Below the pieces are notes generated by a model. It was not told the DNA's origin and did not search any database. It was given only the letters and a program-made list of their open reading frames with translations. DNA of 61,747 nucleotides from a virus (taxonomy: Duplodnaviria; Heunggongvirae; Uroviricota; Caudoviricetes): positions 104,932-166,678 of the IMG/VR virus record IMGVR_UViG_3300021400_000113. One strand, written 5' to 3'. Both the position numbers and the translations under genes were made by a program. Below are positions 1-61,747 of the stretch, in pieces; within the stretch, counting starts at the first letter, position 1, and each line of letters begins with the position of its first letter.

Positions 1-1574
1 TATTTATTGTAGATGCGGATGCAGATGGATTTACAAGTTCTTCTATTCTTTGGCTTTATATTAAAAGCATTTTTCCACAGGCAGATTTAAGTTTTAAGGT
101 ACATGAACATAAACAACATGGACTAAATGATATGATAGATATAATTGAAGATAATCCATATTGCAACTTAGTTATTTGTCCTGATAGTGCGAGTTATGAC
201 GTAAAAGAACATCAGCGTTTAGCAGATTTAGGAATTGACTGTCTTGTCCTTGACCACCATGAACAACTTTATGATGATGCAGGAAATCCTGTAATTTCAA
301 CCGCGCCAAATACCATTATTATAAATAATCAGTTATCTCCTAAATATGCCAATAAATCTTTATGTGGTGCAGGGGTTACATATAAGTTTTGCGAAGTATT
401 AGATGATACGTTAGGAGTAGAATTATCACACAATTATTTAGATTTGGTTGCTCTTGGTGAAATCGCGGATGTAATGGATAGAACAACTGCGGAAACAAAT
501 TATTTAATGATGGAAGGGCTTTCTTGTATTAATAATAAGGGATTTCAAGTATTACTTGAATCACAGTCTTTTTCATTAAAAGAAAAGGCCTCCTTTCCCT
601 GGACTGGTTTAGGCCCAATTGATATTGCTTTTTATATTGCACCTTTAATTAATGCTATTACTCGCGTAGGTTCTATTACAGAAAAAGAAACAATGTTTTA
701 TTGTTTTATTGAGCCTGATAGAATTGTAGCTAGCACAAAGCGTGGTGCCAAGTTAGGTGATACAGAAACCGCCGCGGAACAAACCGCGCGTGTAGGTAAA
801 AATGCGAAAGCACGCCAAGATAAATTAAAAGAAAAAGCAGTTGATTTAATTGATTTTAAAATTCAAAAAGAAGATTTATTAGCAAATAATATTATTCTTG
901 TTGAACTAGACGCGCAAGATAATGTACAACAAGAATTAACCGGACTAATTGCTATGGCTATTGTATCTAAGTATCATAAACCCTGTATGATTGGACGCAG
1001 AAATAGTAAAAATGAAATTGCAGGTAGTATTCGTAGTGATGGAAACTTTATTGGATTGCCTAGTTTTAAAGCCTTTTTAGAGCAAAGTGGATTAATGAAT
1101 TATGTTGCTGGACATGATTCCGCGGCGGGATGGAGCATCAAAGGTAATAAAATAGATGATTTATTAAATTATGCGAACAAAAACTTAAATGCGGCCGACT
1201 TTGAAAATTGTTATCTAGTAGATTATGTATTAGATGCTCGTCAAAATATTAGTCAATTAGTATATAATTTATCTGAGCATCCAGAATATTTTGGTAATCA
1301 TATTGATGAAGTTAAATTTGTTATTAAAAACATTTCATTGGCTAATGTTATGGCCATGGGTGCGAATAAAGATAGTATGAAAATTTCTTTTAATGGAATT
1401 GATTATGTTCATTTTAAGGACGAAGACTTTGTTGAAGAAGTTATGAATAATAGATTAAAAACATTAACGGTTTATGGGCGTGGTAATGTAAATACATTCG
1501 CCGGTCGCACTTCGGTTCAAATATTTATTGATGATTATGATTTTGAAGAGGATACCGATAGATATGAATTTTAA
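1..1574 (+). CDS. recJ: RecJ-like DHH-family ssDNA exonuclease (5' truncated by window)
   Basis: Frame open from base 3: FIVDADADGFTSSSIL (DxDxDG motif), VLDHH, and VAGHDSAAG (DHHA1). No in-frame TAG. Confidence 0.85.
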   Translation, partial: FIVDADADGFTSSSILWLYIKSIFPQADLSFKVHEHKQHGLNDMIDIIEDNPYCNLVICPDSASYDVKEHQRLADLGIDCLVLDHHEQLYDDAGNPVISTAPNTIIINNQLSPKYANKSLCGAGVTYKFCEVLDDTLGVELSHNYLDLVALGEIADVMDRTTAETNYLMMEGLSCINNKGFQVLLESQSFSLKEKASFPWTGLGPIDIAFYIAPLINAITRVGSITEKETMFYCFIEPDRIVASTKRGAKLGDTETAAEQTARVGKNAKARQDKLKEKAVDLIDFKIQKEDLLANNIILVELDAQDNVQQELTGLIAMAIVSKYHKPCMIGRRNSKNEIAGSIRSDGNFIGLPSFKAFLEQSGLMNYVAGHDSAAGWSIKGNKIDDLLNYANKNLNAADFENCYLVDYVLDARQNISQLVYNLSEHPEYFGNHIDEVKFVIKNISLANVMAMGANKDSMKISFNGIDYVHFKDEDFVEEVMNNRLKTLTVYGRGNVNTFAGRTSVQIFIDDYDFEEDTDRYEF

Positions 1575-1698
1575 GAAATGCTGTGATACATGTTTTTATT
1601 ATCATTGGTATTATGATTTTTGTGAATTATGGAAAATTAAAATAGATTTACGAGCTATATGCAGTAATTATAAGGAGAAAGAAAATGAATTTTCTTAA
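1564..1698 (+). CDS. 44-aa Cys-rich microprotein (MNFKKCCDTC...)
   Basis: ATG overlaps the end of the DHH gene; ends TAA; CxxC motif; below the ORF-track size cutoff. Confidence 0.5.
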   Translation: MNFKKCCDTCFYYHWYYDFCELWKIKIDLRAICSNYKEKENEFS

Positions 1699-1801
1699 AT
1701 GCGAAGAATGTAAATATGCAGAAAAGTGTCCTGTAATGTGGTCATACTTAAACGCTGCATGTATTACCATTTAGAAGCCCAAAGAAGAGGAGAAAAAATA
1801 A
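1685..1801 (+). CDS. 38-aa Cys-rich microprotein with one TAG(Gln)
   Basis: AAGGAG RBS; MNFLKCEECKYAEKCP...TI*KPKEEEKK; with TAG (1772) read as Q its TAA overlaps the next ATG (TAATG). Confidence 0.55.
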
Positions 1802-2025
1802 TGATTTGTAGAGATTGTATTTTTGCTTATACCAATCCTAATGACAATCAAGATATTTATTCTTGCCCATTTGATCATGAATATTGTTTTCATAGCAATG
1901 AACCATGCCATTATCCGCGCGAATATCGATATTATTTACGGCTATGCAGAAAAGAATATAAATTATATGATATAGTTTCAGAAGCAGAAAAAGCAGAAGA
2001 AGAACTACATGATTAGATTGAATGA
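1801..2025 (+). CDS. small Cys/His-rich protein (MICRDC...CPFDHEYC)
   Basis: GAGGAG RBS, ATG at 1801; TAG at 2014 read as Q extends the ORF to TGA at 2023-2025. Confidence 0.55.
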
Positions 2026-2059
2026 GACTATATGACTCATATAAGTTGAATACTAGAAC

Positions 2060-2088
2060 TTGACAAATAATCGAATTCATGCTATAAT
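2060..2088 (+). promoter_or_regulatory. sigma70/sigmaA promoter for the polymerase operon
   Basis: TTGACA-17 bp-TATAAT with extended TG. Confidence 0.8.
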
Positions 2089-2118
2089 TATTATAGAATA
2101 GTAGAAAGAGGTGATTGT

Positions 2119-5100
2119 GTGAGTAGATACCCAGGCAGTCTTCATAATCACACAGAATTTAGCAATGAAACACTTCGTGACTGTATAAATAAAGTTAATG
2201 CATTAATAGATACGGCTATTCAGCTTGGGCATGAATGCGTTGCTATAACAGACCACGAAACGATTTCAAGTTATATTAAGGCTGAAAAATATTATAAAAA
2301 AATAAAAGAGCAAAATCCAGGATTTAAATTAATTCGTGGTAATGAGATTTATTTAACACGTAATGATTTAAATGCGAAAAATTTTGATCGCACGCGAGAT
2401 AGATATTTTCACTTTATTCTTTTATGTAAAGATTTAGAAGGATACCATCAAATTTGTGAATTATCTACTCGCGCTTGGAAGCGTTCATATATAAGCCGTA
2501 GATTACGTCGTCGTCCAACATATTATAGAGATTTAAAAGAAATTGTCGGAAAAAATCCTGGACATTTAATCGCGTCTTCGGCTTGTTTAGGTTCTCAATT
2601 AGATAAATTTTTACTTCAATATATGGATACCAATGATATTCAATTTTATGAAACTGCAAAAAATTGGTGTATATATATTCAAAATATTTTTGGAAAAGAT
2701 AATTTTTATTTAGAAATGCAGCCTTCCAATAACAAAGAACAAATCTTTGTTAATAAACATTTATTGAAAATTAGTAAGGAATTGAATATTCCTTATATTA
2801 TTACGACTGATAGTCATTATTTACGGCCAGAAGATGCTTTTATTCACGAGACGTTTTTAAACGCGCAGGACGGAGAGCGCGAAGTAAGAAGTTTCTATGA
2901 AACAACTTACATGATGACAGATGAAGAAGTGCGTTCGTTTTTTTCATATTTAACAGAAGAACAAATTGAAGTCGCGTATAAAACTATTAGAGAAATAAAG
3001 GATAAATGTGAAGATTTTAGTATCTTAAAGCCACTAGAAATTCCTCAACTTCCCTGGCGTAAATTTAATCAACATAGTCAAATCGAATTACAAGTTGCGA
3101 TTAATAATATGCCAGCTATTAAAAAATTTATTGAATCTTCATATTATGCAGATAATATATTAGTAGATGCAATTATTGATGGTATTTATAAACATGAAGA
3201 TTTACAAAATCAACAAGCCTATAATGCATTAAACGAGTGTCTTGAAATGACATGGACTTCAAGCGAAGTTAATAATGCACGTTGGTCAGCATATTTCTTA
3301 AATCTTCAAAAAATTATTGACGAATGTTGGAACGCAGGAACAATTGTTATGCCCGCACGTGGCTCTGGCGGTGGTTTTTTACTTTTATATGCACTAGACA
3401 TTATTCAAATTAATGCTTTAAGAGAAAAAACGCCTACGTTTCCTTGGAGATTCCTCAATCCTGCTCGTGTTAGTGTATTGGATATTGACGTAGATATTAG
3501 TGGTATTAAGCGCGCACAAGTATTGGAACATTTAAGAAAATTTTATGGAGAAAATCGTGTATCTAATGTTGCAACATTTAAATTGGAAAAGTCAAAATCT
3601 GCAATTTTAACTGCGTGTCGTGGTTTAGGTATTGATGTAGATAATGCGCAATATATTTCTTCTCTAATTACCTCTGAACGTGGTCAAGCCTATACATTAA
3701 AACAAATGTATTATGGTGATGAAGAAAATGATATTAAACCTAATCAAGTTTTTATAGATGAAATAAATAAATATCCAAAATTATGGGAAGTAGCAAATCG
3801 TATTGAAGGATTGATTTGTGGAATGGGTATTCACGCGGGCGGAGTAGTATTTAAGGATAAAGATTTTACAGAATCTTCAGCATTAATGCGCGCGCCTGAT
3901 GGAACGATCGTAACCCAGTTTGAGCTTCATGACTTAGAAGACGTTTCAGAAATTAAAATGGATTTGCTTTCAGTTGAAGCAGCGGATAAAATTCAAGTCT
4001 GTTTGGAAATGTTAATCAAAGATGGATATATTAAAGAATATCCAACTTTAAGAGAAACTTATGAGCATGCCATTAATGTTTATGATATTGAGCGTAATGA
4101 TCCTAAAATGTGGGACATGGTATATAATCATAAGATTATATCATTATTCCAAATGGAAAAAGATAGCGGTATTCGCGGAATTACCTTAACAAATCCAAGA
4201 AGCGTTGATGACCTAGCAACTTTAAATTCTGTTATTCGTTTGATGGCGGCAGAAAAAGGAGCAGAATCTCCATTGGATAAATATGCTCGTTTTCGTGAAA
4301 ATCCTTGGATGTGGGATACAGAAATGCGTGAGTACGGATTGACAAAAGACCAAATGAAATTATTACATGAGCAATTAGATATTTCAAATGGTTTGTCAAT
4401 TACACAAGAACAATTTATGAAATTAGTTCAATTACCAGAATGCGGTGGTTGGGACTTACAATTCGCGGATAAGCTTCGTAAAAGTATAGCGAAGAAAAAT
4501 CCAAAAGAATATGAAGAATTAACAGAAAAGTTTTTTAAAGGAATTAAAGAAAAAGGATGCAATGAACGTTTCTGTCATTACGTATGGGACGTTCAAATAG
4601 CATTAAGTAGAGGATATGGTTTTAATGCTAGTCATACTCTTGCTTATTCAATTATTGCTCTTCAAGAAATGAATTTAGCATATAAGTATCCAATTGTGTA
4701 TTGGAATACAGCAAATCTTATTGTTGATAGTGGGGGCGTTCAAACAGTCGATTATACCGAAAGTGAAGATGAAATGATTGAAGTTGAACTCGCGCCAGAT
4801 GATGATGTTGAAGAACAAGATACAGATGAAGAAGAGGAAGAATTAGAAGAGTGGGAAGAAGCCAATCAAGTAACTTCTACCGATGAAGAAGAAAAGAAAA
4901 AGAAGAAACAAAAAAATGTTGATTATGGCCGCATAGCTTCTATAATTGGTAAACTAGGTAATTATGGTATAAAAGTTTCTCCGCCAGATATAAACAAATC
5001 TTCTTATACCTTTACTCCAATTGCTGAAACAAATACAATTCTATATGGTCTTCGTGGTATCGCACGTATATCCGGAGAAAAAATTACTGAAATTATGGAG

Positions 5101-6102
5101 CGGCGTCCCTACTTATCTTTAAAGGACTTTTTAAGTAAAAACCGTTTAAATATTATACAAATTACAAACTTAATAAAATCAGGCGCGTTTGATACAATTG
5201 AGAATAAAGCGCGTGAAGATATAATGTATGAATTTTTAGATTCTACAATAGAAAAAAAGGAAAGATTAACATTACAAAATATGCAAATGTTAATTACGAA
5301 AGATTTAATTCCAGAAGAAATGGTATTTTATAAGAGATTGTTTTTATTTAATAAGTTCTTAAAATCTCAAAAAGATGAGATATATTATGATTTAAATAGC
5401 GCAGCAATTAATTTTATTTCAAACAATTTTGATGCCGATTTAATTGATGATGGTTCAAAAATTCTTCAAAAGACTTGGGATAACTTGTATAAAAAAGCTA
5501 TGGATCCAATGAGAGATTATTTAAAAGCTCACAAAGAAGAAATACTTAATAAATTAAATCAAGCAATATATAATGAAGCGGCTGAAAAATATAGTAATGG
5601 TAATATAAGTAAATGGGAAATGGATAGTATTAGTTTTTATTATCACGAACATGAATTAATTGAAGCCGCGAATGATTATGATGATTTCTTTACTTTGTCA
5701 GAAGAACCAGAAATTGAATATACATTCCCAGGAGCAAATGGACAGGAAGTAAAAGTCTATAAACTTCATAAAATTATTGGTACGGTGATTGATAAAGATA
5801 AGATGCATAATACGATAACTTTACTTACTCCAACAGGAGTTGTAACAGTAAAGATTTATAAAAATCAATTTGCTCTATATGATAAGCAATTATCACAGCG
5901 TGGAGCTGACGGTAAGAAGCATGTTATTGAGAAAAGCTGGTTTACTCGCGGAACAAAGCTTATGATTCAAGGTATTCGTCGCGAACAAAATTTCATTCCC
6001 AAGAAACGGAAGAACTCAGTTTATCCAGTAATATCAAAAATTACTGCGATTGATAAGAATAAATTAACTTTTCAATTAGAACGTGTGGAGGTGGAAGAAT
6101 AA
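2119..6102 (+). CDS. dnaE: DNA polymerase III alpha subunit-like (family C, PHP domain)
   Basis: PHP motifs HNHTEFS and AITDH; PARGSGGG; LDIDVD catalytic motif; IHAGGVV; GYGFNASHTLAYS; 1327 aa with no TAG. Confidence 0.95.
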   Translation: MSRYPGSLHNHTEFSNETLRDCINKVNALIDTAIQLGHECVAITDHETISSYIKAEKYYKKIKEQNPGFKLIRGNEIYLTRNDLNAKNFDRTRDRYFHFILLCKDLEGYHQICELSTRAWKRSYISRRLRRRPTYYRDLKEIVGKNPGHLIASSACLGSQLDKFLLQYMDTNDIQFYETAKNWCIYIQNIFGKDNFYLEMQPSNNKEQIFVNKHLLKISKELNIPYIITTDSHYLRPEDAFIHETFLNAQDGEREVRSFYETTYMMTDEEVRSFFSYLTEEQIEVAYKTIREIKDKCEDFSILKPLEIPQLPWRKFNQHSQIELQVAINNMPAIKKFIESSYYADNILVDAIIDGIYKHEDLQNQQAYNALNECLEMTWTSSEVNNARWSAYFLNLQKIIDECWNAGTIVMPARGSGGGFLLLYALDIIQINALREKTPTFPWRFLNPARVSVLDIDVDISGIKRAQVLEHLRKFYGENRVSNVATFKLEKSKSAILTACRGLGIDVDNAQYISSLITSERGQAYTLKQMYYGDEENDIKPNQVFIDEINKYPKLWEVANRIEGLICGMGIHAGGVVFKDKDFTESSALMRAPDGTIVTQFELHDLEDVSEIKMDLLSVEAADKIQVCLEMLIKDGYIKEYPTLRETYEHAINVYDIERNDPKMWDMVYNHKIISLFQMEKDSGIRGITLTNPRSVDDLATLNSVIRLMAAEKGAESPLDKYARFRENPWMWDTEMREYGLTKDQMKLLHEQLDISNGLSITQEQFMKLVQLPECGGWDLQFADKLRKSIAKKNPKEYEELTEKFFKGIKEKGCNERFCHYVWDVQIALSRGYGFNASHTLAYSIIALQEMNLAYKYPIVYWNTANLIVDSGGVQTVDYTESEDEMIEVELAPDDDVEEQDTDEEEEELEEWEEANQVTSTDEEEKKKKKQKNVDYGRIASIIGKLGNYGIKVSPPDINKSSYTFTPIAETNTILYGLRGIARISGEKITEIMERRPYLSLKDFLSKNRLNIIQITNLIKSGAFDTIENKAREDIMYEFLDSTIEKKERLTLQNMQMLITKDLIPEEMVFYKRLFLFNKFLKSQKDEIYYDLNSAAINFISNNFDADLIDDGSKILQKTWDNLYKKAMDPMRDYLKAHKEEILNKLNQAIYNEAAEKYSNGNISKWEMDSISFYYHEHELIEAANDYDDFFTLSEEPEIEYTFPGANGQEVKVYKLHKIIGTVIDKDKMHNTITLLTPTGVVTVKIYKNQFALYDKQLSQRGADGKKHVIEKSWFTRGTKLMIQGIRREQNFIPKKRKNSVYPVISKITAIDKNKLTFQLERVEVEE

Positions 6103-7184
6103 TGATTGGCTTAATAGATTTAGATTTTTATTCTTCTACCGCCACAGATTGTCTAATTCCTAATGTAGATATAATGAAATTGGCGACATATTATCGTATT
6201 GAAAAAAATACCTTTTGTCGCCTAATTTCTTTGTTTGAAACTGAATTAGAGGGATATGACAAGATATATTGTTTTAGTGAAAGTGAAGAACCAATAAAAG
6301 TTCCAGAATAGTTCTTGCGCGCGCAAAATATAGTTTTTGGCGGCACTGGATTTACAAAAGAATATATTCCTTTTGAAAATGAAATTATTGATTTTACTAT
6401 TCCAAAACCGACAATATATAAAGATATATTGAAATAGAAATATAACGATGGAATTAAATCAAAAGTTATAAATCATGTTTTAGACGATACATATTATAGA
6501 ATGTTTGCTGGAAATAAAATTTTACCAATTCCTCCAATTATGAAGGGCAAACGAATATTTTTATTTGATAAAGAATTATTTAAAGATGGCTGGGAAGAAC
6601 AATTAAATAAAATAGCTAGAAGAAAGCCTTCGTCTATTATTCCAATACATCCAATACGATGTAAAAAAATTAAACAATATTTTAGCATAAGAGAGAGTTC
6701 AATAATTACTCGTAATGCAGAAGTAATATTAGATTTAAATATTCCATTAGATGAAATACATTATATGCTAAAAAATTATACTAATCGTTTTCTCGCGGAT
6801 TTAGTTCCAAGCTCAAGAGTATATATCACACTTGGCGGAGATTTTAGATATAATAAATAGTATATAGATGACTATGTATATAAATTAAATCTATTGTATT
6901 CATTTTGGAGTAAGGGTATTCCAATGAAAATAAAATATATTACTCCTTCAATTGGATTTAATGACCCAATTGTAGAACTATCACAATTAACGGCTAAATG
7001 GAGTAGGCAAAGCGGTATGAAAGGGGAGCGAACTTTGAATGATAGACTTCCAATTAGTAAAACAACAAAGCCTACAAAATAGCGAATAGAAAAAAATTTA
7101 TTATTAGAATAGCATCCTAATGCGCGAGAATTGTTTAATCAAGATTATAATAAATTAAAAACAGAAGGGAGATGGCGAGTATGA
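6102..7184 (+). CDS. 360-aa protein resembling the N-terminus of phage radical-SAM proteins, without CxxxCxxC (TAG-recoded)
   Basis: Track ORFs 6102, 6501 and 6894 share one frame separated only by TAG; MIGLIDLD..PNVDIMKLATYY..YDKIY..GGTGF; ends TGA overlapping the next ATG. Confidence 0.7.
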
Positions 7185-7393
7185 TAGATATAGATGAAAT
7201 TATTAGCACTCATAAAAGATTAGACTAGGAATTACAAATCGCCCTTTCAACAATGGAAAGAAAAGATACCGTAAAAGATATAAGGCGTCAAATTAAAGAG
7301 AATTAGAAAAGATGTCCTCATATGAGTATTAGATATAATCTAGCAGAAGAAAATGGTATTTGTCCATATTGCGGCAGAAAAAAGAAACAATGA
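7181..7393 (+). CDS. 70-aa protein with C-terminal zinc ribbon (2 TAG)
   Basis: ATGA overlap; ...KRCPH...GICPYCG...; ends TGA just before the nrdD RBS. Confidence 0.65.
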
Positions 7394-7402
7394 GGTGGAT
7401 AT

Positions 7403-9688
7403 ATGGATATTAATATTATAAAACGTACTGGAGAGGTAGTACAATTTAATCATAAAAAAATTATAAATGCTATTAGTAAAGCTTATCATGATGTAAGAGA
7501 AGGAGAAGAAATTCCTTGGTACGCTGAAAAAATTGCTAATGAAGTATATGAAGTAGCAGAGCAAAATGAATCGCCACTTACAGTTGAAGAAATTCAAGAA
7601 CTAGTAGAAGATTATTTAACTGATTATGATAGATTAGTTGCCAAGGCTTATATAAGATATCGCTATAAGCGGGGAGTAATGCGCGCCTGTTCAGACGAGT
7701 TTATTCGCTCTATTAGTGAAAAACTACAAGCAAAAAACGTACAAAATCAAAACGCTAATGTAGATGAACATTCTTTTGGTGGTAGAGTTGGAGAAGCTTC
7801 GGATGAAATGATGAAACAATATGCACTAGACTTTTGCGTTTCTCCAATGGCACGTGCGAATCATTTAAATAATGAAATTTATATTCATGATTTAAGCGCG
7901 TATGCGGTTGGTATGCATAATTGTCTAAGTATTCCATTTGATAAATTGTTGGCAGAAGGTTTTAATACTCGACAAACTGACGTGCGGCCAGCCAATTCAA
8001 TTAATACTGCTTTCCAATTAGTTGCTGTTATCTTTCAACTTCAATCATTAATGCAGTTTGGCGGTGTCAGCGCCACTCATTTAGATTGGACTATGGTGCC
8101 TTATGTAAGGAAGAGCTTTTGGAAACATTTCAAGGATGGATTGAAATGGTTAGATAATGATTCAAATGGAGCACATTTTTTCTTAGGAACAGATGTTACA
8201 AAAATGCCTATTGAGCCATATAATCATCCATCAACAGACCCTCAAACATTATTAATAGTTCAGACAGCTCAAGATATGAAGGCATATAAGTATGCTATGG
8301 AAATGACTGAACGTGAATTACAACAAGCAGTTGAAGGTATGTATCATAACCTAAATACATTATAGAGTAGATCGGGGAACTAGTTGCCTTTTACCTCTAT
8401 CAACTATGGAACTTGTACCCTACCCGAAGGTCGCATGGTAATAAAAGCATTACTTGAAGGCTCAATCAAAGGAGTAGGTAAATTCCATAAAACGCCTATT
8501 TTCCCTTGTGGTATTTTCCAACTTGGAAAAGGCATTAATCGCGCACCAGGTGATCCAAACTATGATATGTATCAATTAGCATTAAAATCAACCGCAAAGC
8601 GTATTTATCCTAATTATGCAAATATTGACTGGTCTGGTAATGCTGGATATGACAAAAATGATCCAAAGACATTCTTTAGCACCATGGGTTGTAGAACCGC
8701 GAATGGCGCAGATATCAACGCAGAACCGGGAGTTAACCCACAAACTAAGGATGGCCGCGGTAATATTTGCCCAGTAACTATTATTATGCCAACCATTGCT
8801 ATGGAAGTTAAAGAAAATTTATATAATTCAATGCTTTATCCAGAAGAATTTGATCAAGACAGTTTAATTGAAGAGTTTATAAATAAATTAGACCAAAAAA
8901 TCCATGAAGCAAAGGATATGTTAATTGAGCGCTTCAATTGGATTTGCTCTCAATCACCCGCTTCTGCTAAATTTATGTATGAAAATGGTACTATGTTAGG
9001 CTATCATCCAGAAGAAGGTATTCGTTCAGCATTAAAACATGGCACTATTGTAATCGGTCAATTAGGGCTTGCTGAAACTTTACAAATTTTAATTGGTTGC
9101 GACCATACTACTGAAAAAGGTATGATATTAGCAAAACGTATTGAGCAACTATTTAAAGATAGATGTGCTGAATTTAAAAAAGAATATAAATTAAATTTTG
9201 GAGTATATTATACTCCAGCTGAAAATTTATGTTATACTGCAATGAAAAAATTTAAAGCCAAGTATGGTGAAATTCCTAATGTTTCTGACCGTGAATATTT
9301 TACAAATAGTATCCACGTTCCTGTATGGCATGAAATTTCTGTATTTGATAAAATTGATATTGAAAGCCAACTAACGGGATATTCTAGTGCTGGATGTATT
9401 ACTTATGTTGAATTACCAACCGGTGTTAAAAATAATATTGAAGCGCTCGAAACAATTGTAAATTATGCTATGGACCACGACATTCCATATTTTGCTTGTA
9501 ATTTAAAATTAGACTGTTGCGATGATTGCGGTTATCAAGATGAAATGAATGATACTTGTCCTCAATGCGGAAGTCATAATATTTCTCAATTACGCAGAGT
9601 AACTGGATATTTAACTGGTTCATATAAGAAAGCATTTAATTGGGGCAAACAAAAAGAAACGGAAGATCGTGTGGAGCATATACACTAA
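7403..9688 (+). CDS. nrdD: anaerobic (class III) ribonucleoside-triphosphate reductase with ATP cone; 2 TAG(Gln)
   Basis: ATP cone; TAG at 8363 and 8381 give the conserved NLNTLQSRSGNQLPFTSINYGT; C-terminal CDDC..CPQC and RRVTGYL glycyl-radical motif. Confidence 0.95.
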
Positions 9689-10203
9689 TGAGTAAAATTG
9701 CTGGTATATATTGGGATGATACCGCGGCAGCGCCCGGTATCTCCCTCTCGGTTTATTTTTCTGGATGTCACTTCCATTGCCCCGGATGTCATAATCCAGA
9801 AGCACAAGATTTTAATTTTGGTGAAGAGTTTAATATGAAAAAAGCATATGAAATATGCTTTAAATTAAATAAAAATAATATTATGCGCAAGCTAAGTATA
9901 TTAGGTGGAGAACCTTTAACAGATGAAAATTTACTCGCGGTTTCACAATTAGTTGATATATGTAAATTTCATTTTCCAGATTTAGAAATTTATGTATGGA
10001 CTGGATATTTATATGAAGAATTGCAAGAGCGCGCAAGTAAAGAAGGATTTGAAGCTGGTTTATTAACAAATATCTTAAATAAAATTGATTATATTATTGA
10101 TGGACGTTTTGAGCTAGATAAGCGTGATATAACCTTACCATTGCGTGGTTCATCAAATCAAAGAATTATTCATATAGAACATGATAATGAGGATGAAGAA
10201 TAA
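9688..10203 (+). CDS. nrdG: anaerobic RNR activating enzyme (radical SAM)
   Basis: TAATG overlap with nrdD; GCHFHCPGCHN; LGGEPL; DGRF..LRGSSNQR. Confidence 0.92.
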   Translation: MSKIAGIYWDDTAAAPGISLSVYFSGCHFHCPGCHNPEAQDFNFGEEFNMKKAYEICFKLNKNNIMRKLSILGGEPLTDENLLAVSQLVDICKFHFPDLEIYVWTGYLYEELQERASKEGFEAGLLTNILNKIDYIIDGRFELDKRDITLPLRGSSNQRIIHIEHDNEDEE

Positions 10204-10218
10204 TCGTCCTCATTATCA
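10184..10218 (+). terminator. hairpin spanning the nrdG stop codon
   Basis: GATAATGAGGATGA-agaataa-TCGTCCTCATTATC. Confidence 0.6.
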
Positions 10219-10226
10219 TTTAATAT

Positions 10227-10255
10227 TTGACTTTCTCTTAAAACTGTGTTATAAT
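10227..10255 (+). promoter_or_regulatory. sigma70/sigmaA promoter
   Basis: TTGACT-17 bp-TATAAT with extended TG. Confidence 0.75.
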
Positions 10256-10290
10256 AAATTATAAGAAAAGGAAAACACGGAAGTGAGAGA

Positions 10291-11283
10291 ATGGAGTGGA
10301 TAATAGTTGGTATTCTTGCTATTGCTATAATTATTTTAATAATAAAACTAGGAAAGAAGCAAGATATAGATAAAACAGAATTAAATAAATATTAGGAAGA
10401 ATTAGCATTTGCAAAAGCTAATTTATCAACAATAGATTATAATTGTAAATAGATAACGGAACGCGTTCGAGAAGCAGAAGAAAAATATTATTCTATTATT
10501 GAATAGTATAAGCAAGCTACTGAGTAGAATCAAATTGACTTAGATGAATTTTTTATTAATCAAAAAGATGCCCGTCAAGCAGAACTAGATAAAGCATTTG
10601 AAGAACAAGAAAAATAGCGTCAAGAATCATTAAATTTAAGAATGAAAACTTTTGTGGATCAGGCGCAAAATAGAATCAATGAAGCCGAAAAAGAGGCCTA
10701 GATAGCAATTGAAAATTGGCGCAAGGCTCAAGATGATATTGCGGCAGAAACAGACAGGCAATTAAAACGATATGAAGGATTATTGGGACCGCTTCAATAG
10801 TATGAAAAAGAATAGCAAGAAAAATTATTTTATACTATATAGGTTCCTGATGAATATAAAGAAGATATAAATTTCCTAATAACAACTGTTTCGTAGAAAG
10901 TATAGCATCCTGATATTATAAATAAACTTGTTTGGGCGGAGTATGTTAAACCATATATAGATGAAACTTTTAAGCGGGTCGGAATTAAAGATGAAGCTGG
11001 AATTTATAAAATAACAAATATTGAAAGTGGTAAGTGCTATATTGGTAAAAGTACTAATATTAAAAAACGTTTAACAGACCATTTTAAATCCAGTATCGGA
11101 ATTAAAACAATCGCGGATTAGGCTGTACATCATGAAATATGGAAAACAGGATTTTGGAATTGGACAATAGAACCAATTATCTATTGTGATAAAGATGAAT
11201 TAAATGATTTAGAAAAGTATTATATAGAATTTTTTAAAAGCCAAGAATTTGGTTATAATAAAAATGCGGGTGGTGGCGGTTAA
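10291..11283 (+). CDS. N-terminal TM + coiled coil + GIY-YIG endonuclease domain (TAG-recoded, 330 aa)
   Basis: MEWIIVGILAIAIIILIIKL; long EQ-rich helix with many in-frame TAG; AGIYKITNIESGKCYIGKSTNIKKRLTDH..LEKYYI..GYN; TAA overlaps the next ATG. Confidence 0.85.
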
Positions 11284-11648
11284 TGAAAACCCCTTATGAA
11301 TGTAATGATTTACCATTTATTAAAATTAGTTTAATGGATCATGATGAAATTGTTTATGAAATAGAAAGTAATAATTTAATAGATTATTATGAAAGTTTTA
11401 GCACAGATGAAAGACGGATAGAATTATATTTTAAAAGTTTTAATCCAGAAGATTATGCTGTTCTAACAAGTAAGGTATATAATAAATATCTTATAGAAAG
11501 TAATAATTTTTGGTTTAATACTGAAACCAAAGAAGAAGAACAAATACAGCATCCAACAAAAGTATTTGATCATTTCTTGATTGAACAAGACTTACATTCT
11601 AACAAAGTTTCTACAGCATGGCATTTATCTTTCTGGGAGGAACACTAA
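11283..11648 (+). CDS. hypothetical protein (121 aa)
   Basis: Translationally coupled (TAATG) at both ends. Confidence 0.7.
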   Translation: MKTPYECNDLPFIKISLMDHDEIVYEIESNNLIDYYESFSTDERRIELYFKSFNPEDYAVLTSKVYNKYLIESNNFWFNTETKEEEQIQHPTKVFDHFLIEQDLHSNKVSTAWHLSFWEEH

Positions 11649-11941
11649 TGGATATAGTTGAATATCGCGGTTTTAAAAATATTTTTATTGGACTAGCTTG
11701 TGAGAATAATAAATATTATTTATTGTGTGGAAAAACAGGGCAGGCTATCGTAACTACAAAAACAGATACGTGTGAAAGTAGAAATGGTTGGAATGCTTTA
11801 TTAACACATTTTGTATATAATCAAGATACAATAATTGATATTCCTTTTGTTTCCGATGGACGAACTTATGTAAATTTATTTTCAATCTCAGGTGAAGAGG
11901 AATATCACCGTTTAGTAAAAATATTGGAGAATCTATTATGA
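11648..11941 (+). CDS. hypothetical protein (97 aa)
   Basis: GGAGG RBS, TAATG start, ATGA overlap with the next gene. Confidence 0.7.
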   Translation: MDIVEYRGFKNIFIGLACENNKYYLLCGKTGQAIVTTKTDTCESRNGWNALLTHFVYNQDTIIDIPFVSDGRTYVNLFSISGEEEYHRLVKILENLL

Positions 11942-12291
11942 CAGATCAAATAAATGAAAAATTAACAAATGAATAGTTAATATAGAAATTTGCTTCTATT
12001 AATAATATCTCCGAAGAAGAAGCCAAGAATTTAATCGGTGCGGAGACCGAAGAAGAAATTCTTAAAAAAATTGAAACCTATACTTTAAATCGTATAAATG
12101 AAAAAATGCCAAAACTAAATCGAGCGCAGAGACGCGCACTGGCAAAGAAAGCGGGTAAAAAGCAATTAAGTCCCGCCGCGACCGAAGCAATTGCTGAAAC
12201 TACAAGAAAAATAAATTATATAGATTTAATTCAAAAATTACAAGATTTAAACGAGAAAAGGGAGAAAGAAAATTATGACGAAATTAGTTAA
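11938..12291 (+). CDS. hypothetical protein (117 aa, 2 TAG)
   Basis: MTDQINEKLTNE*LI*KF... is in frame with track ORF 12106-12291; contains the NRAQRR motif. Confidence 0.65.
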
Positions 12292-12487
12292 ACACACTTA
12301 CACTTATCACATTGACAACGAAAAGGAAGCTACTGCCAAAGTTGAAGAATTTAAGCAAAAGCAGTATGATGAAGGTTATACCGTAACCAAGACAAAGATT
12401 GATTATAAGAACAAGAAGGATCGCAAGACTGGCGAAATTATTGAAGAGAATTGGGTAACTGAAATTACTGTTAATTATATTCTTTAA
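12275..12487 (+). CDS. hypothetical protein (70 aa)
   Basis: Track ORF with GGAG RBS, overlapping the previous gene. Confidence 0.65.
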   Translation: MTKLVKHTYTYHIDNEKEATAKVEEFKQKQYDEGYTVTKTKIDYKNKKDRKTGEIIEENWVTEITVNYIL

Positions 12488-12501
12488 TGAGGTGAATTAA
12501 T

Positions 12502-13314
12502 ATGTCTGAACTTGAAAGATTTAATGATTTAATTGAAAATAATAATGAATTAGAGCCTTTGATGGATTTAATTAATCAAATTATGGAGTTGCCAGAAGAT
12601 AATTTAGATAATACTATGATGGATGTTATTAAAGGTGCTATGACTGGGGCCTGGACTCCTGCTCTGCATGAAGAGGCAGTGCGCGAAGCTATTAAAGGCA
12701 TGGAAGCTGAAAACATTAGTCGCAATCAAGCCGCAAAACGTTTTTACTCTGCGAGAAAAGCAATGGATGAATTTATTGATGGGTTAAATCCTTCTAATAC
12801 TAAGCGTGAATTGTTGAATGTGGTATTCGAGCTTTTCTACAAAATTTTTGACGACGCACTCGATCGTTACCATAATTTTGATATTGAACTACCAATTCAA
12901 CTAGATGAAGGAGCGCAAATTCCTACTTATGCGCATGGAGTTGAAGACGCGGCCGCGGATTTATATGCGGCAGACACAATAACGATTCCTGCTCATTCTA
13001 TTGGCACTATGATACGCACAGGAGTTCATATTCAACTTCCTGAAAATTGGGTTGCTTTTATTTTCCCTCGTTCCAGTATTGGAGCGAAGACTCCATTGCG
13101 TTTGAGCAATAGCGTTGGAATTATTGATAGTTCTTATCGCGGCCCATTAGGAGTTTTGTATGATAATATTTCTGATTCTGATTATACAATTAACGCCGGA
13201 GATCGCATTGCGCAGTTAATGGTAATGCCTAATTATCACTTTAAAGCGCGAGTAGTAGAAACCTTAGAAGATACTGAACGTGGTCAAGGCGGATTTGGTT
13301 CAAGCGGTAAATAA
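12502..13314 (+). CDS. dut: trimeric dUTPase with a long N-terminal extension
   Basis: AAADL, PRSSIG, VGIIDSSYRG, GDRIAQL, TERGQGGFGSSG; about 130 extra N-terminal residues. Confidence 0.92.
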   Translation: MSELERFNDLIENNNELEPLMDLINQIMELPEDNLDNTMMDVIKGAMTGAWTPALHEEAVREAIKGMEAENISRNQAAKRFYSARKAMDEFIDGLNPSNTKRELLNVVFELFYKIFDDALDRYHNFDIELPIQLDEGAQIPTYAHGVEDAAADLYAADTITIPAHSIGTMIRTGVHIQLPENWVAFIFPRSSIGAKTPLRLSNSVGIIDSSYRGPLGVLYDNISDSDYTINAGDRIAQLMVMPNYHFKARVVETLEDTERGQGGFGSSGK

Positions 13315-14060
13315 TGCCTATTAATGTATATAGTGTCAGAAATCATTTAGAAAGCGAAGGCTGGAAATTGATTTCTGACTCTTATAAAAATCTTAATACA
13401 GAATTAGAAATGGAATGTCCGCAAGGACATAAATAGTTTTAGACCTATGCTAACTGGCGCAAACATTTACAATGCGATGCTTGTATGGCTGGGGATCCAT
13501 ATAAAGTCAAAAAAAATAAAGTGCCAGCAAAAGAAGCTGACACATAGAGAGTACTTGCGCTTGATGCCGCGACACAAATAACTGGTTACGCAATATATGA
13601 TAACAGAGTATTGGTTTCTTATGGAACATTTGAAACCGATAAATCAAAAAGTACAGAAGAAAGAATTAACGATATGAAAAAGTGGCTTTTGGCCGCGATT
13701 GAAGAATGGCAACCTGATTTCATTGGAATGGAAAATATTCAATTATAGAAGTTCGGTCCAAATGCTTCACAAGCCTAGGTAAAAACTTTCTAGGTATTGG
13801 CTAATTTATAGGGTGTACTACTTGATGTAGCATTTGAGAAATGTGTAGACCATGATTTGGTATATGCTTCTGAATGGCGTAGCTGTTGCGGTATAAATGA
13901 AGGAAATCAATAGAGAGAAAGCAAAAAGAAGCAAGCGTAGGCAAAAGTAAAAATTTGGTACAATTAGGATTGTACACAAGATGAAGCAGACGCAATATGT
14001 ATTGGAAAATATTTTGCTAATATGTTAAAAAATAATAAATCAACTTGGGGAGAAGATTAA
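13314..14060 (+). CDS. RuvC-like Holliday junction resolvase with N-terminal Zn ribbon (about 10 TAG)
   Basis: With TAG=Q, 248 aa: CPQGH..CDAC, RVLALDAATQITGYAIY, IGMENIQ, EWRSCCG, DEADAICIG; absent from the ORF track. Confidence 0.85.
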
Positions 14061-14062
14061 AT

Positions 14063-14446
14063 ATGATTGAAGTAACTTTAAGATAGATTGTAGATAGTGC
14101 GGAGACTATGCGTGAACTATCTAATAAACCTTTAAAAGGACGTATAGCTTATCGTATTGCTCGTTTACTACGAGAATTAGATAAAGAATTTTCATTATTT
14201 AATGAAAAACGCACAGACCTTGTAAAAGAATATGTAATTAAAGATGAAAATGGCGAATTAAAGACAGATGAAAATGGTGATCTTGTTCTTGATAAGGAAC
14301 GTATTCAAGAATTTTATACCGCTATTAATGATTTACTAAATACTCAAGTTTCTATTAATGCCGAAAAGGTTGATCTTGTAGATTTAGAAAGCATTGAATT
14401 TACTCCCGCGCAAATAATGTTATTAGAACCATTTATTAATGAGTAA
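14063..14446 (+). CDS. hypothetical protein (DUF1617-like; 1 TAG)
   Basis: MIEVTLR*IVDSAETM joins track ORF 14108; ...IAYRIARL..E.. Confidence 0.65.
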
Positions 14447-14448
14447 AT

Positions 14449-14487
14449 AAAAAAGAGCCCCTCTAAAAAGAGGGGCTTTATTTTTTT
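14449..14487. terminator. bidirectional intrinsic terminator between convergent modules
   Basis: A-run, AGCCCCTCT-aaaa-AGAGGGGCT, T-run. Confidence 0.85.
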
Positions 14488-17400
14488 ATCCTTCTGCGTT
14501 AGTTGATGAAATTTTTGGATAATAATATACAGTGCAGGGGACTTTTGAAGTTGTGGCATCACACTTGCAATGTAATACTAATTCACTTAATCGAATTCCA
14601 TTATCAACAGTTCTATTATTCATTTCTAAATATATAGTCCATCCTTCAACAAAAAGATTGTTCTTAGCGTCAGTGTAAATGCTATGTGTGGTTTCAAAAA
14701 CCCCACTATCATATTGATTTTGTGATGGAATTACATAAGAAAATCTCTATATTGTTCTTGAATTACTTCCCTTTTCAGCGTGAGGCTAGAAATTAATTGT
14801 TTGATTATAGCCTTCTGGGTCTACCTGATTAACAAAATAATTTCCAGTAATCCAATATTCATATTTAGAAGAGCCATCTCCAAAATAAGTTATTGGCTCC
14901 ATAAGCTATAAAGTTGCTGTATAATTTGAATCGCTACCAGAATATGAAGGTATAATGGTAGTTCCTAATTTCATTTCACTACGAGTCTCTGCATCATAAT
15001 AAGGTCTTATTAAAACCCAATCTCCCTTCCCTGCCATTTTTTGTTCTATTGACTCAACACTTTTTCTCCAAGTATTAGCTGTATCACTATCAGGAACGTT
15101 TGGATTCATTATAACAATATCATCACGAGCCCAAACGTCATTGCCATTTATACTAATACGCTCTCCAGAGACTTGTAATCCATCTTTATTCATATGAATA
15201 TAACTAGAAGGTTTAATATCAGTTTCACTATAATAATCAAAAGAAATACCTTCTTTATTAATTGACACTGTTGTTTCTAAACTATCAGATTCATTATCAT
15301 TAATTAAGCTTTCATCAAGACTCTTTGGAGTATTTCTAGGAATTATAATTCCCTTATTTGCTCCAAATAATAATCCATATTCAGAAGTCAAGGCAACGTA
15401 TTTTTCTTTTTTTCCTTGCTCTCCCCAATCAATTGAAGTAAGTCCAGATATAGAATATTTACTTGAATCAATAAGGGCTTCATTAATATGTCCTTCTGAA
15501 TCTAAAAAGTTTTTAAATTCATTACCAGATTGTATTTTAAATTCAGTAGCCTTAATGGCCCCTGTAATTTCTAATCCATTTGTAATATTATATTTTAAAG
15601 CTGTATCATATTCATTATTACTATTAGATTTTAATTTTTTTAATTCAAAAATACTTTCTGTATCGGTTGCCGCTGAATTAATTATTAAATTAGCAGTATT
15701 AACATATAATTCTCCACCAGACCCAATATCAATACCCTTACTGGATATACGAACGTATGAAGCGTCAGCAATATTAAGTTTTCGTAAATTTTCTGTTGTA
15801 TCATTTATATTAATACCAAATTTTTCATTTTCCTCATTAACTACCGCACTACCTAATGTAATTCCTTTATCATTCATTAAAATAGAATTAATAATATTAT
15901 TATTATAAGTAGCAAAGCCAATAGAATCTTTAGTAAATTTTGCACCAATTAAATCATTAATAGTTCCAGTAACATTAGTAATATTTAAATCTTTAATTAA
16001 TTCTCCATCCTCGTTATAGGTTTCACTATCAGTAATAATATCTCCCGACGCTAAAACTAAATATTTTTCGGTAAATTTAGCCGCGGTTGCATTTTGATCA
16101 GAAGATGCGCCTAAAATTAAACGCTCTGGACTTAAATCAATAGATACTCCACTAGTCTCTCCAATAACGCCAGAATATAATGATATTTTCTAATCAGAGC
16201 CAATAAAGATTCCCTAATTGTTAATTTGTACCGCAGAAGTATATTCTCCATTCTTAGAAGAAATTAAATCTATACCACGAGAAAAGCCTTCGTCTGCGCC
16301 ACGAACAAATCCAGCAAGTATATCAGCATTTTCAGAAGTTAATGCTCGTATATCTGCTAAGGCATTTCCCGCTCCACTCAGAACCTATCCAGCCTCATTA
16401 AAAAGACTGGTTAATGTATTTCGTATTACTGGGCTACTTGTTAAATGTTCATCAATATAAGTCTTAAAAATTGGAGCATTAATCTATAACATTTTTGTTG
16501 TAGCCTCTGGAGTTAAACTTCCGTCAGTCATAAATGCCGCGGCCGCAACATCATAATTAAATTCATTCTTCTTCATACTTTCCGAAGAAGCAACAATTGT
16601 ACTGAATAAATCTTCAAATTTATTCTTATAATTTTTAACTTCAATGCTATCCTCCCAAGGAGCATCTAGCTTCAATTCCATATGAGAGATATAACCCTAA
16701 ACATTTTCAAATTTTAAATCATTATCATTTATATGCACTATTTGTGCTAATTTATTATAAATACTATGTATTAAGTTTGGATTATATAGATTTAATTTAA
16801 CTTCATAAGAAACTTTTGGTTCAGAATTTTCTTTTGCTATTTTGAGCGCGTCTAAATAAATACAAGTATCTGCGTTAGAAATTGAATAACTAATATTTAT
16901 TTTAGGATTAAGGCTGCCATATTGAAAATAAATTTTTGGTTTTAGAGAAATATAATAAGCATTATTTTCTATTAAAATATAATAATCTTCATATTCTTTT
17001 AATAAAACTGTTTCTTGCTCAACCTCTATATTAACTAGCAATTCATTACTACTAGTATTTAACGATAATGAATCAATTTTAATTCTAGGATTTACCGCGA
17101 TCGGAGTACCTTCAATAAAATTTTCAATTTTAATAGGAGAATTTTCTATCTCATTTCCATTTAAAACGCCAATACAAGGGAAGCGTTCTTCTTCCGAAAC
17201 AGAATCTTTTATAAATTTAATTTGTTCTTCTGTAAATAAGCTACTATCTGTAATAATTAATACTGGCTTACGCACTCCATTATCCATTACAAATCCAAAT
17301 TGACTTTGAGAGCCTACGGGGGAATTGCGTAAAGCATTTCTTATATAAGCAATTTGTTGAGATTCAGAAACATTCTCCTCATTTTTTAATTTTTCATTTA

Positions 17401-19483
17401 GTTCAACAATAGATTTATCATAATAAATAAAACTTAAATTACTAAAATTTTCTTTTATATAAGGCAAATCTTCTTCTTGTAATTCTGCCATTAAATAATA
17501 TTTAGTAGTTGGCTCCGCTCCTTCCTCATAAGTAATTTTATTATCACCATCAAACTTTTTTGTATCCCAAATATATGAAGCATAACCATCTTCTGTAACT
17601 TCACTATTTCCTCCAAATGAGGCTTCATATTTATCTCCATAATCATTATAATTTTCTGGTTGCCAATATCCTTCACGAAGTGCGGGACCCATTATATGTT
17701 CAAAAGCTTTAATTTCTTTATCCTTTTCTTCAAGATATTCCTAATACTAATTTTCAAGAATGATTTTCTAGTCTTTATCATCTTCTAACTTTGTACTTAT
17801 TTGGCTATATTTAGTACTATGCTAATTATATACTTCTGTCCAATATTCAAGAACATTAGTCCAATACGTTTCTGGAACATATTCACAAGTTAGCCAAAAC
17901 GAAGTAAATTCCACTTCATTAAGCGTATTATCTAAATTTCTTATATATACTAAATTATTAAATTCATCAAATTCCATAACCCCATCAGTAATTTCATGGG
18001 CTTTATTAAATGGATCTTTTACATTAGTATAATCAATTATACCAGCATATAGCTTTACAGTACTTGGTATAATACCATTAACTGGCATTTTTATATAATA
18101 TTTATCAGTATCTGTTTCTTTAATAAGCATACATGCTTTCGCATTAGCCCCACTTAAAGAAATTGCTTTATCATCACTACTAGTATTTAAAGCCCCAATA
18201 TATGAACTTGCTACGTCCATTTGTTTCTTGGCTTCATCTTTCTATTTTAACTCAATACTTTGATTAGCTTTTTCATCTAAAATAATTTTTTCTAAATTGC
18301 TCTTTTTATTCCAAGTATCTTCAATGTTTTTATTTATTCTATTCATACGAATCTCATAATTACTAACTTCTTCATATTGCTCATCAGTAATTATATTAAA
18401 TTTATGTAAATAATCAAAATTTAAAAGATAATCTTCTCTACTCTTATTAGCATCTACACTCATAATAGTAACTTTACCGCTATCAGACATTTCATAATCT
18501 ACTGGCCGCACGAACATCTTTGTTACTAAATCTGTGCTATCAATCTCTCGCGTAATAAAAGTTGTATGATAAGGATAAGTTAAATCCATAAAACCATTTT
18601 CTTCTTGTATAAAATTATTATAATAAATAATTTTTCGCGCAATTATATGATAATTATCATCATGCTGATATTCATATCTACAAAAAACTCCAAAGGCTTC
18701 AGCAATTGTTTGAGTAATATTATAAAGATTGCTTTCTTCAATTTCTACCGGACGCTCTTTTTCGCGCGCGGTCTATACTGTTTTTGGTTTTAAAACACCG
18801 TTTTCTTCTTTCCAAGAGGAAACATAAGCATCTTCATATATTTTATCTTTATCATGACTGGCTTCTCCAAGCCAATTCATTTGAACATCATAATACCATA
18901 TATTTGGAATTGGAGTAATTTCGGAACTCCAACGTTCTAGTCCACATTTATCTTCGTTCCAATACTATATAGTTTGGTGAGGCAAGGCTTCTCCATTTTT
19001 AAAGCAACTTTCGTAATAGGTATTAAATTCTTCTGCTGATAAACTAATCTTATATCCAATTTTTCCAAGTTCATGGAACGCGAGCCCTTCACATTCAACA
19101 TCGCAATAAAGCTATTCTTCCTCATGACGTTCAATAACCTTAGTTATAACAAATTCAAATATAGCTTCGTCTTCTGTTTTTTTATTAAGAATTACTTTAA
19201 TTTTACGAAGGCCAACCATTAAATTCCCATTTCTAGTATTATACCAAATTGGATTTTCTTTTTTATCAATGCCAATATCTAAATACATCGGTAAAGAAAA
19301 TTTAAAATTCTACGTACCATCGGTATCTAAAATTAAATCTGGCTCTTCTATCTATCCTTTATTTTCTAAATTGGCCCACTTCAAGACAGTTATAAAACTA
19401 TCTTGAAGTGTCCAAATAGAAACTTCATAACTACGGATAGGTACTTCCTGCCCATTTATGGTCATTGTTCTTCTATTTGCCAT
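14486..19483 (-). CDS. tail tip / central fibre-like protein (1665 aa, TAG-recoded)
   Basis: Track ORFs 18242, 17822, 16697, 16484 and 14906 are all in frame with the ATG at 19483 and separated by TAG; ends TAA at the terminator; position follows the Dit-like gene. Confidence 0.8.
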
Positions 19484-19507
19484 AGTTATTGTTCCTCCTT
19501 TTACTCA

Positions 19508-21151
19508 TTATAAATACATATTATTATACTTAATAAACACATTACTTATCCCATTTTCTATGTCATGTCTAATAATATGAGAATGTAAGCGTGTTTCTTC
19601 TGATTCATCAGACCAAGCAACTATATTGCCATCATTAGTTGGCTGATTTCTATCTTCTATTATTAAGTAATTAGAACGAAGCATATCTCCAACATCTTCT
19701 GTCTTATCATTTATTTTATACCCCGCTTCATTTGTATCTAAAACACGATAACCCAATATACCACTAGCTTCACCAGTTTTACTATTAATTATAAAAGTAG
19801 AAGATAAAACATTTCCTTCCTCATCTTTAATAAAATTCTACATTTCTAATAAAGCAGTTTTTATATCATCGCTCTGTACTTTATCTTCTGACATTTCATT
19901 AATTATTTTATTGGCCCACGCACGTGGAGCGACATGATTAACAAAATCACGTATTTTTCCACGCACATCAGCCCAAGCTTCTCCTGCCTTCATTTCACTA
20001 AATATTTTAATAACCTAATTATATCCAGTGTAAGCACTAGGAGTAGTAAAATATAAATCTTTTTTAGTCAAACTTTCAATACTAAAAGTATTATAGGGCT
20101 ATTCAGAATTAGTATAACTATTACGTGGAGAAGTTATATAATGAGTACTAGTATCAATTTCAGGAGTTAATGTAAATTTAATTTCAGGCATTGAAGGCGC
20201 GGTTCCACTATAATAAAGATAAAATACTTTTTCTTTATCAAAAAAATCAATAGAAGATAAGACTTCATTAGCTATTCTTGCACCAGATATCCAAATTTCT
20301 GGATTATAAGAAATTGTAGCAATCTTATATCTATCTTCTAATAAATTTAAATCTGTTGGAATATTGTCATAAGTAACCATGCCAATATTCAAATTTTTTC
20401 CACTGATATACTATCCATTTCCAAATATCATAGGATCTTGAATCATTCCAATAATAGGAATATTATCTTCTAATGAAATTTTTATCGCGTCAGGATCGTC
20501 AAAAATACTTATCTCTTCATTATTAGCATTAATCCATTTATCATGATATATATTATTTTCATCTAAATATCCAAAAACATTAATTTTAGAATACCAGAAA
20601 GGTTCGTCCATTACTAATTTTAAAGATATTTCTCCTTTATATAATGTTGTACTAGTTTGATAGTCCTAACCTGCAATACGCTTAATAACCTTTTTTTCAA
20701 AAGGTAAAACCGATGGAACCGGCGGTTCTGCCACACGTGCCATAATTGCGCGATTAGGATGTTCAGATAAAATTAATTCTCTTATTTTTCCTGCGGAGAA
20801 CCATCTTAAAAATTCATCTAACTAATTCTATGTAATACCATCGGTTGCTAATGTGAAATCAATTTGATGATTTGTATAATGTGTTCCCCAATAAAATTGT
20901 CCATCTAATACTTCATACGAAGAAGTCAAATCTTCAAAATCAGAATATCCATCGCGTTGCATCCTATCTCCATTAATAGAAGCTACTAAATTATAATCTT
21001 CTATATTTTTTCCACCAAAGGAAAAACTTATAAAAGAGCGGTTCATGTAGGGGAGACGTTTCTCCCCTACATGAGTTACTTGATACACTTGTGTTCTTTC
21101 AGGACCAGTATTTTTAACTTCCTGACCCTATAAAAATCTTACTTCTGACAT
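19508..21151 (-). CDS. distal tail (Dit)-like protein (547 aa, TAG-recoded)
   Basis: Four track fragments in one frame; FISFSFGGKNIEDYNL..DLTSSYEVLDGQFYWG; directly downstream of the tape measure gene. Confidence 0.75.
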
Positions 21152-21156
21152 TCCTT

Positions 21157-24100
21157 TTACCCCCTAACACTTGTTGCTGCGGATTTACGAGCTATGCGTA
21201 GCATTTCATCTAATGCATTTTGACCAGCTCTACGAGCATCATAATCATTAGCTAAACGTTGAACATTCATTTGGACAACGGCATTCTCTATAACAGTGGA
21301 ACTATTACGATTAATACTGTTATAATCATTTATAGAAGCATTTCCAGCCCATGTAGCTTGTAAATCTGATAATATATTGGCGAGAGAATTGCTCTTGCGT
21401 CCAAGAATATCTTCACGCAACATTTTGGTTTGTACTGGATTAAGCACTCCTTCATCCGCGTGAAGGAAAGCAGGGCCATCTTCTTCAACCATTCCTCCAT
21501 GGTCATATCTTGTAAGTTTTCTTAAAGCATTTGGACTATCCTTCAATGAATCTACAACGGAGTAGCCTCCTTTATAAGAAGCCTTATAACCACATTTACT
21601 GCAAGGATTGCCGTCATGATTTTCTGCGGTTTTAGAAGCCCAAGAACCATCAGTATATAATCCAATTTTATAATGTTGTTTATCATCTTTCTATTCATAT
21701 TTATATTTCCAGAAAGTTTTTTTCGGCTACTAAGCTTCTGTAATTGAAGTTGCTTCTGAAATAATGGTATTTTCTATATTTGAAGTTTCTTCTTTAGGTG
21801 GTTTAACAAGATTATAAGCAGCCTCTGCCGCTGCATTTGGATCGGCGGTTTCTTTTAATTTACTGTCATATATACTCTTCGCCGCAGCTTCCATTTCAGG
21901 TGTCCATTTATCTCCAAGCATTTCTTTCATTGCCATGATAAATATACCCCAGCTTTCGTCTATGTGACCTAACGCGGCGGCCTAAGCATCGAAATCATCA
22001 CGGAAACTTTCCCACTATTCTGCTTTGAAAATCCAATCATTACCATTTTTTGCTTTAACGAGTGGAGACTAATCCCAATATTCGCTAGTTTTTTCTTGTA
22101 TGAATCCTGCAATATCTTTTGGAGATTTACTCATAACTTCATAAACTTGTCCCCAAAGAAGTCCATTAGCTTTTTCATATTCAAGCTAAGTGTTCATCAA
22201 TTCAATTTGAAGATCAAGTTTTTTAATCTATAAATCAGAAGCCTCTTTTACAGCATCAATTTGTTCTTGCTATTTATCAAAATAAGTATCCTATTCTTGC
22301 TATCTAATTTGTTCTTGTAACCTAGCAATTTGAGCCGCGGAACCGCCAGAACGTTGAAGTATGGCAAGCTATCTACGATTACGCTCTAGTTCTTGATTAT
22401 TCTATTGTTTTTCATACATCGAACGCTCTTTATCTAACTAATTACTTAATCCATTAATAAAGTCTTCATTAGTTTTTTGTAAGGCATCTTTTGTATCTTC
22501 AATAGTTTTTATTTCACGCTCACGAGAATCTACAATAGCATTTAAAACTGCTTCTTCAACTTCTTTTTGATTATCTTTCATCGCTTCAAGCTATTCGTTC
22601 ATTGTTTGAAGCTATTCTAGAACTGCTGTACGCTGCTCATTCCAAGAATCAAATAATTCCTAAAAGCTTTCCTATTCTTCTGTTAATATATCAGAAAATG
22701 CTTTAACCTTATCAACAAAATACTATTGTTCATTCTTTTCATAATCTTCTTTTTTGATTTCTAATCCAGATTCATTATATTTCATATATTTTTCAAATTC
22801 TGGATTTCGTGCGAGAATCATATTATATTGCTATTCTGGAGTTAAAGCTGCTCCACCATATTTATCTCTTGATTCAAATAATTGTTCTAACCATTGTTTT
22901 GCTTCTGAATCTTTATAATGCGTCTACCCAGAAGTTGGATCAAAAGTATATAAATCTCCAATTGGAGCATTTTGAAGTTGTTGCTGTCTTTCTTCAAAAT
23001 ATTCTTTTTGAGAGATAAATAATGATTGACTTGTAAGAGCAGATTCTCTTGCCTATTCATAAGTACGCTTTTGACTAGCATAATAAGCCTTACCATTAGA
23101 AATCATATCAGATTCAATTTTACTTCTTAACTATTCTTCATAATTAATTTGTTTTTCTAAATCTGCTATTTTCTATAACCAATTATACCAGCGTTCGACG
23201 TCACGAAGGAAAGGAGCGATGTCTTTATCGTTTCCTCCGCCGCCTCCGCCTCCGCCACCTTTCTTAGCTAAATCTACTAAACTAAGTCCAGCAAGCGCTT
23301 GCCATTGTGCGCGCAATTGTCTTAATGCCGCTAGTGCTGCGCTAGCAGAAGCCATCGCGGGACCACCTTCAGCATTGCCTTTAGCATAAGCAGTAGCTAC
23401 ACGTTCATTGGTTACTGCGTGACCACGACTTGAAGACATGCCGTTTTTAAGAAGTTGTTTAGTTTGTAAATGATTGAAAACGATGGCATCAGGAGTTAAA
23501 TTAACAAATTCTGCTCCATTCTATCCCGCGACAAAATAACGACCATTTTGTACTACTAATTCTGGGCCAAGTTCGCCCATAAGAGTTCCTTTGGCTTGAG
23601 CATTACCAATTGCCTTGCCAAAATTACCAATAGCATTAACACGCACATTTTTAGAACCTGGGATTCTGCTTAATGAAGCTAAAACACTATCAATCCCTGA
23701 TTCAGTCTAATTATTTACACTTACATCAATAACTGGAGTTAATGCATCAATTTCCTCCGCTTTCTTTTTAGTTTCTTCTAAAGCATTATCAGCATTCTAA
23801 GTTTCAGCATTTACATTAATAATCTATGTTTCAGTTATTATGCCGAGTGTCTAAGCAATTTCCTCTATTGATTTTCCTTTTAGCTATTTAAATACAGGAG
23901 TAGCTTCAACAAGTTGCTAAATTTTAATAGTATCTCCTACCGCGAAAGCGTTTTCAATTTCTTGACGAATTCCGCTGTCAATTGCTTTATAAGAAGTAGA
24001 ATTTAATTTAACAGTTCCTAACTATAATCCAATTTCTATTGATTTTTGACTAATGACTTCCTCATCTGCTCCTTTAAGAACTACTTCTTTAACATACTAA

Positions 24101-27100
24101 TTCCAATCTGTATATTGCGTTCCATTGGCTTCAAAACTGACTTCACCATTAGCATTACTTTTAACTTCAACCTCAATATTTTGGTTATCTAATGTAAATT
24201 TAATTGTTCCAGTAGCTATTTTTTCATCATATTCTATATTTTCTACATGGTAAGCTGCGAGGGCAGAACGGGCTACCGCTTCTTCAAAAGTATCATAACT
24301 AGCACCAGAAGAAGTCGTAAATTTTGTATTTCCTTTATCATCTAATTCTTCAACTATTACCGCACCATGTTTAACATATAGAGTAGTATCTCCCATCGGA
24401 ACAACTAAATCTAAATTAGAGGTATTAGCTATTTGCTGAATAGAACTATATAAATCATCTAAATTATATTCACCAGATTGATACATTTGCCATAAAGAAT
24501 TCATTAAAGAAGATAAAGCTTTGGCATTTTCTTCAGTTACGCCTTCTTCTGCGGTAACAGCATTATGTAACATTTCTCTTAAATTCTATCCATTTAATTT
24601 AACATTACTAATAAATTTACCTATTTCGCTATCTTCCGGTGCCTTTAATAACTCATTATTAATCCATTGCAAAGCTTGTTCATTTTTTATTATCTGATTT
24701 TTTCCTTCTTCCCAATTTACATCAGGAAATAAATCTACTAAATCTATCGTATTATCTCCGTTAGTAATATCTCCAAGCTTTTCCATCGCGACAACGGTTT
24801 CAAGCAATTGAATCATGCCATCAAGCATTTTAATTTGGCCTTTTGCTAAAGATCTTATACCATCTTCAACTCCACCGCTAAAAGCATCTGCACCTTCCTC
24901 AAAGTTTAATTCCATTCCACTAAGCGCAACTTTAATTTCTCCGGTGTCAGTAGCAACCAATGAAGCTGCGCCTTTTTCAATTAAGGCCGCGGCTGCTTCT
25001 AATGAACCATTTAATTTCTATCCGGCAAATTCAATAGGTCCTCCAAGTGCGGCAATATTATTTAATTCAGTAACAATATTATACCAATCTTGATAATCAA
25101 CAAAACCGGATTTAATATTTTCCTCAATTATTTCTCCATTAATATTACGTTTTGTATAAGTTCCTTGGTTTTCAAAAGCGTCATTTAATGTATTAACTGC
25201 CTTTGCCCAATTTTCATAATAGTTAATTGGATTATTCTGACCGCTTGGAATTTTCTTTGACATAAAATTAAATGAATCATCTTCTGTAGTGGAACGTATA
25301 GCAAGAATTTCTTTCGCGAGGGCCAACTCCTAACTATATTGTTGTGCTCTAGCAGGATGTTCCTAATCTTCAATCCATGCAATTCGTGACATTATATCAG
25401 ATATTCCGCTATAATGCTCATTACTTTCTTGTAAAGATTTATTTAATTCATCAAATATTAATTTACCTTGTATAGCATCTATTTGACGAATTGTCCCATA
25501 TAACTAAATAGCAGAATTTTGTGCTAATTTAAATCCTTCAGTAGTCTAAGTAAATTGTAAATTAGTAATTCCAAGAGAAGCAGCCTTATTAATTAGATCT
25601 TCGCGTCCAGTATTATCTAATGTTCCTTTAATACCATTAGTTATAGCTTCGGCATAAGATTTAATTATATTTTGAATCATATCTTGAATTTCAGCAGATA
25701 TTTCAATTCCAGCTTTTTCCGCGGCTACAGTTAATGCTTGCGCTACGCCTATTAAATTCGCGTCTTTATCAAGAGTTAAAATACCTTTTACTAATGAAGC
25801 TCCATAGTTTGATAATTCAACTTGTAAATCATTAAAAGGATTCTAAGCCTCATATACATTTCCCATTTTTCCAGGAATTGTAATAATCTATTTTTGTAAT
25901 TCAGTATATAATTCCGTTAAATTAAGCTAATCTCCGCCTTTTACATTTTCAAGCCCTTTAATTTCTTCTTCAATAGATTTTTCAGTCTATTTATTAAATT
26001 CTATTAAAGAATCATTATAAGTCTTAAATGCAGAAGTGTATTCTTCTGAACCAGGCTGCCAGCCCATTTGTGCCGCAAAGGCAGTAAAATCTGTAAGACG
26101 AATTTTACCTGCACCAATTGACTAATATAAATTAGAATTATTTTTCAGCCATGTTTCTAAATCCCAACCTTGTTGCTTAGCTAAAATTTCTCCCAAGGTT
26201 TCATAAGTCATTCCCATTGCGTCGCCCATCGCGGCAATAGCATCTATGTCTCCTTGTTCCTGCGCTGTTCTTAATTTAGCATAAGCACTGTTTATATCTG
26301 CCTGAGTAGCTCCCGCGACAACTTTCATTTCATCATATAATTTCTAATATGCGTCAACCATGCTGCCAACGGCAGTAATAACTCCAGTAGGATCAATTGT
26401 GAATCCAGCGCTTTCTAATAAAACTTTTTGTTCATCAGAAACAACTGTTCCAATCATTTCTTCATTTAATAAGTCAAATACTGATTGAAGAACATTAACT
26501 CTTGTTTTAAATGCCGCTTCAATATCTTCTTGGGTTGTTTTATCGCCTTTGATTTTTTTAATCTCAGTAATCGCAGCTTCTCCGCCAGCACGAAGTATGC
26601 TGATAGTGTTATCTGCCTGACTCTCTGCCCATTCTTTTATAGCTTCAGGAGTACCAAATATACCATATTGCTAAGAATGAGTTTTATAATAATCTATAAT
26701 AATATTTCTATATTTCTACTAATCTTCTTTTGAATTTGTTGCTAAAATACCAGATACATCAATCTAATCAATAGTAAAAGAATCAATTTGTTTTTGTATC
26801 CAACTATTTATATCTTCTGGCTTTATCGTTCCATTCTTCGCCAATAGTTTTGCCTATGCTTCTAATATAGGTTTCAATGTAGTGGCATCTAATCTCCAAA
26901 CGCCTAAAATTTCATCATAATCAAATTTTGCCCCAGCAAAATCAGACTTGAACTATTCCATTTGAGCTATACTAGTCGTACCACTAGTTGCCATTGAAAG
27001 AATAGACTAAATGTTTTTAATATAAATATCAGATGCTTGATTAACTAAATCATTAAAGACGTTTCCTAAAAGTTCTAATAAAACAGCAATATTAACTTTA

Positions 27101-30100
27101 AATGTGCCATCCGCCTGTTTTTTAGATAAAGCAGAACTTATATCTACACCCTAATAAGCAGTTTTTAATTCTGCTAACATGTCTTCAGTAACGTGTTCAG
27201 AATTTTCTATTATAGTAGATAAAACTCCATACTTGCGCCCATCTCCAAGCTAATATTCTAATTGTCTTACAAGAGCAGTGAGAGCGTTAATTGCTTCTGG
27301 ACTTGCCCCTTCAGCAGCATATTGTTGAATTAGCTCATTAATTTTGCCAATAGCGTTTATAGTTGGAGTAAATTGCTATGTAAAAGAGTCCCAATTAAAG
27401 CCATAACGCTTCATGCGTCTCTATATTAAATCATCTGTTAAATTATCTATATCCGTTTCTGGATATAAACTCTTTAATAAAGTTCTAGCCTAATCCATAG
27501 AAAAACTAGAAGTAATTACATTCTATAAAGCTTGTTGCTATACTGGCTTTTTACTTTCATATTCCTATTTAACCTATCTAATCCATTGCTAAGAAGCGGG
27601 ATCTTTAAAATCACTAGTCTACAAAGCCATTAATGCCGCTTGCATCTAAAATTCAGATTGAATCTAATAAATTCCATCTACTGCAGAAATTCCTAATTTT
27701 TGTATAATTTCAGTAGGAATTTTATCAACTCGAACTCTTGTTCCAGCTTTAGCCGAAGCTAAAGATTGAAGTTGAGATAAAGCTTGTTTAGAAATATCTT
27801 GTTCATCTAAATTTTTAATCTATAAATCAATGCTTTTAGATAAAAGTTCTTTATAAGCTTCTGAATTGGGATCGAGCGTTAATTCAAGCGCTTTTGCTAA
27901 ACCCTCAGCCGCTTGTATTAAAGAAACTCCTTTTTTTAATTTAAAACCACCTTTTAAATCTTTTTCTAAATAATCTTGAGCTGCTTCTATTAATTCCCCT
28001 GAACCGTCGTCTTTTATTAATTGAGAAACTAAATTTTCTGTAGCAGATATTGTTCCATCTTCAATCTAATTTATTAAAGAAGCAACCTAATCCTACGACT
28101 ATTTAAATTCTAAAAATTTGGCTAAAGCTTCTTGATAATCTTCGTCAGTAGCTTCAGCATCATTTCTAATTGCTTCTACTTCCTCCCAAGCCTCCTAAAG
28201 CATATCCATTGACTCTTCTGCTACTAACTATTGAGTTTCCTTACTCATTATATCAAAAGTTTTTCCAGAAACGATTTCATCTAATGCATTCTAATGCTAT
28301 TTTAAATTTGACTATGCAGCACTCGAAACTGATTTACTTGATAATTTTAAGTCAACGCCATAATTTTTAAGAGTTTGCTAAAAATTTTCTAATTGCCCTT
28401 CTATTAAATAGTCCCATAATTCATTTAATAGCTCCTCATTACTATTTTCGCCAAGCGCTTTCTATAAAGCAGTTCTAACCGCATTAAAATCTGTTTCTGT
28501 ATATGAGCCCGCAGCAAAAATATCATAATTTTGTTTACGTAACCAGTCCACAGCGGCTTCAGAAGTCATCTGCTATGTTTCTTTCGCAGCTTCTTCTTCA
28601 TCATTTATCCATTCAGATACAACTACTTCCCAAAATTCATCAAATGTTTCATAGCCCCCTACTGCTATATCCTACATCATCTAATCATATAGATCTTCTA
28701 ATTCTTCTTGAACATATTCCCCAGGTTGACCTTTTAATACAATCTAACCCGCTATTGTAGCACGCATGGCTTTTCTGGCGTCTTCACTTGCAGTTTCATA
28801 ATTCGGAAAAGTAGCATAATATTCTTTATTTGAATCAATAAATTCTTTTATTGCTTTAGCATTTTTATTCTGTTTGCTTACTTCTTTAAGTCTATTATTA
28901 TTTTCTTTTGTAGTATTACCAATAGCTATTTCTAAAGCTTTTTCAGTGGCTACATATCCGCCCAAATCAGAATTATATTTATATAAATCTCGCCAATTTA
29001 ATTGTGATTTATCGTCCTCTGTATAATTTTTTAATAATTCTTCCGCGGCTTTCATAGCTTCTGACTTAGATAAACTCTTAGTTTGATTATCAAAAGCTTC
29101 TTCTAAAGTTTTTGCAGTATTAATAGTGGTTTCTTTTAACTATTCTAATATTGTAGAAACACTTATACGATAACTATTCGCCGCCTACTTTAAAACCTCA
29201 GCTGCGGAGGTAATATCCACTTCGTTTTCTGAACCTTTTTCTAATTCAACCTTACTTAATTCTTCTGCTGCAGCACGTAAACTTGAAGAATCAGAAAAAT
29301 CTATATTCTTAACAATAGATGCTATTTCTAATTGAACACTATCAGAAACTCCAGCTATTAATTTATAGAATTCAACTAAATTTTCTCCATAAATTCTAGC
29401 ATCAGAAAATAATCCTTTATCTAATAAATTTTTATATTCTGCTAGCCCGGCACGAAGAGAAGGAATTAATTGAGTAATTAAACCAGATTCAGCATTTCCT
29501 TCTTCATTAAAAGAAATGATTTGTTCTACATTTTTTAATTCTTCTAATTCATTTATCTAATTCTCCATTCCTTCTAAAGCGGCATTTCGGATAGCTTCAA
29601 AATTTTCTTTAAAAGCGTCTGCATATTTTTCCCAACCATTAGTTAATATTGATTCAATTGAATAAAAGCTAGAAAATTGTGAATAATCTAAATTCATTAA
29701 TTTATCCGCAGTTGTAGTATCTGATAAAATTAATGTTTCTAAATTATTATATTTATCAGTGTATCCTTCTTTAGTAACAACTTCATCAACTGTATTGAAC
29801 ATACTAGAAATAAATTTTACATATTTCTATAATTTTTGTCCTGAAGATTTAGAGGTTGAAAGTAAATTATTTATTCTATCTTGAACCTTAGCTTCTATAT
29901 CAGAATTTGTTATAGCTTCTTCTATCGTTCCAATCGTTTCCTAATAATTATCAAAAATTCTTTGCACTTTAATACGCATCTATGAAGCTAATTTTATTAA
30001 CTCTTCATAACTATATTTCTCTATTGCTTTATATGGGTCTTCTTCTTCTGAAAGCTTATCAAATTGTTTTAAGAAATCTTTATTTTCATCTATACTAATA

Positions 30101-33100
30101 TAGCTTTTAATTGCCTGTAAAATGGCTTTTCTTACACCTTCCTAGGCGTCAGTTAATACTTCTTCTCCATTATTTACTGCGCTATTATAAAGATTTTTAT
30201 AAAATGTATTTAAATTTTCAGGCTTAGCTTCAACATCTTTTATAATCCAATTATATATAGATTCTTCATCAATTAAACCATTTTTAAGAAGAGGAGCTTC
30301 GAATATATAACCCAATTCTTCATCATATTTTTTAAAATTAAATCCATAGATTTTACTATTTTTAAGGGTATTTTGTCTAAATTCTGTATTTAAATTATTT
30401 CTATAAACTGAATTTATATATTGTTCATATAAGGCATATGCAGGATTAAATTCATATTTTCCAAGTTGATCCCACGACATAGAATATTTTAATGAATCAT
30501 ATAAACTATTGGCAGTTTCTTTTAAATTTATTGTATTTATTTCACTTGACTTAATTTTATCAAACGAAAGAGAAGTAAGAAGCTCTTCTACACTTTGTTT
30601 TCTTGCTTCTAAGACTTCTTTTTCTCCTTTTAAACTTTTCATAGTGGCCTAAGCAGTTGCTAATCTGGCTTCTGCTAATGCCTCTTCCATAGAAGTGACA
30701 TTAATAAGTATATCTCCATTAACACTTATACTATCAATAAACTATGGATAAGAATCTGCTAGCTAATTCATGTATTCCGCATATTCTTTCGCATCTTCAA
30801 CAGAATCATACTAATGTTTCTATAATTCAATTAACTTATTATAAGCCGTTTCTAATGTCTTACTTTCATTTTTTGCTTCGGCCTCTTGCTATTTTGCTTG
30901 TTCTAAACGTTTTTCCGCTAATTCAATCTAACGCGCGGTAGAAACATTTAACATATCAAAAGCAGAAACTAAATTTCCAAAATTAGAAATTACTCCTGTT
31001 AATGCTCCTGCTATTGCTCCAGGTAGTCCCCCTGTTGCCGCCCCAGATAGCGTATTTCCTAATATTCCTGCTCCTGCTCCTCCAAGCATATGCCATCCAG
31101 AAATTCGATCTTCTGTTGGAGTTGTACTAGAACCATATTTACTTAAACTACTAATAGTAAGCGCTGAGCCTGCCGCGGAAAACGCTGCTCCTAAATAACG
31201 TGCAGCGGTTCCTGCAACACTTTTTAATCCTTTAGAGAAAGTTGTACCAGATTGTGCCTGTCTTTCTCCTTCTTGACGTCCTTCTTCGGTAGCTTTTCCA
31301 ATTTCCCTACCTTTTTCTCTAGCACTACTTATAGTCTTTGTTAAAGTTAAATCTAAATGCGCTTTTGCCTTATCAATTCCCGCCGCGATTTCAGAAATAA
31401 TTAAAGATAAAATATTTTTAATTGCCATTACCAAATTCGCTCCAACCGCAATCGCAGTTGTAGGAATTTTGTCAAACATTTTGGGTAAATGATTTGCCGC
31501 ATCAATTACATTAGTAATGGTATCTAAAATATTCTTATATAATTCTTCAATACCCGCACTGGTATAAAATTCTTGGACAGTAACTTTCATACGTTCAATA
31601 CGTGCATCAATAGAATCCAAAGTTTTTAAAGTCTATAATTCTCCAGTACCTTCAGCATTTTCTGCGGTTTCCAATGCTTTCTTATATTCATCAATATTGC
31701 CTACTAACGCTAAGAAACGAGATTGTTGTCTATTGCCCGCCATTAAGGTAGCAATATATCTCTAAGCATTCTTGTCAAGGCCGTTCCACTTTTCTCCTAA
31801 TTCAAGAATAACATCATCAAAATCTCTAAATTGTCCATTAACATCATGTATTTTAATTCCAACAGTTTGCAAGGCTTTATCGACCCTGTTCAAACTCATT
31901 TCTTCGCCTTCACTATCTACTAACTTACTTGGATCACTAGTCATTTCACCATAACGAGAAATAACAGATTTCAAAGCAGTACCAATATTAGTAGCAGATT
32001 CACGAGTAGTAGCGATCATAGTTGCCATCATAGCAGTTGTAGCTTCAAAACTAGAACCCACCGCTTCAGCAGAAGAAGCCGTTTTACTAATAGCAACTGC
32101 TAATTCTTCTGTGCTGGAAGCAGTTGTAGCCGCTAAGGCACTATAGACGTCAGTTACATGTGCCGCATCAGACATTTCTAATTTAAAACCACGAATAGCA
32201 GTTGTCATGTAGTCTGCCGCAGTAGCATAATCTAATCCGGCAATACGTGCCATTTTTAAAGTCTCAGTAGTTAAAATCATTGTATCATTTTGATTTAAAC
32301 CCTATTGATAATAAATCTGAGATACTTCATATACACCTTTAATAGCAACACCATATTGACGAGCAATTTGACTATATTTACCAATTTGTCCCCATAAATC
32401 TTCCTAAGACATATTGGTAACAACTGCAATTTGAGTCATTACACTATCAAGTTCTTGAATATGCTGGCGCATTTCCTGGACCGCGCGTTTAGTTAAATTT
32501 AAGACTTGATAAAAACCCATCCAATGCTTTACCGCAGACTGAACATTTGTTAAAGCTTTTTGTTTGGATTCAATATTCGCTAATCCTTCCGCATATTGTC
32601 TAATAGATTCTTTTGCTTTATCCGCGGAGTCTCCTTCCTATTCAAATACCTAACCGACTCCTCCATGAATTAATTGAAGACGTTCTGCGACAACCTAAGC
32701 AATGATTTGGCTTAACTCTTCATATTTTGATTTTTTTCCTTCTAAGCTTGCTTCTTCTTGTGCTCCAGTTTGCGCGACGATATTTCTAACTTCTCCTAAT
32801 TGCAGCAAAGCCGCACTTAGCTACTATAATTTTTCCTACTATTCTGCGGGATCTATATTCTAAAAAGAATTTAAAACCTAAGATACAACGGTATTAATGG
32901 CAGAACTTAATTCAGTATTTCTAAATGTCTTGGGATCAATTTTAATAATATCATTTAAATTAATATTATATTTTGCAAAAATTTCAGTAATACTGTCTTT
33001 AAATCCTTTTACATCAGTAATAACGTCTTTTCCTTCTATATTGTCAAATACTTGCTTTAATTTTAATTTCATGCTTTCTTTGACTTTATCAACGTCTAAA

Positions 33101-34194
33101 GTTTCTATGTTTTCTGTTAATTGAGTAATTAAATCAGTTAAATATTGACTAATACCCCGTCCACTTGAATAAAGCTTGCTGTCTCCGTCAATGAACTCAA
33201 TATCTTTAAATTTTTCCTACATCTATTTAACTATATCTAATTTCTTTTGCCAATTTACAGTTTCTCCTTCACTATTTTTATTTTTATCTCTAAGAGTAAT
33301 TAATTCATTTATTGCATTCTATAATTCATTCTTTTTATTTTCTAAATTCTATTTAATTTGATCAGTAGACTTATTTATTTCTTCCATCTACCCTTCTAAA
33401 ACTTTTGATACATTTTTATTAACAGAAACTTGTAATCCCAAATTAGTATTTGGAGTTAAATTAAATTCCTTTGTATATAATTCCGTAATAGCCTTACGAG
33501 CTTTCTCTGCTCCACTTGTAGTTAATACTTTTGAAGTAATATCTTTTGAAGAAATCGTAGAATTTAATTCATTAATAATAGAATCTTTATTTAATTTTCC
33601 ATTATTAACTATCGCTTCCATAGACTTAATTTTATTAGAAGTTTTATCAATTTCTTCCTAAGTCTTTTGCATCGCCGCATCAATTTTCTAAGTAAAAGAC
33701 TAGAAAGTTGTTTTAGATAAATCTACAGAAATGTCATTAGCTACTTGACGTACTTTCTATATTGAAGCAACTGAGCTATCTTCAAATAATTTGCCCACTT
33801 TCCCGCTCTAAATCTATCTTATCTCTCCTTGTAACGCTTCCATTTCAGTTCTAATTTGCGTAATTCTCTGTTGAGTTTCTTCAGGAAATAATAAATCACT
33901 TTCTTTAAGATAATCAAACATTCCACCGGCAGAAGAAATTTGATTAAAAACTTTATTTAAATCCGATAAGAATTTTTTAGAACCACTAGAAGTCTAAAAT
34001 GCTTGCCCCATATTGGTTTTTAAATCATTGGCCTATTTTAGGGCGCGATCAAGCATAGAATTTATAGTTTTAAATGAAGTACTATCTACCTTTACTCCTT
34101 CTTGTAACTATTTTTTTAAATTATTAATCTAATTGACCGCAGAATCCAAACTTAATAGAACTGGGACCTATAAAGATTCACTTGCATTATTCAT
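21157..34194 (-). CDS. tape measure protein (~4345 aa, TAG-recoded)
   Basis: 14 track fragments from 33388 to 21157 all lie in frame with the ATG at 34194; TP901-like core (MARIAGLDYATAADYMTTAIRGF..AHVTDVY); C-terminal GELGPELV and YDHGG..LHADEGVL motifs. Confidence 0.88.
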
Positions 34195-34220
34195 ACTTTT
34201 TCACCTCTCCTTTCACACCT

Positions 34221-34260
34221 AATAAAAAAAGAGCCACTCTCCTACTTGAGGAAAGTGGCT
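34221..34260 (-). terminator. probable terminator before the tape measure gene
   Basis: AGCCACT...AGTGGCT hairpin followed by a T-run on the minus strand. Confidence 0.5.
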
Positions 34261-35150
34261 TAAATATCACCGTCTTCATCACTATTAAGACGCGTAATCT
34301 CCAAAATCAAACTCTTTTTATTTCCACCAACGTTTTCCGGCAAACCAATAATATTGAATGTGGATACCGCTGGATCTGCCCTTTCTCCCAAGCGTAAGTT
34401 TATATCACTCACAACTCTCACTTTCGGCATATAAATTAAATTAGTATAATTATAGCCTTCATTTTCATCCTTGGAGTAAAACTTACCCTCAAGAGTGAAT
34501 AATCCATTAAAGCGTTCTTTCTACACTGTATATATTAACGCTTTATCTCCATATTCATAGTAGTAATCTACCAGATATTCTTTATTAATATCCGCTGGTC
34601 TAGTTAATTCTTTGTCCTCATAAAGTGCGATACAGACTCTATTTAATGGGTTTTCTACATTTAAAATTTTCCCATAAATTTTTCTCTAAGCTACGTCTCG
34701 CTAATATTCAAAAATAAAAACTTTATGAGTTCTATTTATAATAGGCATATGCTATATATAAATAATATTATCATATGTTATATCATCAATAACTTTAGTT
34801 TCTAACTCAAAAGGACCTTCTCGCTTAGAAACAAGTAAAGGTTCTTCCTATTGTTCTCCACTAGTAACATTAGCACTTAATAAAATGCCCATACTAATAG
34901 AGGACATAACCCCTTCAGAAAACTAAAAAGAAACCTCAGATCTATCTTCCCAAATGACACGCGGTAAATTAGCCCAACCTCCGCGCGCCATTATAGGCGC
35001 ATCACGCTCGGAAAGAACAGACATTTTTATATTTTCAAAATATAAAACGGGTTCTCCTTCTTCTATATATCTATTTCCAAACCGCATAGGAACTTTTGCT
35101 TTTAATGAAACCTCATATAATTCTTTTATGCCAAAATATTGATCAATCAT
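34260..35150 (-). CDS. second tail-tube-like protein (296 aa, TAG-recoded)
   Basis: Starts MIDQYFGIKELYEV..GGWANLPRVIWE, resembling the major tail protein (IFDKYGIKEVANV..GGWGNPRLVQWD); with TAG=Q it ends at TAA 34260. Confidence 0.7.
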
Positions 35151-35167
35151 GCGGTTTCACCTCATAC

Positions 35168-35205
35168 AAAAAAATTGGTCTAGAGATATTAAATCTCTAG
35201 ACCAA
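35168..35205 (-). terminator. intrinsic terminator after the major tail gene
   Basis: TTGGTCTAGAGAT-attaa-ATCTCTAGACCAA plus T-run on the minus strand. Confidence 0.8.
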
Positions 35206-35222
35206 CATATATTAATTATTTA

Positions 35223-36218
35223 TTAGCCCGCTGAACCGCTGCCAATTGAACCATAGTCATTACCACTATTATCTTCTGAACTAGAACCAATATTGTAACG
35301 AACTAGCTTCATCATTTCATTCTGTCCTTCATCGTTAGTAGAACGTAATACGTTTAGCTGCATTTCAAAGGTAGAAGGATCACCTTCGGCTTCTAGAGTA
35401 ATAGTAACCTCAGAAAGAACCTTAGCCTTATTGATAACAAACTGGAATGGTTCATCCTTACCAGTTTTTTCAGAACGCATGAAAGTATCTCCTACAACTT
35501 TATAGGTGCCAGGGAAGGTATCAGGAGAAATTGTTACTTCAATTGCGGTTTCATTACCAGCATCATTTTCTATAACCTCTTCCCAGAAAATACGAACGTG
35601 ATCGCCCTGAGCGGTAGCAACACTCTTATTAGTGGTTACAGGTTCCGCACCGGAAGTATCAGTTTCAGTACCAATCATTGAAGGATTTACAAAATTAATA
35701 GCTTTTGTACCATCAATAGAGACGGCGGCACCAGTAGCACTAGAAACAACTAACTGAGTACGAGCGCCAGTTGTTAAGTTAATTAAACGAATTGGATGAC
35801 CATACTTAGCAGTAGGAGTTAATTCTACATTTGTTAAGTGATCTTTGGGCTTTGGCACAACACCATTAGCACCACATACAACTTCTTCAGTATGACGTAC
35901 AATTACGGGAGCGGTTGCGGTAGGACGCTTAATAGCACCACCAAGCATGAAACGTAGAGATTCTAGTGACATTAGAGCATCTTCTAGGGTAATATTAATT
36001 TCCTTACCATAGTCCCATTGTACTAGACGAGGATTGCCCCAACCACCTTGCGCGGCGGTATTTTCAGCAGTAGTTTCAATAGTAGAAACCTTTAGAGTAT
36101 CAAGGAATAGAACGATATCGCCTTTATAAACACCAGCGGCTAGATCGTCATCTAGTGCTTCAAAGTATACGTTAGCAACTTCCTTAATGCCATATTTATC
36201 AAAAATATTTACAGCCAT
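35223..36218 (-). CDS. major tail (tube) protein
   Basis: 331 aa, no TAG; GGAGG RBS; FPGTYKVVGDT..EAEGDPSTFEM; position upstream of the tape measure gene. Confidence 0.75.
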   Translation of the reverse strand: MAVNIFDKYGIKEVANVYFEALDDDLAAGVYKGDIVLFLDTLKVSTIETTAENTAAQGGWGNPRLVQWDYGKEINITLEDALMSLESLRFMLGGAIKRPTATAPVIVRHTEEVVCGANGVVPKPKDHLTNVELTPTAKYGHPIRLINLTTGARTQLVVSSATGAAVSIDGTKAINFVNPSMIGTETDTSGAEPVTTNKSVATAQGDHVRIFWEEVIENDAGNETAIEVTISPDTFPGTYKVVGDTFMRSEKTGKDEPFQFVINKAKVLSEVTITLEAEGDPSTFEMQLNVLRSTNDEGQNEMMKLVRYNIGSSSEDNSGNDYGSIGSGSAG

Positions 36219-36239
36219 AATAAGTTACCTCCTATTTAA

Positions 36240-37019
36240 TCATGATTTTTCAGAGTTAGCAATGGATCGCATCCAATGCTTCAATTGAGATTTTTTAAGT
36301 TTTGCCCCAGCCATTGCGGCCTGATTGTTTATATTAAACTGATCACGCCATCCCATGCGTTTGAGCTGGTCATGAAAAGCATAATAAGTAATGTTCCAAA
36401 TATTTTCCATATTAAGACCACAGTTATTAATAGTAATACTCCCAATAAGATCAGATAGTTTTAAATCACTTTTTTCGCGCGCGGCCTATTTAGCTTTTGC
36501 GCGGCGAACTTTTTCGCGGTTTGCACGCATTTGCATTTTCAATTTCTTAGTTGCGGGCGGGTCATCTTCATTAATAATAATTTCTTCACCCTCAACCTCA
36601 AGAAAATACATTCGACGCAAAATCTACTATAACTCATAGAACTTGCCTTCGTTGATTATGTGCTATTCTTTTAGCGGACCTATAATAATCTGTTCCTACT
36701 CAGGTAAAAACATTATATTTTCATGAGTAAAAAACTAAAATGCCGCTTTCATTGTTAAATTAACTTCTGAATCAAAAGAAGTTATCATTAACACATACTA
36801 GAAGTCTGTTAATTGCTCCATCAACTATTTAAATTCACTATCTTCTCCCGGTTTGGGAATTGGTTTTTCTATAGTCATAACATTTAAATATTTCTAAAAA
36901 GTATCATATCCTAAATCAACTATTTCTCCCATTGTAGCTGGATAAATCGCACAAATGTCATCTAATAAAATTGGGGAACCTTTTTGAAATTTTAAAATTT
37001 CATTATCAGTTAAATTCAT
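36240..37019 (-). CDS. hypothetical tail-assembly protein (259 aa, TAG-recoded)
   Basis: Continuous frame with TAG=Q, including TAG TAG; MNLTDNEILKFQKG...; ends TGA. Confidence 0.7.
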
Positions 37020-37509
37020 TGATTTTATAGTACATAGAATAACCGCCAAGCCAAGGAGTTAAAGTGAGGGTATCCGCGCGATAAAACTACAATGTTCCGA
37101 TTCCTGCCATTTTTGCCTCATTAAACATCGTATCAATTTCCTGCATAATAAGATAAGGACGTAATGAGTTTTCATTTAAAACCCACTCATCATATGGACA
37201 AGCAATATCAAATCGTACAGTTGATACTTTAAACTCCTAATTTAATTGATTAACTACAAAGTTATCAAATACAGCGATTACATACGACATTTTCTCCGTA
37301 CTATCATCAAATACTTTTGGCACTATTAAAATCTATTTATGAATCAAGTCAGTGCCATCGACATTTGGCTATTTTTCATTTACCTATAAGGGGTCTTTAG
37401 TTTGATATTTTAATAATCTACATAATTTAGAATTTGACATTAATTTATTAGCAATCCTAAACGTATTTTCGCCCATTACAGCAAATCTTCTTTGTGTTGG
37501 TTCTGCCAT
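37006..37509 (-). CDS. tail terminator/neck-like protein (167 aa, TAG-recoded)
   Basis: GAGG RBS; MAEPTQRRFAV...RFDIACPYDEWVL..LRPYLIMQEID; ends TGA. Confidence 0.7.
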
Positions 37510-37519
37510 AATCCTCACC

Positions 37520-38737
37520 TCACCATAATGGAACTATACGAATAGTTTTTGTATAAATTTGATTACCATAACTCGCTATTAATTCTACCATTCCTAATTT
37601 ATTATTATTATTAGCATGTACAGTACAACTATTATTTATTGTATTTGTAATAGTAGCGAGAGAGGTATCATTTATTGTAAATGATATATTAGATGTAATA
37701 ATACTATCATCATTGGTACTACATAACATATAAATCTATTCACGATCTAGACGTATTTTATCATTGCCCTTAATATAACAAGAAAATTCAGTTTCTTCAC
37801 TACCAACTTTAATATGAATAATTAATGGTTCCTACTCAATATCGTCGCAATCTAATAACTTAATGGCAATATCTGTTTCTCCGTTTCCTACCGCGGTTAA
37901 AACATTATTTTTTAATCTTGCGACTTCCTTATTCAATGAAGTATATTCAACTCTCATATTAACTGGGATGCCATTTTTCATAATCGTATAAATAGGTTCA
38001 ATAGGTTCATTAATATTAAATACCTAAATTGTTTCTGGTAGAGCCAATGTATATATAGCCCGCTTATCAGTATCTGCAATACCATTTGGTACATCGTCAT
38101 ATACCATATTAATTTTATTTTCAGTTAAAGATAAATAGATTGTTCCAGGAACACTAGTATGATCGTATTCAATTACCTGCCAAGATTCTTCTTCAATAAT
38201 AAAATTTGTCGCACGGTCTATTACACGCCGCGGCATTAGAATCTCTGCATATTTATTTGGCTAAGGAGTAATCAAAGCATTCCAAGTTCTGTAATTACCT
38301 TTAATTTTTGAATCCAATGAACTTACAACATAAGCCCAAGAAGATTGTAAATGCCCAAGGGCATCTATCCATTTTAATAAATAATTACATCTTATAATAG
38401 AAAATGTACGATAAGTTCCATTAACCTTCTTTTCTTCTGAAAATAATAACCATTTTTCTATCGTAGCATCTTCTTGTTCCCAGTTCATTATATCTCCAAC
38501 CTAAAGAGGAATACTATTGCTTACATTTAAAAACATAATTTTCTAATATTCCTTATCTTTATTTGTTAAAATTATTCCATTAAAATATAAACCGCGTTCA
38601 ATAGAAAGATCTTGTATAGTATGTGGAGATTCTGCTAGCCATTTTTCAAATGAACGAATTCCTCCATTTCTAATACGTTCCGCAGTTGTCTGCCCTAAAT
38701 GATTTACGCGCGAATGATATACTTCAAGATAGTTCAT
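37520..38737 (-). CDS. head-closure/neck-like protein with C-terminal Ig-like region (405 aa, TAG-recoded)
   Basis: Track fragments 38543, 38261, 38024 and 37520 share one frame separated by TAG. Confidence 0.7.
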
Positions 38738-38999
38738 CAGGAGATTCTAATCCGCCAACAAGATTCATACATTCAAATACAGTTTTTCTAAAATAATCAT
38801 AAGATAAATAACGTAATGAATGTAACTTACCCATCAAGGGCCACCAATTGATTGAATTCGCGCCAAGTCCTTGTAATTCAATAATAATTGAATCAAGAAA
38901 TTTTTCCCATTCTCCATTTTTTTCTTTTTCACAAAGCAAGCCATATAAACGACCTTTTAATTTATTACGATAACCTTCAAAAATTTCATCGGATGGCAT
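38724..38999 (-). CDS. hypothetical protein (91 aa)
   Basis: MPSDEIFEGYRNKLKGRLYGLL..., overlaps both neighbours. Confidence 0.65.
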   Translation of the reverse strand: MPSDEIFEGYRNKLKGRLYGLLCEKEKNGEWEKFLDSIIIELQGLGANSINWWPLMGKLHSLRYLSYDYFRKTVFECMNLVGGLESPDELS

Positions 39000-39474
39000 T
39001 TTTCTTACCTGCCAGTTTTCCAAATAAAGCCGCCGGCCGTTTGGCTCTAGAACGATCATAAATCCCTTCGGCCTTATGTACTTCTAAAGCTATTGAGGCT
39101 TCTAATTTTATTAATTTATCTAAATGATTTGCTTGTGAAAAATCTTTATCGGCATACAACTGACGAATATTTTCCCAACTATTTATACAACGCTTTACCC
39201 ATTCATGTTTCATGTAAAGCGCTAATAGCTAAATTTCATCATTTGTTAAATCATTGACAAATTGAAATTTATGTAATGGAGAAGGATCATCTTCCTCTTT
39301 ATCTAAATTTTCAATTGTTAAGTCTACTCTTGGATATTTAAATCGGAAAATGGCTATTTTTAGAAGTTCTTGCCAGTCCCGCTCTACGATGGCCAATTCT
39401 TCTTCAAGTGTCCATTCATCCGCAGTAATGCGCCCCAAGAAGGCATCATATACTTTTAAGAAAGGAGTGGCCAT
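38986..39474 (-). CDS. head-tail adaptor-like protein (162 aa, 1 TAG)
   Basis: MATPFLKVYDAFLGRIT...LTNDEI*LLALYM joins two track ORFs. Confidence 0.75.
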
Positions 39475-39917
39475 TAAATCTCTTCTGCGTGTCTTGTATT
39501 GATTAGTTCAATAATGTCTTTATCGCAATATTTTCTAATCAATGTGACAAATCCAGAATTAGTAATTCCCTTTTCCACAGCAAGGTCAACTACTGTTTCC
39601 TTTTCTGCGGGAGCGGCAGTAGGAATAAATTTAGCAAATTCAGTAATATTCAATTCATCTAGCATCTTGGAGATTTGTTGTTTATCAAAAACATTATTGG
39701 GTAATTCTTCTACCTTTTCTTCATCTTCAAGACCGGATACGTATAGATAATGCGCCCGCACTAATGAGTTAAAACCAACATCAAATGTTAAGTCTTCGTA
39801 AGTATCCTTATCTACAATAATTGCACGACCAGGAACTAATTCACGATTTAGTTTAGCTTCGGGTACAAAAAGTGATACAGTAGCATTGCTTATATTTTTA
39901 ATTGTAATTTTATCCAT
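39474..39917 (-). CDS. hypothetical virion-associated protein (147 aa)
   Basis: GGAGG RBS, directly after the capsid terminator. Confidence 0.75.
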   Translation of the reverse strand: MDKITIKNISNATVSLFVPEAKLNRELVPGRAIIVDKDTYEDLTFDVGFNSLVRAHYLYVSGLEDEEKVEELPNNVFDKQQISKMLDELNITEFAKFIPTAAPAEKETVVDLAVEKGITNSGFVTLIRKYCDKDIIELINTRHAEEI

Positions 39918-39940
39918 AAAATATTCCTCCTTTTATCTCC

Positions 39941-39971
39941 AAAAAGAAAGGGGTGGAATTTTATCCACCCC
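39941..39971 (-). terminator. intrinsic terminator after the capsid gene
   Basis: GGGGTGGA-6 nt-TCCACCCC plus T-run on the minus strand. Confidence 0.8.
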
Positions 39972-39980
39972 ATTTATATA

Positions 39981-41057
39981 TTAGTGAGTTACACCAGTTA
40001 GATTTTCATCATATGCTTCCCAATTAGTATTTACATCCAAAGAACTATTGTAATAAATACCCCAGAAGTTTAGAGGAGAAACAAGAGCTAGACCAACCTT
40101 AGTGTAAGCTTGTAATGTAATAGAATTGTCACCTTCATGATCATTCCATTCACGGAAGTAAGAATTGCCTTCAAAGATTAGCTTAAACATCTTTTCCTTA
40201 CCAGTAGGAATTACATATGCAAAAGCAGGATTCATTACTAGCTTTTCATTTGTTTCGTCAGTGAAGGACTGAGGCATTAGAACAACAGGAACGCCCTGGA
40301 ACTTGCCTACATAACCACGTTCACGAATATCAATGACATCCTGATCGGCAATCTTAGTAGTGTTATTATAAACAATAGCATTTACCATTTCAGCCGCAAA
40401 TTCAGGTGAGCAATAGATTACTGGGCTACCATAAGCTGCAACAGTATTACAAAGTTTCTTCATAGCAGTAGGATTGAAAGCATTAGCAGCAACCTTATTA
40501 CGAGGAAGCATTTTCTTCCAAGTAGAAAGTAGCATTTCTTGAATCATTTCAAAAATACGATCTACCATACCTTCATTGATTACTTCGTATAAATCGGTAA
40601 TACTTTCCACGCCGTCTAGATAACGTTCAAAATCTACAGTACCAGCTCCGCCTAATGCGAAGATGTATAGATCAAAACGATCACGGTCTAGTCTAAAGGT
40701 TTCATAGTTACCAGATTCAGTAGCGCGAGTAACAAACTGCTTGCCACGTTGTTTTCCGCGAGTTACATAAAATTCTGGACGACTGCCTTGTGGCACACGC
40801 ATAACTTCAGTAAACATATCTAGAGCAGAAGTTAGACTCTGAGGTAGAACTTCATCTAGATTTTGTGATAATAGTTCAAATAGATCAATCTTATTACGCT
40901 CAAACTTATAACGATTTAGACGACCATTTTCATCACAAAGTAATTTCTTTAGCTCATCATGTAGAGCGGCTTCATAATCATAATCGGCGGCCGCGAACTC
41001 AGCGGGGACTTTACGTCCGAATACGCCATTCATTAAAACTTTTAGATCATTATTCAT
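39981..41057 (-). CDS. major capsid protein
   Basis: 358 aa after the scaffold/decoration genes; strong RBS; no TAG; followed by a terminator; assigned from synteny and size. Confidence 0.8.
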   Translation of the reverse strand: MNNDLKVLMNGVFGRKVPAEFAAADYDYEAALHDELKKLLCDENGRLNRYKFERNKIDLFELLSQNLDEVLPQSLTSALDMFTEVMRVPQGSRPEFYVTRGKQRGKQFVTRATESGNYETFRLDRDRFDLYIFALGGAGTVDFERYLDGVESITDLYEVINEGMVDRIFEMIQEMLLSTWKKMLPRNKVAANAFNPTAMKKLCNTVAAYGSPVIYCSPEFAAEMVNAIVYNNTTKIADQDVIDIRERGYVGKFQGVPVVLMPQSFTDETNEKLVMNPAFAYVIPTGKEKMFKLIFEGNSYFREWNDHEGDNSITLQAYTKVGLALVSPLNFWGIYYNSSLDVNTNWEAYDENLTGVTH

Positions 41058-41074
41058 AAGTCCGCACCTCCTTA

Positions 41075-41680
41075 TTATAGACTTATAATCTGATACTTAA
41101 CGCCTTTTTCGCCGTTAGGTACAGTATAGAATTTTACAACTTTAGCATAAATACCAGAATTAGGTTTAGTAGCAGTAATCTTGGGAACTGCTTTTGCATA
41201 AGCTTCAGTAGCAGCTACACCGGGTACTACATATAGAGGAGTAGTATCAATAGCTTCTAGTGCAGTAAATAGAACTTCATCAGAAGTCTTTTCACTACCA
41301 GTAGTAGTTACAGCGGCAAATTCAGTATCGTCATATTGTAGACAATTTGTAGTTACAGTATCGCCAATACCAAATAATCCAACACGAGGATAATCGCCAG
41401 CGATTTTACGTCCAAAGGTCTTTAAACCATAATGGAAAATATCATATTCTTTTTCTGTGGTATATACAATACCAATTGGTTTATCAGTTGCGGCAGCAGG
41501 GGCGTTAATAGCACCAGCAGCTTTGTCGCCAACAACCCACATACCGTTTTCACAAGGATGTTCCTTAGTAAATGCCTCTCCGAGAGGAGTTTGAGATACA
41601 ACCATACCAGTCTTAGGGAACGCTACTTGATTTAGTTCTAGACTAGCATATTGTTCACATGGAAATCTTTTCATGCTCAT
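41075..41680 (-). CDS. capsid decoration/stabilising protein
   Basis: 201 aa, YASLELNQVAF..CENG.., between scaffold and capsid genes; no TAG. Confidence 0.6.
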   Translation of the reverse strand: MSMKRFPCEQYASLELNQVAFPKTGMVVSQTPLGEAFTKEHPCENGMWVVGDKAAGAINAPAAATDKPIGIVYTTEKEYDIFHYGLKTFGRKIAGDYPRVGLFGIGDTVTTNCLQYDDTEFAAVTTTGSEKTSDEVLFTALEAIDTTPLYVVPGVAATEAYAKAVPKITATKPNSGIYAKVVKFYTVPNGEKGVKYQIISL

Positions 41681-41697
41681 AATTTATTCCCTCCTAA

Positions 41698-42945
41698 TTA
41701 TTTCTTATACTTTTCAATAAGTAAAGCGAAAGAAGATCTATTATCAGGTTCTGGTAGGGGTACTTTCTTAGTTTCCTCTTTACCAGTCATTTGCTTGTTG
41801 GCAAAAGCAATAGCTAATTTACCTTCTAGCTCGTCATATGAGAAGTCATTAATCCTGGCTCTAATTGGGTTAATTTCTTCTTCTTCCAAAAGTTTTTCAT
41901 AATTTTCAATTAAATTATTTTTCTTTTCCACAGCAATATTATTTAATTGTGCTTCATAGTTAGATACAGTAGCTTGTAATTGTGCGTTTTGAGCGCGAAG
42001 GCTTTCAAGTTCTGTATTGGTAGCTTCCACGCTTGCTTCTAGTTCTTGAATGCGAGCATTCGCCGCGTCAAATTGTTGTTGTAGCGCACTATTGGCGTTA
42101 TGTAAATCTGTACATTGCTGCTGTAGGGCTTCAAATTCGACGTTATTGTTTTCTTCCGCGGCTGGCTCTTGTTGTTCGGGCTCAGTAACTACTGGCTCTG
42201 CAACTGTGGAGGGCTCTGCCGCAGGTTCTTGAAACGTGGCAGGTTCTTGTCCCTGCACGTTATTCTCTAAATTATCCATCTGTACTTCTCCTCCTTTTAT
42301 ATTTTTTTCAGCCTCTTCAACCAATGCTTTTAATTCAAATAAAAGTGAAGAGAACTTTTCATATTGTGATTCATATTTATCTTCATTCGCAGAAAAGAAT
42401 GAAGAAGCTGAAAAGCAGGGTTCGTGACTCCCAATCACACATAAACCTCGCATATCACCTTTTGTATAAACGAAGTATTCTTCTCCATCAAAGTTGGCCC
42501 AATCTCCCACGATTGTTTCTGGCTTTAATTCCATACTTTGATGCTGTCCAATAATTTTTTTAGCTTCATCATAATAGCCAGTAAATAAGACAACAGAAAA
42601 GACAGCATAATCTCTTGTAATACCATCGCTATCTTTTAATGGCTTCCATCCTATAAAATCTTCAATATACCCGTAGCCATTGGCTAATAGCGGGCCGGTA
42701 TGTGAAGCCCATGCTTCTGTTTCTGGATCAAAGAAGCCTACTACTGGAGTATCTCCATGAGTCGCGGATTCTATTAAATAATTTGCATATTCATCAGTAA
42801 TATATGAGCCATTACGATTTTTATATTTATAGAATACCCCAACTTGTAAGCGATTACCATTTTCTTCTTTTCCATCAAGAGCAATTTCTTGGACAGGAGA
42901 ATCAAGAATTATAGTATCAAAATAAATAGGTATCTTTCTTTCCAT
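41698..42945 (-). CDS. prohead protease/scaffold protein
   Basis: N-terminal protease-like region (HQSMEL, GLCVIG..EPCF), acidic linker, long coiled coil; no TAG. Confidence 0.65.
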   Translation of the reverse strand: MERKIPIYFDTIILDSPVQEIALDGKEENGNRLQVGVFYKYKNRNGSYITDEYANYLIESATHGDTPVVGFFDPETEAWASHTGPLLANGYGYIEDFIGWKPLKDSDGITRDYAVFSVVLFTGYYDEAKKIIGQHQSMELKPETIVGDWANFDGEEYFVYTKGDMRGLCVIGSHEPCFSASSFFSANEDKYESQYEKFSSLLFELKALVEEAEKNIKGGEVQMDNLENNVQGQEPATFQEPAAEPSTVAEPVVTEPEQQEPAAEENNNVEFEALQQQCTDLHNANSALQQQFDAANARIQELEASVEATNTELESLRAQNAQLQATVSNYEAQLNNIAVEKKNNLIENYEKLLEEEEINPIRARINDFSYDELEGKLAIAFANKQMTGKEETKKVPLPEPDNRSSFALLIEKYKK

Positions 42946-42956
42946 AATTATTCTCC

Positions 42957-44522
42957 TTAACCTGCGGCCGCGATATTGGCCTGGGTCTTTTCAGATTTTT
43001 GTTCATCAGGAAGTTCTGGACGTCCTCCTGTATTATTTATGTTGCCACTTGACTACCCACTATTACTTTTTTGCGCGGATGAGCTAGTTTTTTCTTCTCC
43101 CGCTACTACATTTCCAGAAGTAGTATATGAAGATTGTAGTGGTATCATCTTTTCTGACATCTTTAAGAAATCATTTTCAAAATCCATTAAACTTAATTGA
43201 CTCATTTGCTTAATTCCCATAGCCACACCCGCAAACATTTTAGAATATCCATATTGCGCGCCACGGAAATAAGCAGTTTGTAAATCTTGTCTGTTAAAAG
43301 CAGTTGTCGGTAAAATTTCAAAATCAAATGTTAATCCCTTGCGCGAAAAAATATTATTTAAATGATATTTAATCCATGTTTCATATACATTTAAATAACC
43401 CGTCATTAAACTTTCATCTTTTTTAATCATATAAGCCAATGAGGAACTCCCATCTGGATTAAATAATATATTACCTCGTCCTAGGGCATCCCAAGCATTT
43501 TTACGATACTTTTCAATACGGTCAGCAGACTAAGAAGCCGCGCTTGTTTCTTGTAAACTCTCTAATTCAGTATCACCAAATGTAGTTAATACATCAACTG
43601 TGTCTATATCTCCTAACATACTAGCAACACTAGCATGCATTTCTGCCGCTTCATCTAGCTAGAATACAAGTTCACCATCTTTATCTACTGGTAACTATTG
43701 AATTAATAATTTATATAATTCATTTTCATCACGCTTTTCCTCGCGACCAATAGCATCATCTAATTTTTTTAAGGCTGGAATACTAGCAATTAAAAGTGGA
43801 GTCTAATCATTTGGAAAACAGAAACAAATGCCTCCTCCGCCCGCACCAATCATTACCCAGGGATCTGTCTTTTTCTTTGAACGAATCCATTCTATCCAAG
43901 CGCGTCTTACATCTTCTGGAAAAGAATTGATTACTTCTTCGCGCACAGCAGAATCAGTAAAACGTTCAAAATATAGAAGATTAAGTTCAAGTATATTTAA
44001 ATTATTAAAATCCTTAAAGCGTGTACGACAAAACTCTACTGGTAAGTCTTGAATGACGGGCTTATTATTTTCTATTCTCAGTATACCATAATAAATACCA
44101 TTTTTAAGCCATTCAGTAGTAATATTAGCAAAAGTATTTGGGACATCTAATTTATCAACAAAATCGCAAGCATTATAAAATGCCTTTATAATTTGTGTCT
44201 TCGATCCTTTGCCTCCTTCAAAATTAGGAATTATAACAGTATCATAAAGTGGCAGATGCGCGAGAAAATCAATATTACTTCTATACTCACTATTGGTTCT
44301 ATAAAAATATTTAGATAATGCACGTAAAGCAACTATATCTCCATTACGAATTATTTCATAAATTTCTTCTAATGTAAAATCACGAGCTACTGGATCACGA
44401 GAACTTATACGCCATCCTCTATAATCATAACTACGGTCGGAGAGAGGCGCACGAGGAATTGATGCTACCTTTCTTTTAAATGTGACAAAATCATAAGGCT
44501 ATCTTTTTTTATTTTCTTCCAC
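42957..44522 (-). CDS. portal protein (521 aa, TAG-recoded)
   Basis: GTG start after GGGGTG; follows the terminase; acidic C-terminal tail ...PLQSSYT..GGRPELPDEQKSEKT. Confidence 0.78.
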
Positions 44523-44527
44523 TTAAC

Positions 44528-46315
44528 TCACCCCCTTTTTCTTGGAGTAAAAAATGTATACTAAGAAAAATCACGTTTGTTCTTTTTCTTTAAAGCTAAA
44601 TCTTCATAATATTTTACACGATATAGTCCATATTCAAGCGCAGAAAAACGGTCCTTTTCTAATGAATGAGAAATGCGTTCAACTTTAAATTGATTCTAAA
44701 TTCCAGTTGGTTTTAGCCGCAAGTTATTTAATTCGTCCATTAAACGAGAAGTCATTTCATATGGCATTAAATAAATACGTCTATCAATTGGAGTCATTTT
44801 TTGACCGCGCTTTGTCTATAATAGTCTATCCCTTACAATACGTTCGTGTGCTAAGAAAGAGACAGAGCCATTATTTATCTAGGTAAAAAAATTGGAATTG
44901 ATTGCGTCATCATTAGATGAGCCCGCTTTTATATCATATATAATTGCGTTATATTCAGGCCAAGGAGCTTCTCCCTCATTTTTCTTTTCAGGAGGTAAAT
45001 GATGGTCGTTATTAAATGCGTAATATGAAGGAAATTGTTCTCCTGTTTTTGCATCAAAAGAAGGAACAACCATGGCATCTAATAATCCAATACCAGGGCC
45101 GTTGCCGTCAATAACAATTTCTTTTGGATTATATAATTGTATTAGCTTTTTTAAACGAGGGGCTTGTTCGGTTATATAGTTAGCTCCATGAATAACTTCT
45201 GTATAAACAATATTTTTTCTAAACCCATTATCATTAGGAATAACTTTAATAACTATTACAGCGGTATTAGCAGAATATCTAGCTACGTCAACCCCTATCA
45301 CATAAAATGTCTTCGGATTAGCAGGATTCTACTATGCTTTCCGCTCACATTTTAATAAAGTTCTTCTTTTATTTAATCTTCTTGAATCTAACCAAGCATC
45401 TTTATTATTTCCAGTCCAAATAGATAAAGATTCACGCGCAAAACTCTCTTCATTCATTGTAGAGGAATTACGCTGATCTTCCATCATTTTCTTATTTATA
45501 ATACCATAATATAATGGAACTTCATATGAAAGGCCCCATACAAAATAATCTTCTGGATGGAGAATAGCATTAATAGTACATTCAATAAGTTTACCATACA
45601 TAAATACAATACGTTCGCGCGCGGTTGTTATGAAGGTTTGAGTTGATACGGGTTCTTCTGGATTTAAGGTTCCGTCAACTTCGCGGCGAGGTACGTTCAT
45701 TTGAGGCAATAAAACTTCATTATAGTCTTCTTCTTCAATTGTCGCAGCTTCTTCTAAAATGCCCGCAGTCGCGCGAAGACCACGACTTGTATCTTTTGAT
45801 ACAACTGTTATACTGCTACCATTTTTAAAATGTAATTCATAATAGTTGCCACTTTTCTTTTGTCCAGTCTTTCCATCGTCTTGCTAAGTTGTAAGTTCAC
45901 GACGCAAAATAGGCCAATGCTTGAAAAATTCTTCAAACTTGGCTTCTGCGGTTTTAATAACCGTGCCCTTAATATCTGAAGCAATAAATATGTTAGAGTT
46001 AGGTAGTAGAATTGCTTTTACCAACGCGCTTAAATAAGCGGTAAATGATTTTGATGTCGCGCGCGTGGCCGTCCAAAAATGATAACGATAACGCATACTT
46101 GCGCGCAGCGCTATGCGTTGAAAAGGCTATAAATGCCAATGTTTAGCATCTTCTGTATCTTGAAGTGTATCTAACATTAAGTCTGGATAAAGTATCCATA
46201 AATTTAAATATTTTGTAAAAAGTTCTTGATTCGCATCTAAAAAGTCCTTTGTTAAAACTACGCCTTTCTCAATAGGGATACCATCACGTAGTACGACTTC
46301 CTAATAATCATTCAT
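44528..46315 (-). CDS. terminase large subunit (595 aa, TAG-recoded)
   Basis: H L*PFQ, Walker A-like TATRATSKS, SRGLRATAGILEEAA (Walker B), nuclease IGVDVAR, C-terminal KDRFSALEYG. Confidence 0.88.
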
Positions 46316-47255
46316 CGTACCCTCCCCCTTGTAATTCAACCGCGAGCTCATCTTCATCTTCATATTCAACATCAGCGGTTTCATCAAACTCAACTTTTTC
46401 GTTTTCAATTTGTTCAAGGCGTTCAGTCATATTATATTGGTCGCGCTTTGATTCAACCTATTCCGCAAAATTACCCTCATTAATAACAAGGCGCTTTAAA
46501 TAATTTTGAATATTCTCCATCATAAAGTCAATAGAATCTTGCGGTTCAGTATGCCATTTTGGATGCCACCCTTTCTTGCCATAATAGACCATAAGCTCTC
46601 CAATAGATTCAAAATCTGCCGCGTTTTTCGCATTGGAGGCTTCAAAGTGTGCCATTTTAATAATATTGTCACGGGCGTCCATTAATTTTTTAACATCCTA
46701 TCCACTACGCAGTCCATTCTTAATTTGTAATTCTGTTTCGCATAGATCGCGCGCGTAATGCTTTAAAATTGGCGTTGATACATTCTATGTGGCTACAATT
46801 GCATTATAAAAATCTTCCAAAAATAAAAGCTCTTCTTTTGTATAGGTTGGCGCCCATTCCTTTTTAAGCCGCCGCAATTTAGCCTCATTTAAAACTTCAA
46901 TTTCCTCATCAATTATGCCTTCTTCGCGCGCGAGGCGCCAACGTTCATTTTCATCGGCCCATTGAAGCGCGGCATAATGGTCATCAAATAATAGGTTAAA
47001 GTAGGCCGATAATGTATGCTCTTTATGTGTCTTATAAAGCGATGTCCATTTATTTAGGTCAAATGGAATGTCTAAGTAACGACAAAGTCTATCAACTTCT
47101 CCTAAATTTTCCTAATCAATCATGCGTTCAAGGCACTAAGTGCAAATAAGAGAACGATGGCCGGGAAAGAAGTTAGATGGAGTTCGCGCGAATTGAATTT
47201 CAGGCTTTTCCTCCTTGCATTTCAGACATTTGCGTTTCTTTACTTCTTCTGTCAT
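46308..47255 (-). CDS. hypothetical protein with N-terminal Zn finger, possible terminase small subunit (315 aa, TAG-recoded)
   Basis: CLKC..CT*C; overlaps the terminase start; role inferred from position only. Confidence 0.65.
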
Positions 47256-48522
47256 TTAATCCTTGCCCTCCTTTTTCTATTCTACGTTTTTTCTCGCACT
47301 CTTTACAATTAGAAGAAAGTCCATCTTTGCGGCTACGATTGCGCACAAAGAATAAGGGCGAAGCGGGTAAAGTGCGTCCGCAGGCTTTGCATACTTTTCT
47401 CTAATCAAGTGGAGTATCTATTAGAGAGTGATATTTCTAGGCGGCAAGTGCTATTTTTTCTGGGATTTCTTTTGATAAAATTGTACATAAATGATTTTCA
47501 TTATATTTAAGCCCATACTTAATTTGTAAGTTTTCTACAATTTCAATATAGGGCATTTTCTCAATTTTTCTATCTAATATATACTACCTAACTTCTGTTA
47601 GGTCTGCCATATCGCGATAGCGCTCAAAATCAAAAATTAGAGTGCGGCCGTAGGTATCAAGTTTTTCATAAACCTAATCATACAGCATATCGTAATTATT
47701 AATAAGGGCGCGAACGTGTTTTGGATCCTCCCAGTTAAAGGTGTGGCGGCGTATCATCCACTTAACTTCTATATTTCCCTAATCATCTACCCGGGTCTCA
47801 TAGTCCTCTATGTTTTTGGATATAGTGCGTAGTGATTCTTCAACACGGCGTTGCCATTCTTCATATGAAATCCAATAGAAAGAGTCGCAAGTCCAATCGT
47901 AGAAAGCGGGGTGCGGGTGGTCCATATTTTGGAAATGAAGAGTGGGTTTATAGGCATCGCGCAAATAGTATTGATGACGCCGCACATCAATTAGCATATG
48001 TTCTAGTTGGTATAGGCGATAGCTATCATCTAAAATTGTTGTAGTTTCGTCTGGTGGTACGCGCCCCTTATTAACTGCGACGACATGTTCTAGGTGGTCA
48101 ATACATTCCCAAATTTGCTACATGCCGGGAATATCACCGTCGCCAATATCAATAAGTTCGCCTGTTTTTTTATCGTATTTTGGGCGCTTAATTTCTTGCT
48201 TTTTCTTTGTATAAACTTGGCGTGTATTTGAAGGTTTAAGTGATTGTTGGTCCGCCATTGGATTTTCAAGCATTTCATCCAATGATAAAAGTTTATCGTC
48301 CATGCGCTTGTAGCTGCCGTAGCGCTTGTTGCCGTCGGTAGTTTCACCACGCTAAACTGCGTTTAAACCATTCTCATCTTTACCATATAAAATATATGAA
48401 CCCATCTATTCAAGTTCGGTTTCGGTTGGATCGGTATCTAATGTATCTAATATATCTTTAACAGCTTGAACACGGTCAATATCGCGTTCAACGCTATAAT
48501 CTAATGAGTATTTTTTCTTCAA
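47200..48522 (-). CDS. hypothetical protein with C-terminal CxxC..CxxC finger (440 aa, TAG-recoded)
   Basis: TTG start after GGAGGTG; track fragments 48406, 48118 and 47779 in one frame; CKACGRTL..RKDGLSSNCKEC. Confidence 0.7.
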
Positions 48523-48561
48523 TAAAGTCACCTCCGGGGCATTGGTTCCCCAACTACTTAT

Positions 48562-48591
48562 ATTATAACATATTGAATAACTGGGTGTCAA
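48562..48591 (-). promoter_or_regulatory. leftward promoter heading the morphogenesis module
   Basis: Minus strand TTGACA-17 bp-TATAAT (TGTTATAAT). Confidence 0.75.
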
Positions 48592-48794
48592 GTATTTGGG
48601 GGATAGTTCAAAATTTTTCGGGTGAGAGATGATTGGGACGGGGCCTATTGTTCGGATTTGTCGTTTTTGGTTTTCCCGTATACATGCCCCCGGTACTGGC
48701 GTCCTATTTTTGTGCAGGTCGTACAGAAAAGCGCTGGCTTTTTGTGCACTATGCCGAACCTTCAAATTTTCCCGCGAAAAAGCGAAAAAAGGGC

Positions 48795-48822
48795 TTGCAA
48801 TTCCCGCGGGGTGTGGTATAAT
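48795..48822 (+). promoter_or_regulatory. rightward promoter for the 48917 gene
   Basis: TTGCAA-16 bp-TATAAT with extended TG; no palindrome upstream. Confidence 0.6.
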
Positions 48823-48916
48823 ACAGATGTTCCCGGGAGGACGGGCAGCCAGCGACGATATGAGCGGGCCGATACCTGCGGGATACACCATAACTATATT
48901 ATAGGAGGGATTCACC

Positions 48917-49510
48917 ATGTTGAAATCTAAGGAAAAGGGCTATTGTCAAAAGACTCTGACCGAGCTGGAGCTTGCAATGGAAGCACGTTATGAGCTGGAG
49001 CGTGAAAAGGGCTCGACCGCTGAACGTTTCGACGTTTCCGCGAAAGGCATCGAGGTGCGGGTGCGCCACCATGTTCAGACCCGCGGCATCTCCAGCAAAG
49101 CCGATTTTCGCGCAAGAGCGGAAGGAAAAGCTGACGGTTACCTGTTCATCAATGGCAAGCGTTACGCCTATGATGTAAAGACAGGTGGCACGGTCGGGAA
49201 GCCCCAGCAGGATGGGAGCTGGGATGAAAGCGACATCCTGCCGTCCGCTCCATACGTCATCTTTCCTATCATTGACATCATCAAAACGGATGACGACATC
49301 CTTGATGAAAGCGTGATTTTCACGCGGAAGCAGTGGCTGGAGCTGTGCGCCAACTGTTCACGGAAAGGACTGGCTGGCACCTTCCACGTGACCGGAAGGT
49401 CTCCCGTGATTGCCTTCCAGCCGACCCCGTTGAATAAGCTCCGCCGCATGGTAGAGGAAATGCTTAACAACGGCGATGGCTGGGTCCTGCGTGACTATGA
49501 AGCCACCTAA
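48917..49510 (+). CDS. hypothetical protein with a PD-(D/E)xK-like motif
   Basis: AGGAGG RBS; ADGYLFINGKRYAYDVKTG; GC-rich codons. Confidence 0.6.
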   Translation: MLKSKEKGYCQKTLTELELAMEARYELEREKGSTAERFDVSAKGIEVRVRHHVQTRGISSKADFRARAEGKADGYLFINGKRYAYDVKTGGTVGKPQQDGSWDESDILPSAPYVIFPIIDIIKTDDDILDESVIFTRKQWLELCANCSRKGLAGTFHVTGRSPVIAFQPTPLNKLRRMVEEMLNNGDGWVLRDYEAT

Positions 49511-49569
49511 CAGGAACAGCGGGGGCAGGGCGCGAGCCCTGCCCCAGCAAAAGAATGGAGGAAAGACCC

Positions 49570-49704
49570 ATGAAGTATGAAGTCATTTTCAACCCTGTGC
49601 GCAAGCTGTATTGCGTATGGGGAGTCGGCACCCGTGGTGCCGAGCTGGTAAAGACTTTCAAGACTGAAAGCGCCGCAAAACGCTGGATAGTAAGCAAGGG
49701 CTGA
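49570..49704 (+). CDS. 44-aa hypothetical protein
   Basis: GGAGG RBS; MKYEVIFNPVRKLYCVWG... Confidence 0.55.
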   Translation: MKYEVIFNPVRKLYCVWGVGTRGAELVKTFKTESAAKRWIVSKG

Positions 49705-49748
49705 AAAGCCCTTGCAAGCAAGACAAGCTGAAAGAGGAGGAAAACAAA

Positions 49749-49943
49749 ATGACCACCATTATCGTAACTTTTAACCTGGACGAGACCGCGACCATTCTAT
49801 GGGCTGACGCTGAAAACACCTATATTCGCCGCACGACCCACGCAATCGATGCTATGAAATGGATGGCAAAACAGGGGCTGGAGTTTACATGGACGAAAAC
49901 AGAAGATGGACTGGAGCAGGCAATTTGGGAAAAGGCGCAATGA
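49749..49943 (+). CDS. hypothetical protein (64 aa)
   Basis: GAGGAGG RBS; TGA in the hairpin AAAAGGCGC-aatga-GCGCCTTTT. Confidence 0.7.
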   Translation: MTTIIVTFNLDETATILWADAENTYIRRTTHAIDAMKWMAKQGLEFTWTKTEDGLEQAIWEKAQ

Positions 49944-49956
49944 GCGCCTTTTCTTT

Positions 49957-50038
49957 TTATATGTCAGGCATCTAAACTTAGATGCATGGCATCTAAATTT
50001 AGATGTTGAACATCTAAATTTAGATGTTGGACATCTAA
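49957..50038. repeat. four tandem copies (21-bp period) of the 19-bp palindrome
   Basis: TTATATGTCAGGCATCTAA, TTAGATGCATGGCATCTAA, TTAGATGTTGAACATCTAA, TTAGATGTTGGACATCTAA separated by 2 bp. Confidence 0.9.
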
Positions 50039-50119
50039 ATAATCCCCTTGACAGCATAAATGCTATGTGCTATAATGGTACCATCAAGAAGGGATAGAAT
50101 CCCAAGAGGAGGTATTTCC

Positions 50120-50383
50120 ATGTCTACTATCACCGCTCGTGACTTCGCGCGTCCCGTCGTCGTCCTGCCCAACCGTAAAGCCGTTATTCGTGCGCTGGCA
50201 GCTGGGCGTACTGTATGGTGCGCTGAAACTGGTGAAGGCTGGCAGCTGGGAGAGGGCTGGGATCGGGCCTCTCTTAGCTTTACCTTTCCCGGTTCTTCTT
50301 TGAACCGCGCTCGGCACCTTGCCAGTCATATCTTTGCCGAAGAAGAGCGAAAAAATTTCTTCTTCGGGAGCGGCGTAAAATAA
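50120..50383 (+). CDS. cassette ORF, hypothetical (87 aa)
   Basis: Own palindrome and promoter; GAGGAGG RBS. Confidence 0.7.
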   Translation: MSTITARDFARPVVVLPNRKAVIRALAAGRTVWCAETGEGWQLGEGWDRASLSFTFPGSSLNRARHLASHIFAEEERKNFFFGSGVK

Positions 50384-50483
50384 TACGCCCTTCATAACTT
50401 AGATGTCAAACATCTAAATTCCATTATTGACAACTTAAATTTTTCATGTTATAATTAGGTATCAAATGAAGGAGGAAGGAACC

Positions 50484-50735
50484 ATGAACGTCTATTCCAA
50501 GTATTGCCACATCGAAATGAACATGCGCAAGGGACAGGTTTACAGCGCGCGGATGTACACCGCGATTGAAACGAAAGCAGGCGAAAAAGAGTACTGGAAA
50601 ACACTGACAGCAGCTGAAGCTGGACGCGCGATGCGCAAGCTGCAGAAAGCGACAGGCATTAAGCCAACAATCGGATACAACATGTTTGATGCAAGCCTTA
50701 CCAATAAAGAGATTATCTATTACTGGGAGAAATAA
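50484..50735 (+). CDS. cassette ORF, hypothetical (83 aa)
   Basis: Own palindrome and promoter; stop codon in hairpin. Confidence 0.7.
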   Translation: MNVYSKYCHIEMNMRKGQVYSARMYTAIETKAGEKEYWKTLTAAEAGRAMRKLQKATGIKPTIGYNMFDASLTNKEIIYYWEK

Positions 50736-50836
50736 TTCTCCCTTCAGTATTTAGATGTTCAACATCTAAATAATACTATTGCTTTTTTTAATAATCTATG
50801 TTATAATAGACCCATCAAAGAAAGGGAGGCAAGACA

Positions 50837-51148
50837 ATGATTAAAGTAATCGAACAGGTTATGAACCTTAAAGAATCCGAAGGGCTTACCATTAAAAACT
50901 ATCAGTCTATCAATTATAAATCCGGATGGCAAGTAGCCGATTATGGTGTGAAATGTTATAACATACAAGAAGCAATTATTACAATTGCAAAATATAAAGG
51001 TACTTGCGGCGTATGGTTGGAAAATGGTATATACTATATTGACCATAGTTTCCGCGTGAATACCAAAAAAGAAGCACTTGCAATCGGACGCGTAAATAAC
51101 CAAATTTCAATTTTGAAATGGAAAAATAAATCTTTGGTTTACTGCTAA
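50837..51148 (+). CDS. cassette ORF, hypothetical (103 aa)
   Basis: Own palindrome and promoter; GGGAGG RBS. Confidence 0.7.
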   Translation: MIKVIEQVMNLKESEGLTIKNYQSINYKSGWQVADYGVKCYNIQEAIITIAKYKGTCGVWLENGIYYIDHSFRVNTKKEALAIGRVNNQISILKWKNKSLVYC

Positions 51149-51248
51149 GCAGTAATCCCAAAACTTAGATGTTAGACATCTATATTTTAATATTGACATT
51201 TTATTAAAAATATGTTACAATTTTATTGAAAGAAAGGAGAGGAAAAAC

Positions 51249-51323
51249 ATGACAATCGTAATTATCGGATTCTGGGCGTTGATTTCCTTCTTGTATCTCC
51301 ATCACGTAATTTCAGAGCGCTAA
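51249..51323 (+). CDS. 24-aa hydrophobic micropeptide
   Basis: MTIVIIGFWALISFLYLHHVISER; own palindrome, promoter, AGGAGAGG RBS, stop in a perfect 10-bp hairpin. Confidence 0.7.
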   Translation: MTIVIIGFWALISFLYLHHVISER

Positions 51324-51429
51324 GCGCTCTGAATAATTTAGATGTTGAACATCTAAAATCTCCTATTGACAACCGCGCCTTATCATGTTATAATAAGGTA
51401 TCAAAAGAAAGAAAGGAAGGAATTTCAAA

Positions 51430-51597
51430 ATGAAACAATATTATTGGATGCATAAGGAACATGGTTATCTTGTCCCGGAATCTAACCTCTATGAAGATGC
51501 GGTTGCCATGGAGCTGGACGATATTACAGATCCTACCAGCGTTGAGTATCTCAATTTCAGTTTGTATTATCACAAAACGCACTTGTTGGTTTTATAA
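51430..51597 (+). CDS. cassette ORF, hypothetical (55 aa)
   Basis: MKQYYWMHKEHGYL...; stop in GTTGGTT-ttata-AACCAAC. Confidence 0.65.
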   Translation: MKQYYWMHKEHGYLVPESNLYEDAVAMELDDITDPTSVEYLNFSLYYHKTHLLVL

Positions 51598-51717
51598 ACC
51601 AACTTCCCGAAACTTAGATGTTTGACATCTAAATTCAACTATTGACAATTTCATTTTTATTTAGTATAATTTACTTGTAAAAAAGAACGGGAGAAGAATC
51701 CCGAAACTAAGGAGGAA

Positions 51718-51957
51718 ATGGGCATGACTATTAAGAAGGAAAAAAACTTAAAAGAATTTGAATTTTGGGGACCCGCGCAGCGAATTGCCGATCTTTTACT
51801 GAATGAAGAATTTGATGCAATCGAGCAACACCTTGAAGAGCTTTATCCGGAAGGAATTGGAGAAACAGAACTTAATGACTTGTTTGCATATTATACAGAT
51901 TTCGTTTTGGAAATTATTGGAAAAACCGAAGAAGAAATTCTCGCGCGGGATAGTTAA
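51718..51957 (+). CDS. cassette ORF, acidic hypothetical (79 aa)
   Basis: AAGGAGG RBS; FEFWGPA..TELNDLF. Confidence 0.7.
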   Translation: MGMTIKKEKNLKEFEFWGPAQRIADLLLNEEFDAIEQHLEELYPEGIGETELNDLFAYYTDFVLEIIGKTEEEILARDS

Positions 51958-52115
51958 ACCTACCCCGTACAGATTTGGGAAGAATTTTGCCTCATCATAG
52001 AATGAGGCAAAAAGGTTTTAGATGTTGAACATCTAAAATATACTATTGACATTTTTATTTCTTTCATATATAATATAATTGTTCTAAGGAACAAAAGAGT
52101 GAAGGAGAGAAAATC

Positions 52116-52334
52116 ATGAGAAAGTTTGAAGTTGGTAAAGTATATTTGCGTCCCGGTTTGTTTATTCCTTCCTTTTGGGTAAAAATCATTGAACGCACCG
52201 AAGAAACTATTACCTTTGAAGAGCTGGAATATCCCAGCAGCTCAATAGAATATTCTGTTGAACATGACGAAGCTGGAAATGAAGTCGTGAAAGCATGGGA
52301 ATACTATAATGAAATTGGATACATGAGGGCATAA
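52116..52334 (+). CDS. cassette ORF, hypothetical (72 aa)
   Basis: MRKFEVGKVY...; stop in GAGGGC-ataa-GCCCTC. Confidence 0.7.
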   Translation: MRKFEVGKVYLRPGLFIPSFWVKIIERTEETITFEELEYPSSSIEYSVEHDEAGNEVVKAWEYYNEIGYMRA

Positions 52335-52438
52335 GCCCTCTTTTTATTTTAGATGTTGAACATCTAAAATAAACTATTGACTTCAATTTCATTTTATGTT
52401 ATACTGTACACGTCAAAAGGAAGAAGGGAGGGTTGAAA

Positions 52439-52592
52439 ATGGAAACTCCACCCGGTTAGAGTAAGCCAGTCTTGTAAGGGGCTTTACAAGAGCGGCAATA
52501 TTACGCGAGCGTCCCGCCGCGTTGCAGCCTTCGGCAAGCTGGACGTATGTAATTTGGCCGAGCTGGATAAGTGCGCAATTATCCAGCTTTTT
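52439..52592 (+). ncRNA. candidate structured RNA cassette with a 12-codon mini-ORF
   Basis: Behind palindrome and promoter; ATG GAA ACT CCA CCC GGT TAG AGT AAG CCA GTC TTG TAA followed by several GC-rich hairpins and a terminator AGCTGGATAA..TTATCCAGCT-Tn. Confidence 0.4.
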
Positions 52593-52683
52593 TCTTTTAG
52601 ATGTTCAACATCTAAATCTCACTCTTGACTTTTCTCTTTCTCTATGGTATACTTATCTCAGAAAAAAGAAAGGAGTTGCTACC

Positions 52684-52989
52684 ATGGAAATGTCCCATCA
52701 CTGCCAGTATGAGCGCGCGAACCGCGTGCAGCATATCATCAACGAGATCGGTTTAGGACAAATTGTCAAAGAGAAATTCACCCACAGCTGCTATACCTGC
52801 ATCACAGATACTGGTATCACCATCATCAAAAGCGCTGACAAGCTGACAATTGTGACCATGTATGTCACCACCTATCGCGAGCTGGTAGCAGTATATGAAG
52901 GAACGAAAAAAATTCCTTCATATCTCAAAAAGAAAGTTGACCGCAATCAAACTTTTTTCACTCACGAAGGAAAAACAATTTGGGCATAA
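52684..52989 (+). CDS. cassette ORF, hypothetical (101 aa)
   Basis: AAAGGAG RBS; MEMSHHCQYERANR..; the track start at 52522 is an upstream artefact. Confidence 0.7.
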   Translation: MEMSHHCQYERANRVQHIINEIGLGQIVKEKFTHSCYTCITDTGITIIKSADKLTIVTMYVTTYRELVAVYEGTKKIPSYLKKKVDRNQTFFTHEGKTIWA

Positions 52990-53092
52990 TGCCCAAATTT
53001 ATGTTTTAGATGTTAAACATCTAAAACATAGCCTTGACTTATTAAATATTTTATGCTATAATCTTATTGTAAAAAGAAAGGGGTTGAGCAGA

Positions 53093-53308
53093 ATGTACGA
53101 AGATTTGTGCGAACAGGGCTTTGATTTTGGTTTTGTAAAATTCATGGAAGAAATGTATGGTGATGATCGCCCTTCCATGCTGATAATCAACAAAATGCAT
53201 CTGGCCTATCTCAGAGGACATAACGCCGGAATATACTTAGGTCTTAAATTCGGACGAGAAGAAGGGTATGAGAGCGGTGTAGCAGTCGCGCATCTTGGGA
53301 TTGAATAA
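53093..53308 (+). CDS. cassette ORF, hypothetical (71 aa)
   Basis: Start placed downstream of the cassette promoter. Confidence 0.6.
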   Translation: MYEDLCEQGFDFGFVKFMEEMYGDDRPSMLIINKMHLAYLRGHNAGIYLGLKFGREEGYESGVAVAHLGIE

Positions 53309-53446
53309 CGCGGGGAACCGCGTTATTTTTCTTTTAGATGTTAAACATCTAAATCTAATTCTTGACCTTTTACAAAATTCATGATATACTATTCACGTAA
53401 TCAAGGGAAGGAAAACCCACCAAACCAGAGAGGAAGATTTGAAACT

Positions 53447-53782
53447 ATGAAGAACGCTACTATCAAGACCATCTATGCTATCCTGACTGGCGAGAACACC
53501 AACGAAGCCGACAAGCTGACCTGCATCCGCGAGCTGGAAGATGAGTTTGCTAAGGCCGCAGAAAAGGCGTCTGCGAAGCAGGATACCTACGACACGATGC
53601 GCGTCGTGGTATTGAACATTCTGAATGACAAGCCTATGACGGTCGCGGAAATCTTCACCGCGGGCGAAGGTGATTGGCCCGAAGGCACCACGAAGAACAA
53701 GATTTCTTACGGCCTGACCCACTACTGGGAAAATGAAGTCGTTAAAATTCAGGGCAAGGTAAACGAATACCGCCGGAAGTAA
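53447..53782 (+). CDS. putative winged-helix DNA-binding protein, paralog 1
   Basis: ..KPMTVAEIF..EGTTKNKISYGLTHYWENEVVKIQGKVNEY; similar to the 57845 and 61008 ORFs. Confidence 0.65.
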   Translation: MKNATIKTIYAILTGENTNEADKLTCIRELEDEFAKAAEKASAKQDTYDTMRVVVLNILNDKPMTVAEIFTAGEGDWPEGTTKNKISYGLTHYWENEVVKIQGKVNEYRRK

Positions 53783-53928
53783 TTTTTAACCGCCCTTCGG
53801 GGTGGTTTTCTTTTATTTTAGAAATTAGATGTTAAACATCTAACTTTAAAACTTGACATTTCATTCTTAAAATGATATAATTTATTTGTAAAAAAGATAG
53901 GGAATTAAATTCCCGGAAGGAGACAGAT

Positions 53929-54102
53929 ATGTACGTTTTAACCACTATGTATGATGATGGATTTACTAAGGCAGAAACTTGCAATGATATTACAGAAGTA
54001 TTTAGCGCCGCCGCGATTTACCTTCAAGACAGAGAATGCACAGGCGTTCTTTGCTTAGACCTTGAAACAAAAGAATTTATCATTGACTTCACGCGGCGTT
54101 AA
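53929..54102 (+). CDS. cassette ORF, hypothetical (57 aa)
   Basis: AAGGAG RBS; stop in GCGGCGT-ta-ATGCCGC. Confidence 0.65.
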   Translation: MYVLTTMYDDGFTKAETCNDITEVFSAAAIYLQDRECTGVLCLDLETKEFIIDFTRR

Positions 54103-54210
54103 TGCCGCGCTTATTGTTTTAGATGTTAAACATCTAAAACTTATTATTGACTTTTTTATTATAATATGTTAATATATACTCGTAAATTGAAAAAGGAAGG
54201 CGATGCCAAT

Positions 54211-54609
54211 ATGGAAATTAGATTGGCAACTATCAACGATATGGAAGAAATTAGAACCATTGACACCAATATCCCATATATTTCCTCTTTACTCTTAATG
54301 GGAGATATTCAAGCTGGACGCCTATATATTGGGGTAGAAGCTGATAAAATTGTTTCCACTTGCGCCGCTGTTCCTGAACCTTATTATAATTATACCGCGA
54401 TGAAGCGATTGTATGTTGATCCAAATTACCGTGGCAAGGGATACGCCCAGCAAATGATTGAACACATCAGCGATCAATATAATGAAGAAAAAATCGGCGC
54501 GACCCCATGGATTACTAATGGAGCAATGCGGCATACATTAGAAAAAGAAGGGTTCACGCTTGAATATATTTTCAATGAGAAATGGTGTTTTTATTCTAAG
54601 CAAGTCTAA
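54211..54609 (+). CDS. GNAT acetyltransferase
   Basis: MEIRLAT..D..; LYVDPNYRGKGYA acetyl-CoA motif; N..M..LEKEGF. Confidence 0.85.
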   Translation: MEIRLATINDMEEIRTIDTNIPYISSLLLMGDIQAGRLYIGVEADKIVSTCAAVPEPYYNYTAMKRLYVDPNYRGKGYAQQMIEHISDQYNEEKIGATPWITNGAMRHTLEKEGFTLEYIFNEKWCFYSKQV

Positions 54610-54720
54610 GGACTTGCTTTTATATTTAAATGTTAAACATCTAATTATAAATATTGACTTTTTAATACTATTATGTTAATATATAATTGTTCCAAGGGTA
54701 TAAAGAAAGGAGAGAAAAAT

Positions 54721-55167
54721 ATGAGCTTATGGGCACCACAATATCCACATTCTGAAAATTATTCTCCCGCAAAACTTGACGCGCACTTCCCTGGCTTATA
54801 CTTTTTAGGAAAGCATGAGATTTGGAATGGAAAAGATATATATATAATAAAAGTAGGAGAAGCATCTGACATAGGAAAAAGGATGAAAAGTTATTTGTCA
54901 CATTCTCCATTTTTTTGTGATGTTTGTTATGTATTTAATACAAGTAAATACAATGAAAAAACCAGAAAAGATTTTGAACTAAATTGCCATTTATATACCG
55001 GTATAAATACCCTTGCTACCGCCGCAGGTTCACAAGAATGGTTTTTTGTTACAAAAGAACAATATGAATATTTTTGTAAATGTTTTTCTGACCCCGATGC
55101 TTTTTATACAGTATGCGTAAAAGGCCGTGAAATGGCAAGGCGTAAAAGTGTAATTGCTCTTAACTAA
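54721..55167 (+). CDS. GIY-YIG-like (T5orf172-type) protein
   Basis: PGLYFL..IKVGEASDIGKRMKSY..FE...H..GSQEWF. Confidence 0.6.
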   Translation: MSLWAPQYPHSENYSPAKLDAHFPGLYFLGKHEIWNGKDIYIIKVGEASDIGKRMKSYLSHSPFFCDVCYVFNTSKYNEKTRKDFELNCHLYTGINTLATAAGSQEWFFVTKEQYEYFCKCFSDPDAFYTVCVKGREMARRKSVIALN

Positions 55168-55294
55168 TAGAGCAATTATATTTAGATGTTAAACATCTAA
55201 TAATTATAATTGACAATTTCATTTTCTTATGCTATAATCCTATTGTAAGAACGAAAGGGAAAGGAAAATCCCAAAAACCAGAAAGGAAACTAAA

Positions 55295-55483
55295 ATGGAA
55301 AATAATAAAAACAATACTCGCGGTGGCATCGGATTCTGCGGACTTCTGACGATTGCTTTTATTATCCTTAAATTGTGCAACGTCATTACATGGTCGTGGC
55401 TTTGGGTTCTGTCCCCGCTTTGGATTAGCTTTATCCTCATCGTTTTGATTCTTCTGATTACTTTGTTATGGGCAAGCCGTTAA
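55295..55483 (+). CDS. small membrane protein (62 aa)
   Basis: GGIGFCGLLTIAFIILKL..ITWSWLWVLSPLWI; two hydrophobic segments. Confidence 0.8.
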   Translation: MENNKNNTRGGIGFCGLLTIAFIILKLCNVITWSWLWVLSPLWISFILIVLILLITLLWASR

Positions 55484-55586
55484 GGCTTCCCAATCTATTT
55501 AGATGTTAAACATCTAAATTCTTCCCTTGACTTCTTCATCATTCTATGATATACTATACCCATCAAAGGAAAGGACGGGACGAACG

Positions 55587-56036
55587 ATGAAAACGATTTG
55601 GTTTGACATGGACGGCACTTTGGGCAATCTGTACGCGGTTGAAGGTTGGCTTTCTATGCTCCGCACCTATGACCCCACACCCTACGCAGAAGCTGAAGTC
55701 ATGCTGAATATGAGCCTGCTCGCGCGCTATCTAAATCGCTTGCAGGAAGCTGGATACCAGATTGGAATTATCAGCTGGCTTTCCAAGTGCCCCACCCCGG
55801 AATATGATGAAGCTGTAACCGCGGCGAAGCTGGTATGGCTGAAAAAGCACCTGCGGTCGGTAAGCTGGGACGCCATCCGCATTGTGGCCTATGGTACGCC
55901 TAAATCTTCCTTCATGAAAAATGAGGATGATATTCTGTTTGACGATGAAGCGCCGAACCGTGAAGAATGGAAGGGCGAAGCGTATGAACCTAACCAAATT
56001 TTGGAAGTTCTGAAAGGACTTTTGAAGGGTGAGTAA
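55587..56036 (+). CDS. HAD-superfamily phosphatase (5'(3')-nucleotidase-like)
   Basis: IWFDMDGTL motif I, IISWL, ILFDD motif IV. Confidence 0.8.
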   Translation: MKTIWFDMDGTLGNLYAVEGWLSMLRTYDPTPYAEAEVMLNMSLLARYLNRLQEAGYQIGIISWLSKCPTPEYDEAVTAAKLVWLKKHLRSVSWDAIRIVAYGTPKSSFMKNEDDILFDDEAPNREEWKGEAYEPNQILEVLKGLLKGE

Positions 56037-56131
56037 TCACCCTTTATTGTTTAGATGTTAAACATCTAAAATTAACTATTGACTTTTCTTTTATAATATG
56101 ATAATATACTTACGAAAGGAAGGGAAGTAAA

Positions 56132-56335
56132 ATGATTAAGGTAACAGTTGAAATCCAGTATTATCCAATCTATGAAGCATATAGTCGTGCGCGTGGTATC
56201 TTGTTCCATCTTTTTGGTGGCGGTTGGCGTAGAAGTTATACCGACAAAATCACCGGCAAAGAAATGATGGAGTATAGAGTATGGGGAAAAGACGTGGAAT
56301 TTTTACGCCTCATGTGCGCCGAATTGCCATTTTAA
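56132..56335 (+). CDS. cassette ORF, hypothetical (67 aa)
   Basis: Own promoter; stop in hairpin. Confidence 0.65.
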   Translation: MIKVTVEIQYYPIYEAYSRARGILFHLFGGGWRRSYTDKITGKEMMEYRVWGKDVEFLRLMCAELPF

Positions 56336-56461
56336 TGGCAATTTATGATTATAGATGTTAAACATCTAAAAATAAAACTTGTATTTTATTTTATTTTATG
56401 ATATAATAATCCCGTAAGAAAGAGAGAAGGAAAACTCCTAAAAACCAGAAAGGATAAAAAT

Positions 56462-56716
56462 ATGTTGTATGTAGTTATCCATCATTATTCTTTTGAAGAA
56501 GATGCAGACGCGAACGATTATCTGATTGGGGTTTTTGATACCCCGGAGGCCGCATTTCAAGCGCGAGAAGAATATTTTTCAAATTATTCAGAAATTCAAA
56601 ATGGCATTCACTCTATTTCTATTACCCCAGTAAAACTTAATACATATAATGATGATCTTGAATGTAATGTCCCTTGGTTAAATTGTAATAATGAATGGGA
56701 GGAAGAGGAGATTTAA
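56462..56716 (+). CDS. cassette ORF, acidic hypothetical (84 aa)
   Basis: Own promoter; stop in an 11-bp hairpin. Confidence 0.7.
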   Translation: MLYVVIHHYSFEEDADANDYLIGVFDTPEAAFQAREEYFSNYSEIQNGIHSISITPVKLNTYNDDLECNVPWLNCNNEWEEEEI

Positions 56717-56833
56717 TCTCCTCTTTTAATTTTAGATGTTTAACATCTAAATTCAATCTTGACATTTTATTATCTTCATGATATACTATATCCATAGGTG
56801 AAGGAAAACACCACAAACCAGAAAGGCACCCGT

Positions 56834-57592
56834 ATGGCTTATATGGTATTCGATACTGAAACGACTTCTCTCGACAAGCCCTTCTGCTATGATGTAGGGT
56901 ATTCTATTTTCAATGATGAAATTGATGTACCTCTCACGCGCCGTCATTTCATCGTCGAACAAGTTTGGCACAACTTACCGCTATTTGAGAGTGCTTACTA
57001 CAAAGAAAAGCGCCCTTTATATATCGGCCTAATGCGGTCTAAAAAGGCCGTCATGGACAAATGGGGCTATATTATGCGAACAATTCGGCGTGATATTGTT
57101 CAATATGAAGTGACCGATGCTTACGCCTATAACAGCGATTTTGACGACAAAGTTTTTACTTTTAATTGTGACTGGTTCAAATGTAATAATCCTTTGGAAG
57201 ATATTCCTATTCATGACATTTGGGGCTATGCTTCCGAATTTATCACAAGCACACAAGCATATAAAGACTTCTGCGAAGAACACCAGTATTTTACAGATAG
57301 CGGAAACTATAAAGCAAGCGCCGAAATTGTATACAGATACCTTACAAAAGATAATGACTTTGAAGAAGCGCACATGGGCGCGTATGATGTGGATATTGAA
57401 AGTAAAATTTTGGAAGCTTGTGTTGGTATAGGGGCAGAATATGGTAAAGATTACAAAGTTGTAAAAATCTTACAACGTCCGCGCCTTACGCCTTACACCG
57501 TGAAAGTCAATGGAAAAATTATCCATCAAGGCGAATACGTAAAAAAATATGCGCGTGACGGATTGTATAGCTTTACAGAAATGGGAGAATAA
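56834..57592 (+). CDS. DEDD-family 3'-5' exonuclease
   Basis: MVFDTETT, AYNSDFD, EEAHMGAYDV. Confidence 0.85.
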   Translation: MAYMVFDTETTSLDKPFCYDVGYSIFNDEIDVPLTRRHFIVEQVWHNLPLFESAYYKEKRPLYIGLMRSKKAVMDKWGYIMRTIRRDIVQYEVTDAYAYNSDFDDKVFTFNCDWFKCNNPLEDIPIHDIWGYASEFITSTQAYKDFCEEHQYFTDSGNYKASAEIVYRYLTKDNDFEEAHMGAYDVDIESKILEACVGIGAEYGKDYKVVKILQRPRLTPYTVKVNGKIIHQGEYVKKYARDGLYSFTEMGE

Positions 57593-57682
57593 TCTCCCAT
57601 TTCTTTCCAATTTTTGTTTTAGATGTTAAACATCTAAATCCAATGCTTGACCTTTTCTTAAAGTTATGCTATACTATAATCG

Positions 57683-57758
57683 TTCCAAGGGAGAGAGTAG
57701 TAGAAAGTGAACTAATGGTCAGCCCATAGGGAACTGAATCGTGAAATTTCTCTTGGAA
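57683..57758 (+). ncRNA. candidate 76-nt small RNA cassette
   Basis: Follows palindrome and promoter, no ORF; ends pair (TTCCAAGGGAGA / TTTCTCTTGGAA, 12 bp with GU); internal TAGT/ACTA and TCAG-CCC..GGG-CTGA stems. Confidence 0.45.
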
Positions 57759-57844
57759 AACCTCTTGACATTAAGCACAAACTGTGCTATAATGAATACA
57801 TGAAAAGGACAAGGAAAAGTCCTAAAAACCAGAAAGGAAAGTAT

Positions 57845-58168
57845 ATGAAGAAGAACACCATGATCACCATCGCCGCTTACATCAAGAACGTTCCCGAACT
57901 CGCCACCGAATATGCCGAACTCCAAGCCGAACTGGACAAGAACGCCGAAAAGGCCCAGGCCAACCGCGATCTGTACGCCGCCGCGCATGACGTGGTAATC
58001 AACGCCCTGTCCGACAAGCCCGTGACGCTTGCAGAACTGTGGGAAACCGTAAAGAACACCGTTCCCGAAGGAATGAGCAAGAGCAAGGTACAGTATGCTC
58101 TGCGCGAACTGTGGGCCGCCGAAGTCGTTAAGATTGAAGGCAAGGTCAACGAATACAAGAGAGCGTAA
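57845..58168 (+). CDS. putative winged-helix DNA-binding protein, paralog 2
   Basis: KPVTLAELW..EGMSKSKVQYALRELWAAEVVKIEGKVNEY; own TTGACA/TATAAT promoter. Confidence 0.65.
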   Translation: MKKNTMITIAAYIKNVPELATEYAELQAELDKNAEKAQANRDLYAAAHDVVINALSDKPVTLAELWETVKNTVPEGMSKSKVQYALRELWAAEVVKIEGKVNEYKRA

Positions 58169-58304
58169 GCCCTCTTTTTTCTTAGCTTCTTTTAGATGTT
58201 TAACATCTAATTTATTCTGTTGACATTTCATTTTCAATATGATATACTTTATTCGTAAAGAAAAAGGAGAAGGAAAACTTCTAAAAACCAGAAAGGGAAT
58301 GAAA

Positions 58305-58574
58305 ATGACGATTTACAAGGTGGTTCGTGGAAGTTCTTACAATGATAATGAGGAAGAAATTTTTTTCACTTCCCGGGATAAAGCAATTGGGTATATTATC
58401 GGACGTTATGCAGAAAGCAAAGAAAAACCCCGTGGAAGAGAGAAGCGGCCCGACTGGTGGAATGGAAGTTTTTGTTATACCGCAGAAAAACTATTTAATC
58501 TTAGAAATTGGAATAAATATTATTACTTAATGAACTGCGGTTTTTTCTATATTGAAGCAATCAATGTATTATAA
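58305..58574 (+). CDS. cassette ORF, hypothetical (89 aa)
   Basis: Own palindrome and promoter; alternative ATG at 58299. Confidence 0.65.
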   Translation: MTIYKVVRGSSYNDNEEEIFFTSRDKAIGYIIGRYAESKEKPRGREKRPDWWNGSFCYTAEKLFNLRNWNKYYYLMNCGFFYIEAINVL

Positions 58575-58757
58575 GGGCATTGGCCCTTATAATATTTAGA
58601 TGTTAAACATCTAATTTCATTTTCACATAATTATACAAAATTCTGTATAAAAATTTTTTCAAATTATCCCGAAAAAATACTTGACAATTTTCTAAAATTA
58701 TGTTATACTCTATATGAAAAGTGAAGGAAAACACCAAACCAGAAAGAAGGATGAAAA

Positions 58758-59156
58758 ATGGGTAAAGAAGCAAGCCGTAATGAAATGAAAAACGAACTCC
58801 TGTCCACCATTCAGCCCATTCTGTCCGCCCAGCTAAACTCTGATGTTTTGCGCGTGGGCCCCAGCGAAATTGCCATTCCAGGTGTAGACGCAGATGGAAA
58901 TGAATTTTTCTATCTGGTAAAGATTTCCATTCCTCGTGGTTCACGGGATGGCAATGGTAGCTATGATGCTTATGACGGGTATGCCGAAGCAGAAGTATAT
59001 GAAGCAACCTTAAAAACTCGCGAAGCCGAGAAGGCCGCGAAAGAAGCAAAAAAAGCCGCCGCCGAAAAAGAAAAGGAACGCAAGCGCGAAGCAAAGAAAG
59101 TTGTAAAAGAACTAAATGAAAAGGGACTGAAAGGAATGATTAAGAGCGCGGAATAA
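58758..59156 (+). CDS. hypothetical protein with K/A/E-rich C-terminal helix (132 aa)
   Basis: Track ORF with RBS; related in layout to the 59883 ORF. Confidence 0.75.
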   Translation: MGKEASRNEMKNELLSTIQPILSAQLNSDVLRVGPSEIAIPGVDADGNEFFYLVKISIPRGSRDGNGSYDAYDGYAEAEVYEATLKTREAEKAAKEAKKAAAEKEKERKREAKKVVKELNEKGLKGMIKSAE

Positions 59157-59203
59157 CCGCGCTTTTCCTTTTTAGATGTTAAACATCTAAATATAAAAGA
59201 CCC

Positions 59204-59701
59204 TTACGGGTCAAAGGCATAATCAACAATGACGGGCTTATTATCTTTCCATCCATAGTTGTGATAGTGTAAATCGCAAGCAACGTTACAAATATATTCA
59301 AATTCATCTCCCGTAAGAGCCTTGGCAAAATCTCTATGACTTCCAATATTCTTAATGCGTGGCATAATATAGAAAGTGATATTATGAGAAACTACCGGAG
59401 TAATTTTAGCAAACAGATAAGCATAGCCGTCTTTTTCTGCCTGTGCATACTTGCGCACTTCATCCGGGCAATTTCCTGCCCAGCAATCTTCGTTATAATC
59501 ATACTTAATAACATAATCCGCCCGAATCACCGCCCAGCGGGAAACGCCATTACGAACCTGTACCCGCTCATGCTTTTTATCGCAATAATTGAACAGCGCA
59601 TCGGCCAGATCTTCGGGGTCATCCAGAAACTTTTCAATCACCGGGAAAATTTCTTCAAGGAACTTTTGAGCGCGTACAGTGTAATCAGTTTTCATTTTCA
59701 T
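59204..59701 (-). CDS. minimal protein-kinase-like protein (inverted cassette)
   Basis: NGVSRWAV (Gly-loop-like), YVIK (ATP Lys), DEVRKY (alphaC Glu), DLHYHNYG (catalytic loop), IVDY (Mg-binding); own leftward promoter at 59726-59754. Confidence 0.7.
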   Translation of the reverse strand: MKMKTDYTVRAQKFLEEIFPVIEKFLDDPEDLADALFNYCDKKHERVQVRNGVSRWAVIRADYVIKYDYNEDCWAGNCPDEVRKYAQAEKDGYAYLFAKITPVVSHNITFYIMPRIKNIGSHRDFAKALTGDEFEYICNVACDLHYHNYGWKDNKPVIVDYAFDP

Positions 59702-59882
59702 GACCCCTTTCTTTATTACGGTTACATTATAACATAAGATAACCGAAAAAGCAACCCCTTATTTTTAGATGTTAAACATCTAAAATCAATAGTTGACTTT
59801 TTCTTAAATCCATGATATACTTATACCGTAATCAAGAGAAGGAAAACTCTTAAAAACCAGAAGGGAAGTATGAATTATGCCT

Positions 59883-60206
59883 ATGAACGCCACCGAAATG
59901 AAGAACGCCGCCCGCAACGCCACTATTTCTGCCATGCGTGATGCTCTGGAAGACCAGTCCGCTGTCCAGTTCGCGGATGCCTCCTGGGCTATTCTCCAGA
60001 ACATTGAAGGTCAGGAAATCTGGTGCGAAGTAACCATTAAGACCAAGGCTTACAAGCCTACCAAGACCGCCGAAGCCTTCGATCCCTTTGAGGCCGCGGA
60101 AGCGTGGAAGGAAGAAAAGCGCATCAAGGCCGAAGAAAAGGCCGCGAAGGAAGCGGAAAAGGCCAAGAAAGTGGCCAAGGCAAAGGAAAAGAAGGAGGAG
60201 GAGTAA
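59883..60206 (+). CDS. hypothetical protein with K/A/E-rich C-terminal helix
   Basis: High-GC codons; alternative start at 59877; stop in GGAGGAG-taa-TCCTCTCC. Confidence 0.75.
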   Translation: MNATEMKNAARNATISAMRDALEDQSAVQFADASWAILQNIEGQEIWCEVTIKTKAYKPTKTAEAFDPFEAAEAWKEEKRIKAEEKAAKEAEKAKKVAKAKEKKEEE

Positions 60207-60308
60207 TCCTCTCCTTTTTACTTAGATGTTTAACATCTAAAATATAATATTGACATTTCTTTTATTCTATGTTATACTCTATACATCAAAAGAAAGGAAG
60301 TGCTAAGT

Positions 60309-60608
60309 ATGGTCGGATACTCTAATGGAACCATTCCCTTCAATCATGGTCAACTATGCCAGATGCTTCGCTCCGCAAATGATGAAGAACTGGCTAATAT
60401 TCTCAATGATGTTAGCAAGGAGCAGGAACGGCGCAAGGCGGCAAAGAAAAACGAATATCTCAATAATATCCGCAAGGCTATTTCTGAAGCGATTAAAGCG
60501 GGATATAGTGTTGACTTCTATTACAATTCCGATTCCGAAGGTTCCGCCTTCTCCATTCACAGCAACAATGAATTTGTTTATGATATTGAATTATTCACCG
60601 ACGATTAA
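60309..60608 (+). CDS. cassette ORF, hypothetical (99 aa)
   Basis: Own palindrome and promoter; AAAGGAAG RBS. Confidence 0.65.
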   Translation: MVGYSNGTIPFNHGQLCQMLRSANDEELANILNDVSKEQERRKAAKKNEYLNNIRKAISEAIKAGYSVDFYYNSDSEGSAFSIHSNNEFVYDIELFTDD

Positions 60609-60695
60609 GTGGCTTCAGCCACTTTCCTATTTTAGATGTTTAACATCTAAATCTAAGTGTTGACTTCTTTCTAAATTTATGATATTATATAATTG

Positions 60696-60800
60696 TTCCA
60701 AGGGAGAGGAAAAGAACAGCAAGCGCTACGATTCCTTAAAGGATAGTCATTAAAATGCGCAAGCAAAAACAAACCTCACTTGCAAGTCCTTTGGGATAAT
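60696..60800 (+). ncRNA. candidate small RNA/leader sharing its 5' end with the 57683 RNA
   Basis: Begins TTCCAAGGGAGAG; can pair with TCCTTTGGGA near 60788-60797; no ORF. Confidence 0.3.
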
Positions 60801-60802
60801 TT

Positions 60803-60893
60803 GGGAAAGTAGCTCAATTGGTCAGAGCTTGATCGCGTGAAGGGATAGAGCGATTGAATGCCCTTGATGTTGGTTCGACTCCAACCTTTCCCA
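60803..60893 (+). tRNA. tRNA-like RNA with a non-canonical anticodon arm (pseudo-tRNA; no anticodon assignable)
   Basis: Acceptor GGGAAAG/CTTTCCC-A; D arm GCTC-AATTGGTCA-GAGC; T arm GTTGG-TTCGACT-CCAAC; the 40-nt central region lacks a 7-nt YUNNNRN loop. Confidence 0.7.
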
Positions 60894-61007
60894 ATCGTAA
60901 CAAAAACTTAACAAAATTTCTTCTTGACAAACTTCAAAATCCATGATATAATAAATGCGTAAATAAGAGAAGGAAAACTCTAAAAAACCAGAAAGGATTT
61001 AACCGCT

Positions 61008-61349
61008 ATGAAGAAAACCTCTTACGAAGCCATTTACAACGCTCTGACCGCCATCAACTACGACAATGCCGAAGTCATGGAAGACCTCTGCAAGGAACTG
61101 AACCGCGGCGCCGAAGCCAAGGCGAAGAAAGCGTCTGAATACGATCAGGCGAAGCCCTTCGTATTTGAAGCCCTGCGCGTGGCAGGCAAGCCCGTGACCG
61201 TTGCGGAAATCTTCGAGCATTGTGAGAACGAACTGCCCGAAGGCTTCACCAAAGCCCGCATCCAGTACGGCCTGTCCCATCAGTGGGCGGAAGAAGTCGT
61301 CAAGACCGAAGGCAAAGTTAATTCCTACCAGTTGAAGGAAGGGGCGTAA
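61008..61349 (+). CDS. putative winged-helix DNA-binding protein, paralog 3
   Basis: KPVTVAEIF..EGFTKARIQYGLSHQWAEEVVKTEGKVNSY; own TTGACA/TATAAT promoter. Confidence 0.65.
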   Translation: MKKTSYEAIYNALTAINYDNAEVMEDLCKELNRGAEAKAKKASEYDQAKPFVFEALRVAGKPVTVAEIFEHCENELPEGFTKARIQYGLSHQWAEEVVKTEGKVNSYQLKEGA

Positions 61350-61481
61350 AGCCCTTTCTTTTTTTTGTTTTACTTTTAGATGTTAAACATCTAAATCTCC
61401 TTGTTGACTCTTTTCCTATTATATGATATACTCTATACATGAAGTGAAGGAAAACACTTGAAACCAGAAAGGGAAATGCTT

Positions 61482-61747
61482 ATGCGCAAAGAATACCGCT
61501 TCATGGTCACCGACACCGAGACCGCCACCCTGCCCTTCGCCAATGAAATCGCTAATGGCGACCCCGAAAAGAAAAAGAAAATCGCCATCGCGCGGCCTCT
61601 CGTGTATGACATCGGCTGGACTATCACCAACCGCAAGGGTGAAATCCTGGACAGCAAACAATTCCTTGTAGCCGAAACTTTCGCCGTTCCCGCCGTATTT
61701 AACACCGCGTATTATGCTGAAAAGCGCCCGCGGTATCTGGAAATGCT
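61482..61747 (+). CDS. second DEDD exonuclease-like protein (3' truncated)
   Basis: MRKEYRFMVTDTETAT..LVYDIGW..F.V.E.F...AYYAEKRPRY, parallel to the 56834 ORF (FDTETT..YDVGY..AYYKEKRPLY). Confidence 0.7.
   Translation, partial: MRKEYRFMVTDTETATLPFANEIANGDPEKKKKIAIARPLVYDIGWTITNRKGEILDSKQFLVAETFAVPAVFNTAYYAEKRPRYLEM

Follow-up and report, generated by a model that had tools for sequence, protein, structure and literature searches.

TAG as a probable glutamine codon in the late genes of a 167-kb tailed phage

Some phages of the gut and rumen are known to read the TAG stop codon as glutamine (genetic code 15). This reading has been described in crAss-like, Lak, Garnet, Amethyst, Topaz and other phages by Borges et al. 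(bioRxiv 10.1101/2021.08.26.457843), who saw only TAG-to-Gln and TGA-to-Trp changes, and has been validated by proteomics (Peters et al., bioRxiv 10.1101/2022.01.06.475225). Phass-1 and the proposed genus Phassvirus (Babkin et al. 2023, PMC10607447; GenBank OQ749652) are TAG-recoded gut siphoviruses of ∼135 kb, the described members being 82–86% identical in nucleotide sequence among themselves. These phages encode suppressor tRNAs, the alpha subunit of DNA polymerase III and a tape measure of 3150 aa; terminase alignments were the argument for glutamine, a synthetase gene was not detected, and Clostridia are predicted to include the host (PMC10607447). The Phass-1 group and the code 15 phages are the closest published relatives of the phage analyzed here.

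The window is a stretch of 61,747 nt (positions 104932–166678 of IMGVR_UViG_3300021400_000113), whose coordinates are used below unless genome positions are given. From sequence analysis we consider it, with a probability of about 0.93, to be the late-gene half of a tailed phage genome, complete, circular and 166.7 kb long, whose TAG codon has changed its meaning from stop to glutamine. A preliminary description of the same DNA had proposed this reassignment and noted that gut phages were known to use it; we judge the proposal correct but, as the work cited above makes plain, not new.

Stop usage and coding density in the recoded block

The TAG-bearing block extends from 6102 to 48918, slightly wider than the span of 7403–48522 originally given, which lies inside it. 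Its genes, together with the replication genes to the left, are as follows.

3–6102, plus strand: RecJ-like exonuclease and DnaE-type polymerase III alpha (1327 aa), replication genes (Pfam; codon counts); no TAG, identical reading under either code
6102–7184, plus strand: ORF of 360 aa, no function assigned; 5 in-frame TAG; left edge of the block
7403–9688, plus strand: NrdD anaerobic ribonucleotide reductase, 761 aa; Pfam NRDD, E 3.9e-147, in a single stretch over exactly two in-frame TAGs, codons 321 (8363–8365) and 327 (8381–8383), in the motif LNTL-X-SRSGN-X-LPFTSINYG
9640–10203, plus strand: NrdG activase; Pfam Fer4_12, E 3.7e-35; no TAG
10291–11283, plus strand: GIY-YIG homing-endonuclease-like protein, 330 aa; Pfam GIY-YIG, phrog_314; 12 TAG, 46% of its Gln codons
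13314–14060, plus strand: RuvC-like Holliday junction resolvase, 248 aa; phrog_827, E 3.5e-23; 10 TAG
14486–19483, minus strand: ORF of 1665 aa, downstream of the tape measure gene with 19508–21151 between; 18 TAG; no Pfam or PHROG match in profile searches; its position suggests a tail tip or fibre
19508–21151, minus strand: late ORF, 547 aa; 8 TAG
21157–34194, minus strand: tail tape measure protein, a single frame of 4345 aa; 124 TAG, no TAA or TGA; phrog_4211, E 1.4e-44, and seven further tape-measure PHROGs
34260–35150, minus strand: paralog of the next virion structural protein (phrog_2729); 6 TAG
35223–36218, minus strand: virion structural protein (phrog_2729), possibly the major tail protein; no TAG
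36240–38761, minus strand: three late ORFs of 269, 187 and 413 aa; 9, 6 and 7 TAG
39981–41057, minus strand: probable HK97-fold major capsid protein, 358 aa; phrog_4088; no TAG
41075–42945, minus strand: two head-module ORFs of 201 and 415 aa, the latter apparently coiled-coil and scaffold-like; no TAG
42957–44522, minus strand: portal protein, 521 aa; phrog_2739, E 3.2e-70, residues 46–516; 6 TAG
44528–46417, minus strand: terminase large subunit, 629 aa; PHROG terminase families; 9 TAG
46308–48918, minus strand: two ORFs of 315 aa and 572 aa (C-terminus of the latter sigma-like and HNH-like); 5 and 8 TAG; right edge of the block

Across the 30 genes between 6.1 and 48.9 kb (14,261 codons) TAG occurs in frame 241 times and TAA and TGA not once, whereas the other two frames of the same genes contain 2455 such triplets (1378 TAA and 1077 TGA). 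All 30 genes end in TAA (19) or TGA (11), none in TAG. This agrees with the preliminary description as regards the stops, but the strict coupling of gene ends to the next start (TAATG/ATGA) that it also reported is found at four junctions only, with starts taken from the longest ORFs. When TAG is read as sense the coding density of 7403–48522 rises from 47.6% (code 11) to 97.9%; the corresponding values with TGA or TAA as sense are 54% and 75%. The warning that standard annotation would miss most structural genes is thus borne out: code 11 loses about half of this 41-kb region and shatters the tape measure, tail, portal and terminase genes, and database entries for this phage and its relatives need TAG as sense. 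The tape measure, tail-end ORF, terminase, portal, RuvC-like and GIY-YIG genes are each a single frame interrupted by TAG alone, just as first described; the tally of ‘fourteen’ tape-measure and ‘five’ tail-tip fragments varies with the cut-off (8 tape-measure pieces at ≥90 aa). Homologous tape-measure frames in relatives range from 3152 to 6244 aa, and that of a standard-code relative has no TAG.

Under code 11 the block appears as an array of gene fragments, and could be taken as one of decayed genes, or of sequencing or assembly errors, in which the TAGs are true stops. We give this reading almost no credence. Decay cannot produce a frame of 13 kb that contains TAG 124 times and neither of the other stops, and TAA and TGA, so frequent off frame, never fall in frame. 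Pfam and PHROG family matches run across the TAGs of NrdD, portal, terminase, tape measure and resolvase, with homology carrying on beyond them, and the genome encodes a cognate tRNA-CUA. Sequencing error is excluded because TAG is conserved opposite TAG in 161 aligned pairs among independently assembled contigs.

Relatives also align across TAGs close to the C-terminus: 27 do so at the last TAG of the terminase gene and four at the last TAG of the ORF at 6102–7184. Up to four apparently genuine genes beyond the window carry a TAG no more than 12 codons from their end with no relative aligned across it; given these, TAG may occasionally terminate.

Glutamine opposite TAG, and glutamate in a sibling

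Relatives of this phage include members with the standard code and one, the sibling G002, whose TAG columns favor glutamate. The amino acid therefore cannot be assumed and calls for a column test in each genome, the more so because the long extra arm of the tRNA-CUA (below) could have pointed to Ser, Leu or Tyr. Pfam matches being scarce among the TAG-bearing genes, codon-level alignments to relatives took the place of a Codetta-like column test based on Pfam.

Among 30 related IMG/VR contigs the commonest codons opposite the TAGs of this genome are CAA (265), TAG itself (161) and CAG (46), a 13.7-fold enrichment of Gln. Over 161 TAG sites aligned with nine standard-code relatives, Gln makes up 38% of the aligned residues against a background of 3.6% (10.7-fold), the enrichment of homolog columns that the preliminary description had predicted, and Glu stays at its background (1.0-fold). 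With the 30 contigs, maximum likelihood favors Gln, ahead of Lys, Glu and Ser by a per-site-weighted margin of over 60 log units. True CAA/CAG sites, used as calibration in the standard-code relatives, give Gln 52%; the lower figure at TAG could mean that these sites are less conserved, or that a minority is read otherwise. The alignments thus support TAG as a sense codon for glutamine, as in code 15.

Individual genes provide examples. Several TAG sites of the RuvC-like resolvase have only TAG or CAA among relatives, and portal site 331 has TAG in 9 and CAA in 13. The two NrdD TAGs had been placed at Gln columns: this holds in the closest standard-code NrdD, that of the sibling G004, where the codons are CAA and CAG, but only in part in solved NrdD structures (PDB homologs), where the first site is His or Phe and Gln occurs at the second (327) or beside it. 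The phrog_2729 paralogs are only 22% identical and tell nothing about TAG columns.

Glutamate deserves consideration since it is the commonest replacement of Gln and is apparently the reading in G002, for which 216 in-frame TAGs could be aligned: the present genome has GAA or GAG opposite 115 of them, and the log-likelihood of Glu exceeds that of Gln by 189 units. For the present genome the same reading is very improbable. Glu stands opposite its TAGs at background (1.0–1.2-fold, against 10.7–13.7-fold for Gln), and, at 164 TAG sites of the present genome, G002 has CAA or CAG in 60 cases and TAG in only 7. The tRNA-CUA genes of the two phages are unrelated in body: that of G002 is 74 nt long with a Glu-like D arm, while a tRNA-Glu-like body was not found here, the tRNA-CUA combining Gln- or Trp-like acceptor and D arms with an extra arm. 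Per-genome likelihoods reject Glu for this genome. A literature search did not find TAG-to-Glu in phages, which is not proof of absence.

The suppressor tRNA and the distribution of TAG among genes

ARAGORN identifies one tRNA with anticodon CUA, at genome positions 47569–47658, ∼57 kb before the window. It is 90 nt long and in the ARAGORN fold has a long variable (extra) arm; the neighboring gene is a 91-nt tRNA-Tyr. The acceptor and core comprise an A1·C72 mismatch, G2-C71, G3-C70, G73 and G10 with a 4-bp D stem, acceptor features that would be of the Gln type, and the anticodon arm resembles that of the phage's own tRNA-Trp. The 7-nt loop of the extra arm, UUCUGAG, is like a Gln anticodon loop. 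Long-armed tRNA-CUAs of this class are widespread; their extra stem covaries and the loop follows N-U-(C/U)-U-G-A-N.

A type II-like extra arm beside a tRNA-Tyr might suggest that TAG encodes Ser, Leu or Tyr, and genuine tRNA-Ser-like CUA tRNAs are present in other IMG/VR contigs. The alignment columns rule this out in practice and we rate it even below glutamate: opposite TAG, Ser (0.77-fold), Leu (0.36-fold) and Tyr (0.25-fold) are all depleted. Moreover, the discriminator G73 speaks against Leu and Tyr, and the 4-bp D stem, weak 1:72 pair and G2-C71/G3-C70 resemble tRNA-Gln or tRNA-Trp, not tRNA-Ser. Pyrrolysine or another non-canonical residue is suggested by nothing but the ARAGORN label ‘Pyl’, given automatically to any CUA anticodon; the tRNA is without the compact tRNA-Pyl architecture and Lys-like residues are barely enriched opposite TAG (1.2–1.5-fold, against 10.7–13.7-fold for Gln), which leaves that reading a negligible chance.

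The preliminary description had named tRNA-CUA, RF2 and GlnRS as genes that might lie elsewhere in the genome, and the first alone was found. Searches of the 166.7-kb genome that detected their positive controls returned no PCRF-domain (release factor) gene, RF2 included, and no class Ic synthetase gene (GlnRS or GluRS). Charging would be left to a host enzyme: the tRNA-CUA may be aminoacylated by host GlnRS, or by a non-discriminating GluRS followed by GatCAB, and, once charged, would outcompete host release factor 1 at UAG. As a clue to host or prophage, a relative of the terminase was sought in 185,579 bacterial and archaeal genomes and none was found. In four sibling genomes a DNA-similarity search with the tRNA-CUA matched the T-arm only. 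ARAGORN detected tRNA-CUA genes of differing sequence in G001 and G002, but none in G003, a Gln-recoded sibling, or in G004; a relaxed match in G003 was rejected as a false positive (28% GC).

A broader reading, possible but in our view somewhat doubtful, is a single family in which TAG has three states: a stop in some members (G004, for example), Gln in others (this genome, G001, G003 and about 20 contigs) and Glu in G002, with the residue set by the body of the phage's own tRNA-CUA. Here the extra arm would act as a natural ‘anticodon decoy’, presenting the host charging machinery with a spare Gln anticodon loop (N-U-C/U-U-G-A-N); by conjecture, it would provide the G36 identity nucleotide, which is missing from a CUA anticodon. 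If true, the extra arm is a natural means of reprogramming tRNA identity. No long-armed or anticodon-mimic suppressor tRNA was encountered in a literature search, although this does not prove absence.

TAG is unevenly distributed. Among low-copy late genes and homing nucleases it supplies ∼40% of the Gln codons; the TAG-bearing late genes are those for terminase, portal, tape measure, tail tip, nucleases and, outside the window, endolysin. The replication genes and the early small-gene array have essentially no TAG and so would be translatable by an unmodified host. Under the timing model of Borges et al., the TAG-bearing late genes would be translatable only once the suppressor is present. 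NrdD, set against this model, also carries TAG, at low frequency.

TAG is likewise absent from the major capsid gene block, and the avoidance in both sets of genes is family-wide. Across ten Gln-recoded relatives the capsid gene has no TAG against 132 CAA/CAG, and homologs of the structural protein at 35223–36218 in Gln-recoded relatives have one TAG against 59 CAA/CAG. The capsid assignment is a probable one: the structure model has low confidence (pLDDT 55) and only its consistent HK97-fold ranking was used, the top structural matches being capsid proteins and encapsulins (E up to about 1e-5, ∼250 at E ≤ 0.001). Family-wide avoidance of TAG in the major capsid gene block suggests that UAG decoding carries a cost, high enough for selection to act against it in the proteins with the strongest expression. 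This refines the view that ‘late genes are recoded’, in that the most abundant virion proteins avoid TAG.

Comparison with known systems

As in the code 15 phages, TAG here appears to be read as Gln, with TAGs concentrated in structural, packaging and lysis genes and replication genes largely compatible with the standard code; the phage encodes a tRNA-CUA and no dedicated synthetase, and standard-code gene callers fragment the late genes. Unlike them, it belongs to a separate lineage, a 167-kb siphovirus with an SPbeta/Tsamsa-type terminase, a DnaE polymerase and a giant tape measure, and has no RF2 gene. Its major capsid gene block is TAG-free family-wide, so that the recoding split is not simply one of early versus late, and within its family some members keep the standard code and at least one is of the TAG-to-Glu kind. 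The code 15 phages thereby gain a lineage of giant siphoviruses of the Bacillota type.

Similarity to Phass-1 extends to the capsid protein, which is 33% identical over 87% of its length. The present phage differs in its larger genome (167 kb), in having one tRNA-CUA rather than three, and in that its close relatives come from other metagenomes. With only about 33% amino-acid identity in the capsid it falls outside the proposed genus Phassvirus, on sequence grounds, although the two may share a wider clade. The terminase is 31–37% identical, over ∼90% of its length, to those of Geobacillus virus E3, Bacillus phage Tsamsa and SPbeta-like phages. These and Enterococcus phage H1, all large Bacillota siphoviruses, resemble it in genome size, long tape measure and DnaE-type polymerase but keep the standard code.

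For the tRNA, the combination of a CUA anticodon, a weak 1:72 pair, G2-C71, G3-C70 and G73 is one that GlnRS accepts on a foreign tRNA body. The E. coli su+7 suppressor, reportedly described by Yaniv et al. in 1974, is said to be a tRNA-Trp with a CUA anticodon that is charged with Gln, and Rogers and Soll in 1988 reportedly gave amber suppressors derived from tRNA-Ser a Gln identity by way of the 1:72 and 3:70 pairs. Those are laboratory mutants; the phage tRNA-CUA has in addition a conserved extra arm, the loop of which resembles a Gln anticodon loop.

Genome layout and TAG as a sense codon

The window occupies bases 104,932-166,678 of one 166,678-bp contig (GC 34.5%). Because the first ∼107 bases of the contig recur at its end, it is a complete phage genome, either circular or terminally redundant. 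On TAG-read-through translation the window shows three gene blocks:

Plus strand: replication and nucleotide-metabolism block (RecJ-like, DnaE-type polymerase III alpha, NrdD, NrdG, GIY-YIG nuclease, dUTPase, RuvC-like resolvase)
Minus strand: complete morphogenesis block (terminase, portal, head genes, tail genes, 4345-aa tape measure, 1665-aa distal tail ORF)
From ∼49.9 kb onward, plus strand: small-gene array

Large Bacillota siphoviruses such as Geobacillus E3, Tsamsa, the SPbeta-like phages and Enterococcus H1 have terminases that share 31–37% identity with the one encoded here. The tape measure (21157-34194, minus strand) is a single 13-kb frame containing 124 TAGs; its homologs in sibling genomes range from 3152 to 6244 aa. 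Tail length usually follows a rule of ∼1.5 Å per tape-measure residue, by which these predicted proteins would imply tails of ∼0.5–0.9 µm, among the longest predicted.

The preliminary description proposed that TAG is reassigned to glutamine (genetic code 15) across 7403-48522. Over this span coding density rises from 47.6% (39 ORFs, code 11) to 97.9% (26 ORFs) when TAG is read as sense; as controls, reading TGA or TAA as sense gives 54% and 75%, respectively. The block is real, although its edges had been drawn slightly narrow: it extends from 6102 to 48918. The coding frame of the 30 genes at 6.1–48.9 kb (14,261 codons) contains 241 TAG codons and neither TAA nor TGA, while the two off frames of the same genes contain 1378 TAA, 1077 TGA and 638 TAG. 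All 30 genes terminate in TAA (19) or TGA (11), as had been reported for those gene ends that were traced. Profile matches run uninterrupted over the TAGs of the portal (phrog_2739, E 3.2e-70), the tape measure (phrog_4211, E 1.4e-44) and the resolvase (phrog_827, E 3.5e-23). The same is true of NrdD (Pfam NRDD, E 3.9e-147, residues 117–759), the quoted motif of which is exact and places TAG at codons 321 and 327. The numbers of TAG-interrupted fragments originally given for individual genes vary with the length threshold chosen. Sequencing error as the source of the TAGs is ruled out by 161 aligned TAG–TAG pairs involving relatives, whose contigs were all assembled independently.

The residue inserted at TAG

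Two observations meant that the identity of the residue needed a real test: the tRNA-CUA of this phage is 90 nt long with a Ser/Leu/Tyr-like extra arm and adjoins tRNA-Tyr, and one sibling genome (G002, below) appears to read TAG otherwise. The relatives comprised 30 IMG/VR contigs around the terminase (69–80% amino-acid identity) and four whole sibling genomes (G001–G004). All ORFs were aligned with TAG masked as X and the codons were then read back; a substitution table derived from these alignments served to score the candidate residues.

Opposite TAGs of the studied genome the relatives carry CAA (265), TAG (161), AAA (68), GAA (62) and CAG (46); all serine codons together number 37, leucine 26 and tyrosine 10. 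At many sites the relatives show TAG and CAA/CAG exclusively, as at portal codon 331 (TAG 9, CAA 13). Across all relatives glutamine is 13.7-fold enriched opposite TAG, and it is the best-scoring residue, ahead of lysine by 62, glutamate by 70 and serine by 76 log units (per-site-weighted).

Nine relatives (G004 and the terminase loci L007, L010, L017, L023, L024, L031, L033 and L035) are essentially without in-frame TAG and therefore use the standard code. At the 161 TAG sites covered by this subset glutamine accounts for 38% of aligned residues against a background of 3.6%, a 10.7-fold enrichment, and glutamate stands at 1.0-fold. Glutamine is the majority residue at 57 of these sites, followed by lysine at 16. 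As a calibration, CAA/CAG sites of the studied genome give 52% glutamine in the same nine relatives. The claim that the two NrdD TAGs fall where homologs have glutamine holds in G004, where the codons are CAA and CAG; against solved structures it stands in part, since the second site aligns at or next to a conserved glutamine but the first is histidine or phenylalanine. Judged on these sequence comparisons, the reading of TAG as glutamine is correct and well supported.

Decoding machinery and codes within the family

A search of the rest of the genome, as the preliminary description had advised, located one tRNA-CUA gene, the genome's only tRNA with this anticodon, within a tRNA array ∼57 kb before the window (genome positions 47569-47658; L003:9569-9658). 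Neither a gene with a release-factor PCRF domain nor a class Ic (Gln/Glu) synthetase domain was found in the genome by searches that matched control genomes. Features of this tRNA are an A1.C72 mismatch, the pairs G2-C71 and G3-C70, G73 as discriminator, G10, a D stem of 4 bp, and an anticodon arm similar to that of the phage's own tRNA-Trp. In E. coli, an acceptor set of the A1.C72/G2-C71/G3-C70/G73/G10 type makes GlnRS accept amber suppressors. A host enzyme would charge the tRNA with glutamine, either directly or via Glu-tRNA and GatCAB.

The extra arm consists of a 3-bp stem and a 7-nt loop, UUCUGAG, which appears to mimic the glutamine anticodon loop. Among IMG/VR tRNA-CUA genes 143 share the anticodon arm, ∼50 of them 84–95 nt long and bearing an extra arm of this kind. 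In an alignment of 35 of the long genes, chosen for carrying the motif, the stem covaries (second pair from the loop: C-G 20, G-C 11, U-A 4) and the loop conforms to N-U-(C or U)-U-G-A-N, with the triplet CUG in 26 and UUG in nine; CUG and UUG are the two glutamine anticodons. We conjecture that this spare loop may aid recognition by the host charging enzyme.

The 27 predicted tRNA genes of the genome (array at 40–53 kb, L003) include a tRNA-Ser with anticodon ACU and three tRNA-Leu genes of 76–78 nt that lack the usual long variable arm. Within the window, a tRNA gene at 60803-60893 (plus strand; Rfam RF00005, 48 bits) has normal acceptor, D and T arms, but the stretch that ordinarily forms the anticodon arm and variable region is 36 nt long instead of 18; ARAGORN's Ser(UGA) call is based on a poor stem, and an intron or an atypical arm could be present. 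Three tRNA-CUA genes on other IMG/VR phage contigs (L122:7318-7407, L239:948-1035, L165:3799-3886) are built on a genuine tRNA-Ser-like body, with a GGAGAG... acceptor, G73 and a variable arm that is long and GC-rich, which suggests that certain other phages may decode TAG as serine.

Reading TAG as sense raises coding density strongly in the studied genome and in G001–G003, and slightly in G004 (81% to 85%). G003 (L056–L064) is recoded to glutamine, its density rising from 59% to 89%. No credible tRNA-CUA was detected there by ARAGORN or motif search; a relaxed match (28% GC) was a false positive. In G002 (IMGVR_UViG_3300031994_000011, L047–L055; 172 kb with direct terminal repeats), 115 of 216 aligned in-frame TAGs face glutamate codons (GAA/GAG) of the studied genome and nine face glutamine codons (CAA/CAG); glutamate scores 189 log-likelihood units above glutamine. 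Its tRNA-CUA (L049:10570-10643) is 74 nt long, has a Glu-like D arm and is unrelated to that of the studied genome. G002 thus appears, from sequence, to read TAG as glutamate. The standard-code relatives (G004, L065–L073, and the eight terminase loci) share ∼70–80% terminase identity with the studied genome, which means that the code has changed within the family, where TAG would have three readings (glutamine, glutamate and stop).

Distribution of TAG and relation to known recoded phages

Genome-wide, glutamine is encoded by CAA (1088), TAG (440) and CAG (334), such that TAG outnumbers CAG. There is no TAG in RecJ, DnaE, NrdG or dUTPase, and in NrdD it makes up 2 of 33 glutamine codons. In the terminase, portal, tape measure, distal tail genes, GIY-YIG nuclease and RuvC-like gene it accounts for 32–75%. 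TAG is nearly missing from two minus-strand regions, the head block at 38724-42945 and the phrog_2729 tail gene at 35223-36218 (one TAG in six genes); at the ∼40% TAG share of neighboring late genes, the chance of finding none alongside the 49 CAA/CAG codons of these six genes is, by our calculation, ∼1e-11. Since these genes avoid TAG although late, the pattern is not simply one of early versus late.

One member of the head block, ORF 39981-41057, is probably an HK97-fold major capsid protein: its structure model is poor (pLDDT 55), but the top structural matches are capsid proteins or encapsulins (E down to 2e-7; ∼250 at E ≤ 0.001). Avoidance is retained in 9–15 glutamine-recoded relatives, where this candidate has no TAG against 132 CAA/CAG and its neighbors have TAG/(CAA+CAG) counts of 0/31, 1/65 and 1/59. 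TAG is carried by low-copy late proteins and selfish nucleases, and the most abundant virion proteins are without it. This avoidance fits a cost of suppression, added to the published timing model of Borges et al. (10.1101/2021.08.26.457843), in which TAG-bearing late genes become translatable once the suppressor tRNA is present.

Phages that recode TAG to glutamine, encode suppressor tRNAs and have late genes rich in TAG have been published (10.1101/2021.08.26.457843; PMC10607447), so the present case joins a known phenomenon. It is chiefly of practical use in annotation; it also gives context to the family's two odder features, the tRNA-CUA and the glutamate-reading sibling, both outside the window. 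The preprint of Borges et al. (10.1101/2021.08.26.457843) observed only TAG-to-Gln and TGA-to-Trp. Among described recoded phages, the Phass-1 group (PMC10607447) is the most closely related; its members combine a DnaE polymerase and a 3150-aa tape measure with TAG as glutamine and a predicted host in Clostridia, and the capsid protein of the window shares 33% identity with its Phass-1 counterpart.

What the first reader, a model, noticed from the sequence alone, without database searches (positions are those of the whole stretch)
49957..61747. Array of about 27 self-contained expression cassettes, each headed by a 19-bp palindrome exactly 9 bp before the -35 box
Seen: 30 copies of TTAGATG-N5-CATCTAA (mostly TTAGATGTTAAACATCTAA) are confined to this 11.4 kb. 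At 24 of 27 loci the palindrome is followed by exactly 9 bp and a near-consensus promoter (TTGACA/TTGACT, about 17 bp, TGnTATAAT/TATACT); one locus has 8 bp and two are exceptions. A strong RBS follows, then one small ORF or small RNA, then a hairpin over the stop codon. The cargo is diverse: GNAT, HAD, DEDD exonucleases, kinase, membrane peptides, wHTH paralogs, a tRNA-like RNA. Known analogues are the T4 early promoter/stem-loop cassettes and the SPO1/T5 host-takeover regions, but I know of none described with a conserved dyad in fixed register on every promoter. Inference: the dyad, centred near -55, is the site of a dimeric protein that switches a whole early/host-takeover regulon, and/or a recombination site that lets cassettes be gained, lost and shuffled.
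Basis: partly seen in the sequence, partly recalled or inferred. Interest (0 to 1): 0.92.

Follow-up and report, generated by a model that had tools for sequence, protein, structure and literature searches.

The report
Operator-tagged early promoter cassette array
A large rumen phage places the same 19-base palindrome at a fixed distance upstream of nearly every promoter of its block of small early genes, which looks like one master switch for the block and also marks where relatives swap genes, but the protein that reads it is still unknown.

Summary
The window holds 30 copies of TTAGATG-N5-CATCTAA at 27 loci: 24 lie 9 bp from the -35 box, one lies 8 bp away, and two are exceptions.

The site is a perfect 19-bp palindrome, TTAGATGTT-N-AACATCTAA. 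The array runs over the record end, giving 38 sites in about 16 kb of a circularly assembled 166.6-kb phage that reads TAG as an amino acid.

- **One promoter class.** 23 of 26 strong sigma-A-type promoters in the array carry the dyad; none of 43 elsewhere does.
- **Relatives.** Dozens of related rumen and gut phages have the same architecture with other palindromes (TTAGGTG, TTAGACG, TTCGTACG and more). The type changed at least 12 times on a marker tree.
- **Helical phase.** Non-default distances to the -35 box step by about 10 bp.
- **Cassette seams.** 63% of homology-block starts between relatives fall at a dyad edge, against 5% expected. One cassette occurs in both orientations.

Best reading: the operator of a dimeric regulator centred at -54, which also serves as a recombination seam. 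I could not identify the binder. AbrB, the wHTH paralogs, an Xre protein and a DtxR-like wHTH all failed presence or covariation tests, and no host regulon was found.

The scan has noted the same kind of array in related phages before. It is a new variant of known kinds (PeSL, SPbeta SPBRE).

The parts
49957..61747 (+). Window part of the early-gene cassette array. The whole array is G000 154888 through the record end to 4330, with 38 dyads.
49957..50017 (.). Three extra dyads (49957, 49978, 49999) in tandem at 21-bp period, directly before the dyad of cassette 1. The first has 1 mismatch, and the centres of the first two are degenerate.
   Evidence: tandem run unique to this genome among those examined
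50020..50398 (+). Cassette 1: dyad 50020-50038, 9 bp, -35 TTGACA 50048-53, -10 TATAAT 50071-76. ORF 50120-50383 (87 aa), a GC-rich orphan almost unshared with relatives (one 50%-identity hit).
50399..50750 (+). Cassette 2: dyad 50399-50417, 9 bp, TTGACA/TATAAT. ORF 50484-50735 (83 aa), orphan.
50751..51164 (+). Cassette 3: dyad 50751-50769, 9 bp, weak -35 TTGCTT, TATAAT. ORF 50837-51148 (103 aa), a core family present in most relatives.
51165..51337 (+). Cassette 4: dyad 51165-51183 (1 mismatch), 9 bp, TTGACA/TACAAT. ORF 51249-51323, a 24-aa hydrophobic peptide.
51338..51613 (+). Cassette 5: dyad 51338-51356, 9 bp. ORF 51430-51597 (55 aa).
51614..52017 (+). Cassette 6: dyad 51614-51632, 9 bp. 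ORF 51718-51957 (79 aa).
52018..52348 (+). Cassette 7: dyad 52018-52036, 9 bp. ORF 52116-52334 (72 aa).
52349..52596 (+). Cassette 8: dyad 52349-52367, 9 bp, TTGACT/TATACT. The only ORF is a 6-codon frame ending in TAG. About 190 nt of GC-rich transcript follows, then a terminator. Candidate small RNA with no Rfam match.
52597..53005 (+). Cassette 9: dyad 52597-52615, 9 bp. ORF 52684-52989 (101 aa), a core family.
53006..53333 (+). Cassette 10: dyad 53006-53024, 9 bp. ORF 53093-53308 (71 aa).
53334..53824 (+). Cassette 11: dyad 53334-53352, 9 bp. Leader with AAACCAGAGAGG. ORF 53447-53782 (111 aa), coiled-coil plus winged-helix paralog.
53825..54118 (+). Cassette 12: dyad 53825-53843, 9 bp. ORF 53929-54102 (57 aa).
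54119..54625 (+). Cassette 13: dyad 54119-54137, 9 bp. ORF 54211-54609 (132 aa), GNAT acetyltransferase.
   Evidence: PF13508 1.6e-10
54626..55181 (+). Cassette 14: dyad 54626-54644 (1 mismatch), 9 bp. ORF 54721-55167 (148 aa), weak T5orf172 match just below cut-off.
55182..55498 (+). Cassette 15: dyad 55182-55200, 9 bp. ORF 55295-55483 (62 aa), hydrophobic and probably membrane.
55499..56050 (+). Cassette 16: dyad 55499-55517, 9 bp. ORF 55587-56036 (149 aa), HAD-type 5'-3' deoxyribonucleotidase-like, a core family.
   Evidence: (phrog_2643 2.2e-10)
56051..56350 (+). Cassette 17: dyad 56051-56069, 9 bp. ORF 56132-56335 (67 aa).
56351..56731 (+). Cassette 18: dyad 56351-56369 (1 mismatch), 9 bp, weak -35 TTGTAT. 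ORF 56462-56716 (84 aa).
56732..57618 (+). Cassette 19: dyad 56732-56750, 8 bp (the one off-register locus). ORF 56834-57592 (252 aa), phrog_20187 of unknown function. This is the universal marker used for the tree.
57619..58191 (+). Cassette 20: dyad 57619-57637, 9 bp. About 90-nt hairpin leader, then a second, dyad-less promoter at 57765-57793. ORF 57845-58168 (107 aa), winged-helix paralog (AF2 pLDDT 95.7).
58192..58595 (+). Cassette 21: dyad 58192-58210, 9 bp. ORF 58305-58574 (89 aa).
58596..59171 (+). Cassette 22 (exception): dyad 58596-58614, but the promoter lies 66 bp downstream (58681-58709). ORF 58758-59156 (132 aa), from the family with an IPRGxR motif and a K/E-rich tail.
59172..59764 (-). 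Cassette 23, inverted. It is bounded by dyads 59172-59190 and 59765-59783. The leftward promoter is TTGCTT 59754-59749 / TATAAT 59731-59726, 10 bp from the 59765 dyad. ORF 59204-59701 (165 aa, minus strand).
   Evidence: found on + in 8 and on - in 7 relatives
59765..60221 (+). Cassette 24: dyad 59765-59783 serves both this rightward promoter (9 bp) and the leftward one of cassette 23. ORF 59877-60206 (109 aa), a paralog of the cassette-22 family.
60222..60631 (+). Cassette 25: dyad 60222-60240, 9 bp. ORF 60309-60608 (99 aa).
60632..61375 (+). Cassette 26: dyad 60632-60650, 9 bp. tRNA-Ser(UGA) at 60802-60894, then a second, dyad-less promoter at 60924. ORF 61008-61349 (113 aa), winged-helix paralog.
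61376..61747 (+). Cassette 27: dyad 61376-61394, 9 bp. The ORF starts near 61458 and runs over the record end to G000 831 (about 330 aa), a second phrog_20187 paralog.

Best explanation
The 19-bp palindrome is the operator of a sequence-specific homodimeric DNA-binding protein. That protein sits on one face of the helix, centred at about -54, beside host sigma-A RNA polymerase at every early (host-takeover) promoter. The whole array of about 35 single-gene transcription units is therefore one regulon that can be switched together.

Because the promoters are already near-consensus, I think the switch is more likely a shut-off than an activation (about 60:40). Shut-off could work by holding RNAP at the promoter or by blocking alpha-CTD contacts, as phi29 p4 does at its strong early promoter.

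I judge the protein more likely phage-encoded than host-encoded (about 2:1), because the operator sequence switches between closely related phages.

The same conserved dyad-promoter module is the longest identical stretch shared by all cassettes. It therefore also acts as the seam at which cassettes are gained, lost, reordered and inverted by recombination.

Shown: the anatomy, the restriction to one promoter class, the conservation and diversification in relatives, the helical phasing, and block boundaries at the module. Inferred: protein binding, its direction of action, who encodes it, and the recombination mechanism.
For: 1. 38 sites lie in one 16-kb array and none elsewhere in 166 kb. The array holds 26 strong sigma-A-type promoters, 23 with the dyad; the rest of the genome holds 43, none with it. 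About 3 such promoters are expected by chance.
2. Only the dyad, -35 and -10 are conserved. The 9-bp linker and the 17-bp spacer vary in sequence but not in length, so this is selection and not recent duplication.
3. The palindrome works in either orientation. Minus-strand promoters at G000 3842 and 4312 have the same 9 bp. The dyad at 59765 serves divergent promoters at 9 and 10 bp.
4. In relatives, 633 type-A sites show 306 at 9 bp, 37 at 8 and 20 at 10, with minor peaks at about 19, 29 and 40. Type C peaks at 12, 23, 32 and 42. The non-default distances are in phase with the default at a 10-11 bp period (Rayleigh R 0.55-0.64, p 1e-7 to 1e-10).
5. Relatives found through a marker protein carry different palindromes in the same slot: TTAGGTG-N5, TTAGACG-N5, TTCGTACG-N5, TTACTGTA-N3, TTGGATG-N5 and TTAGATG-N6. 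Both arms always change together. The type changes at least 12 times on the marker tree, including between close pairs.
6. No host regulon was found. A scan of 185,579 species genomes gave only chance singletons and short phage fragments. In 201 genomes of the family of the Acutalibacteraceae MAG G010 and 101 of its order, hits did not exceed the control.
7. Seam: 69 of 110 homology-block starts against 10 relatives lie 5-25 bp left of a dyad centre (4.7% expected), and 74 of 110 ends lie 5-75 bp right (15% expected). Order is rearranged. The cassette-23 family is on + in 8 relatives and on - in 7, and in this genome it is flanked by dyads.
Against: - No binding protein was identified, and every candidate tested failed.
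  - AbrB (G000 3453-3755) is absent from three 93-100% complete type-A relatives.
  - No winged-helix paralog keeps one recognition helix across type-A phages, and orthologs in A, B and B4 phages have identical helices.
  - The cassette-22 family shows no covariation or DNA-binding fold.
  - A DtxR-like wHTH (G000 98037-98396) has the same helix in an A and a B4 phage.
  - A 60-aa Xre protein is missing from this genome, and type-A phages carry two different helices.
  - No protein is shared by the A-type genomes G000, G001 and G004 while missing or divergent in their B4 relative.
- Some arrays mix half-site variants freely (G008 has TTAGATG and TTGGATG in all four combinations). That fits a tolerant reader but weakens the idea of strict specificity classes.
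- One dyad-less relative has Rex-type boxes, so a host factor can apparently occupy early regions in this group.
- The phasing statistics count homologous sites in related phages, so the counts are not independent.
- Block ends at the module are partly a BLAST artefact, because every cassette shares that module.
Confidence: 0.62

Rival explanations
1. The dyad is the operator of a host transcription factor, such as a global metabolic or metal regulator of the unknown Bacillota host. The phage copies it so that early expression reads host physiology, or so that the array titrates the factor. Different dyad types would reflect different hosts.
For: - No phage-encoded protein tracks the dyad type.
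- The outer bases TTAG...CTAA recall DtxR/IdeR boxes, from my memory; type B shares TTAGGT...ACCTAA.
- A dyad-less relative carries three Rex-type boxes.
- Earlier notes of this scan report Rex and iron-repressor operators in early arrays of similar phages (not re-tested here).
- The four tandem copies at 21-bp period at the array start would suit titration.
Against: - The exact 18-base consensus occurs in 185,579 species genomes only as chance singletons in unrelated taxa, or on short phage-like contigs.
- The MAGs that hold such fragments have no extra sites beyond the control.
- 201 genomes of the family of the Acutalibacteraceae MAG G010 show 6 hits against 6 control hits.
- 101 genomes of the same order show 1 hit for TTAGGT-N7-ACCTAA against 8 control hits.
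- Operators of global regulators are conserved across genera, whereas here the type differs between close relatives and mixes within one array.
- The host is not known, so the right genomes may not have been searched.
Confidence: 0.22
2. The dyad has no regulatory role. It is kept only as a recombination site or homology patch, or as the target of a dedicated recombinase or nuclease, that makes cassettes mobile in the way of PeSL or integron-like shuffling.
For: Block boundaries fall at the dyad-promoter module and order is rearranged. One cassette is inverted exactly between two palindromes and occurs in both orientations among relatives. A palindrome is the only sequence that offers homology in both orientations.
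Against: - A pure recombination patch need not keep an exact 9-bp register and helical phase to the -35 box.
- It also need not be absent from all 43 other promoters.
- No recombinase gene was found in the array.
- Contig-level read data showed no clean dyad-to-dyad junction.
Confidence: 0.08
3. The element acts as RNA or as DNA structure. It could be a hairpin in read-through transcripts that serves as a processing site, a back-up terminator or an insulator between cassettes, or it could be a cruciform or UP-like element.
For: It lies directly after each terminator T-tract. The arms co-vary between clades. Two RNA-library contigs from the source sample span a dyad, although DNA carry-over is not excluded.
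Against: - The stem is short and AU-rich.
- Hybrid dyads in G008 occur in both A-C and G-U senses relative to the promoter.
- The element serves minus-strand promoters at the same distance.
- Helical phasing to the -35 box has no meaning for an RNA element.
Confidence: 0.05

Closest known systems
PeSL (promoter-early stem-loop) cassettes of T4-type phages (Arbiol et al. 2010, PMC2839356)
   Same: Both are arrays of small, mostly orphan early genes, each with a strong host-type promoter and a stem-loop terminator. Recombination between the repeated regulatory modules shuffles the genes between relatives. Homology blocks here start and end at the module.
   Different: A PeSL has no separate palindromic operator in fixed register upstream of the -35 box. 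Here the terminator belongs to the preceding gene and encloses its stop codon. The host is a Gram-positive-type organism. Mini-circles were not shown here.
SPbeta repeated element (SPBRE) bound by the master repressor MrpR (Kohm et al. 2023, PMC10516654)
   Same: One conserved element is repeated across a Firmicutes phage genome and read by one protein that controls the set.
   Different: SPbeta is temperate and the element maintains lysogeny. MrpR has a tyrosine-recombinase-like fold. No such protein was found here. The number of copies, the perfect palindrome and the exact -54 register are not features of SPBRE as far as I read.
SPO1 host-takeover module and its shut-off factors (summarised in PMC13401047)
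   Same: A block of many small early genes is driven by strong sigma-A promoters with terminators, followed by a programmed shut-off of sigma-A transcription.
   Different: In SPO1 the shut-off factor Gp33 acts on RNA polymerase itself, not through a promoter-linked operator. SPO1 early promoters carry no common dyad that I know of (own knowledge).
phi29 p4 at the A2c/A3 promoters, and class I activator sites (CRP at -61.5/-72.5; B. subtilis CcpA at about -56 of ackA). Cited from own knowledge.
   Same: A dimer is bound upstream of the -35 box on a defined face of the helix and acts through RNA polymerase. Function is kept when the site moves by whole turns.
   Different: Those are single promoters, not about 35 copies. 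The binding protein and its effect are known there and unknown here.
Stoperators of cluster A mycobacteriophages (L5 gp71). Cited from own knowledge.
   Same: Dozens of copies of one repressor site are spread through a phage genome, and specificity differs between related phages.
   Different: Stoperators are asymmetric 13-mers inside transcription units that stop elongation in lysogens. They are not palindromes in register with promoters.

Membership tests
PeSL-type mobile regulatory cassettes | Strong host sigma-70/sigma-A-type early promoter heading each small gene | tested here: met
   25 of 27 loci have a TTG-type -35 box, a 17-bp spacer and a TATAAT-like -10 box, mostly TG-extended. 26 strong promoters lie in 16 kb.
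PeSL-type mobile regulatory cassettes | Stem-loop that terminates transcription next to the promoter | tested here: met
   A hairpin with a T-tract ends 27 of 30 cassette ORFs and lies just upstream of the next dyad. Terminator activity was not assayed.
PeSL-type mobile regulatory cassettes | Indels and replacements between relatives have their junctions at the modules | tested here: met
   69 of 110 block starts and 74 of 110 block ends lie at the dyad-promoter module, against 4.7% and 15% expected.
PeSL-type mobile regulatory cassettes | Mini-circles formed by exchange between neighbouring modules | tested here: inconclusive
   Only contig-level data were available. Many short-sided joints appeared, none of them clean.
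Repeated operator of one phage master regulator (SPBRE/MrpR-like) | One conserved element at many promoters of one gene class | tested here: met
   23 of 26 array promoters carry it, against 0 of 43 others.
Repeated operator of one phage master regulator (SPBRE/MrpR-like) | A phage-encoded protein that binds the element | tested here: not met
   No candidate passed the presence and covariation tests. Binding itself cannot be tested with these tools.
Face-of-helix (class I-like) regulator site | Site centre at fixed positions that differ by whole helical turns | tested here: met
   Type A distances are 9, 19, 29 and 40 bp; type C distances are 12, 23, 32 and 42 bp. Rayleigh p is 1e-7 to 1e-10. 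The sites are not fully independent.
Face-of-helix (class I-like) regulator site | Effect on transcription that depends on the phase | not testable with these tools
   This needs reporter constructs with 5-bp and 10-bp shifts.
Host global-regulator operator (Rex, DtxR/IdeR, Fur type) | The same site occurs upstream of chromosomal genes in host genomes | tested here: not met
   Searches found nothing above the control. The host is unknown, so the test is incomplete.
SPO1-type host-takeover module | Block of small early genes with their own sigma-A promoters and terminators, mostly orphans | tested here: met
   Of 38 cassette-region products scanned, only 2 have Pfam hits above cut-off, GNAT and AbrB/MazE. 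One more (HAD) has a named PHROG hit.
SPO1-type host-takeover module | Lies in a long terminal redundancy | tested here: inconclusive
   The record closes on a 107-bp overlap. Contig depths cannot show double coverage.

The most novel reading that the evidence does not exclude
The dyad and its unidentified reader form a fast-evolving operator-regulator pair private to each phage lineage. It would be a lytic-phage counterpart of immunity groups. Related phages co-infecting one cell could then switch only their own early regulon, or sabotage that of a same-type rival. The palindrome would at the same time be the crossover point that lets any cassette move or flip between genomes of the same type.
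Probability: 0.2. Interest if true: 0.85.

Novelty: new variant of a known kind. Interest (0 to 1): 0.62.

Why it matters
If one protein reads this site, then about 35 host-takeover genes of a whole family of abundant rumen and gut phages are controlled by a single, easily testable switch. The phages are 110-190 kb, many read TAG as an amino acid, and the family holds at least eight natural specificity variants.

That would give three things:
- a handle on how phages that recode a stop codon time their standard-code early genes;
- a set of orthogonal operator-promoter parts for Gram-positive and anaerobe synthetic biology;
- a concrete model of how regulatory modules double as seams for gene shuffling.

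The cargo is almost entirely proteins of unknown function. The cassette structure says which of them are expressed first and independently.

Tried and rejected
**Binder candidates**
- AbrB/MazE-domain protein (G000 3453-3755, driven by a minus-strand dyad promoter). It is absent from G001-G003, which carry the same dyad.
- Winged-helix paralogs of cassettes 11, 20 and 26. The fold is a general ArsR/SmtB/MarR-like winged helix behind a long helix (weak E 0.02-0.1). However, orthologs in A, B and B4 phages share identical recognition helices, and no paralog is constant across type-A phages.
- Cassette-22/24/29 family. There is no covariation and no significant fold match. The best hits, anti-defence sponges Tad1 and Acb4, have E 0.25-0.5 and TM about 0.2 and are a lead only.
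- Cassette-9 family. Its variation follows phylogeny only.
- DtxR-HTH-like 119-aa protein at G000 98037-98396. It has the same helix in an A and a B4 phage.
- 60-aa Xre protein of relatives. It looked promising: G004 (type A) is 72% identical to G001 and G007 but 39% to its close relative G006. However, G002 and G003 (type A) carry the other helix type, and G000 and G005 lack the gene.
- Whole-proteome contrasts of seven genomes gave only shadow ORFs and an SPFH protein.
- Pfam on ten genes beyond the right-hand (G000-start) end of the array and ten next to or upstream of its left-hand start gave nothing relevant.

**Searches that found nothing**
- Megablast against 50,697 deposited phages gave no match.
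- A full-text literature search for the motif found primers only.
- Rfam found nothing in the array beyond the tRNA.

**Read and contig data**
- Sequencing runs were available as contigs only. RNA-library contigs from the source sample lie on 8 cassettes at depth 2-12. Joints have 20-30-base sides at repeats. A loose end at 50021 matches the far end of the array, but only through the shared dyad. This gives no verdict on transcription starts, terminal redundancy or mini-circles.
- Tandem dyads as a marker of an autoregulated gene: the tandem run is unique to this genome and precedes an unshared orphan.

Full report
**Observation**

TTAGATG-N5-CATCTAA occurs 26 times exactly and 4 times with one mismatch between window 49957 and 61394. 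No good copy lies elsewhere in the window, and none is expected by chance.

- 27 loci, the first holding four dyads in tandem at 21-bp period;
- 24 loci with exactly 9 bp to the -35 box;
- one locus with 8 bp (56732);
- two exceptions (58596, whose promoter lies 66 bp downstream, and 59172).

All 25 promoters have a 17-bp spacer, and 23 of the 25 have a TG-extended -10 box. The 5-nt centre is TTNAA, so the element is a perfect 19-bp palindrome, TTAGATGTT-N-AACATCTAA.

A position profile shows that only the dyad, the -35 box and the -10 box are conserved. The 9-bp linker and the spacer keep their length but not their sequence. The stop codon lies inside the terminator hairpin in 27 of 30 cassette ORFs; 28 stops are TAA and 2 are TAG.

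**Context**

The window is the last 61.7 kb of a 166,678-bp IMG/VR virus record that closes on a 107-bp overlap. The array runs over that junction to G000 4330, giving 38 dyads in about 16 kb and none elsewhere. At its far end two promoters point leftward, with the same 9 bp on the other side of the palindrome.

Outside the array the genome can be read only if TAG encodes an amino acid. Stop-free cover rises from 0.34 to 0.99 at 130-140 kb. There are 27 tRNA genes, one with anticodon CUA. Earlier notes of this scan reached the same reading. The array genes read in the standard code.

Genome-wide there are 69 strong sigma-A-type promoters, against about 3 expected. The array holds 26, of which 23 have the dyad. 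The other 43 have none. The dyad therefore defines one promoter class.

**Cargo**

Most products are orphans.

Supported:
- GNAT;
- a HAD-type 5'-3' deoxyribonucleotidase-like protein;
- tRNA-Ser(UGA);
- three paralogs of a coiled-coil plus winged-helix protein;
- three paralogs of a family with an IPRGxR motif and a K/E-rich tail;
- an AbrB/MazE-domain protein on the minus strand beyond the window.

Not confirmed:
The N-terminal D-T-E motif is visible by eye only.
- I found no kinase.

**Relatives**

The exact dyad occurs on about 25 IMG/VR contigs of up to 189 kb. Five large relatives each hold 32-41 copies in one array.

Relatives fetched through the universal 252-aa marker of cassette 19 (56 loci, 44-92% identity) show the same architecture with other palindromes:
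- TTAGGTG-N5-CACCTAA;
- TTAGACG-N5-CGTCTAA;
- TTCGTACG-N5-CGTACGAA;
- TTACTGTA-N3;
- TTGGATG-N5;
- TTAGATG-N6;
- TTAGGTG-N4;
- a few relatives with none.

On the marker tree the type changes at least 12 times, including between close pairs. G008 mixes TTAGATG and TTGGATG half-sites in all four combinations.

The distance to the -35 box is quantised:
- Type A: 9 bp (306 sites), 8 (37) and 10 (20), then clusters near 19, 29 and 40.
- Type C: 12, 23, 31-33 and 42.
- Types A6, E and F behave likewise.

The non-default distances are in phase with the default at a 10-11 bp period (R 0.55-0.64, p 1e-7 to 1e-10). Homologous sites in related phages are not independent, so these values overstate the support.

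**What this means**

Several features are those of an operator for a dimeric protein that acts together with RNA polymerase from one face of the helix:
- a perfect palindrome whose two arms change together;
- a fixed place centred at about -54;
- movement only by whole turns;
- service to promoters on either side;
- restriction to one promoter class.

The promoters are near-consensus, so I favour a shut-off role of the phi29 p4 kind over activation. Nothing here decides that.

**Who binds**

I could not find the binder.

- AbrB is missing from three nearly complete type-A relatives.
- The winged-helix family has the right general fold, ArsR/SmtB/MarR-like at weak scores. But orthologs in A, B and B4 phages have identical recognition helices, and no paralog is constant among type-A phages, although their dyad is identical.
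- The cassette-22 family, the cassette-9 family and a DtxR-like wHTH outside the array also fail.
- A 60-aa Xre protein looked right at first. G004 resembles other TTAGATG phages rather than its close relative G006. However, G002 and G003 (type A) carry the other helix, and this genome lacks the gene.
- Whole-proteome contrasts of seven genomes found no type-A-specific protein.

**Host factor?**

The consensus occurs in 185,579 species genomes only as chance singletons, or on short phage-like contigs binned with Acutalibacteraceae, Oscillospiraceae and other Bacillota MAGs.

In 201 genomes of that family and 101 of that order, hits did not exceed the reversed-pattern control. Type switching between close relatives also argues against a conserved global regulator.

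Against this:
- the host is unknown;
- one dyad-less relative has three Rex-type boxes;
- earlier notes of this scan report host-type operators in similar arrays.

I keep this rival at about 0.2.

**Recombination**

Cassette content is mosaic. Against ten relatives, 69 of 110 homology-block starts lie 5-25 bp left of a dyad centre (4.7% expected). 74 of 110 ends lie 5-75 bp right, which is the dyad edge or the end of the promoter (15% expected). On unique coordinates p is 1e-37 and 1e-28. Order is rearranged.

Part of this is expected, because every cassette shares the module. It still shows that the cassette, from dyad to dyad, is the unit of exchange, as with PeSLs.

The one minus-strand cassette of the window (59204-59701) is bounded by two dyads. 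Its family is found on + in 8 relatives and on - in 7, while nearly all other families keep one orientation. A palindrome is the only part of the module that is homologous to itself in both orientations, so this points to exchange within the dyad.

No recombinase was found in the array, and the contig-level read data gave no clean junction.

**Comparison and novelty**

The nearest described systems are:
- PeSL cassettes (PMC2839356);
- the SPbeta repeated element with MrpR (PMC10516654);
- the SPO1 host-takeover module (PMC13401047);
- from my own knowledge, phi29 p4, class I activator sites and mycobacteriophage stoperators.

None combines a perfect palindrome in fixed helical register at about 35 promoters with lineage-specific variants. 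The motif itself is not in the searchable literature, and the phage has no close deposited relative.

This scan has already noted the same layout in related rumen and gut phages, so this window is a further, very clean member. I rate it a new variant of known kinds.

Noticed in passing
window 53422, 55275, 56442, 56815, 57826, 58285, 60985, 61461 (also G000 about 1530, 2000, 2360): A second conserved element sits in many 5' leaders: a small hairpin followed by AAACCAGARAGG, which runs into the ribosome-binding site. It occurs 8 times in the window against 0 expected. The source-sample assembly graph breaks at these repeats rather than at the dyads. It may be a leader stabiliser or a translation element.
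   Followed up: partly
window 54690-54700, 57683-57770, 60696-60710: Three cassettes (14, 20, 26) start their transcripts with GTTCCAAGGGA. In cassette 20 this pairs with TTTCTCTTGGAA about 70 nt downstream, ahead of a second promoter, which suggests a small structured RNA.
   Followed up: no
window 52349-52596: Cassette 8 has a full promoter, ribosome-binding site and terminator, but only a 6-codon frame that ends in TAG, followed by GC-rich sequence. It is either a small RNA or a peptide that is lengthened once TAG is read as an amino acid.
   Followed up: no
window 48000-50750: A GC-rich island (47.8% against 30-39% around it) covers the last genes before the array and cassettes 1-2. Its ORFs are almost unshared with relatives, so it is probably a recent acquisition.
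   Followed up: partly
window 60802-60894: A 93-nt tRNA-Ser(UGA) has its own dyad promoter inside the early array. It duplicates the anticodon of a tRNA-Ser at G000 53363-53449 in the main tRNA cluster.
   Followed up: no
G000 1219-1428 and 3204-3398 (L062): Two array ORFs end in TAG while 28 end in TAA. They would be read through once the suppressor tRNA is active.
   Followed up: no
G000 4330-4900 (L062): The non-coding stretch just past the last dyad is full of AAGCTGGAA/GCTGGAA repeats and AT-rich runs, with two dyad-less consensus promoters. It may be another control region at the border with a TAG-containing helicase gene (4886-6262, minus strand).
   Followed up: no
G000 3453-3755 (L062), minus strand: An AbrB/MazE-domain protein (PF04014, 2.5e-13) is driven by a leftward dyad promoter. 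It is present only in this phage's closest relatives.
   Followed up: yes
window 58758-59156, 59877-60206; G000 1556-1900: A three-paralog family is universal in these arrays. AF2 (pLDDT 89) gives a helix, a small sheet and a long K/E-rich helix. The weak best fold hits are the anti-defence sponges Tad1 and Acb4 (E 0.25-0.5), which is only a lead.
   Followed up: partly
G001 23082-23264, G004 126205-126387, G007 26440-26619, G006 141448-141636, G009 75413-75592: A 60-aa Xre-type HTH protein is conserved in most relatives, in two recognition-helix forms (SQEHLSR and SR[ST]HLNK). It is absent from this genome.
   Followed up: yes
L123 472-489, 734-772: A relative without the dyad carries three TTGTTAA-N4-TTAACAA (Rex-type) boxes in a repeat-rich non-coding stretch of its early region.
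   Followed up: partly
window 38724-39059, minus strand: A 111-aa protein is conserved at 66-81% in all five complete relatives, in the TAG-containing late region. Its function is unknown.
   Followed up: no

What the first reader, a model, noticed from the sequence alone, without database searches (positions are those of the whole stretch)
59172..59800. One cassette is inverted precisely between two palindromes, and one palindrome serves two divergent promoters
Seen: the only minus-strand gene of the array (59204-59701) is bounded by palindromes at 59172 and 59765. It has the same anatomy in reverse: a leftward promoter TTGCTT(59754-59749)-17 bp-TATAAT(59731-59726) 10 bp from the 59765 dyad, and its TAA in the hairpin GACCC-GTAA-GGGTC just before the 59172 dyad. 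The 59765 dyad also has the usual 9-bp rightward promoter, while the 59172 dyad has none. Inference: the dyad works in both orientations and defines the cassette boundary, as expected if cassettes are inserted or inverted by recombination at a symmetric site.
Basis: partly seen in the sequence, partly recalled or inferred. Interest (0 to 1): 0.78.

Follow-up and report, generated by a model that had tools for sequence, protein, structure and literature searches.

The report
Two-way cassette joints in rumen phages
In a family of large rumen phages, early genes are self-contained units joined end to end at a 19-base palindrome, and units sit either way round; this backwards gene is an old, fixed product of that joining rather than a live on/off switch, and a nuclease gene that always heads the array is a testable candidate for the protein that reads the palindrome.

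Summary
The anatomy is exactly as described. The window is part of a 167-kb TAG-recoding rumen phage whose early region holds 38 dyads (TTAGATGT-NNN-ACATCTAA). The reversed gene encodes a small kinase-fold protein. It is not a live switch: all 8 close orthologues (75-99%) are reversed and the source assembly is unbranched. Family-wide, the dyad behaves as a two-way cassette joint: about 69% of neighbour changes break at it, 38 of 40 promoter-less tail-to-tail junctions keep a perfect copy, and five gene families occur cleanly reversed inside arrays. No tyrosine or serine recombinase was found. A PD-(D/E)xK nuclease gene heads 29 of 29 array starts; one nuclease clade, scattered over the phage tree, co-occurs with a variant half-site (5/6 versus 0/23 genomes), though physical linkage could explain this. 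Best reading: a PeSL-like shuffling array with a protein-read symmetric joint; that the nuclease reads it (about 50%) or cuts it (about 30%) is inferred, not shown. The scan noted palindrome-bounded early arrays before in other phages, without reversed cassettes or a partner candidate in those notes.

The parts
59172..59190 (.). 19-bp dyad at a tail-to-tail junction, between two terminators, with no promoter
   Evidence: arms 0/16 columns variable vs flanks 8/16 in 8 orthologues
59765..59783 (.). 19-bp dyad shared by two divergent promoters
59204..59701 (-). Reversed cassette gene, 165 aa, minimal protein-kinase-like fold (invariant K66, E81, D143-x-H145, N148, D160)
   Evidence: alignment; model pLDDT 91.3; all top Foldseek rows are kinases, E 3e-3 to 1e-2; atlas lead T7 0.7 kinase 0.92
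59726..59754 (-). Leftward sigma70-type promoter (TTGCTT, 17 bp, TG-TATAAT), 10 bp from the dyad
   Evidence: -10 kept in all 8 orthologues
59704..59710 (-). Ribosome-binding site of the reversed gene
   Evidence: sequence
59199..59212 (-). Terminator-like hairpin of the reversed gene with the stop codon in its loop
59142..59166 (+). Terminator-like hairpin of the upstream forward cassette
59793..59821 (+). Rightward promoter, 9 bp from the 59765 dyad
58758..59156 (+). 132-aa forward neighbour, the same in all close relatives
59877..60206 (+). 109-aa forward neighbour on the promoter side
49957..61747 (+). Early-gene cassette array: 30 dyads in the window, 8 more at genome 846-4312
49957..50038 (.). 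Four tandem dyads (21-bp period) at the head of the array; seen only in this genome
48917..49510 (+). PD-(D/E)xK nuclease-fold gene heading the array; candidate reader of the dyad
42957..46417 (-). Portal and large terminase (code 15): the array lies just beyond the packaging genes, on the other strand

Best explanation
The dyad is the joint of a phage early-gene array. Each unit runs from one dyad to the next as promoter, gene, terminator (shown). Units are gained, lost and reordered with breakpoints mostly at the dyad (shown by comparison). Because the site is symmetric a unit can be joined either way round; a reversed unit then shares one dyad with the next promoter and leaves a promoter-less dyad at its tail, which is the layout here (shown). 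This cassette was set backwards once, in the ancestor of this lineage, and stayed so (shown for 8 orthologues). The dyad is read by a sequence-specific phage protein (inferred), most likely the PD-(D/E)xK protein at 48917-49510 (inferred, about 50%). The likeliest chemistry is a break or nick at the dyad repaired by short-homology annealing with the phage's Sak4-like protein, RecJ and ligase (inferred, about 30%), with the same bound protein also setting the strength of the promoter 9 bp away.
For: Neighbour changes: 75 of 109 junction pairs are alike on the shared side and unlike directly across the dyad (identity 0.85-0.89 vs 0.60-0.66; matched background 0.56-0.57). Tail-to-tail junctions: 38 of 40 real ones hold a perfect dyad. 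Arms differ at 0.2% of sites between orthologous junctions, the adjoining 9-bp spacer at 13%. 15 clean interior reversed cassettes, 5 families, 9 assemblies, two more in L133; this gene family is forward in 11 and reversed in 9 arrays. Whole lineages carry symmetric variants (TTAGGTGT or TTGGATGT arms) and mosaic arrays hold all four left/right half-site combinations. Centre triplet is genome-typical and locally clustered (570/851 vs 516 +/- 8). Nuclease homologue within about 2 kb of 29 of 29 array starts; four homologues picked from the protein side, down to E 2e-12, all lie before the same dyad. Acidic catalytic residues invariant. The TTGGATGT half-site occurs in 5 of 6 genomes with the ExGHNGK nuclease clade and 0 of 23 others, that clade is scattered over the tree of the adjacent core gene (6 changes, 5 forced), and two more TTGGATGT genomes carried it as predicted. 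Sak4-like gene, phrog_124 E 1e-51; ligase; RecJ.
Against: No binding or cutting is shown. 24 of 109 junctions break beyond the dyad, in promoter or leader, so ordinary short-homology recombination also acts. In four of five mixed genomes the variant half-sites crowd the nuclease-proximal end, so linkage alone may give the co-variation; one genome with that nuclease clade has no variant; the TTAGGTGT variant tracks the nuclease tree less cleanly. Nuclease alleles only 20-30% alike share the same canonical dyad. The fixed 9-bp phasing (465 of 617) points to transcription control. Genome pairs are not independent, so counts and p-values are optimistic. No close pair shows one cassette in both orientations (best 69-70% amino-acid identity).
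Confidence: 0.55

Rival explanations
1. Operator first: the dyad is the site of a dimeric regulator of the early promoters (possibly the nuclease-fold protein acting without cutting); shuffling and flipping are passive by-products of Sak4-type annealing at the only sequence shared by all junctions.
For: 9-bp spacing to the -35 box in 465 of 617 cases while stop-to-dyad distance runs from 5 to 72; 8-3-8 symmetry with a free centre; one dyad phased to both divergent promoters; precedent SPBRE/MrpR (PMC10516654) and PeSLs (PMC2839356); no recombinase.
Against: Promoter-less tail-to-tail dyads stay perfect although an operator has nothing to control there; catalytic residues of the candidate protein are conserved.
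Confidence: 0.28
2. The nuclease is a free-standing homing or competition enzyme unrelated to the dyad; its alleles drag neighbouring cassettes and their dyad variants along by co-conversion, and the dyad reader is another, unidentified protein.
For: Nuclease tree is discordant with the adjacent core gene; variant half-sites fall off with distance from the gene; the gene occurs in both orientations; phage nucleases are known at exchange boundaries (PMC10448857).
Against: Present at every array start examined, never missing; pure-variant arrays carry the variant to the far end (26 of 26 dyads in G010; 28833_67).
Confidence: 0.2
3. The dyad acts by structure alone (RNA hairpin or extruded DNA cruciform) as an insulator between transcription units.
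For: Folds as a 9-10-bp hairpin (z about -5.4); 32 of 39 double variants are symmetric; the phage encodes its own gyrase.
Against: Sequence, not just pairing, is fixed across a very diverse family (818 of 925 perfect); asymmetric hybrids are common where two alleles meet; each unit already has its own GC-rich terminator.
Confidence: 0.08
4. The cassette is a live invertible switch (phase variation) driven by a site-specific recombinase.
For: Exact dyad-to-dyad boundaries; the family occurs in both orientations.
Against: Fixed in 8 of 8 orthologues; unbranched contig at about 115x in the source sample and same orientation in an independent sheep sample; no recombinase; the cassette carries its own promoter and terminator, so flipping would not switch it off.
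Confidence: 0.03

Closest known systems
PeSL cassettes of T4-type phages (Arbiol 2010 PMC2839356; Comeau 2014 PMC4122927)
   Same: Terminator plus strong sigma70 promoter at the borders of small early genes; gains and losses map to these elements; no dedicated recombinase.
   Different: Here an invariant 19-bp dyad separate from the variable terminator is the joint, it sits 9 bp from the -35 box, survives where no promoter exists, allows either orientation, and a nuclease gene always heads the array; the phage has a DnaE-type polymerase and code 15.
Integron gene-cassette arrays (own knowledge)
   Same: Array of single-gene units separated by a palindromic site, with a conserved DNA-processing gene at the head.
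   Different: No IntI or any tyrosine recombinase; site is short and fully symmetric; every unit has its own promoter and terminator; orientation is mixed.
SPbeta repeated element bound by MrpR (Kohm 2023 PMC10516654)
   Same: Repeated intergenic element in a large Bacillota phage near promoters; some relatives carry a YonG_N gene beside the array.
   Different: SPBRE is a 15-bp repressor site for lysogeny with no reported role as a cassette joint; no MrpR-like or integrase gene was detected here.
Free-standing homing endonucleases, e.g. SegB-driven amplification of anti-defence genes (PMC13096335) and HEG islands (PMC10448857)
   Same: Phage nuclease next to a zone of gene exchange, alleles moving between lineages.
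   Different: This nuclease is PD-(D/E)xK, present in every array examined, and its candidate target is repeated about 38 times in its own genome.
Invertible segments such as Hin/Gin and shufflons (own knowledge)
   Same: Segment bounded by inversely readable sites.
   Different: No recombinase and no orientation polymorphism among close relatives.

Membership tests
PeSL | Composite terminator stem-loop plus sigma70 promoter at gene borders | tested here: met
PeSL | Gene gain and loss between relatives maps to the element | tested here: met
PeSL | Occurs in a T4-type phage | tested here: not met
   DnaE-type polymerase, RecJ, Sak4, TAG recoding; full T4 core set not searched gene by gene
PeSL | Excised mini-circles | not testable with these tools
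   only contigs were available
Integron | IntI tyrosine recombinase | tested here: not met
   PF00589 absent from this genome and five complete relatives, controls positive
Integron | Long asymmetric attC site giving one orientation; mostly promoter-less cassettes | tested here: not met
   19-bp symmetric site, own promoters, both orientations; no attC covariance model was run
Invertible switch (Hin/Gin, shufflon) | Serine or tyrosine invertase | tested here: not met
Invertible switch (Hin/Gin, shufflon) | Both orientations in one population or close kin | tested here: not met
   rare variants are invisible in contigs
SPBRE/MrpR-type dispersed operator | Repeated element in fixed relation to promoters | tested here: met
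SPBRE/MrpR-type dispersed operator | Recombinase-fold repressor that binds the element | tested here: inconclusive
   no PF00589 hit, but a diverged repressor could be missed; binding not testable
PD-(D/E)xK nuclease superfamily (48917-49510) | E...D...(D/E)xK catalytic motif | tested here: met
   D73 and D/E86 in 24 of 24, K88 in 20 of 24 with ExGHNGK-type variant in the rest
PD-(D/E)xK nuclease superfamily (48917-49510) | Restriction-endonuclease fold | tested here: inconclusive
   top seven VIA rows are endonucleases but Z only 4.4-6.0, rmsd 4-8 A, 117-141 aligned; atlas features 0.90-0.93
Free-standing homing endonuclease | Optional gene, absent from some close relatives | tested here: not met
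   29 of 29 array starts
Free-standing homing endonuclease | Cuts genomes lacking it and co-converts flanks | not testable with these tools
   a distance gradient of variant half-sites is compatible

The most novel reading that the evidence does not exclude
An integrase-free, integron-like diversification system of phages: a PD-(D/E)xK endonuclease at the head of the early region cuts a symmetric site repeated between about 38 self-expressing gene cassettes, and rejoining adds, drops, reorders and flips cassettes; enzyme specificity and site sequence evolve together.
Probability: 0.3. Interest if true: 0.9.

Novelty: new variant of a known kind. Interest (0 to 1): 0.68.

Why it matters
How phages keep tens of swappable early (host-takeover, anti-defence) genes is an old question: the PeSL papers left open whether a dedicated protein targets the linker. 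Here the linker is a short defined site, its two-way use is documented across more than 30 phages, and there is one candidate protein with natural site variants to test against natural protein variants. That makes the question directly testable with one purified 197-aa protein and two oligonucleotide substrates. The single reversed cassette itself is a modest, fixed feature.

Tried and rejected
Live inversion: no supporting joint among those listed, unbranched contig (contigs only, 309 joints not shown). Tyrosine and serine recombinase searches negative. DNA-level search for one cassette in both orientations in close genomes gave only 4 distant pairs. The overlapping + strand ORF 59336-59737 has no ribosome site or family hit and is taken as a shadow. 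Correlation of half-site alleles across the two ends of a cassette: not significant. Centre triplet does not clearly follow nuclease type. Homodimer prediction of the nuclease gave no answer and is not used. Foldseek on the nuclease model gave nothing at E<=0.001. No cultured phage carries the nuclease; PADLOC no hits; dyad plus promoter occurs in species genomes only on four short MAG contigs, too weak to name a host. The different dyad of the distant L121 phage could not be followed to its array head, so whether it has the nuclease is unknown. An alignment search of two complete relatives missed nucleases later found by iteration. Literature searches found no description of this dyad or family; the library is incomplete.

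Full report
Setting. The window is the last 61.7 kb of a complete 166.7-kb phage record found in sheep, goat and cattle gut samples. It encodes a DnaE-type polymerase, RecJ, NrdD, gyrase, ligase and a Sak4-like annealing protein, and reads TAG as Gln (long-frame cover 0.88 vs 0.64). Portal and large terminase lie at 42957-46417 on the minus strand. Beyond them begins a plus-strand row of small genes with 38 copies of TTAGATGT-NNN-ACATCTAA, 30 in the window and 8 after the genome wraps. Its position suggests the early region (inference).

Observation. The 59765 dyad has a rightward promoter at 9 bp and a leftward one at 10 bp (9 bp in 6 of 8 orthologues); the 59172 dyad lies between two terminator hairpins with no promoter. 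The reversed gene is real: 21 homologues with invariant K66, E81, D143-x-H145, N148, D160, a confident model and kinase folds filling the Foldseek list at E 3e-3 to 1e-2, so a minimal protein-kinase-like protein of unknown target. It is the only reversed gene in the window, but two more reversed cassettes close the array at genome 3420-4312.

Is it a switch? No sign of it. Eight orthologous loci of 75-99% identity are all reversed next to the same 132-aa gene, as is a ninth known from gene calls. In the likely source sample one contig at about 115x spans both dyads, and an independent sheep contig has the same orientation; contigs would hide rare variants. No tyrosine or serine recombinase was found here or, for tyrosine, in five complete relatives. 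Since the unit carries its own promoter and terminator, flipping would not silence it.

What the family shows. The same dyad marks arrays in more than 30 related contigs. Cassette order and content are shuffled. For close cassette pairs whose neighbour differs, 75 of 109 junctions are alike up to the dyad and unlike just across it, 24 break further out and 10 are unclear (pairs are not independent). Fifteen interior cassettes of five families in nine assemblies are reversed with the same anatomy as here, and most arrays end in a short reversed block. This gene family is forward in 11 arrays and reversed in 9, the reversed ones in three deep lineages and three neighbourhoods. At tail-to-tail junctions, where no promoter exists, 38 of 40 hold a perfect dyad; at this one the arms are invariant while half the flanking columns vary. 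Arms change at 0.2% of sites, the adjacent spacer at 13%. So the dyad is the boundary, works both ways and is kept for a reason beyond the neighbouring promoter. Yet its distance to the -35 box is 9 bp in 465 of 617 cases, so a transcription role is also likely.

The site evolves as two half-sites. Whole lineages use TTAGGTGT or TTGGATGT arms symmetrically, and mosaic arrays contain all four left/right combinations. The 3-nt centre is free but typical of a genome and clustered along the array. This fits a protein-read site whose copies are exchanged within and between genomes (inference).

Candidate partner. The gene at 48917-49510 has a homologue just before 29 of 29 array starts that could be read, and four homologues chosen from protein searches lie before the same dyad. 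It has a conserved E-D-(D/E)xK motif, a confident model and weak but consistent structural matches to restriction and homing endonucleases and junction resolvases (Z up to 6.0). Its alleles move between lineages independently of the adjacent core gene. The TTGGATGT half-site is found in 5 of 6 genomes with the ExGHNGK clade and 0 of 23 others, and two further TTGGATGT genomes carried that clade as predicted. Against over-reading: variants crowd the end next to the gene in four genomes, so linkage may contribute; one clade member has no variant; the second variant tracks less well; very different alleles share the canonical site.

Mechanism and rivals. Most likely the dyad is a two-way joint read by a phage protein, and this cassette is an old product of joining in reverse (0.55 for the whole reading; about 0.8 for the joint and fixed-orientation part, 0.5 for the nuclease as reader, 0.3 for cutting). 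Rivals: operator with passive recombination (0.28), unrelated homing-type nuclease with linkage (0.2), structure-only insulator (0.08), live switch (0.03); the first two overlap partly with the main reading.

Comparison. It works like PeSL cassettes (PMC2839356, PMC4122927), whose authors left a dedicated protein open, and looks like an integron in layout, but it fails membership of integrons and invertible switches and is not in a T4-type phage. SPBRE/MrpR (PMC10516654) is the operator precedent; SegB and HEG islands (PMC13096335, PMC10448857) are the nuclease precedents. No paper describing this dyad was found. Earlier notes of this scan describe palindrome-bounded early arrays in other phages; they are unchecked and not used as support. 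Verdict: new variant of a known kind, interest 0.68.

Noticed in passing
whole genome; e.g. window 21157-34194 (-): TAG is read as Gln: long-frame cover rises from 0.64 to 0.88 and a 4345-aa frame appears; array genes end mostly in TAA.
   Followed up: partly
window 60802-60894: A tRNA-Ser(TGA) gene sits inside a cassette of the array, and the same unit lies at another array position in L001.
   Followed up: no
window 55252-61484, many cassettes: A conserved 5' leader motif (GAAGGAAAAC...AAACCAGAAAGG) precedes many genes, also in the distant L121 phage; possibly a translational control element and a second recombination point.
   Followed up: no
array terminators, e.g. window 59142-59166, 59199-59212: The stop codon lies in or at the loop of the terminator hairpin in most cassettes.
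   Followed up: no
L121:107-6630: A distant phage with homologues of the reversed gene uses a different boundary palindrome, TTAACA-N6-GGCCGGCC-N6-TGTTAA, in the same position.
   Followed up: partly
L138:386: A canonical parS-type palindrome lies just upstream of a distant nuclease homologue.
   Followed up: no
genome 3453-3755 (L127, -): One of the terminal reversed cassettes encodes an AbrB/MazE-like protein (PF04014, E 2.5e-13), a possible regulator; a homologue lies forward in L137.
   Followed up: no
window 58596-58709: A dyad followed by a 66-bp AT-rich insert before the promoter, conserved in relatives; similar displaced promoters follow several forward kinase cassettes.
   Followed up: no
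window 47200-48918 (-, code 15): 572-aa gene facing away from the nuclease, with a C-terminal match to phrog_5767 (annotated sigma factor) and endonuclease VII-like families; conserved beside every array.
   Followed up: partly
genome 4886-6262 (L127, -, code 15): A ResIII-type helicase gene closes the array on the far side.
   Followed up: no
window 53629-53770, 58015-58156, 61187-61328: Three paralogous cassettes of one small family within the array, present in several copies in most relatives.
   Followed up: no
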